This document shows, one piece after another, positions 1 through 36,367 of a stretch of 36,367 nt of DNA. Origin of the DNA: Neoconidiobolus thromboides FSU 785 (Eukaryota > Fungi > Entomophthoromycota); NCBI GenBank assembly GCA_025603075.1, contig MU626453.1:1-36367 (forward strand), given 5' to 3'. The position numbers and the translations under genes are program-made. A model generated the notes under the pieces. That model saw nothing but the letters and a program-made list of their open reading frames with translations. It did not search any database and was not told the DNA's origin. Numbering within the stretch: position 1 is the first letter of the stretch; each line of letters opens with the position of its first letter.

Positions 1-212
1 TTTAGCATAAAATAATAGTGGGCGATATCAATAGTTAAAAATAGCTACGAATTTATTAAAATTCCACTAAAAGTTAATTAAGATTTATATTAAATCCACT
101 GAATCTAAATGAGGAATCTATTAAGAAGCCTCCACTTGGAATAGTACATAAGGACTATATAAAATAACAAAAATTAAGCTTTATTACAATTAAAGGAATC
201 AAACATACAAAT

Positions 213-938
213 ATGCAACAAAATTATTTTATCACATTCATTTTCTTATTACTCAACTTCAACTACATTTTATGTAAACAAAAACGGTTCAAAAACATCA
301 TCGATCCCTACTTTCCAAGACTCTTAAAATATAAAGTAGGCTTAATAATCTATCCCAACTTCAACTTACTCGATGTTGTTGGGCCTTCAGATGTCTTTAG
401 CGGAAACGACTTTCTATTCTCTATAACAACAATAGGAGAAACCAAAAATGGCACTGTAGCTTCAAAAAGTGGTACATTAAAACTAAATACTGAATTAAAT
501 ATGGAAGAAGCTATTCAACAAGATTTTGATATTCTAGTATTACCAGGTGCAGATTCTCCAGATGGGATAGAGATATTAAATAATGAGAGATTTGTAAATA
601 ATTATAAGCAATTATGTAACAAATCTAAAGTGGTATTTACTACTTGTACAGGCTCTTTAATTTTAGCAAAAACTGGCTTAATCGATCAAGTATACGCTAC
701 CACTAATAAACAAGCTTACAAAAAATATACTCGAGATTATCCCAACGTTAAATGGATTCACAAAGCTCGTTGGATACATAATAAGAAGTACATTACTTCA
801 AGTGGAGTAACTGCTAGTATCGATGCGTCAATTTATATAATCTCATTGATTACTGGTGATACTTATACAAAGTTCTTTGAACATGAAATTGAGTACAAAT
901 ACAACGATAATCCAGATAATGATCCTTATGCCGTTTAG
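213..938 (+). CDS. DJ-1/PfpI (ThiJ; class I glutamine amidotransferase-like) family protein, InhA/isonitrile-hydratase-like subgroup, with putative N-terminal signal peptide; intronless, 241 aa
   Basis: Motifs KVGLIIYPNFNLLDVVGP, DILVLPG, nucleophile elbow TTCTGS, ATTNK, RWI..KYITSSGVTASID. Hydrophobic N-terminus (YFITFIFLLLNFNYILC). TATATAAA at 156-163. Confidence 0.9.
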   Translation: MQQNYFITFIFLLLNFNYILCKQKRFKNIIDPYFPRLLKYKVGLIIYPNFNLLDVVGPSDVFSGNDFLFSITTIGETKNGTVASKSGTLKLNTELNMEEAIQQDFDILVLPGADSPDGIEILNNERFVNNYKQLCNKSKVVFTTCTGSLILAKTGLIDQVYATTNKQAYKKYTRDYPNVKWIHKARWIHNKKYITSSGVTASIDASIYIISLITGDTYTKFFEHEIEYKYNDNPDNDPYAV

Positions 939-1323
939 AGGTTATGATGGTACATTTGTATTATTATTTATTATCAGACTCAAATAAAGAATTACCTATT
1001 TAAATCAAAAATTTTGTATAGGGAAAATAATTTTAGAATAACTTTATTAAGTTTTTTGACTATTGAAGTACTAACGAGGTGGGGATATTGGAATTGGTTT
1101 CATTTTTTATCTGATTTTTAAATCCTTGATATTTTGAAAGTTTTGGTTAAAATTATATAAATAAAAGTATCCAACACAATTTTAAACTATTTTATTATAA
1201 TTCATATTGTAAGTTAGCAGAATTTCTACTAGATCTGATAAAAATTCATATATTGATAAGGTTTTTAGTAGTATAATATATATATTGATATTAACCAAAG
1301 TTGTAGGATGTAAATAAATATAT

Positions 1324-1419
1324 GGGGATGTATTTTTGTGTTTAAGAATTTTACTACCAATTTTTCCGCTCAAATAGCGCATAAAAATGAATAAGTGATG
1401 AAGCCAAAAAAACACCACC
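1324..1419 (+). mobile_element. MITE-like element copy 1
   Basis: GGGGATGTATTTTTG...CAAAAAAACACCACC with conserved core CTCAAATAGCGC; flanked by ATAT at 1320-1323 and 1420-1423. Confidence 0.85.
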
Positions 1420-1798
1420 ATATACTTCTATAAAACATCATTGAGGAATAACTATTATTACTGCTTTATAGCCACATTGTAGATTTACTGTCAAATAAAC
1501 AAATTATTTTAATGTTGTAATTACGTTATTAATAATAGTAAACTTCAGTGGTATTTTTTTCTCTTTTTTGCTTTATTATAAAATTCCATAAATTTTAAGC
1601 TATTATAGATAGTTGTTAAAATTAACGTAAATAAATTATAATACTTATGTAATATATTTCTGCTTAGTATATTAAAATTTTAAAAAATTCCATTTTGAAG
1701 TTTAGTTATAAAAATTTGAACTTCATTTTTAATAAAAAATAAAGTCAAACTACATTTATATATTATATATCTATTAAACATTTGATAATAGAAGGATT

Positions 1799-1890
1799 AT
1801 AAGCCCTTTAAATTCAACTAATCATACATTAAGGACTTACAAATTTAAAACTTGATTTAGATTAATTTTGAAATCCCTCCTCAGCTTGGA
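1799..1890 (+). repeat. Second dispersed repeat, copy A
   Basis: Aligns with ~19101-19190; shared core AATYATACATTAAGGACTTA..AATTTAAAAYTTG. Ends approximate. Confidence 0.55.
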
Positions 1891-1991
1891 TATCTCTATA
1901 TGAGACCCAACTGTTTTCTGTATCACAAACTGATACTAAGTCTTTATTATGAGTAAATAATCTAAATACTTATTAACTATAAAAATTTTAA

Positions 1992-2062
1992 GCAATGTTG
2001 GTTTAGTGGTAAAATTGCCGCCTGCCACGCGGCAGCCCCGGGTTCGATTCCCGGACATTGCA
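1992..2062 (+). tRNA. tRNA-Gly (GCC), intronless
   Basis: Acceptor stem GCAATGT/ACATTGC, D arm GTTTAGTGGTAAAAT, anticodon stem GCCGC/GCGGC with loop CTGCCAC, T arm CCGGG-TTCGATT-CCCGG; T5 run at 2076-2080. Confidence 0.95.
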
Positions 2063-2125
2063 TACTACATTATTGTTTTTCCTCCTCACAATAGGAGTGG
2101 AAAACATGGTAAAATACTTCTATAC

Positions 2126-2225
2126 GGGGGATGTATTTTTGTGTTTAAGAATTTTACTAACAAGTTTTCCACTCAAATAGCGCTTAAAAGATGGAAAAAA
2201 TAATGAAACCGAAAAAAACACTCCC
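2126..2225 (+). mobile_element. MITE-like element copy 2
   Basis: Full-length match to the family; flanks are ATAC/GTAT (inverted rather than direct); 63 bp downstream of tRNA-Gly. Confidence 0.85.
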
Positions 2226-2530
2226 GTATCTTCACTAGTTAATATTGATTGGTAAAGTGAGATATCATTTTGTAAGTCGAGAGTTGTGATAATATTGTTA
2301 TAGTGGAATTAAAGTTTCTAGCTGGTATTAATCTCTTGTTTAGTTTAATTTTACTTTTAGTTATAATTAATAAATAACTTAACTTTCTTTGCACTGATTT
2401 ATTAAACTTAAAAATTAAAAATTTCATAATTTATTTAAAAAATTCAAAATCGATATTAATTCAAAAAATAACTCATTTGTTAAAAGAAAATTATATTTAT
2501 ATACTACCAACCAAAATTAAATACCCCCCT

Positions 2531-5500
2531 TCAAATCCTCTTACAATAACCTGACGGGAACCATCCCCTCTCTCTTGAAAATGCGTCTTCTCCATACCAC
2601 CATGGTGAACTTGAATTCTTGGTCACTTTAAAAACATTCAAATCGATTCCCGGGACCAATGAAAGCTCTGTAGGCCCACTAGCTTTATATGGAAACAATG
2701 CTTTACAATGGAACAGTATAGTTCTTTCCTTTTTACTACTTATAGTTGTAGTGGTTTGCATGGTTGAAATTGAGTCCCTAGTCTTATGTGATCTCAGATG
2801 ATTGCTATCCTCGGCATGGGATTTAGGAGATGAATAGCTATTCACCGGGGAATGTGCCTCTGTAGAAGTTTCTGAGTAAATACTGGAGCCGTCTTGTGCT
2901 TTATTAATGTTCAATCCCAGTGTATTTTTAACACTATGTTCCTTAAGTAGAAAAGAGGCGGTTGATTCCATTGAGTTTGTTTTTGAGTGATTGATCGATG
3001 ATATTTGAGAGTGGGATTTAAAAGCTTCTTGTTTAAAGCTTAAATTCATATTGAAAGATTGTAATGGATCAACTAGATTACTAGTGCTATGGGAAGTCCT
3101 TATTTCATTCTTAAGTATCTCATCATAAGCGCTGCCTTCGTTATTATTATCGGTGTTGCCCTGTGCAAAATTGCTAATTAAAGACTCTTTAATTCTCTGC
3201 ATATCATCTGAGGTTAGCCCGGGCACCATTAGACTATCCATACTTAGCTCATTTGCCTTTCTAGACTCTGGGTTCAATAAGCTGCTAGCAAAATACGAGT
3301 TTTCACCTGGATGTGTTAGAAAAGGTGAGCTATTATTCCTATCTATCATAGGGGCTAAAGAGATAATTAATATAAAAATAAACTAAAATTATAACAAATT
3401 GTACCTGCTGATGATTTGGCATCACTCTTTGACCTATAAAAATGGGCCGGAATAGCCGATCTTTTCTTCATAATGTCAGTTGTTAAGCTATTATTTTTAT
3501 TGTGTGAGATCATGTTATTCGAGTCAATATCACTGCCTTCTGAAACTGATCTTTGGATATGAACTAAAACATAAATAAGCATAATACATAATAAATAAAT
3601 ATTCCCTTACCAGAATTAAAAATAGCAGAGGGACCAATAATAGATAGGGCAGCTTTACTGAAAGGGTCTTGCTCACCAAATCCCTTAATTTTATCAAAGT
3701 AATCTGCTTTTAAATCAGAACTTATGTTATGGTTTTTATCAAATAAAATCAACAAACGATTTAAATCTTGATAAGGTCGTGAATAAACTTCTTTTTGAAT
3801 CGTAGCAAACTGTCCAACCAATAGTAAGAAGATTTTACTACCACTTTGTAAGAACTGGGGCAATTCATCTATCAATTGCTGATTGATTAACTCATACCCT
3901 TCAGATAATTCTGCCAAGCTTTTGTTGTTCTATTTAAATAATGTGTTAAATATTTATTATTTAGTTTATATAATGTTATAATCTACCTCTTTGTCTTTGT
4001 TCTTTAAATGCTGGTCGTAATCATACAATTTTCGGTCTCTTTTCTTCATAATAATCGTTGGTTTGTTAAACAACTGACACAATTGTTGTACTCTTTCATA
4101 CAAAACAGTATTGACTTCATGATCCAAATAGGTTACAGTATCTTTAGTGAGATGTTCAATCGCTTTAAGAAATTCAGATACATATAATTGCAAAGGGGCA
4201 GGACTCGAATTAGCTACAATTTGTGATGAGGTATAAGCAGATAAATAAGCTTTAGCTAATATCTCCTGCTGAGTCAATACATTTTCGAAGTTCAATGTCC
4301 AATTTTGCACCTCAATCCAAAACTCACGTATACTATTTTCTAATTCCAATACCTTAAGGGCCAAAGTGTCATATGTCTTATCTGTTGTTTTTAGCTTGAT
4401 TCCAGCAATTTTTCTCAACTGTTGCGCACCCCGAATAAGCTTTTTATTAAATCCTTGGCGTATGTCTACAGCCTCTGATTTTTTCGGTTTGTGACCGATA
4501 ATCTTTTCAATTGCTTCCTTCCTCTTTTTGAACTCATTATAGTTATCGGCAGAGTTCTGAATCAGTCTAGAAGCATCCAACAAGTTTTGATAGTCCGGAT
4601 GATCCTTAGGAGTCACTGACAACAATTCCTAATAACGGGATTGTATTTGTTATTAATAAATCATAATAAAAAAATTTTAATTACCCTTAATAACAATGGA
4701 TACTTTAAAAATCTTTGAATGGGCTTGATTAATAGCGAATTAATATCCCATGCTTTAGATTTGCTTTTCAGTTCTTCATCACATTTCTATTCAAGATAAA
4801 TAAAATAAAAAACAAAAGACAAAAAAATTACTTCTAATAGTGCTACAGTAGAAGGAAAACGTTGAGCCATATTTTGGAGGTAAGCCATAGATGCTTCGTG
4901 ATGTTTAAAATATTGTGAATATACTTCTTGAAGGTTGCTATGCTAAATATTTCCATTATATTTCTACTAAAAGTAAAATAAAATAAACCTACTTCTTCAA
5001 TGATAACTTTACCAATCATTAGCGTAGCAATCTCTTGAGAATTGATTTTAAAAAGCTGTATTAACTTTCTAGAATAGTCAATGATGTCTTCCACGTTAAT
5101 AAATATGATATGAATATCCTTAACTGAAAATTCGTTTGGATTTTCTTTAGCTGCTTTCATATAAATATCCCTTAATAAAATCAAGTCCTCCCTATAGCTG
5201 ACCTCAGTACTGATAAGCTCCTCCACCACATGTATCAACTTCGATTCACTATTTGATTTACTAATCATTTCTTCTGAATGCGATCTTAAACTCTCTAAAC
5301 TTTCAAACCGCTGTGGTAAAGAAAGACTAGGTGATGCTAATGGTGGGCCGTTGGTTCCAATTGAATCATTTGTTCTTGAAGAATAGTTCCTATTATGATT
5401 AATGTTCGGCCTGTTCTTATCGTTCCTACTCATCGCTGACATTGTAAACATTTCTGGATCTGATAATTTGCGATTTAAGCTTTTACTCTTTAACTTGATT

Positions 5501-8500
5501 GTTGGTGGTACTGATCCAGCTCCTTTGTTTTCGATTAATTTATGAGGTCTATTGACCCTTAAATTGGACTTAGGAGGCGGCGCCGGTGTAAATACACTGC
5601 TTGGTTTTCTGTGATGGCTAAAGAGAGGTTCAGATCGGCAACTAGCTTCGGATGGACTGACACTTATATCTTCTTTTTTCTCCGGCAAAGAAAAAGCAGA
5701 AAGCGTAGTACTTATCCTAGGCTGCTTTGTGTTGTTTGGTGGAAATTGATAATCTTCTTTCCTTGCTGTACTCTGTACTCTTTGTTTCGGACTTTCATGT
5801 TGTTTACTATTCAGTACAAGGTCTTCAATTGAATTATTGTCCGAAGGGTATGGTATATGTGCTTCTAAATTGGGTGAACTATCTGTAGATTCTGAGCCCA
5901 TCATGGTACTATAAATTGTAAGTGCTGAAGAATACCGATGATTTTCAAAGTCTTTTTCATCCAAATATTTGATACATTGTAATACGGCGCTAAGCGAAGG
6001 TTCTAAAGATTTAGGATTAAGATATGAACTTCTAGCTTCTACATCATTCTCTTTAATTACTGATTCTACCTTAGGATTGTAACTTTGACTTGGGCTGTTC
6101 CTATTATTATTTTCAATAATATTGTTAAGTTTAAAATCGGCAACGTTTATATTTTCGCTAGAATCATGCTTTTCAATTTGTTGACCATTTTGTTGATCTT
6201 TACTTTCTTTTTCATTATGGATAGTTTCAAATCCTTTTGACGGACTAACGCATCTTGGTCTGTTTGGACTTTTAGCTCGGGTTTGATAGCTAGGATTTTT
6301 GTTTCTACCTTCAACAAATGAATTATTAACTTGAGAAGGCTTTAACGAATCGCTCCTAGTTGAAAGTAGACTCTGACCTAGACTTTCAGTTGTTCTTATT
6401 TTTTGAGGACTCTTGCTAATTTTCATATTATTATATTCAGCTAAGATAGAATTGAAGTCTAGATCTGTAGCTTCTTTTATAATAGCTGGACCCTCCTTTT
6501 TACTATCAACCAGGCCAATTTCTTGATGAATTTTACTTGCAGTTAATAAATTACGGTCTATAACTAATTCATCTTTGCTATAAGTAGCACCATGTCGCCT
6601 TAGACCAACAGGTGGCAATTTTACAGCTTCATTACTCTTATTTGTGTTTTTAACTAATTTTACTTCACTGACCTCATTTGTTGTATTTTTAATTGAGTTT
6701 GAAATCATATTTAATTCAGGATTACTCATATTAACCAATATGCCTGAGGGATTAACGATATTAGAACTATCTTCAGTTGTGAGTGATAAGTTTGCATTTG
6801 TTTTTTCAATACATGTGAGGATGTTGACTTCGCTTTCAACTTTAGCTACTTCGTTACAATCCTCACTTTGGTTTGCCTTTTGTTTCATTGTATGATTATT
6901 TATGGTATCTTCTTTTATTTTAGTTTCACTCTTTAAAGTAGTAGGCTCCCAAGTTTTAACTTTGCCAACTGTTGTTTCTTTAGTCAGGTCTTTTTGATCA
7001 AGATGATTTTTTGTTTCATTGGTGCTACCATTCAATGGGCTTATTTTATTTACATTATTACTACCTTTTGAAATTGAGCTTGTCTTATTCATTTGATCTT
7101 GCAGCTCAGGCTCCCATCCCTTCACTGTTCCAATTAATGATTTTAACGCACTCTCATTAATGTTATCGGACGAGTTATTTTCCAAAAACTTATTTCTGTT
7201 GACTTTGACTTTACTTTCCAAAGTTAAGTCAGATTTTGAATGTTTACCATCGTAATTTATCTTTGAACTTAAAGTATTATTATCAGGTGACCAAGGTCTA
7301 GCTTTAAAATTGACAGATTCTTTATTCGGTTGTGATTTTGACATTGTGCTTGTTTTAATATTAATTTCTGATCCAAACATTTTTATCCTTTCAGCAATAA
7401 TCCCCTTTTTGTCTCCCTCCTTCATACTATACCCCATTCGCTTTCGATCAGAGCTAGCTACATTCTCAAGATTGAACTTATTTACTTTATTTTCATTCAA
7501 TGGGTCTTTAGAACTTCCTTGAGATTTATCAACTGTTCCTATTTCCTTTTCGTTCACCAAACGACCTATGTTTTCTCTGATAATATTGTCAGAACTATTT
7601 CTACCATCCACTTTTTGCAGCCTTATTTCTTTTCCTGATTCCAAATTTAAATCCTCTTGATTTACCTCTGACCTATACCTCAAATCTTTGTGACGGGATG
7701 CACTTTCAAAATCTAAGATGGACTCTCCTTTCAAATAAGGTTTAAAATCATCCTCAGTAGGCTGAGAAAAACTAAAAGATTCAAAACCTTGGCTTGCATC
7801 ATAAGGTCTACTATCTTTAAAATTTTTGGATACCGTTTCATCCAAAATTGGTGATTTTATCTCTTCTTCTTCAACGTCTACCTGCGCTGATGTGGGCGAT
7901 TCAACTCTTTTTAATGCTGGGTTAATTAAAGCTTCTTTACTCTTTTTATTCACAAGATTATTAGAATTAGCTTCTGTTATATCCTTTGATTTTATCAATG
8001 TAGTTGGATCAACTTCCTCTTTTTCAATCAAAGGAGTGGTATTACTCCTTATATCACATTTTTCCACTTTGGTATCTAAACTAATCTTTATTTGCTCCTT
8101 TAGATGCGCAGCATCATTAAAACTCAAGCTCCTCCTGGGGCTATCCTCAACTACACTATTAATTAATTTGAAATCTTGATTGCTTGGAGACACTAACTGC
8201 TGTCTATTAATTGATCTATTTATAGGTGATACCACTGTTTCTCTTGATTTCTTATCATCCTTTAAACCCTTAGACTTTAATAAAGTTTCCAAAACTGTTG
8301 GTTTTGCCTTAAATTCTTCATCGGATTCATACCTCGTTGTATTACTATGTGCTTCACTAGTATATTCCATTGAGTTCGGCTCCACCTCATAAGTATCAAG
8401 GATGACAGAGGATGTAGGCGACAACAAATCAGTAATTGTTCGCTTAGCACACTCTTTTGAAGCCTGTACTTCACTATCCGTTTGATCAACCCACAACTCA

Positions 8501-9263
8501 TTGTTGAGCTCATATGAACTGATGATCTCCATTTCTAACTCGTTAGTATCGAAACTTTCATGAACTATTTTGTATACGTTTGGTGACCTTGGTTTATCGA
8601 TTGAAAAATAAGGGCTCTTTTTTTTAATGGCAGAGGCAGGCGTTTTTAGTTCGGAATAATAGCTTATCACATCTAACTCATTATCGTTATCTTTAATTTC
8701 CACTCTTAGTGGCTTTCCTTTCCGCTTTTCAGCCAACGGAGAAGATTTGCTTGCAATTTCATTAAATAACTCTTTTTTACCACCTAAAGTAATATTCTAG
8801 ATATATTTAATATCATAATTTTTTAGTAAAAATGTTAGTTTACCCTCCAGTCAGGGCTGGCCTTTTTAGATGATTCGGCACTTGTTATCAAAGGGGTTGG
8901 TTTTGTAGTGATCGTTTCAAACAGTTGTTTTGTCTTTAAAAAATTGGCAGTTCGATTGGGTCGTATCAATGATTTTCGAACAATCGGCGACCGCATACTT
9001 TTCAACTTTGGATTTAAAAAGTCTGTGTTTAACTTGTTCTTTGTTGGACTAATTTCACTTTTTCCTTGAACTTCACTCATATTATTATCTGTTATCGTGT
9101 CCTTGTTAAAACTCTTGCTTTTATTTAATATTCTTGTCGTTGAAGTTGTATTACTTTGAGAAATTCTTTGTTTAAAATAGCCTGGACTGGCTGGTGCAAC
9201 ATGGTTAAACTTTAACTTACCAGTTCGATCTTTTTCACTATCAGTTATTGCAAAATCCTTCAT
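2531..9263 (-). CDS. RhoGEF (DH) + BAR + C-terminal SH3 protein (Tuba/DNMBP- or Gef1-like architecture), ~2126 aa; exons 9263-8844, 8796-4993, 4942-4832, 4786-4685, 4628-3987, 3929-3611, 3563-3405, 3354-2531
   Basis: Seven GT-AG introns of 45-57 nt join the ORF-track pieces in frame (6381 nt). DH motifs VVEELISTEVSY and LLIKPIQRFLKYPLLLRELL; BAR-like YELINQQLIDELPQF; SH3 ALFPY...ELSL...WWYG...GWFPSGYC. The start codon is the least certain part. Confidence 0.85.
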
Positions 9264-10279
9264 CTTCTTCCCTATACGATTGGCTAATTTTGAATTCAGC
9301 TTTATATGTTATATTAAAAAAATATTCAATTTCTATTTTAACCATTATTTAATCAATACAATTCCTACAATTTCTCCTCAAAATGGAAAGTTGAATGTTC
9401 TTATCCCTATCATAGCTACAGTTTAGTTCTGACTATTGGTAATTTTTATAACTTTTTGCTTTTTAGATTTTTTTAAAATTGTACTATACCTTATATAAAC
9501 TAAAGTTTATTAATCTGTTAAAAATTATGATCGTTCAAAAGGAATCCCCAATCAAGTAAATTCATTAACTGTCTAGGCTTAGCTATAAAAACGCGCGTGG
9601 TCAATTAAAATTTCACTAAGTTTCTTTAGCTTAATAATTGTTGTTTCTAAATTTGAAATAATTTTGAATATTGAAGTTTTCTCCATAGTGGAGATGTCGG
9701 TTTCTGAATTAATTGGTTTGATGAGTAGCAAAGCCATTAGGCAATAGATTATTAAACTTTGTTATTTAATTTGTGTAACTTTAACCTTTTCAAAAGGCTT
9801 AAAATGATAAAACATTGCTTTAATAGCAAACATTATTAAAATAATCAATACTATAGTTCAAAAATACAAAAACCTAATACAATGTGTCATTATTAAAAAA
9901 AATCTTTTAAAAAACATTTGAAATAAATATTAAAACTTGATTTGTATTTAAAGCTTTTTTAAATTCTTATAAACGATTTTACAATGTGTTTAGGTTAAAC
10001 TAAGATTCGGTTTTTTCTAGCTTTGATTTTTTGTAAAAATAGTAAATTAGGGTTAGTTGCTATTTTGTAGCAATTTTTTTGCTCAGTTTAAAATTAGTGA
10101 ACAAATTTGCAATTTAAACTTTATCAATCTGAAAAATTATCTAATTTTAATCAAATTTTTACCTGCCTTAATTGAGTTCTATTTTCTCGCTAGTATAATC
10201 ATTTAAATCACCATGAATAACCTGAACAAAACTGTGTGATATTTAAAGAACTGGGAATTTCTTTATGCAATTAATATAT

Positions 10280-10374
10280 GGGGATGTATTTTTTGTTTAA
10301 GAATTTTACTACCAACTTTTCCGCTCAAATAGTGCTTAAGATAGAAAAATAATAAAGCCAAAAAAAATACCCCC
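10280..10374 (+). mobile_element. MITE-like element copy 3
   Basis: GGGGATGTATTTTTTG...CAAAAAAAATACCCCC; ATAT at 10276-10279 and 10375-10378. Confidence 0.85.
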
Positions 10375-10950
10375 ATATTAATTTTATTAAAATAAATTCA
10401 CAAAATTGTTAAACTTTACACTTTAGCCAGTCTCATTAGAGTTGTATAATATCTTGAAATTAACTCCAAAACAAGTAAGTTTAATATAAAATACCCATGA
10501 ATTATTTTATTGTTATTACATATTTTTATAGATAATAACTAATATGTATTTTAACAACAGATCAATGTTTAGTAATTTTCCTTTAGATAAAAGCCACCTG
10601 TTTAGGTTTAATAAAGTTATAATAAATACATGATTTAACAATACTACTCAAAGGCACGGGTAGCTTAATTTAGAATCATAAACTACTTGATATAAAAAAA
10701 GAAATAAATTGTTATCTCTCAAACATATCAATTATTTAGACTCCAGAAATATTGTAAGGATATAAAGTGATATATATTAAGATTTATTCATTTTATTAGT
10801 CAAATCTTTATAAACATATTATATTAAGAATGTGAAAGAGCAGAAAATAAACAACTCTACAAAATAACCTGACTGAGTTATTTTTAGGTTGATAACTAAT
10901 AATTTTAAGATTTGAGTTGTAAATGCTACATTTATTCGATAATTATATAA

Positions 10951-11788
10951 ATAGTTTACTATATTTTGTTGCTATTTTTTATTCATTATCTTAATGTAGT
11001 AGATCAATTAAATAACGGCCCAAGGCTAAAAAAAATGGGATGACTTTGCCGAGGTCTACATCGAGAATTATCTGTACATACATAGGAAACCATTCTTCTT
11101 AGCGCAGCATCGTTATTTTTTGTATTTCATGGGAAAGGAACTTCAAAAATTGACCCTTTTGTTATATTATGTACTGAAATTGGATCGTCAAAATTAACAA
11201 CCTAAATAGTGATCCCATCTATAGTGGTAAATATTTTAATAGAGTAAATGGTAATGATGGATCTATTGATAGTGGTCCATTCAAAGATTTTAAAGTATTT
11301 TATTACCATGGTGAAAATGATGGTAAACACTGTTTAAGATGTAAGAAAGCGTCTGATAAAAAAGTAATTGGTGGAGCTGAAATGGATAATTTATAGTTAG
11401 ATCATACTCTTTTCAGTAAACTTGCTAGAAATATTGAAGGTTTAACACATGGTCATATTCATAATAATATTGGTCACAAATTCTCTAGTCATGCTTCATC
11501 TGATGATCCATTATTCTGTTCTCATTATGCTTTCATTGATAAATATGGTTTAATCACCAAGTGTGTTACCTAGAAACCATGGATCAATATCATATAAGTT
11601 GTCGTATTCTACTTACACTCTAGGGCTTTCCAGTTCTTTAAGAGATAGACGCTTCAGATCGTATGTTTTATGTCTATAAAAATGATCATTTCTTATGGGT
11701 CAAGCTAGATGGTATTTCTCATGCTCCTCTCATCCCTGATTTCACTCTAGAATCATATACAGTAGCAACTAATGTTGCCATTCTTTAA
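10951..11788 (+). pseudogene. Tyrosinase / di-copper-centre protein pseudogene
   Basis: CuA-region relic WDDFAEVYIENYLYIHRKPFFLAQHRYFL (from 11036), Y*NW (TGA 11175-11177), GPF, HCLR, CuB region IEGLTHGHIHNNIG...DDPLFCSHYAFIDK (11435-11543), later FYVY motif. Several frameshifts and stops (TAG 11394-11396). Ends approximate. Confidence 0.85.
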
Positions 11789-12263
11789 GATTTAATTAAA
11801 TGTCATACTGATTTTATTATTAAAAACTACGGGTTAGTTGCAATAGCATTAGTAGTCCATTAGAAAATGATGTATCTTTATTTTTACTTTTCTGTATTAC
11901 AAAAAAACCACCAGTTGAGTTGCTAGATGTTAATTTCATTATTAGAATGAACTTTAACTATTCTAATATCTATGAAAATGAATTGCATGGATTGGAATTC
12001 AAGATTTACATCAAAGCAATTGAAGTGCTTAATAAAAGTTTAATATAGGTTAGGTTTTTGTATCTATTATTTTCAGTTTTAATTTCTATATAAATGCTTT
12101 TAATCATAATTTTAATTTATTGGATTTTGATGAATCCACTTACATTTCTAAGTGTTTTAGTACTTCTGTTTATCATTTTTATAAATAACTCCGAGGTTTT
12201 GTTATATTTAATATTCATTATAACATATTTATTAAGCATCACAATATAACTCTTTCATAAAAT

Positions 12264-12357
12264 GGGGTTGTTTTTTAGTTTCATTATTTTTCCATTTTTT
12301 AAGCGCTATTTGAGTGCAAAGATTGTAGTAAATTCTTAAACACAAAAACACATCCCC
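12264..12357 (-). mobile_element. MITE-like element copy 4
   Basis: Reverse-complement full-length copy; AAAT at 12260-12263 and 12358-12361. Confidence 0.85.
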
Positions 12358-12423
12358 AAATAATTCGAGTTTATTTTTAGATTATTTTTTATAAACTGAA
12401 TTCAAAAAGAGTAAAAACTAAAT

Positions 12424-12526
12424 AGATGATGTAATAATATATTTTTGTATTTAAGAGTTTTACTAACAATCTTTCCCCTCAAATAGTGATTAAAAGATGA
12501 AAAAGCTGATAAAGCTAAAAAAACCC
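12424..12526 (+). mobile_element. MITE-like element copy 5 (5' end eroded)
   Basis: Core TTTAAGAGTTTTACTAACAATCTTTCCCCTCAAATAGTGATTAAAAGATG recognisable; no clean target duplication. Confidence 0.7.
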
Positions 12527-12953
12527 ATGTGTGTAACTAGAGACTTATTACTGGGTTACTAGATAGATGTTTTTTTAATAATAGCATAAATTTTCAAAAG
12601 TTAAAATAAATAAAATAGAACTATTTTGAAACTTTAAAAAACATATGGTTTAAATAAATTGTTTAAATTTGTATTTATTTACACCAATTTTAGCTAAATA
12701 TATTCCCAGATATGTTAAAATTAGATACGATTAGTAGAGATGGCAATGTAAGTAAGTTTAGTGATAAATATAGTTTACTCCATTCTACTATTTTCACAGT
12801 AAAAAAGTTTGTCCAAATCCTCTTTTTTATTTGCAACTTTTATAAACTACAATCACTGCAAAATTACTGGATAAACCTACTAGGGTGTTAATTCAAGAAC
12901 AACGATTTTATATAAATTAAAATTAATTTAATGATTATATTCAAACAATCTTG

Positions 12954-14711
12954 ATGAGCAAAAAAAGAACAATAGATGTACAAAAATCTTATAGACACTA
13001 TGCGGCTGAAAAACTGGATGAGATTGAACTGAAAATAAGCCATATATTTGAACAGATAAGTGAAAGAACGATAAGTGAAAAAGAATTAATCTTATTGTCA
13101 AATTACATAAAGTGGATTGGGTTTATTACAAAAAAATACCACTGCATATTAGAAAAGAGAGAAAAAATAGTGTATAGGAAAAATGGAAAAGAAAAATATA
13201 AACAAATTGAAAATACGTTCTTTGATGGCGTTAATAAAGGGACAGAAGTTTTTATCAAACTAAATCAACCATTCTTAGAACACCTTTACTTATCTTTTGG
13301 AGCCAATAAAAATTTATTAAACGAGTTAAACCTATCAGTGGTCATTATGTGCGGCCTAAAACCTTCTCAGCTATTTCATTGCTTCGCTAATGTTTACTGT
13401 AGTAAAATGGATCCCAACTCATTATGGTTATCAAGAGAAAACTTACTATATATACTTCGGAGTAAGAAAAACAATCTTTTAAAAGTGATGCTGTTTCAAG
13501 CGCTTATTAAACTAATTAAGTTCGAATCTGAGGAAACTGCTAACTTATTTCGATTTGAGCATATTAATTTTGAGATAGCTTTGAAAGAATGCTTTGATTA
13601 CCCCTGTATTGAAAACATAACTGCAATAGTAATGTACATTAGCGAACTATATTTTTCTAGGCAACTAACGACAGCACATATATACATACAATCCTTAATC
13701 CATATCAAAGATGCTATTATGGAATTGGAATACCGTACCCCATACCTATCAAAAGAAATGCTGGAATGGAAAGAGAGATTATGGGAAATGATTGAATTTT
13801 ATCATCTTTTTTTAGGGAACCCAGAGAAGACTTCGTTACTTGGCAGGGAAATAGAATTCAATCATGTTAAATCAAAAATCATATGTGCTCCTACTTTGCC
13901 CAGGTTATCTAATGAGCAAGTTTTATTAATTTCGTCAAAAGATGCTTTATTAAGCTTTGAATCCAAAGAAGATATATTAAGAAGGGAAATCAATAGTGAG
14001 CATTATTATTATTCATTAGCTACATGGGTTGAAATGGAAACACTAAGGGTAACTAGGAAACAAGTTTTGTGTTTAAAGTCAGGGAATAAAATCAAATATG
14101 ATCTTAAATTTCATGATAACATGGTGAAACTTACTGAATTGATGGAGCAAATAAACATTATTATTAAAAACACACCATCCGAGTATAAAAAATATGCTTT
14201 AATTACGAAAAAACAGGCTTATTATATGCTAAATCATGGTAAGAAAATATCAGATAGATGTTATTCCTTTGGGTCTTACGCCTATAGTATCATTATTGAA
14301 TGCAGGCTACTTATTATGGATCCTTTGTCTTGGAATATTACCCAACCTCATAAGCTTACATCTCTTTATTCCTGGGATATTGCCCTTCTTGCCGCAAATG
14401 AAGTTTGGGATTATTTGGACAGAGCAATAGAAATGAATTTCAAAACAAAAGATGTTGTTTATCCTAGAATGAACAATTGTATATGCTTCCGTGCACTTAT
14501 CAATTTTTCACTTAATGTATTAGCTAATGATGTTCCTTTAGAAACAAAATGGGTGTTCTATAAAAGATTGAACGAGCTCTTGCATTGGTTGAAGTATTGC
14601 ACTACATCCGAGTATGGATTCCCCGATTCTTCAACCTTTTTGAATTTCATTGTAAATAGTATTCCATTATACAATTTTTCAAATCAATTCTCATTTTCAG
14701 ACTATTTATAA
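12954..14711 (+). CDS. Hypothetical intronless protein (~585 aa), weakly resembling a fungal transcription-factor middle homology region; no Zn cluster seen
   Basis: 1.76-kb open frame in very AT-rich DNA; first ATG at 12954. Segment CFDYPCIENITAIVMYISELYF...AHIYIQSLI resembles Fungal_trans helices (weak, by eye). Confidence 0.7.
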   Translation: MSKKRTIDVQKSYRHYAAEKLDEIELKISHIFEQISERTISEKELILLSNYIKWIGFITKKYHCILEKREKIVYRKNGKEKYKQIENTFFDGVNKGTEVFIKLNQPFLEHLYLSFGANKNLLNELNLSVVIMCGLKPSQLFHCFANVYCSKMDPNSLWLSRENLLYILRSKKNNLLKVMLFQALIKLIKFESEETANLFRFEHINFEIALKECFDYPCIENITAIVMYISELYFSRQLTTAHIYIQSLIHIKDAIMELEYRTPYLSKEMLEWKERLWEMIEFYHLFLGNPEKTSLLGREIEFNHVKSKIICAPTLPRLSNEQVLLISSKDALLSFESKEDILRREINSEHYYYSLATWVEMETLRVTRKQVLCLKSGNKIKYDLKFHDNMVKLTELMEQINIIIKNTPSEYKKYALITKKQAYYMLNHGKKISDRCYSFGSYAYSIIIECRLLIMDPLSWNITQPHKLTSLYSWDIALLAANEVWDYLDRAIEMNFKTKDVVYPRMNNCICFRALINFSLNVLANDVPLETKWVFYKRLNELLHWLKYCTTSEYGFPDSSTFLNFIVNSIPLYNFSNQFSFSDYL

Positions 14712-15426
14712 CTTGGTTGTAATTAAAAATTCAATCAATTATCGAAACTGATAGAATATTATTATTATTTAAATCTAAAATTGTACATACCTAAATTCGC
14801 AACCTTCAAAACATCTTTTTGAAATTCGATACAATTAATGCAAAATTGTCTTTGGTATAATTATATCCAACTTTTTCTTGAATATTTCTCATTTTATTAT
14901 AGAGGACTTTAATCAAACTCTTAGCTTATGTGTTGATATATTATACTTTAAATCTAGGTGATAATTTTTATTACCTTAAAGTATAATATTGTTACATTAG
15001 TTATCCAATAACAATACATTTACTCTTTTGAAGTAATGAAACCATCAAGAATGACTATTGTTTGAAATACTGTTTAACTTTTAATACATTGTAAAATACT
15101 GGCATCTTGTGTTCAAGTAGAATCAAAATCATTAAATTAGTTTGAATAAATACAAGTATAACTCTTTTAATATTTAGTCATTCTAAAATCCATCTCCGAA
15201 TACTCTTCAATTCATGGTTTAATAATTATAATCAAAAGGTTTAGTTTATGAATTTTAATTTATTTATCTATAATTGTATTTAAGTGCAATAGTTAACCAA
15301 AAAAACATTATTCTAATTCTAAAATTGGATGAGTTAAACTTCTGGTTAATATAGCAAATACAAGGTTTCAAATAAAAAAGGACTGGATAATGACTGATTA
15401 AGCTAGCTCATCATACTTTTATCCTT

Positions 15427-16679
15427 TTATGCTTTGGGAGAAGGCCTATGAAACAAATATTAATAAAAAACATAATGATTTTATTACTATATTACCTGTA
15501 AACACCAACAACTAAGGCATGATCACGCTCATATGGTTCAAGAGTAAGTTGTTCTTGTGGTTTGATCTTTTCTTGTTGCATTTTTTTAACTTCACTTGCA
15601 AATACTTTAGCAGCATCAACAGTAGAATCAATACAATTAGCCTAAGAATATAAATATAATGATTTTAAACATATTGAACTAAATACCTTAATAGAGATGA
15701 CAATGTGACCTTCGTTCTTTAAGAAATGATGGGCATTAAGAGCAATAATACGAGCTTGATCAGGTTGGGCAACATCAGCAAATACTACATCAACCATACC
15801 GACTAACATACGATATTTATGAGGGTGACGGGCATCTTCAATGATAGGGATAACATTTGTACGTTTTTTGGCGACATTGATAAGATCACGTCCGGAACGG
15901 TGGGAGAATTCAACAGCATATACAACACCTTCTGGACCAACGATATCAGCAACATGGGAAACAGTAGTACCAGAAGAACCACCTAAGTATAAAACTTTCT
16001 TTCCTGGTGCAATGTGGATATTATCGATACCACCTAAAATACCAGCAGCTAATTTTGAACGGAAAGGATTCCATACACGATACTCAGTTTTAGTACCATC
16101 TGCTGCCTAAAATAGTTAGTTTCAAATACATTCTATTATCTAAGCAAACTTACTTCAACTGAAATACGTTTTTCACCATAGGTACTTTCGCCAGGAACAA
16201 GATTTTTAGTAACTAAGAGATCTTCTTTTCCTCTAGCAACAAAAACACCTAATCTTGTTAACATTTTATTACCATACTTACAAATAATAGTTTACCTTCA
16301 TGACGATGGGGCTCTACAATAACTTTAGCCCCGCCTCTAGCTCCAGCACCTCCTCCACGGCCTCCTCTGCCGCCACGGCCTCCTCTATCTCCTCCTCTTC
16401 CACGAGGAGCTCCACGGCCCCCTCCACGGCCTCCACCAAAGCTTCCTCCACGGCCTCCTCCTCTACCTCCACCAAAACCGCCACGGCCTCCTCCTCTGCC
16501 ACCACGGTCTCCACCAAAACCACCACGGCCTCCTCCGCGGCCTCCTCCTCTGCCACCACGGTCTCCACCAAAGCCGCCACGGCCTCCTCCTCTACCTCCT
16601 CCTCCTCTGCCACCACGATCACCTTTTCAAATTAATAATATTCGAATAAAAATAATAAATGAAACATACCGAAACCCAT
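15427..16679 (-). CDS. NOP1: Fibrillarin (rRNA 2'-O-methyltransferase), 338 aa; exons 16679-16670, 16622-16296, 16248-16154, 16106-15687, 15641-15496, 15445-15427
   Basis: N-terminal RGG/GAR domain, then [81 protein letters not shown]. Five introns of 45-50 nt, 1017 nt in frame. Confidence 0.97.
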
Positions 16680-17628
16680 TTTTTAGTAGTATATAATAAA
16701 GGTAAAAAAGTTAAAGAAGAACTTAATGATTAAATCTATATTCAAAGTATTTCAGAAGAGCTTATATGTACTCTTTGCTTTTTTATCAAATAGATTTAAA
16801 GATAACAATATACTTTTTTTAATTTTTTATTTCTAGTTCTTCGATTTTTCATTCGAATTTTATTCATAAGTTTTGACCCAATCCCTGCCAAAGTATTTTG
16901 ATATTGACTAATCAAATTCGACATTAATTTATTCTTTGGACCAGTTGGATATATGGGATTTTATTCCAATTTTTAAATTAGAAAAGTGGTAAATATTATA
17001 AATTTGTATTATTTAATAATGTAAGTGTTTTAACTGTTTTAATTTCACTAATATCCTTGAGCTTTATATAGCAATAATTTAATATTGTTATTAAGAATTT
17101 TAATAAAAATAAAAGGTTATATATAAATGATTGTAAAACAGTTATTTATAGTTTAATCTTTTTTTATAAGGCACTGTAACTTGAGTTATATACTTAATAA
17201 CTCGAACATTACATTTATAAATTATTCAACTTTATTAAAAACTCATTAAATCACACAATAAATTGATACAATCGTTAAGCTAAAATTAAATATACTATTA
17301 AGTAATATAAACAAGCATAATTTCTAAAAAATTAGTAAAGACAGTTTTTCTAAAATATCACGAATATTCCTTTAATTTCACCTTTTTAGAATCCATATAA
17401 TAAAAAGATGTGTTTATTTTTTATCTACAGACTAATGCAAAATATTAAATATTGATATAGCTAAAACTTTGAAAAACTAACATTTAAACAAGTACAAGAT
17501 GTCTACGCTTTATATTGGCAAAGAAAGCAAAAATACTTATGAAATACAAATATAATTTAAAATAACCTATAATTTTCTTTTAAAAAATTTTATCACAATA
17601 ACAATAAAAAGTAATATTGTTAATATTT

Positions 17629-17725
17629 GGGGCTGTATTTTTGTGTTTAAGAATTTTACTAACAATCTTTCTACTCAAATAGCGCTCAAAAAATAGAAAT
17701 CAATGAAATCAAAAAAAACATCCCC
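17629..17725 (+). mobile_element. MITE-like element copy 6
   Basis: Full length; ATTT at 17625-17628 and 17726-17729. Confidence 0.85.
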
Positions 17726-17883
17726 ATTTAATAAAAAGTGTTAAAAAAATTTCTAAGTTTATTTTTAATTTTTTAACTACTAAAAAACTTAATATCCAAA
17801 TGTTTTAATAATAATTTTTGATCAAAAATATGTTAATATTTCAAAGCTTTTTCTGTCATGTATTATTGAAGCTTTTAAAATAT

Positions 17884-17979
17884 GGAACTGTGTTTTTGTG
17901 TTTAAGAATTTTACTAACAAATTTTCCGTTCAAATAGCACTTAAAATGGAGAAAGTAATGAAATCAAAAAAACATCCCC
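17884..17979 (+). mobile_element. MITE-like element copy 7
   Basis: Full length, left TIR slightly diverged; ATAT at 17880-17883 and 17980-17983. Confidence 0.85.
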
Positions 17980-18660
17980 ATATTATACCTGCTTTTATAA
18001 AGTGATGTATACTGGTTTAATTTAATTATATTAGAATTTTTAATTATGTATAACAAATAAATTTTAATGAATAATGTTTTAGTTTAATTTTTATTATAAT
18101 TAATGTATATTTTATTTTTATTTTTATTTTTATTTTTATTTTTTTTTCACTTTTTTATTTTTATTTTTATTTTATATATTAGGATATTTAAATACAAAAT
18201 TCAGATTTTTCAAAAGTTTAAAAAAAGTTGTCCTAAATTATTTTGCTTCAATTTTAATAATTTAATAGTTTTATTATTACTAGTATAAAAATTAAAATTA
18301 GTAAAAAACAGACTATTTTAAACTATATTTTTTAACATTATTATTTTTCATTAAAATCATACTGCTTTGAAAATATTTATAAAAACTTTAAGTATTTTGC
18401 ATTTATATTATTTAAAAAACAGCCTATATTTTAAGTTTTTGAATTATTATTTAATATATAGATATACAAATATAAATATAAATATAAATATATTTTAAAT
18501 TTTAAGTAATTATTAAAATATTATTAAAAATAATAATAGGCAATAATAAGTGTAATAATAAGATAAAAAACTATTTATAAAAACAACAGTTTGGAAATAT
18601 CAGATTAAATGATTAAAACAAAAATTAAGCATATTTGTTAAAAAATTTAAAAAAGCAATT

Positions 18661-18758
18661 GGGGATGTATTCTTGTGTTTAATAATTTTACTAACAAATT
18701 TTCTACTCAAATAGCACTTAAAAGTAGAAAAAATAATGAAGTCAAAAAAAACACTCTC
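18661..18758 (+). mobile_element. MITE-like element copy 8
   Basis: Full length; AATT at 18657-18660 and 18759-18762. Confidence 0.85.
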
Positions 18759-18907
18759 AATTGATAAATAGTTTATTTTTTTATAAAAAAATAGAAACTT
18801 TTTTAAAGCAGTTTATAATAATAAATTTTAGTTAATTTGAAATTAATTACTTGACTATCTATTTAAAAAGATATTAACAATAGTTTAAATAATCCAGTTT
18901 ATTTATC

Positions 18908-18975
18908 ATGTTTTTTGATAATTAATACTTATCTTAATAAAATAAGATTTTTATTTAATGATTATCAAAAAACAT
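18908..18975. repeat. 15-bp perfect inverted repeat with 38-nt spacer
   Basis: ATGTTTTTTGATAAT (18908-18922) and ATTATCAAAAAACAT (18961-18975). Confidence 0.7.
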
Positions 18976-19100
18976 TAACTAATAAGTTTTAACTTAATTT
19001 ATATCAATTGAAATATAAAACTTTATAAGTCAATATTAACATTGGGAAAAATTTGAAACTTTCAATGAAATTCATAAAATTAAAAGTTTTTATTTAATTT

Positions 19101-19190
19101 TAAGCTTTTCAAGTTTAATTAATTATACATTAAGGACTTAAATTTAAAATTTGTATTAATTTTTAATTAAATTCTGAAACCAACTTGGAC
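19101..19190 (+). repeat. Second dispersed repeat, copy B
   Basis: Aligns with ~1799-1890. Ends approximate. Confidence 0.55.
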
Positions 19191-19360
19191 ATTCCCACTT
19201 ATTGTTATTATTTCTAGTTTAGTAATTTTAAAATTTAGATTACAAGAATCAAACGATTTAATATAGTTCTAAGTTATTAGTTTGGATATGGAAATGCAGT
19301 ATATTATAATTTATATATTAACATAGTAGATATTCTGAGTATGATATTTATAAAAATTTT

Positions 19361-19442
19361 ATTTAAGAATTTTGCTAATAGCCTTTTCACTCAAATAGCG
19401 CTTAAAAAATGGAAAAGTGATGAAACCAAAAAAAAGGTTCTT
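19361..19442 (+). mobile_element. MITE-like element copy 9 (5' end eroded)
   Basis: Core ATTTAAGAATTTTGCTAATAGCCTTTTCACTCAAATAGCGCTTAAAAAATGGAAAAGTGATGAAACC; abuts copy 10. Confidence 0.75.
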
Positions 19443-19448
19443 ATATAT

Positions 19449-19545
19449 GAGAGTGTTTTTTTTAGTTTCATCACTTTTCTATCTTTTAAGTGCTGTTTAA
19501 GTGAAAAGATTGTTAGTAAATTCTTAAATCAAAAAGTACATCCCC
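19449..19545 (-). mobile_element. MITE-like element copy 10
   Basis: Reverse-complement full-length copy; ATAT at 19445-19448 and 19546-19549. Confidence 0.85.
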
Positions 19546-21275
19546 ATATACTATCGTATGAGTTTTACCATAAAATTATATAATTTTGAGCAAATATAAC
19601 ACAGTAAGGGCAGATTGGGATAGTCCATAATTGTCACTGTAATTTTTTTGTTTTTAACCAAAAAGTATATTACTGTTTCAACTAATAACGTATTTTTAAA
19701 ACTAAAATTAAATAAATTTATAACAAGATCTATATGAAGGATAACAGTGAGTTTATTTTCGAAAAATAATAGAGAAGGGAGGTTAATTAAAAGGTCATCG
19801 TATATAATTTAGTTATTGCTACAAATCCGAGAGCTAAAAAATATTTGATAATAACCTTATAATATTTAAAAAAAGAATAGAATTTAGTTTTACATTTTAA
19901 AGCATTAAGGTTTCATGGTATCATTTATTAATTTAAAAATAAATTATTCTTACACTGTTTGTTAGACTATTTAAGCTATATTTTCGAAATAAAATTATCA
20001 AAAATCGTTGTAATATCACATAACATTAAACCTAGTATATTTTGTAATGTTATTATTGATTTTGATCTCATTATTGATTTTGTAAAAAGTTCAAAGAGAA
20101 TTGTAAGGTTTATATCCAAAAAAAATTCTAAATGGATTATGCCATATTAATTAAATGGATTCATATATCATTTTAATATAATTAGTTAAGCCATTATTTA
20201 AAGGAACAACCTCCTTGTTTTAAATATAGTAAAGATTATTAATCTAATTAAAACGATGAGCTAAATTTTGTAATTTTTGAAAATAAACTTTGATAAAAGG
20301 TATTTGATTGGTTTATTTGTAAAAAAATCTCTAATTTTTTTGTATGTTGTTCTTTAAACCAAGGCTTTATGAAATAATTTATAAGAATTTGAGTAATAGG
20401 AAACATGATTTTAAAATTGAATCATTATTCTTATCATTAAAGCTTCAATAATTATAAACATCTTTCGTTATATTATTTTATGTAAAAAAATTAGCTTACT
20501 AATCTCTTTTTAACTACGGATACTAACTTCTTTTTTATAGATTAGTACTGGGGTCTTAAGATCGTCAAAATTGAACCTAAAAATACTTCAAGCTAGAAAC
20601 TGAAAATAGATTTAGTTTATTTTTAAGCCTTGTTAAATTTAAGTCATTCAAATAATTCATTCACTTATCGTAAATTTTAAGTTTAATTTATGCAGTTTTT
20701 TATGGGGTTAATTAGTTTTTTATCTTGTAATTATTAAAATAATATTTCCTAAAATATCTTAATTGACGTTTTATTTTCGTAGAAAAATGGCTTTAAGATA
20801 TCCACGGTTATTAATTTTGCAGTTTAGAATTAGAATGTTTCAATTCGACTTTACATCACCAAAAATAATTATAGTAATATTCAGAACTATTTGGCTTAAA
20901 CTTTACATAACTATCTCTAAACTAATTACTAATTACGTATTTATACTCATGGCTTATAAATCAATTCAATCAAAGTTCCTTTAACCAAAGGTGACCTAAA
21001 CTTTAAATGATTTCATTTATAATTAATGGGCATCTTAGTAATTGAGTTAAGTAAATTGCCTAAAATAATAATAAATCAACGTTTATTTTCTATAATTATT
21101 TATAAGTTAAATTAAATTTATAGTAAATTACCTAATGCTTTTTTCTAGATTTCATGAAATCACCTTGCTAAAGCTTTTCAAAGAGGATATAAATAGGAGT
21201 GAAAAATAAGAAAAAATAAATAATCAATTTAATCTTATATCCTACAAAAATATTACTCTAACATCAAAAACCAAT

Positions 21276-21728
21276 ATGCCAACAAACAAGTCATTGGGTT
21301 TAATAGCTGCTTTAGCACTCGCAAGTCATGCTCCGGGATTAAAGAAAAAGGAAGAAAACAAAAGAAGAATAGTTACTTCACCAGAAAGGTGCTCAATGGA
21401 AAGCGAGGAACTATCATCAACACCATCTGAAAGTGTCAAAAGTGCCAATACCTCTTGTGATACTATATCCGATGATGAAGGTCCAATCGATAAATTAGAT
21501 GCTATATTGAATGATCCTATCTTTAATCAAGCAGTTAAACAAGTCAAAAATACATTGAATAACAACTCTCATAACTCAAATCGCAATGCATCAATGTTAT
21601 GCATGAATGATCCTCAAGTCAAACAAGCTATATTACAAGCTCGTTTAGCAATGAGAAATCCAGAGATCCAAGAATTAGCTAGAAAAAATACGCTGGACGC
21701 AAGTACCAGAACATCATTGTACAGATAA
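21276..21728 (+). CDS. Hypothetical 150-aa protein (orphan), intronless
   Basis: GC-enriched ORF with plausible composition in gene-poor DNA; TATAAATA at 21188-21195. No recognisable domain. Confidence 0.7.
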   Translation: MPTNKSLGLIAALALASHAPGLKKKEENKRRIVTSPERCSMESEELSSTPSESVKSANTSCDTISDDEGPIDKLDAILNDPIFNQAVKQVKNTLNNNSHNSNRNASMLCMNDPQVKQAILQARLAMRNPEIQELARKNTLDASTRTSLYR

Positions 21729-23502
21729 TTATTTATAGATTCTTATTACTTGTAAATCTAAGCGTATTTAATCTTTAAAAAGCCATTTTATGAGGTTGTT
21801 TGTAATTAGTTCTAACCATTTCTATTTAAAATAAATTTAATAACTTTTATTCTTTATTTTCGATTTTTTCGATGTACCAATGATCATTATAAAATATATT
21901 ACTTTGACGTTACCCCTTTAGCTTTGGGTTTATAACAGAATTTTTTACATGAAACTGAGTCAATTGATTATATCATCGATTGTAATTAAATTTTATCCTA
22001 AACCACATTACATTTAACCTGGGTTTTTAACTTTAATGTACAATCCTCATTTTATATAAGTTGAATATATTTTAAATGATTCTGAATAAAACTGCCGATT
22101 TATCCGTATTTAATAATGTTTGAAAATTTAACAAGACAATAAAGTACGCACATGACGTTTTCTAATAAATAGAAAATTGACATTTTGTACTTTGAATATA
22201 ATTGTTAAATGTAATACTAGTATATCTCAATATCCTCTTTTATGATATGGGACGTAGTCACACTTTCAAGTCTTACACTCCTTACTAGATTCATAATATG
22301 ATCTAATGCCATATCAAACATCAATTTTAAAATTAGTTTATAAAAGCGAATCTTTATTTCTCAAATCAACTTTGATCATTTTTAGATCATTTAATATTAC
22401 TAAATTTCAAACAAAATATAAAAAACAATTTAGAAGCTTAACTGTTCCCCCTCAACTTTACTATTCTATTTTTAAAAAGCTTGGAATTACCACGCACCTC
22501 AAATGTTTTAGTGTTAAATACTAAACTGCTATTTATTGGAAAAAGATGAAAGTCTCAATACCCTGAAATAAAATTCAATACTTGGTTAGCATGATATTTG
22601 GATGTTGATTTTTGTAATATAAAGCATTCTATTTATAATACTGAATCAAAAGTGACTGAAAAAAGATAGAAGCAATTAGTAAATCTTAGAGTTGTTATTT
22701 AATGTGGTAAATTATTCATCTAGAGTTGTTAGTTCTTTTAATTAAAAATAAAGGACAGAAGGTTTGGAAATAATAATGACTTAATAGCAAACATATGATA
22801 TCGTTAAACTTACAACATAAATTTTAAATTCGCCACTGGCTCTTTGATTGAATAAATTGGTCTAGAAAAAAGCAATTATATTATTAATACATACTGATTT
22901 TCCCGCATTTAATAATATTATTGGTCTTATAAGTTAATGTTTAAATATATCATGATATCAAAAGTTTCCCATACTTACGTTTAAATTTGTAGTTAAATGA
23001 AATCAGAAAGTAAATTGAAATAATCATATTTTAATATATCATTCAAGCTTCTATTTATATTTGAGTCAATAATATTAAACTTTCCGTTGTTTTTTATTAA
23101 CTAGTATTTGTAAATTATTATCGTATTATCAAACCATTATTTGAAAGCATGTACTTTAATATCTTATAAAGTAATATATATTAATAATAGCATTACTTCA
23201 GAGTATATATAGTAAATAGGACAAAACAAAGTTAAAAAAGTAAAATACATTTTATCTTAAAAAACAATTATTCACTTATTTCATTATGCTTAATTATAGT
23301 AAAATAATCCTGTATAATTTATTTAATAAATCAAAAAACTAATTCAGTAATAATATTTTAATAATATTTATATTTTAATTAAAAGTGATTAATGAAATGA
23401 TATATAAACATAGCTTATAAAAATAAGAATAAAAAAAATAAAAATTGAAGTACAAAAGTAAATAAAACAAGTTGTAATAAAACTTAAATTAAGAAACTTT
23501 TA

Positions 23503-24162
23503 GATATCATCGATCTTTACTTTCCAAAACAAGAGAAATATAAAGTTGGTTTTATTATCTATGAGCACTTTACTATGTTGGATTTAGTAGGCCCAGCTGA
23601 AATTATAGGTGATCATCCAGATGTATTTGAGACTGTCACTATTGGTTTAGATGGCGATAGTTTGGTAAACTCATGGCATAATAGTTTGATTTATCATACA
23701 AAACTAAGTATCAAAGAAGCTAAGAAGCAACAGTTTGATCTAATAGTAACACCAGGAGGTGTAGAAGGAACTAATGCAATGATCGATAATAAAGAATTTA
23801 TTCAAGATTTCACTGAATTATATAACAACACCAAAGTAGTATTTACAGTTTGTACTGGTGCTTTAATTTTAGCCAAAACTGGATTATTAAATGGGTTTAA
23901 AGCAACTACTAATAAACAGGTGTTTTTCAAGAAAACTCCAGATTATCTTAAAGTAGATTGGGTCTATCATGCACGTTGAGTTCATCGTAAAAAGTATATT
24001 ACTTCAAGTGGTATTACTGCTGGTATGGATGCTGCACTTTATATTCTTACTTTAGTTAAAGGCAAAAAAGAAGCAGAAGAATTTGCTAATGTGTTGGAAT
24101 ATGTTGCTAATTTTGATCCAGATAAAGACCCTTTTGCTAAAAACTGCAATCAATCAAAATAA
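23503..24162 (+). pseudogene. Second DJ-1/PfpI paralog, probable pseudogene
   Basis: Frame matches gene 213-938 from DIIDLYFPK through MLDLVGP, VCTG and ATTNK. In-frame TGA at 23977-23979 replaces the Trp of RWIH; the frame then continues (KYITSSGITAGMDAA) to TAA 24160-24162. In-frame TAA at 23485-23487 and no ATG or signal peptide upstream of the homologous N-terminus. Confidence 0.8.
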
Positions 24163-24255
24163 AATAGTAAATGAAATATCTATCAAAAAATTAATTAAAA
24201 AGTTAAAATACACTTGAAAAAACTATTTACTTACATAGAATAATTGCATCTTTAT

Positions 24256-25442
24256 TTAATCTTTTAAGCAAATTTTATTCGCTTTGAGTTGAATGTAGAT
24301 GTTACAAGCTTGAAATACTAAGTTATCTTGATGCATCAATACAGTAGAATTGATAACGTTATTTACTACTTCATATGGGAATGTATTTCTGTGTTTAAGA
24401 ATTTTACTAATAATTTTTCCACTCAAATAGCGCTTAAAAGATGGAAAAGTAATGAAGCCAAAACCCCCCCATATTTTAACAATCTCGCTCCATACTTTAT
24501 ATTGTAACCCTTATTTAAGTAATTCATTACCTTTTTGTTCCAATTAAATGGAATATTATTGTTATCTATTACCTAAAGCAATTTAAGCTATTAAATAAAA
24601 TATTAAATAAAATATACAAAACACAGTCTTTGACCTTTTTAATAAAATAAAATTTATATTCTTATTTATTTTCTAAATCTTTTCGTTCTTTTCATAGTTT
24701 TATAGCTTCTTTGACAACCTCCTACTGGGCCAAGTTACTTGTGATAACAAATATTGTGTCCTTACAGTCAATCATTTTATCCTAAAACAAACATCAGATA
24801 ACAAATCAAGGTTTGTGTAATCTATAGTTACCTTTCAATTAGTGACTCTTCTTCTTCAAACAAGTGTAATAAAGTAGTTAAGTTTCACTATGAGCTTTTT
24901 CGATTTCACCCAAGATAATGATGGTATTCAAAACTAAAACAGATGCTAATAACAAACAATTGATAATTAAAACAGCCTTAACTATTCTTCAGTTTCTCAC
25001 AAAATAAACTCCTATTGTCATAACCAACATTAACCCAGGGGGGCTCCAATAAATCTAGAATTTTCGTGTTTACTTTGATATTCAGACATATCTACTCAAG
25101 TCCATATTCACCACCATGGATGTAATAAGTTAATTTTTTTGCCAATCTAGTTTTTTCTATTAAAATATCGGATATTTTAAAGTTGTTTTTTTATACTGTA
25201 CATATGATACACTATTCACGCCTAAAGGCACAAGAAATAAAAACACCAAGGATCTTTCTGGACCTTGCCATCCTTACTGTTGGTTAGTTAATTCAGTGCT
25301 TGTTATATTATACATTATATAAATACCATTTTGTTCTAATTGTAGCAGATCCAATCATATCAATTACCGCCTTTTGACCAATAATCTTACCTTTAATATA
25401 AGATTTAAAAGATTTTTCTAGTTTCAGCCAATGAATAGTCCT
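24256..25442 (-). pseudogene. Decayed CLPB/Skd3-type AAA+ ATPase (single ClpB-like NBD), with intron remnants, interrupted by MITE copy 11
   Basis: Minus-strand fragments in the expected order: KIIGQ; GWQGPERSLVFLFL; KTRLAKKLTYYIHG; VDMSEYQSKHENSRFIGAP; VGYD; EIEKAH; LLHLFEE; IDCKDTIFVITSNLAQ; GYNIKYGARLLK(Y)EVVNNVIN. Two 50-nt GT-AG introns are recognisable; many stops and frameshifts; the segment expected between ~24670 and ~24570 appears deleted. Confidence 0.85.
24377..24470 (+). mobile_element. MITE-like element copy 11, inserted in the CLPB/Skd3-like relic
   Basis: ATAT at 24373-24376 and 24471-24474; excision restores the host reading frame. Confidence 0.9.
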
Positions 25443-25446
25443 ATAT

Positions 25447-25544
25447 ACCAAGATGTTTTTTTGATTCCATTACTTTTCCATCTTTTAAGCGCTATTTGAG
25501 TGGAAAAATTCTTAATAAATTCTTAAACAAAAAAATACATCCTC
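25447..25544 (-). mobile_element. MITE-like element copy 12
   Basis: Reverse-complement copy, one TIR eroded; ATAT at 25545-25548 and 25443-25446. Confidence 0.8.
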
Positions 25545-25758
25545 ATATCAATAATTTACTTTCGGAGTATACAGATTCCATTTTATAATAATAATATATA
25601 ATATGAAATAGAGATAAAATGAATTTCATTATCTATTTGTACTTTTTTAATTTTACTTTAACGTATTAAACTCTATAAAATTACTGAAGAAAGTTTAATA
25701 TAAAAAGCTTAATCTATTGGAAAAATGAAATTGAAGGTTTAATATAATAAAATAAGAA

Positions 25759-25833
25759 ATAGTTTATCAACAATACTCAATGTTGATAAACTATTATCAA
25801 ATGTTGAGTCCTGGTCCTAAGTTTGACTCAACA
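25759..25833. repeat. Two adjacent perfect inverted repeats
   Basis: ATAGTTTATCAACA (25759-25772) / TGTTGATAAACTAT (25781-25794); TGTTGAGTC (25802-25810) / GACTCAACA (25825-25833). Confidence 0.6.
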
Positions 25834-25921
25834 ATAGTCATTAAATTCAAAACATCGTTATTTACCTAACAGAAAACTTACATTAATATTTTGATTTTAA
25901 GTCATCTTTAAAAAATTAAAT

Positions 25922-26019
25922 GGGAGTATTTTTTTGGCTTCATTACTTTTTCCGTCTTTTAAGTACTATTTGAGTAGAAAGATTGTCAGTAAAATTCTTA
26001 AACACAAAAATACATCCCC
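25922..26019 (-). mobile_element. MITE-like element copy 13
   Basis: Reverse-complement full-length copy; AAAT at 25918-25921 and 26020-26023; 42 bp downstream of tRNA-Gly. Confidence 0.85.
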
Positions 26020-26061
26020 AAATACTATTTAAAAAGTTTCAACTTCAATTCAAAATAGAAT

Positions 26062-26132
26062 TGCAATGTCCGGGAATCGAACCCGGGGCTGCCGCGTGGC
26101 AGGCGGCAATTTTACCACTAAACCAACATTGC
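26062..26132 (-). tRNA. tRNA-Gly (GCC), identical to 1992-2062
   Basis: Exact reverse complement of the first copy over 71 nt. Confidence 0.95.
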
Positions 26133-26805
26133 TTAATTTAAACATCAGAAATTATATTATAAAATTTGAAAACTTAACTAAAGACAGACTTACCATCGTG
26201 CTAGAAAGCGATGGTGATATAAATGAACAAATTCTTTAGCGGAGTTTTTACAAAAGACAATAAGAGGTACAAGTAGTTAAAACTAAATATATTTTTTAAA
26301 ATTATTTTAGATTGAGCGGTAGTCAGTTTTTGCTTTCAAGCTGTATCAATTCGAATGGATTTAAGAAAAGCTTAAAGTTAATTTTATTTAATCAAGCTTA
26401 AATGAGTTTGAGTTAAAAAGCCCAATAAAAACTAGATGTGTCTTATAGTTTAGTATATAATTGTTTTATATTAAAAACATGTGTATTGTATTGAATCAGC
26501 TTGATGTTTATATTTATATTTATATTTATATTAAGTGTATAACGCTTTTTTAAGTATTTATTTCAGTTCTAAACATTTTTAAACAAAATTCAAGCTTTAT
26601 TTTATTTATTAATCGAAATTAGCTTTAAACATGAACTCAATTTTGATTACTTTACCATTAAACTCCAGTGCTTAAAGTTAGAAAAATTAGCCAAACATTG
26701 AAAATTCAACTGATTGGTTTAAAAAAAAGGAGTATGTAAAGCAAGCGTAAGTGGCACAAGTGAAAAAAAAGAGAACTATTTTTTTTAATTATAAAAAAAG
26801 CAAAG

Positions 26806-28727
26806 ATGAGTACCATTGATCAATGTTGTATTTACCTCAATATATTAGAACAATGTGAAATGATTCGCATTATTGATAGTGAAAAAGTACATGAAAACCA
26901 TTCTTCTTATATCGTTTATATCATTCAATTTTTAGTAAGTTTTACAATTGATTTTTTAGCTATTGGGTAGATTTAACTATATTGATAGGATCGTCAAGTT
27001 CGTAGAAGATACTCTGAGTTCGAATCTTTTCAGTTACATTTATCCAAGTTACATCCCGAGATTTTAATTCCTCCGATCCCTAATAAGCACACTTTAGGTA
27101 ATCAATGTGTTTAATTAGTTTATTAGGTATTAACAAAATAACTCAGCCCAATATGCTACCAAACAAAATCGAGCTAAAGATGATGTGATGATGATTGAAA
27201 AGCGTAAACGTATGTTACAAAGCTTTTTAAATCGATTACTCAGCCATCCTTTTTTGGTGAAAGAACACTTGTTTCATCGATTTTTAGATAAAGACTCTAA
27301 CTGGGTAAGATAACTATTTTTTTACATACAAAAGCTCAAAAACTAGAATGAAACTTATATTAATGCAACAATTATATAGAATGAAGTAGTTAATACACCA
27401 ATAATACCACATTCCAATCGAAGTTCAATAAACATTCAGGTAAATGGGGAGACTATTGAGAATACCAATAACATCAATAATACTAAAATAGCAAGTGTTA
27501 AATCTAATGGAGAATCCCATTTTTCAAATGCGGAGAATTTTACTTTACAAGTACAAAGCGTTTTAACTAATCAATTATTTAAAGCTGAAAAAGGATTAAA
27601 TAGAAAACTTAGTGGTAAATTAGTTATTGATAATTATAAACAATTTATTGATGATTTTAATTAGAATGCTCCAAAGAGTTATCAGAGTTGGGGGCTTTAT
27701 ATAATGGATTTAGTTTAACAGAAAATGAAAAGATAGGCCAAGCTTTAGAAAAAGTGGGTCAAGCAGTGGATATAAGTTATATGTCTATGGTAGAATTATT
27801 TCAATTAATGGATATTAAAGTATCAGAACCATTAGAAGAATATATTAAATATAGTGAAACATGCCATAAAGTATTAAAGTACAGACAAAGTAAACAGAAA
27901 GAGTTGGAGAAATTAACACAAATATTAAGTAAAAAGAAGCAATTAATCCGACAATTACAAGATGGTGAATTAGAAAGTAAACGTTTAGAAGCAGCTTTAC
28001 AAAGGGAAATTGAAGCTAGAGATCCTTACTCAGATGATGACTCAATTTATAATGAAGATGAGCTAAAAAATCATCCTAATTTGCCAATTAAAAATAGGTC
28101 TAGATCAAATTCTTATCTTTCAAATCATTCACTTAATATTAATAATATTAATAATAATTCCAATAATCATAACATTAATCCAGTTATTCCTGAAAATAGT
28201 GTAGTTGATAATAATACTGATGAAACTAATAATAATAGTAATCGTAATAGTGGTATAATAGACGAGAATACAACTAAAGCTCCTAGTGCAAATGGAGGAG
28301 CTAATATATTAAATTTATTAAGTTATACATTCCATGGGCTAATTGATGTAGATCCAGAAGCTAGTAGAAGAAATAGTATAAGTAAAAATAAAGAGCAAAT
28401 ATTAGTATTAGAAGAACAAATTAACAAAAACACAATGGAATTAGCAGAACTTGATAATAATTTACAAAATGATCTTAACCGATTTCAATATCAAAAAATG
28501 GTGGATTTCCATACTGTAATGTTAGATTTAGCTAACATTCATGTAAATTGGTGTAAGGATGTAAGTTATTATATTAATAAATATATGTACTATTGAATAT
28601 TAAATATTAATTTAAATTATTATTATTATAGAATTTAGATGCATGGCAAGAAGCTCATGATAAAGCAATAGAAATCCCAGGGAATAGGAAAGTTATTATG
28701 TATAATTGTATTGAACCAAAGGAATAA
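26806..28727 (+). CDS. PX-BAR sorting nexin, Snx41/Atg20-like, 540 aa; exons 26806-26934, 26989-27097, 27147-27304, 27380-27614, 27665-28560, 28632-28727
   Basis: PX motifs VRRRYSEFESF, IPPIPNKH, IEKRKRMLQSFLNRLLSHP; BAR region ELSELGALYNGFSLTE ... NDLNRFQ...NLDAWQE. Five GT-AG introns, 1623 nt in frame. Snx41 versus Atg20 not resolved. Confidence 0.9.
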
Positions 28728-29316
28728 GCTATTATTTTTTAATTATTCTATCCAATGTTATTATTTTTAATTACTAAATTTATGTTTTAACATGATTTTC
28801 TTTTAAATTTTGATTTTTTTACTGTTATTATATTCAAGCGGCAATATATCGATATTTGAAATATATATTTGGTTTAAAATTTTATTTAAAATTTTATTGA
28901 TCATAGTTTTTATTAAGCCAAAGAATTAAAATTGATTTACGAAATATTAGTAAACAAATGACTTTATTTTAATATCATTTAGTTTATTAAAGTATTTTTA
29001 AACCCTTTCTGGTTAAGAAATACTTATTATGTATAGTCTGCTTAGCTTAATTACCTATAAGTATAAGATTCATATATTCAGTGCAATATTTCAGAAACAA
29101 GTTCCTATGAAATGAATTAGAATCAAAATTAATTTTAAACATATTTTTATTAAACAAATAAATTAGAAATTTAATAAAAGGACTTAAACCTTGATAATAT
29201 AACTATAATATATATTAATAACTAAAATAGAATATTAAATAAATTCAAAGATAAGTATCTAGAAGTTAAACTATATTTGTAATATATATTCAAATAATAG
29301 AGTTAAAATATTATAG

Positions 29317-30784
29317 TTACTCCGATGCTAAATCATCTAATTGAATATCAAGGTTTGGAATTCGATTGGAAGCCACTCTTAATACTTGCATTCTCATTCT
29401 ATCAAAATGATCTTGATTAAGAATTATGCTTTTTAAAGTATCCAAACAATTTTTAGGTGATATTTCATGACGATTGAATTTTTCTATAACTATAAATAAA
29501 AGTTAATAAATTAATATTACTAATATCAATATTATTAAAATAATTTCTTAATGTTTATTATTATTATCCTTACCATCTTTAAATATATTGAATTCTGGAG
29601 TATCTAATGTAGCAACAATTTCACCATAAACTTCTTCCATAGTAGTACTAAATTCTATATCTTTAGTATCTTCCCCTCCTTCAGTTTCTAAATCATTAGT
29701 ATTTGTATACGTTTTTTTAAAAAATATTGAACTAGGATCTAATAAATTAATTAAATACTTTTATATTTTGATTCTTTCTTTTGTATCTACCTGGATTAAA
29801 TTCACTCTCATCCATATTTAAAGACGGTGAAGTAGGCTAAATATACTTTTAAATCTAGATTTTAATAAAATAGAAATAAAATTTACGTTTTTAGCTACTC
29901 TCGTAGCCGAATTTGAATTAGATATCATATCAATATCAAATTTATTGTTGATTTTGTGATTGTATTTGTTCTAATTGAAAAATACAATTATAAATTAATT
30001 AAAAATATTAGAAATATTAAAAACAATATAGCTTACTGTACTATTATATTGATGTTTAGAAGAAGTTGGTGAAAACAAATTTCTTTTTGGTATAATTTTT
30101 TCTTCTTCAATAGCTAAACTTTGTTCAATAAACTCTTCATTAATAGGTATTGGTCCAGTGCCACTTAAATTAATAAGTTTCTATAAATTTATATGAATTT
30201 TGTTCACTTTTAAATATTTCGATTTAATCTTATATCCTATAATTACCTTCTTAAAACGATCCAATTCAGCAGTCTAATAAAATAAAGGTAATATTATCAG
30301 TTGAATTTAGCATAACAAACAATAATAAACTTACATATCTTCTTAGCTGATTATATTTTTCAACCAATTGTTTTTGATCCCTTAAAACATCGTTATGTTT
30401 AAATTCTAAATCTTGATATTTTTTATCTTTTAAATTAATATTTAATTGTAATTTTTCAACACTATTCTCTAATTCGGCTATTTTTCTTTCTTGATTAACG
30501 GAATATATTTTCATCCTTTGAATCACCCCTTCCATTTCATGTACTTTTTCCTTATAACTTTCTTGAATCGTTTTTAGTGCATTGTTGATCTAAATTATTA
30601 TTAAAAAATTCTTTGATACTGAGGTTAAGCTGAAATTTACCTTTCTATCATGATGACTATCACTATTATAAGCAAGTATATTGCTACTAGCTCTACTACC
30701 ATTCACTTCATTTCCTCGAACTTCACTGTTATCACTTCTTCTCCTTAAACTATCTTTTACTTGGGGTAGCCTTGATACCGACAT
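29317..30784 (-). CDS. Coiled-coil protein with small C-terminal helical domain, 345 aa; exons 30784-30641, 30589-30335, 30273-30247, 30180-30037, 29970-29887, 29836-29791, 29738-29574, 29489-29317
   Basis: Seven GT-AG introns join in frame (1038 nt). Coiled coil ending AELDRFKK; C-terminal EVYGEIVATLDTPEFNIFKDVIEKFNRHEIS. Confidence 0.75.
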
Positions 30785-30994
30785 TGGAGATTTTATTAAA
30801 ACAATTTAATTCCTTAATTTAATCCTTGATTTTGCTTATTGGTTCTTGAGTTTCTCCCTTATATTTCTTAGATGCAAAAATAGTTGCTTAATTTGGTTTT
30901 AGTTCTTTGCATTGGAATTTAGTTAATAAGCTCAATATTTGAATTTTATAAGGTTTTAATTTAATTCGTTAAAGGGAAAATTAAAATCGCTCAA

Positions 30995-31067
30995 GCTCCG
31001 TTAGCTCAGTTGGCAGAGCGTGGTGCTAATAACGCTAAGGTCATAGGTTCAAGCCCTATACGGAGCA
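30995..31067 (+). tRNA. tRNA-Ile (AAT)
   Basis: Acceptor GCTCCGT/ACGGAGC, D arm GCTC-AGTTGGCA-GAGC, anticodon loop CTAATAA, T arm ATAGG-TTCAAGC-CCTAT; T run shortly downstream. Confidence 0.95.
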
Positions 31068-31673
31068 ATTACCATTTTTTATGGCAAGGTTTTTTTTGTC
31101 TTTTAGTTTAACTAATGATTAAATTTTGACTTAAAAGGTGAACAAAATACTGAAATATATATTATCAGTTTAATTATATTGAATTTATAAGTTTGAAAAT
31201 TATTAAAAACCTATTTAAATATAAAAACATTTTAAAAAAATGTACAGCTATTTGGTTTGAAGTAAATGAGATTTTTGAAAGTTGCTTAATTAAGATTTAA
31301 ATCAATTCAAATGTTCTAATAATAGGTTACTATAAATAATTTAGGTTAGAAATAAAAAAACTTGATAAAGTAATATTTTTTATATTTTCTTGTTTATTAA
31401 TGCTAAAATTTAATTTTATAAAATTTTGATATTGTAAATCTAGATTTTTTAATTTTTTTCAAACTTTTTTTTAAAATTATATATTAGTATTATTAAAAAT
31501 ATAACATGTTTTTTTGTTTTTATTTGCATTTGATCATTTTGATTTATTCATTGACTTATTACTTTATTTTCAATTTTGAAAGTGCTGCAATATAATTTAT
31601 ATTAATCTCAGTAGCTTTAAAAACTAGAATTACCTTTTTACTTTTTATTTGTAATTATGAGAATTTATTATAT

Positions 31674-31771
31674 TGAGATGTTTTTTTTGATTTCATCACT
31701 TTTTCCATTTTTTAAGCACTGTTAAGCAGAAAGATTGTTAGTAGAATTTTTAAACAAAAGAACATGTTCAC
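31674..31771 (-). mobile_element. MITE-like element copy 14
   Basis: Reverse-complement, more diverged copy; ATAT at 31670-31673 and 31772-31775. Confidence 0.8.
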
Positions 31772-31948
31772 ATATATTTGTTAAAATAAAACTTGTTTAT
31801 AAAAGTTTACTTATAAAAAACTGGTTGCTTCATTTTATTTTATTTTACTTTATCTTATCTATATAAAATTAATATTCACTAATATTTTTATTATTTTAAA
31901 ACTTTACTAGTTATTTTATAAATAGTGTTCATTTAGTTTTTGGTTTAG

Positions 31949-31949
<1 letters not shown>

Positions 31950-32036
<87 letters not shown>
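31950..32036. repeat. (TTA)29 perfect microsatellite
   Basis: 87 bp of uninterrupted TTA units. Confidence 0.95.
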
Positions 32037-32037
<1 letters not shown>

Positions 32038-33149
32038 TAATTTTTTCTTATGCTTATTTAATTTATTTTTAATTTTTTTGAAGCTAGTATCATTTTTATT
32101 AATAATATATTTGTAAATATACCCCCTTATAATTTCTTATTGCTGCTCTCATATTTTAAGTCTTTGTAGTTTAAGTTTTATTTTTCCTAATATTAGTAGC
32201 TTTTTAAAATTTACTAAATAACTCATTATGTTTCTTAAATTTTCTATAAATTTAATAAACCTTTTTTAAAAACTGGAATTAAATTGATAAAATTTTTACT
32301 TGTTAGTTTACTAATTACACTAGATTTAAAAATAAATTAAGCATTTGGCTTTTTAATTTTGTTTTTAGTTAATTTATTTAAAAATATTTTTTAAGTAATC
32401 TTGAATAGTTTTTTATTCTCAATACTTCTATTATTAACTATGCTTTTTTTTTCACCTACTTTTTTTTCTTGTTACATATTATTAAACTGACAAATTACCA
32501 TTATTAAATACATTTAAAAAAAGCATTGCTATTAATTGCTTTTAAAAAAATGCTGCATTCAAATGCTTTTGTTGATTTTTTTCTAGCCAAAATACAAACA
32601 TAACACTATTAAAATTTACTTAAAAAGAAGGGCTAATATACAACTCCGGAATAAGCTGGTTTTGTTATTTATTAAGCATATGAATACTTGAAAATTATTG
32701 AATAGTAATCAATTATTATTATTAATATTTGTTTTTTGTCTTTTCTTTTAGCAACTTAATGAGGCCACTTTTGATACATATTTTATATTTAATAAAGTTA
32801 GTTATATACATTTCAACATCATTTTAATACTTGAACTACCACAATAACCATCAAACTGGTCAAACGATTGATTTATAATTTACGTTTTTGATTATGTGTT
32901 CTAATAAGATATTCTCTACAGGTTGAATAAATGTGATTCACTGTTCCAGGTTGATGCTAATATATCACAGTTAAAATATAAAGAAATAATTATATACTGC
33001 TTATGGTTAAAAGGTTTAAGATACAGTTGCTTTATCTAATTAACTTGACAAGAGTATGAAACCCTTGAAATAAAGGTAATCTATATATTTCAGCCTAGTT
33101 CGTAAATAAACAGGGTTATGATATCTTACGTTTTTAATAAAAATAATAT

Positions 33150-33244
33150 CTAGGCATGCCTTTTTTCAAAATTTTATTAAAAATTTTTCCACTCAAATAG
33201 CGCTTAAAAAATGGAAAAGTAATGGAATCAAAAAAAACATCACC
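33150..33244 (+). mobile_element. MITE-like element copy 15 (left part eroded)
   Basis: Right two-thirds matches the consensus; ATAT at 33245-33248 and possibly 33146-33149. Confidence 0.75.
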
Positions 33245-33731
33245 ATATATCTAACAGTAATGTAAACATTCCTTTATTTATAACGTACGTTTGGTGCCAC
33301 TTAAATATGCTGACTAAAATGAAACCATAGTACACATAAATATCATTAATTCTATAGAACAGTATTTAAATATATGTAGTTAAAAGAATAACTACCATTA
33401 CATCGATTAATTATTCAACTCATATTTTTATAATCGAAAGCAACTTAAACAGCTAAAATAGATACCAATAAGTACATCACAGTCATAAAACCGGGAGAAA
33501 ATAGTAATAAATTACAAAAATCCAATAAACGTCATTTTAAAAGTATAAAAAAAGGGTGTAAAAACAGATAATAAATTTATTATAAACTGAAAATTTCGGA
33601 ACAAGCGCCACCAAATCGACTTTGCATTGAAAACTATAAATAAACCTAAATTTATTTTATATCAATTCTGCTTTCAATTGAATAAACTTTTTCATTCTAT
33701 TATACACTTGGGCTTTTGCTTTTTTTTGATA

Positions 33732-34514
33732 ATGCCACGTCTATCTACCCGAAAATATTGCAACTCCAAGAAGCCCCTTAAATCAGGTAAACAAGTTAAG
33801 TCTACCACCACTCCCAATGCCAAAAAAAATCTACAAAGGGGACCAAGGGCAGTTGCTTGTGATAATTGTAGAAATTGGAAAAAAGAGTGTTCTAAAGATC
33901 GATTTCCGGGGTGTAAAAGCTGTGTTAGTAAAAAGAAAAAATGTACATATTCATATGCTGATACAAAAAATAAAACTGGTATCACGGATTTTACCGAGAA
34001 TGAAACCAAGGCATTAAGCCTACCAGTTTCACCATCAGTACCTATTTATCGGGAAAATAACGTGACAGCCATTCCAGTTCTTGAAAAACCTTTAAATTGT
34101 TCTCCTAAGAAATTGGATCATGAGTTAAAAGTACCACGTTGCACTCCAGTTTCAAATTTGCCACCACAATACCACAGGAGTAGGATGAATAGTATGCCGG
34201 AATTACCAAGCTTTTCATCAGTATTTGGATCATTGCTTGCCTCAGTATCGAAGCCGAGCACTCAATTCAATAGAGCTAGATTGAATAGTTTGCCACAATT
34301 GCCGAAATTATCAACCGTAGTTGAAAACCTTCCATCACTTCAATCATCAAGAGTTAATTTACTTAATCATTTACCTCCTATAGCTAATTTATCACCAGCA
34401 ATAAGTTATTCTACGCCGCCTCAATCATTGGAACTTGATTTGGGTAATTATTTACCTCCTATAGTTGGTAACCCTGAATTTAAAACAAAATGTTCATACT
34501 ATCGTTTAAATTAA
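33732..34514 (+). CDS. Zn(II)2Cys6 binuclear-cluster transcription factor, 260 aa, no middle homology region
   Basis: CDNCRNWKKECSKDRFPGCKSCVSKKKKC = C-x2-C-x6-C-x6-C-x2-C-x6-C; first ATG at 33732; Pro/Ser-rich C-terminus. Confidence 0.9.
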   Translation: MPRLSTRKYCNSKKPLKSGKQVKSTTTPNAKKNLQRGPRAVACDNCRNWKKECSKDRFPGCKSCVSKKKKCTYSYADTKNKTGITDFTENETKALSLPVSPSVPIYRENNVTAIPVLEKPLNCSPKKLDHELKVPRCTPVSNLPPQYHRSRMNSMPELPSFSSVFGSLLASVSKPSTQFNRARLNSLPQLPKLSTVVENLPSLQSSRVNLLNHLPPIANLSPAISYSTPPQSLELDLGNYLPPIVGNPEFKTKCSYYRLN

Positions 34515-34949
34515 TATATATAAGTTTGCTTTTAACCATCATTACTTTCTAATCTGATAATTTATTGTTTTATTAAAAACTACTATTGTATCCTTGAACG
34601 ATGTCAAGTGTATATTAAGAACAATTCAGGGATGAATGTTTCATATTTTTATATTTTATAGGAAAATTTTGCTATAACAAGGCAAAGATACTAAAATGAT
34701 TAAACTTTGCATTCATTATGTTCCAAGCTGATCTCAACAGTGATATGCTATAATCTAATCTAGTACAATCACTTAAAATGCTATCAAAACAATTTAAATA
34801 AAATTAATAGTAACCCTATCATACTACATTCTTAATATTTGGTATGGAAATTAATTTAAGCTACCAGATTTTATAAAATAAAAGCTTACATGTAACATTT
34901 TATCTCTATTTTTTTTGCACCCAGATTTGAAGATTTGCATTTTTATTAC

Positions 34950-35600
34950 CTGTAGAAGAATCAATGTATTATCTATATTTTTCAATTTTTTAAAGAAAAT
35001 TTCAAAAACTTTGACATTTGTTCCTTATTAGACCTACAAAATCAACAAGTTGACGGTGTTTACGGAGGAAAGGTTTCAAAGAGTGGTTGGCTTTTGTAGG
35101 AGAATGTAACTTTATTTATTGCCACTGACTGAGTTTGTCTAGGAAGAAAAATATTAGGAAGTAAAGAAAAAAATACTCAGAAACAATCAGACCAAGTAGC
35201 CGCAGGTGTAACTCGTTAGAGATAAGGTGATTATAAACTGGAAATAAGGATTTTGGAGGTATTGTTTCAGGCTGAGTAAGAGCTTGGTGTGTCTCGAATA
35301 AATAAAATCATCCAATGGATTATCACGTCAAGTGATGTTTCATATAGTCAGAGGATAGATGTATATTATTATCTATGTCAGGCAATTTAGTCGAGAGGAG
35401 GATAAGGAAATTAAAAACAGGGTCAAAGAAAATCAAATATTTAGCTTTAATCCCTGAGCTTTTGGTATTGTTTAATCAGTTATATGCCGATTCTATTAAC
35501 TTTCTAAAATTAATAGGAAGAAATAAAGACTTTTCAAATTCAATGTAAGTATGGATATTTCAAAACTATTAATTATTAGACATTCGGTAACTAATGGATA
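34950..35600. other. Possible decayed coding relic, family and strand unresolved
   Basis: Higher GC than the surrounding DNA, with long nearly open frames broken by isolated stops; no motif recognised. Confidence 0.2.
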
Positions 35601-36367
35601 GAAATAGTACAAAAACATTCATGTTAGTAGACAATTTTTCAAATATTTGTATCAATTCTTTGATCCTAATCAGCAAATAGGTAGCTTTGTTGAATATACT
35701 GAACTGCAATAAAATATAAGTTATTTTGGAATGATCAAATCAGACATAGTAAGTGACACAAAATAAATATAATTATATTATGTACTATTTATTATTACAT
35801 AAAAAAGCGATAGTGGATTATATAACCTTTAGTGTTTAAAATGCACAAAAAAAGTTCAAAAATTTGTGATGTAATGCTTTTTTTCTGGCAATAGATAGGC
35901 TTTTACATGATAGAAGCGGAAATACTATCTCTGTAGTATATACTTGCTTTGAGCAACCCTATATTTTATAAACAATAACAAACAATAAATAATCTATGCT
36001 CAAACATATCTTAATAGGATTCAATAAAAGTTCCATGAATTGTAATGTAATATTGGTATTAAAATTCTGTAATATATATAATGCTATTAAAACAACTTGA
36101 TAAATGATAGTAAAATAAAAAAGTGGCACTTTATCATATTAGATTAGTTCTTAAATAGTGGGAATCAATCATAAATAAACATAGTATTTTGTCACATTTA
36201 AGTAAAACAATAAAAGCGATTTTGTTGTTCTTTATCATTTCATTTGGTGATAAAAGTTTATTTATGTTATTAAACGCTTTATCTTCTAGATATATTGATT
36301 TATAAATATTAGTTTTGGATAAAGTTATATAACACAAGCTAGCATCTGATACCTTTATTGATTATTA

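Follow-up and report, generated by a model that had tools for sequence, protein, structure and literature searches.

Among Sola transposons, a 4-bp duplication of the form AWWT is called the hallmark of Sola1 in a passage of PMC3845634 that cites Bao et al. 2009, and Sola2-type elements have also been reported with AWWT duplications, namely ATAT, AAAT and ATTT (PMC3627910). The Sola2-type elements of dictyostelids (DFa-1/2/3 and PPa-1/4/5; Bao and Jurka 2013, PMC3627910) are kilobases long, carry Fanzor or transposase genes, have inverted ends of 12-21 bp and start with GAATATT... or GTTAAAT.... The Sola1_NA MITEs of the insects Bombyx mori and Rhodnius prolixus are non-coding, show AWWT or AWDT duplications and have Sola1 transposase as partner; they measure 250-700 bp, with ends of 28-36 bp (GGACCGTTTATTTTG...), and occur in tens to hundreds of copies (PMC3845634). 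In fungi, Sola elements have been recorded from Rhizophagus irregularis and as single cases in Dikarya, and a 2017 survey found Sola1 and Sola3 essentially limited to Rhizophagus (PMC5751038), which supports the rarity of Sola in fungi assumed in a preliminary description of the DNA studied here. For Neoconidiobolus thromboides, an insect-pathogenic fungus, comparative genomics reports 13.5% repeats and makes no mention of Sola or MITEs (PMC11105155).

Here we describe from N. thromboides an old and dense family of ~96-bp MITEs that was probably moved in trans, by a transposase most likely of the Sola DDD kind (Sola1 or Sola2). With the dictyostelid Sola2-type elements it has in common 4-bp AWWT duplications, an AT-rich host and transposase-less derivatives, and its inverted ends of ~14 bp compare with theirs; unlike them it is only 96 bp long, non-coding and fungal, and starts with GGGGATGT. 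G-initial inverted ends are shared with the insect Sola1_NA MITEs (PMC3845634). The published Sola ends that were compared (GGACCG... and GAATATT...) likewise start with G, but are otherwise unlike those found here. With the fungal Sola elements it shares the host kingdom and, if the assignment holds, the superfamily (PMC5751038).

The window analysed, with a GC content of 25-30%, is the whole contig MU626453.1 (36,367 bp) of N. thromboides FSU 785, assembly GCA_025603075.1. Repeat finding and BLAST with the consensus of the preliminary description recovered exactly 15 copies in the window, the same 15 that had been listed before, on both strands (ten plus, five minus) and none within an intact gene. 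By BLAST these copies are 81-95% identical to the consensus, and their length ranges from 93 to 99 bp, typically ~96 bp. The terminal motif matches 16 times in the window, where 0.66 matches are expected by chance. The coordinates given earlier for copies 10 and 11 and for the end of copy 8 are corrected in Table 1. Two further contigs of the assembly (L008 and L009) carry five more copies, which brings the count to 20 copies per 48 kb examined, or about one per 2.4 kb, and a genome-wide total in the thousands is plausible.

The element is bounded by the inverted ends GGGGATGT...ACATCCCC. Its terminal inverted repeats are ~14 bp long (GGGGATGTaTTTTT and AAAAAaACATCCCC), and in the consensus 13 of 14 positions agree between GGGGATGTaTTTTT and the reverse complement of AAAAAaACATCCCC. 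The core is non-coding and weakly palindromic, with AGCGCT at its centre and an inner inverted pair TTTTCCA/TGGAAAA. No copy contains an ORF and the length is well under the ~800 bp limit for MITEs. A hairpin or structured RNA was rejected as identity of the repeat: a search of Rfam gave no match and, compared with shuffled sequence, the folds are no more stable, with z between -1.25 and +0.9. Being short and non-coding, with terminal inverted repeats, duplications of fixed length and a rebuilt empty site (see below), the 96-bp repeat family is confirmed as a MITE, hence a non-autonomous class II element.

Perfect 4-bp duplications flank 10 of the 15 window copies: six times ATAT, three times ATTT and once AATT (Table 1). 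These flanking 4-mers reproduce, copy for copy, those tabulated in the preliminary description. Since two 4-mers at element spacing are identical by chance in 1.04% of cases per copy, ten matched flanks out of 15 correspond to P of about 4e-17. The copies on L008 and L009 add three ATAT and one AAAT, so that overall 14 of 20 copies show a perfect duplication. All 14 clean duplications are of the form A-W-W-T, as known from Sola, against a background frequency of AWWT of 7%; ATAT makes up nine of the 14, whereas it represents 20% of the AWWT sites in the window. Four of the duplications (three ATTT and one AAAT) are non-palindromic direct repeats and thus cannot be explained by mere extension of the inverted repeats. 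The flanks vary from copy to copy, including at the copies that adjoin tRNA-Gly genes. Five copies, with decayed ends, are uninformative. Copy 2, the best preserved, counts against the duplication model, as it lacks a direct duplication and shows a symmetric pair (ATAC..GTAT) in its place. Copies 9 and 10 adjoin tail to tail, with only ATATAT separating their 3' ends.

Table 1. MITE copies in the window, with flanking tetranucleotides
Copy	Position	Strand	Length, flanks and state
1	1324..1419	+	96 bp; ATAT/ATAT at 1320-1323 and 1420-1423
2	2127..2225	+	99 bp; closest to consensus (94%); flanks TACG / GTAT, without direct duplication
3	10280..10374	+	95 bp; ATAT/ATAT
4	12264..12357	-	94 bp; ATTT/ATTT in element orientation, non-palindromic direct repeat
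5	12433..12529	+	both ends decayed; duplication not recognisable
6	17629..17725	+	97 bp; ATTT/ATTT
7	17884..17979	+	96 bp; ATAT/ATAT
8	18661..18758	+	98 bp; AATT/AATT
9	19345..19442	+	5' end lost or decayed; 3' flank ATAT
10	19449..19545	-	97 bp; ATAT/ATAT
11	24377..24470	+	94 bp; ATAT/ATAT at 24373-24376 and 24471-24474
12	25452..25544	-	5' flank ATAT; 3' end decayed; imperfect duplication (GTAT or TATA)
13	25922..26019	-	98 bp; ATTT/ATTT
14	31674..31771	-	decayed ends, 76% to consensus; probable ATAT/ATAT, called with slightly degenerate ends
15	33147..33244	+	5' end decayed; 3' flank ATAT

A decayed CLPB/Skd3 gene on the minus strand has its coding sequence interrupted by copy 11, which lies on the plus strand. 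When copy 11 and one ATAT (98 bp in total) are deleted in silico, the two parts align in frame and without gap to human CLPB. The rejoined frame is open over 72 amino acids and matches human CLPB/Skd3 across the junction with an E-value of 2e-7 (YGARLLK-Y-EVVNNV versus YGARSIK-H-EVERRV in the human protein). Judged from this reconstruction of the site, rather than from an observed empty allele, the locus demonstrates insertion with a 4-bp duplication. The insertion by cut-and-paste that was proposed earlier agrees with both this rebuilt site and the matched, copy-specific A-W-W-T flanks. Excision of copy 12 in silico revealed no coding continuity, and no empty site was found in the paralogue contigs L007, L008 and L009.

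MITEs of the piggyBac, Tc1/mariner (mimp-type) and PIF/Harbinger (Tourist-type) families are likewise short and non-coding, have inverted ends and are abundant near genes. They differ in their duplications, which are TTAA for piggyBac, TA for Tc1/mariner and TWA for PIF/Harbinger. The preliminary description had set the present family apart from these three, and rightly so, the duplications being 4-bp AWWT and never TTAA. A piggyBac or Kolobok origin was rejected because none of the 14 duplications is TTAA, although TTAA is as frequent as ATTT in the window. Tc1/mariner/pogo was rejected with the 4-bp length of the duplications, of which ATTT, AATT and AAAT lack TA; since every copy adjoins T at its 5' end and A at its 3' end, the element itself is not bounded by TA either. 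PIF/Harbinger fails by its 3-bp TWA, the duplication here being 4 bp. Rebuilding the empty site requires the removal of the element and exactly four bases, unlike in the TA and TWA families.

No transposase was detected in the window, where, apart from one ORF of 585 amino acids, no unaccounted ORF exceeds 142 amino acids; the ORF survey thus agrees with the absence noted before. The 585-aa orphan was considered as a transposase and rejected, as it resembles the Fungal_trans regulatory domain of Zn2Cys6-type factors. Neither a second element with the same ends nor a longer element bounded by them was found, and when metagenomes were scanned for a 22-nt subterminal pattern, the three matches (22-33 nt) were all attributable to chance. 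The Repbase rule asks for equal duplication length and for matching terminal positions 1-11 (PMC4455052). The Sola identity proposed here is read from the 4-bp AWWT footprint, which is its single basis.

That same reliance on the duplication leaves room for mobilisation by a non-Sola transposase, be it Ginger2, Chapaev/CMC-type, Academ or one of an undescribed superfamily, which we consider unlikely. Ginger2 MITEs are reported to favour 4-bp AT-rich targets, with TATA as the preferred duplication (PMC3845634). All 14 clean duplications found here begin with A and finish with T, however, and none is TATA or TTAA. The ends of the family are GGGG...CCCC, unlike Ginger ends, which are TGT...ACA (reportedly also in Ginger2), or CMC ends, which are CAC.... 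For Ginger2, the 4-bp length fits, but its TATA and its ends do not.

Within Sola, the preliminary description had singled out Sola1. The literature does link AWWT to Sola1, where it is termed a hallmark in the passage cited above (PMC3845634), and Sola1 is the group of Sola for which scattered occurrences in fungi are on record (PMC5751038). The same footprint was however described in the dictyostelid Sola2-type elements by the very authors who defined Sola (PMC3627910). Because AWWT is reported for both, it suggests Sola as a whole rather than Sola1 specifically, and that the partner is Sola1 to the exclusion of Sola2 seems doubtful.

Under the Sola reading, the copies would have been mobilised in trans by a transposase whose gene lies at another site in the genome. 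It would bind the ends of the MITE and excise the element, which would then be reinserted at an A-W-W-T target, with preference for ATAT, through a cut staggered by 4 bp. The four target bases would be duplicated as the staggered ends are repaired.

None of the 15 window copies overlaps any of the 13 annotated gene models, which span 41% of the contig, and the chance that all 15 avoid these models is about 4e-4. Copy 2 lies 65 bp downstream of a tRNA-Gly(GCC) gene (1992-2062) and copy 13 lies 43 bp downstream of a second one (26062-26132, minus strand); the two insertions are independent, since their flanks are unrelated. Copy 5 is found 425 bp upstream of a Fungal_trans-like gene (12954-14711) and copy 15 is found 488 bp upstream of a Zn2Cys6 gene (33732-34514), each in the orientation of the gene. 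It is conceivable, if improbable, that the MITEs favour, or persist at, sites 3' of tRNA-Gly and ~0.4-0.5 kb 5' of Zn2Cys6/Fungal_trans genes in a non-random manner. Were this true, either a DNA transposon would be targeted to Pol III genes or promoters, or copies would have been exapted as a common cis-regulatory module of one transcription-factor family.

That the family is no transposon at all, but a dispersed functional motif (for instance a regulatory module or a structured RNA gene) that spread via duplication or gene conversion, is strongly disfavoured and most improbable: two copies do lie 425-490 bp upstream of transcription-factor-like genes in gene orientation, two others are found 43-65 bp 3' of tRNA-Gly genes and one or two of seven sampled words of copy 2 occur in RNA runs, but copy-specific 4-bp direct duplications and an empty site rebuilt in coding sequence are marks of transposition rather than duplication, copies occur in both orientations and decay freely with a neutral-looking GC-to-AT bias, and neither an Rfam match nor a significant fold was obtained.

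The copies diverge 5-32% from the consensus, mainly by GC-to-AT transitions, which indicates that the MITE family is old. The best pairwise identity between any two copies is at most 89%, hence there is no sign of recent or current mobility here. The AWWT sites together with the decay spectrum offer a way to study how mutation is biased in an AT-rich genome.

The family occupies ~4% of the contig, at one copy per 2-4 kb, and would account for a sizeable share of the species' repeats. It is not named in published surveys. The kind of element and the mechanism are textbook. If the Sola assignment holds, a swarm of MITEs derived from Sola is clearly documented here from an entomophthoralean fungus. 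A curated consensus should improve repeat masking and gene models, a practical value that is modest.

Some minor observations concern other repeats and duplicates. A 44-nt repeat at 1796 and 19097 does not extend. When copy 15 is compared with paralogous promoters, homology stops ~330 bp upstream of the ATG. The window carries an inverted duplicate at its left end.

The 15 window copies of the MITE, a non-coding element of about 96 bp with inverted ends (GGGG...CCCC), were numbered from left to right. Repeat finding, BLAST with the consensus of the preliminary description and MAFFT alignment all recovered the same copies, and a motif search of the window with the terminal motif returned 16 matches against 0.66 expected. 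They measure 93-99 bp and are 71-94% identical to a 98-bp consensus nearly equal to the earlier one. The preliminary description had reported 15 copies on both strands and none inside an intact gene; ten indeed lie on the plus and five on the minus strand, and all fall outside the 13 annotated protein genes, whose models occupy 41% of the contig (P ~4e-4). The window spans all 36,367 bp of contig MU626453.1 (assembly GCA_025603075.1). GC content is 17-34% along the window, which contains three tRNA genes, including tRNA-Ile(AAT), of eukaryotic type. An imperfect tandem repeat (9-12 nt periodicity, strong C-over-G skew) lies inside an annotated minus-strand gene and is a low-complexity coding region.

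Further contigs of the same assembly were reached via paralogous proteins: L007 (4.9 kb), L008 (MU626771.1, 4.9 kb, overlapping the left end of the window) and L009 (2.0 kb). L008 holds four MITE copies and L009 one; none was found in the 4.9 kb of L007. The total is thus 20 copies in about 48 kb. Sampled 31-mers from copy 2 were present in four DNA runs with three coded organism labels and, as a partial set, in RNA runs with two; they were absent from three more distant coded labels that do share a little of a 6-kb stretch of the window.

Element ends and flanks were re-derived individually for every window copy. ATAT borders copies 1, 3, 7, 10, 11 and 14 on both sides, ATTT copies 4, 6 and 13, and AATT copy 8, which reproduces exactly the flank table of the preliminary description (six, three and one). 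The 5' end is missing from copies 5, 9 and 15, the duplication of copy 12 is imperfect, and copy 2 has no direct one. Chance identity of two 4-mers at MITE spacing is 1.04% in this window, so that ten of 15 corresponds to P ~4e-17. Among the five extra copies four have AWWT duplications (ATAT three times, AAAT once), two of the three ATAT cases hinging on a 2-nt choice of element end. The palindromic flanks ATAT and AATT may also be read as prolonged inverted ends. Such a prolonged repeat would, however, pair ATTT at one end with AAAT at the opposite end, whereas ATTT stands on each side of copies 4, 6 and 13, within unrelated outer flanks, and AAAT on each side of the L009 copy; these non-palindromic cases rule out a longer inverted repeat, and the flanks are therefore direct 4-bp duplications. 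Clean duplications are found in 14 of the 20 copies and all 14 are A-W-W-T, a pattern that makes up 7% of the window. ATAT is preferred, since it accounts for 9 of the 14 duplications and for only 20% of AWWT sites in the window. Copy 2, the nearest to the consensus, has symmetric ATAC...GTAT flanks (window 2122-2229). The 4-bp duplication model does not account for them; two mutations in the flanks, or else an aberrant event, could be the cause.

Copy 11 is located within a CLPB/Skd3-type disaggregase gene that has decayed and whose frame is broken in several places. When the 94-bp element and one ATAT were excised in silico, both flanks fused into a single 72-codon open frame, and this C-terminal part of the gene aligned to human CLPB without gaps over the junction (E 2e-7; YGARLLK-Y-EVVNNVIN versus YGARSIK-H-EVERRVVN). 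The gapless in-frame match implies insertion into a once-continuous coding sequence; judged from this rebuilt empty site, copy 11 inserted at a single ATAT, adding its own length plus 4 bp.

The absence of a transposase from the window, asserted before, is borne out by an ORF scan, which leaves at most 142 aa unexplained. A metagenome scan for the element gave chance matches only. The 4-bp AWWT duplication is called a hallmark of Sola1 in a passage of PMC3845634 citing Bao et al. 2009, and the authors who defined Sola give AWWT (e.g. ATAT, AAAT, ATTT) also for dictyostelid Sola2-type elements (PMC3627910). The footprint therefore backs Sola, and a probable Sola-like partner, and not one subgroup: of the interpretation first proposed, the MITE, its 4-bp AWWT duplications and the Sola-like footprint stand, while Sola1 specifically goes further than the footprint allows. 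Ginger2 also yields 4-bp AT-rich duplications, but its reported preference, TATA (PMC3845634), is seen in none of the MITE duplications. The 4-bp AWWT flanks exclude piggyBac and Kolobok (TTAA), Tc1/mariner (TA) and PIF/Harbinger (TWA). In a 2017 survey of fungal cut-and-paste transposons Sola1 and Sola3 were essentially confined to Rhizophagus, with single Dikarya cases (PMC5751038), and a comparative paper including N. thromboides puts repeats at 13.5%, with no mention of Sola or of MITEs (PMC11105155). Our literature search found no paper on this family, which on that basis appears undescribed in print.

In the consensus the inverted ends span about 14 bp and agree at 13 of 14 positions; further in lie the inverted pair TTTTCCA/TGGAAAA and, at the centre, AGCGCT. 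As a whole the consensus is weakly palindromic, matching its reverse complement at about 60-64% identity, as is common in MITEs that derive from both ends of some longer element. Single-strand folds of the copies were no more stable than shuffled sequence, and Rfam gave no match. Pairwise identity averages 75% and never exceeds 89%, with no sign of recent movement among copies within the window; by their shared variants the copies fall into at least three or four subfamilies, which implies several waves of amplification. Substitutions relative to the consensus are mainly C>T and G>A (16-19% of consensus G or C positions, whereas A>G and T>C reach only 5-6%), which erodes the GGGG/CCCC ends and fits the AT-rich genome. 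The spectrum in the window, L008 and L009 directly reflects either AT-biased mutation pressure or a process of cytosine deamination acting on this genome.

Features of the window and of contigs L008 and L009
Feature	Contig	Position	Strand	Associated MITE
Identical to reverse complement in L008	window	1-415
Segment with copy in L008	window	60-355
DJ-1/PfpI paralogue	window	213-938
tRNA-Gly(GCC)	window	1992-2062	+	65 bp downstream
MITE copy 2	window	2127-2225	+
MITE copy 5	window	12433-12529	+
Fungal_trans-like orphan	window	12954-14711		12433-12529
Gene with tandem repeat	window	15427-16679	-
Tandem repeat	window	16300-16650
DJ-1/PfpI paralogue	window	23575-23979
Decayed CLPB/Skd3-type gene	window	24256-25442	-	copy 11
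MITE copy 11	window	24377-24470	+
Segment excised in silico	window	24377-24474		copy 11
tRNA-Gly(GCC)	window	26062-26132	-	43 bp downstream
MITE copy 14	window	31674-31771	-
Stretch between two MITE 3' ends	window	31674-33244		copies 14, 15
MITE copy 15	window	33147-33244	+
Zn2Cys6 gene	window	33732-34514		33147-33244
Match to window end	L008	1-415
Match to window end	L008	4586-4881
tRNA-Gly(GCC)	L009	945-1015		~800 bp downstream

L008 probably continues the contig leftward, judging from its 100% identity to the reverse complement of window 1-415. A 296-bp segment of that end (window 60-355) recurs in L008 at 97% identity, and L008 also encodes a DJ-1/PfpI paralogue; inverted duplication around the DJ-1 genes, or else an artefact of assembly, would explain the arrangement. 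At least six such paralogues occur in the window, L007, L008 and L009, 61-69% identical to the intact window copy, and their location mostly on very short contigs hints at a gene cluster that is repeated or difficult to assemble.

The three tRNA-Gly(GCC) genes are identical and each has a MITE downstream, in equal orientation relative to the gene in the two window cases. These two insertions are independent, since their spacers are unrelated; two cases this close come out at 0.002-0.006 when estimated roughly and post hoc. In both transcription-factor-like window genes a MITE precedes the ATG by 425-490 bp; each time it is oriented like the gene, and its 5' end is decayed. One gene is a 585-aa orphan, no transposase candidate, resembling the regulatory domain of fungal Zn2Cys6-type transcription factors (Fungal_trans, with a high Atlas feature score); the other is a Zn2Cys6 gene. 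The Zn2Cys6 paralogue on L007 (71% identical) lacks a MITE in the 2.9 kb that precede it. Copies 14 and 15 point apart and bound a 1.57-kb stretch with ATAT on both outer sides; the stretch may be a composite element, or the arrangement may be coincidental.

Follow-up and report, generated by a model that had tools for sequence, protein, structure and literature searches.

How did a broken gene for a Skd3/CLPB-type AAA+ domain come to lie in the genome of a fungus, and what does it say about the age of the Skd3 family? In animals, Skd3 carries out disaggregation powered by ATP within the intermembrane space of mitochondria, and CLPB/Skd3 is a human disease gene. Here we report the analysis of a relic in Neoconidiobolus thromboides FSU 785, an entomophthoralean fungus that infects insects; a fungal host had been named in the original prediction, which was made from the letters of the sequence. 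The window, i.e. the whole stretch of DNA analysed (36,367 nucleotides), is contig C196 of the 24.6-Mb assembly of this fungus and is eukaryotic in character (~27% G + C, a tRNA-Ile(AAT), short GT..AG introns).

Extent and family of the relic

Three minus-strand frames combined yield a collinear series of AAA+ motifs from ~25424 to 24471 (IIGQKAVIDMIGSATIR, GWQGPERSLVFLFLVPLG, EKTRLAKK, VDMSEYQSKHENSRFIGAP, PWVNVGYD, NTIIILGEIEKAHSE, LTTLLHLFEEEESLIER, MIDCKDTIFVITSNLAQ and GYNIKYGARLLKY). These include all motifs named in the original prediction, which had also stated correctly that no listed open reading frame covers them. The broken Skd3/CLPB-type AAA+ domain extends firmly over ~24471-25424 of the minus strand, possibly continuing to a stop codon at 24256 (Table 1). 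The interval first proposed (24256-25442) therefore holds for this central part, and its remainder, 24256-24470, consists of a MITE-like repeat (24373-24470) and a tail whose similarity is not significant (score 25, attained in 421 of 2000 shuffles).

When the exons of the intact paralogue (K502DRAFT_350388, P0190; see below) were compared with the whole window by tblastn, matches with E values of 1.5e-7 (three linked pieces), 0.035, 2.4e-6 and 6.4e-7 were obtained. All of them are collinear (24471-25345) and correspond to one HCLR-clade AAA+ domain related to NBD2 of ClpB. As judged by sequence comparison, the motif set and the collinear matches exceed chance.

The family was assigned by piece-by-piece comparisons in which relic pieces and exons were kept separate. 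Summed per-piece scores were 438-512 against 19 Skd3-type proteins of fungi, protists and animals, compared with 370-386 against six ClpB/Hsp104-type proteins, N. thromboides' own included, and each individual piece scored higher against the Skd3 type. In searches of the PDB, CLPB homologue chains ranked first for the DMSEYQ piece (E 0.004) and were the sole matches of the GYNIKYGAR piece (E 0.0035, to the small domain of CLPB; no ClpB/Hsp104 chain); the Walker-A piece had no match. The single pieces are too short for the Pfam model AAA_2 and gave one weak Pfam match alone, that of the last piece to ClpB_D2-small (PF10431; E 0.017, 15.6 bits, under the cut-off of 21.9), and a six-frame AAA_2 scan of the genome did not detect the relic at E ≤ 0.01. 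In the alignment, the relic residues FQSKHE, EKAH and TSNLAQ are those of fungal and protist (Holomycota-type) members, not those of animals. Scores and PDB rankings agree with the initial preference for Skd3/CLPB, and the comparisons show that the relic's sequence is of the Skd3 family and not of ClpB/Hsp78/Hsp104; the human CLPB motifs cited in the original prediction are also correct in the alignment of the human and rat proteins.

Table 1. Features of the relic and its surroundings (positions in the window unless stated otherwise; i1-i6, introns of the AAA+ region).
Feature	Position	Strand	Remarks
Segment 1, linker and start of AAA+ domain (KLEKSF..IIGQKAVIDMIGSATIR)	25311..25424	-	12 of 31 residues identical to P0190 residues 248-280; frameshift then near 25330
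Intron i1, between KEN and GW, phase 1	25273..25326	-	remnant, 54 nt, GTATTT..TAAG; in Entomophthora, Massospora, C105
Segment 2, GWQGPERSLVFLFLVPLG	25220..25272	-	first half of ruined Walker A (GSSG to VPLG)
Intron i2, inside Walker A, between GVG and KT	25157..25219	-	remnant, 63 nt, GTGAAT..AATAG; in Entomophthora, Massospora, not in C105
Segment 3, (I)EKTRLAKKLTYYIHGGEYGLE	25098..25156	-	second half of Walker A (GKT to EKT); frameshift ~25095
Segment 4, VDMSEYQSKHENSRFIGAP	25039..25095	-	best PDB match a CLPB homologue, E 0.004; frameshift in C run ~25040
Intron i3, between GYI (GYV) and GYEE	25017-25052		cleanly absent from relic; in C105 (L019:4483-4534), Entomophthora, Massospora
Segment 5, PWVNVGYDNRSLFCEKLKN	24983..25046	-	degraded pore-loop region; orthologues' intron i3 absent
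Intron i4, between SKC and PNA, phase 1	24934..24982	-	remnant, 49 nt, GTTAAG..TTTTAG; position and phase as in C105, Entomophthora, Massospora
Segment 6, ILNTIIILGEIEKAHSE	24884..24933	-	ruined Walker B (LLDE to ILGE); frameshift ~24881
Segment 7, LTTLLHLFEEEESLIER	24832..24884	-	
Intron i5, between DGK and GT	24782..24831	-	remnant, 50 nt, GTAACT..TTTTAG; in C105; junction off by 1 nt
Segment 8, DKMIDCKDTIFVITSNLAQ, stop, EVVKEAIKL, stop, KERKDLENK, stop	24662..24781	-	sensor-1 TSN; in frame TAG 24722-24724, TGA 24692-24694, TAA 24662-24664
Unrecognisable stretch	24572..24661	-	~33 codons (ISEILYFLPF..NKWGKK), intron i6 and part of linker gone
Intron i6, between ATK and AKS			region deleted in relic; present in C105
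Segment 9, IDNNNIPFNWNKKVMNYLNKGYNIKYGARLLKY	24471..24569	-	probable small C-terminal domain, GAR motif; P0190-exon tblastn E 6.4e-7; PDB E 0.0035; PF10431 E 0.017
MITE-like repeat copy in relic	24373..24470		~90-100 bp, between ..LLKY and EVVNNVIN; TAT at both sides
Possible C-terminal tail (EVVNNVIN..LKD) and stop codon	24256..24372	-	similarity not significant
MITE copy directly upstream of relic	25459..25551		where ankyrin half should begin
Further upstream MITE copy	25932-26023		
tRNA-Gly upstream of relic	26062-26132		
Other MITE copies (examples)	1320-1423, 2115-2235, 10276-10379, 12273-12361, 17625-17714, 17880-17987, 18660-18747, 19362-19549, 33164-33233		

Decay, intact paralogue and introns

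With introns allowed for, the relic carries at least five frameshifts (near 25330, 25219/25157, 25095, 25040 and 24881), an extra 1-nt misfit at 24831/24782 and three in-frame stop codons, one of each kind (TAG, TGA, TAA). The frameshift at ~25040, within six consecutive C, might be a sequencing artefact; the others lie outside homopolymers. Of the columns covered by the relic, 73 are invariant among 19 opisthokont Skd3 proteins, and the relic deviates at 25 of these. Walker A is changed at four positions (G317V, S318P, S319L, G322E; GSSGVGKT to VPLG..EKT) and Walker B at one (D391G), and ~33 codons together with one intron have been lost between 24661 and 24572. Identity to P0190 is ~50% over 171 aligned residues, a region in which the living members are far more alike. 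With its frame broken and Walker A and B ruined, the relic cannot make a working ATPase; residual expression, e.g. as a non-coding RNA, may occur.

What is preserved is evidently a fragment of a Skd3 family member and not a whole one. Neither the ankyrin exons of the intact paralogue (tblastn; no ankyrin remnant) nor the N-terminal regions from 19 members of the family (no match at E ≤ 1) found a counterpart in the whole window, in line with the earlier remark that no ankyrin region is visible. The targeting signal and the short hydrophobic stretch are absent upstream of the relic, where a MITE and a tRNA-Gly gene sit.

An intact copy was reached by scanning the genome in six frames with Pfam and by tblastx. 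The product of this multi-exon gene on contig C105, annotated as 'hypothetical protein' K502DRAFT_350388 (P0190), combines a presequence and a hydrophobic stretch with ankyrin repeats, a single AAA+ domain and a ClpB_D2-small domain. One exon of the gene matches human-type CLPB chains in the PDB with 125 bits and ClpB with 72 bits, and another matches CLPB alone. It is the sole other Skd3-type locus in the genome, which also contains Hsp104/Hsp78-type genes (on C129 and C44), and presumably supplies the Skd3 function in N. thromboides. No synteny was found between the flanks of the relic and the C105 locus. The relic scores 483 against P0190 and 507 against the Entomophthora protein, i.e. it has no special affinity for the protein of its own genome, so that its parentage by the C105 lineage is a matter of what we infer; among the Skd3 proteins compared, no nearest relative stands out, the score differences being within noise. 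Linking its sensor-1 region to its small domain, the C105 protein has a low-complexity insert of ~55 residues, rich in Asn (L019:4890-5120), which is absent from all other aligned family members and from the relic.

Intron positions in the AAA+ region (six) were taken from the orthologues of Entomophthora muscae and Massospora cicadina, as read in genomic sequence. Entomophthora has all six and Massospora i1-i5, i6 being apparently missing. At the positions of these entomophthoralean introns, the relic retains four GT..AG remnants of 49-63 nt (i1, i2, i4, i5), as had been recognized in part from the letters alone. Removal of the i4 remnant joins the two frames of the relic cleanly, and the frames flanking the i2 remnant do not fit each other. 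Four introns at native positions identify the relic as a DNA-level copy of a fungal gene and not as a fully processed retrocopy or a contaminant, which upholds the initial claim of a native gene and leaves a semi-processed retrocopy as a minor rival (see below). Introns were lost separately, i2 by the live C105 copy (L019:4300-4360, compared with window 25157-25219) and i3 by the relic. The duplication is probably old because the two copies lost different introns after separating, the relic keeping the Walker-A intron since lost by the live copy, and because the relic is only ~50% identical to any living member.

The annotated K502DRAFT_350388 protein has 20 extra residues (…NG NHNIINNNEDEKNPNNFQL GW…) that are unique within the family. 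They correspond to 60 nt (L019:4226-4285 = C105:36225-36284; GTAATC..TTAG) that are stop-free in frame and located exactly at i1 of Entomophthora and Massospora, and probably represent an intron that the gene model failed to remove. A 'shared 17-19-codon insertion', considered as a derived character linking the relic and P0190, was dropped, since a GT..AG stretch exactly at the Entomophthora/Massospora intron is an ancestral intron and not a shared derived insertion.

Origin of the relic and its surroundings

The relic is very probably an unprocessed, non-functional pseudogene, namely the 3' half (the AAA+ domain with the small C-terminal domain) of a copy, duplicated at the DNA level, of the ankyrin and single AAA+ Skd3/CLPB-type gene that is native to this fungus. 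The copy would have been incomplete from the outset, without promoter, targeting signal and ankyrin repeats, or would have lost its 5' half later by rearrangement beside the MITEs and the tRNA gene; a long period of neutral drift under A+T-biased mutation would have followed.

The clean absence of i3, which is present in C105, Entomophthora and Massospora, and the lack of the whole 5' half, as in 5'-truncated retrocopies, would also fit a semi-processed retrocopy, formed by reverse transcription and insertion of a partly spliced Skd3 pre-mRNA from which i3 alone had been removed. We consider this improbable because the relic has kept four other introns, no poly(A) remnant was seen past the putative stop, and precise loss of single introns occurs also in live genes, the C105 copy itself having lost i2.

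There is even less reason to expect a live gene that merely appears broken through errors of assembly or sequencing, through unusual splicing or through a variant genetic code. One frameshift lies in the six-C run, and the in-frame TGA of the neighbouring DJ-1-like gene gave a first hint of TGA = Trp, but the intact C105 gene and a 908-aa open reading frame on C129 (= KAI9293440.1) read through in the standard code, and the relic combines stops of every kind, several frameshifts away from homopolymers, destroyed Walker A and B motifs, the loss of a third of the invariant residues, a deletion of ~33 codons and an inserted MITE. A code with TGA = Trp or TAA/TAG = Gln, suggested by the TGA of the DJ-1-like gene and a TAG aligned to Gln, was rejected since the long genes use the standard code and the relic holds all kinds of stop. 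Acquisition from an animal (insect) host, which the family's being best known from animals and the infection of insects by this fungus might suggest, is the most improbable origin of all, given that fungal Skd3 proteins follow the species tree with Metazoa apart (97/100) and that the relic has Holomycota-type residues and introns at fungal positions.

The MITE-like repeat occurs in at least 13 copies in the window and with 73 scored matches genome-wide, from 2993 first-look candidates. At 1992-2235 and 25932-26132 of the window, two identical tRNA-Gly(GCC) genes each have a MITE in the same orientation ~40-55 bp downstream, and the spacers at the two sites are unrelated, which suggests that the MITE targets the downstream side of tRNA genes, unless the arrangement is due to chance. 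Tail-to-tail with the relic lies a DJ-1/PfpI-like gene (23575-24162, plus strand) with an in-frame TGA (23977-23979) where the family has Trp (HAR, stop, VHRKKYITSSGITAGMDAAL) and a frame that resumes beyond it; this gene is likely a second pseudogene adjoining the relic.

Age of the Skd3 family and comparison with known systems

The origin of CLPB/Skd3 (ANKCLP) has been put in stem Holozoa, choanoflagellates or metazoans (papers 2015-2026: PMC4339202; PMC7343390; PMC13232346), a premise that the original prediction had quoted correctly, and our literature search found no paper linking CLPB/Skd3 with early-diverging fungi. The sequence databases contradict this statement by their fungal, aphelid and nucleariid orthologues. 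With the Dimargaris orthologue as query, full-length proteins with ankyrin, AAA_2 and D2-small domains were listed for the fungi Dimargaris, Dispira, Tieghemiomyces, Mycoemilia, Zancudomyces, Entomophthora, Massospora, Gonapodya and Hyaloraphidium, for other Holomycota (the aphelid Paraphelidium and two nucleariids) and for unicellular Holozoa (Corallochytrium, Creolimax, Ichthyophonus). The fungal groups with listed orthologues include Entomophthoromycotina, Kickxellomycotina and Monoblepharidales, and two of the database orthologues are already named 'caseinolytic peptidase B protein-like'. With an intact annotated copy in N. thromboides and orthologues in many early-diverging fungi, the novelty once attached to the relic is lowered: going by the database sequences, Skd3 is common in this lineage of fungi, and it is its wider distribution that is mildly interesting.

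A maximum-likelihood tree of 26 Skd3-type and six ClpB-type proteins, all of them database proteins, separated the Skd3 family at 100/100. N. thromboides grouped with Entomophthora and Massospora (Entomophthoromycotina; 100/99) inside Zoopagomycota (91/87), and Metazoa stood apart at 97/100. Since the fungal part of the tree matches the species tree, the Skd3 proteins of fungi result from vertical descent and not from transfer from insect hosts. A full-length Skd3-type protein in the transcriptome of the diplonemid Namystynia karyoxenos (EukProt; P0012) falls among the Holomycota sequences, which could reflect contamination or transfer, or else mean that the family is more widely distributed.

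The chances are about even that the pseudogene preserves what is left of an ancient additional Skd3 paralogue with the ancestral Walker-A intron and that, with the intact orthologues, it dates the ankyrin-CLPB disaggregase to at least the opisthokont ancestor, with later loss in most fungi. If so, ankyrin-CLPB was not invented in Holozoa or Metazoa, contrary to published statements. With Skd3 distributed across the opisthokonts, the family's origin moves back, and early-diverging fungi with Skd3 beside Hsp78/Hsp104-type genes are material for comparative work. The relic itself is of minor importance, being a further dead duplicate, with a live paralogue that is already annotated, in a genome rich in MITEs and in A+T; it adds to the history of gene structure that the two copies lost different introns.

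Among known systems, the AAA+ domain of the relic belongs to the same family as that of Skd3/human CLPB (ANKCLP), the AAA+ disaggregase of the mitochondrial intermembrane space, with which it has the motifs GW..PLVFLFLG, DMSE[FY]Q..HE..FIG, CKD.IF..TSN and GYN..YGAR in common. Unlike human CLPB, it is without targeting signal, hydrophobic stretch and ankyrin repeats, and its Walker A and B motifs are ruined and its frame broken. With NBD2 of Hsp78, Hsp104 and ClpB it has in common the HCLR-clade AAA+ fold and general motifs, but the per-piece scores are about a quarter lower than with Skd3-type proteins, and neither the first AAA+ domain nor the coiled-coil middle domain of that two-AAA+ plan adjoins the relic. 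K502DRAFT_350388 of the same genome has the intron positions i1, i4 and i5 in common with the relic, but is complete and has i3 and lacks i2, whereas the relic has i2 and lacks i3.
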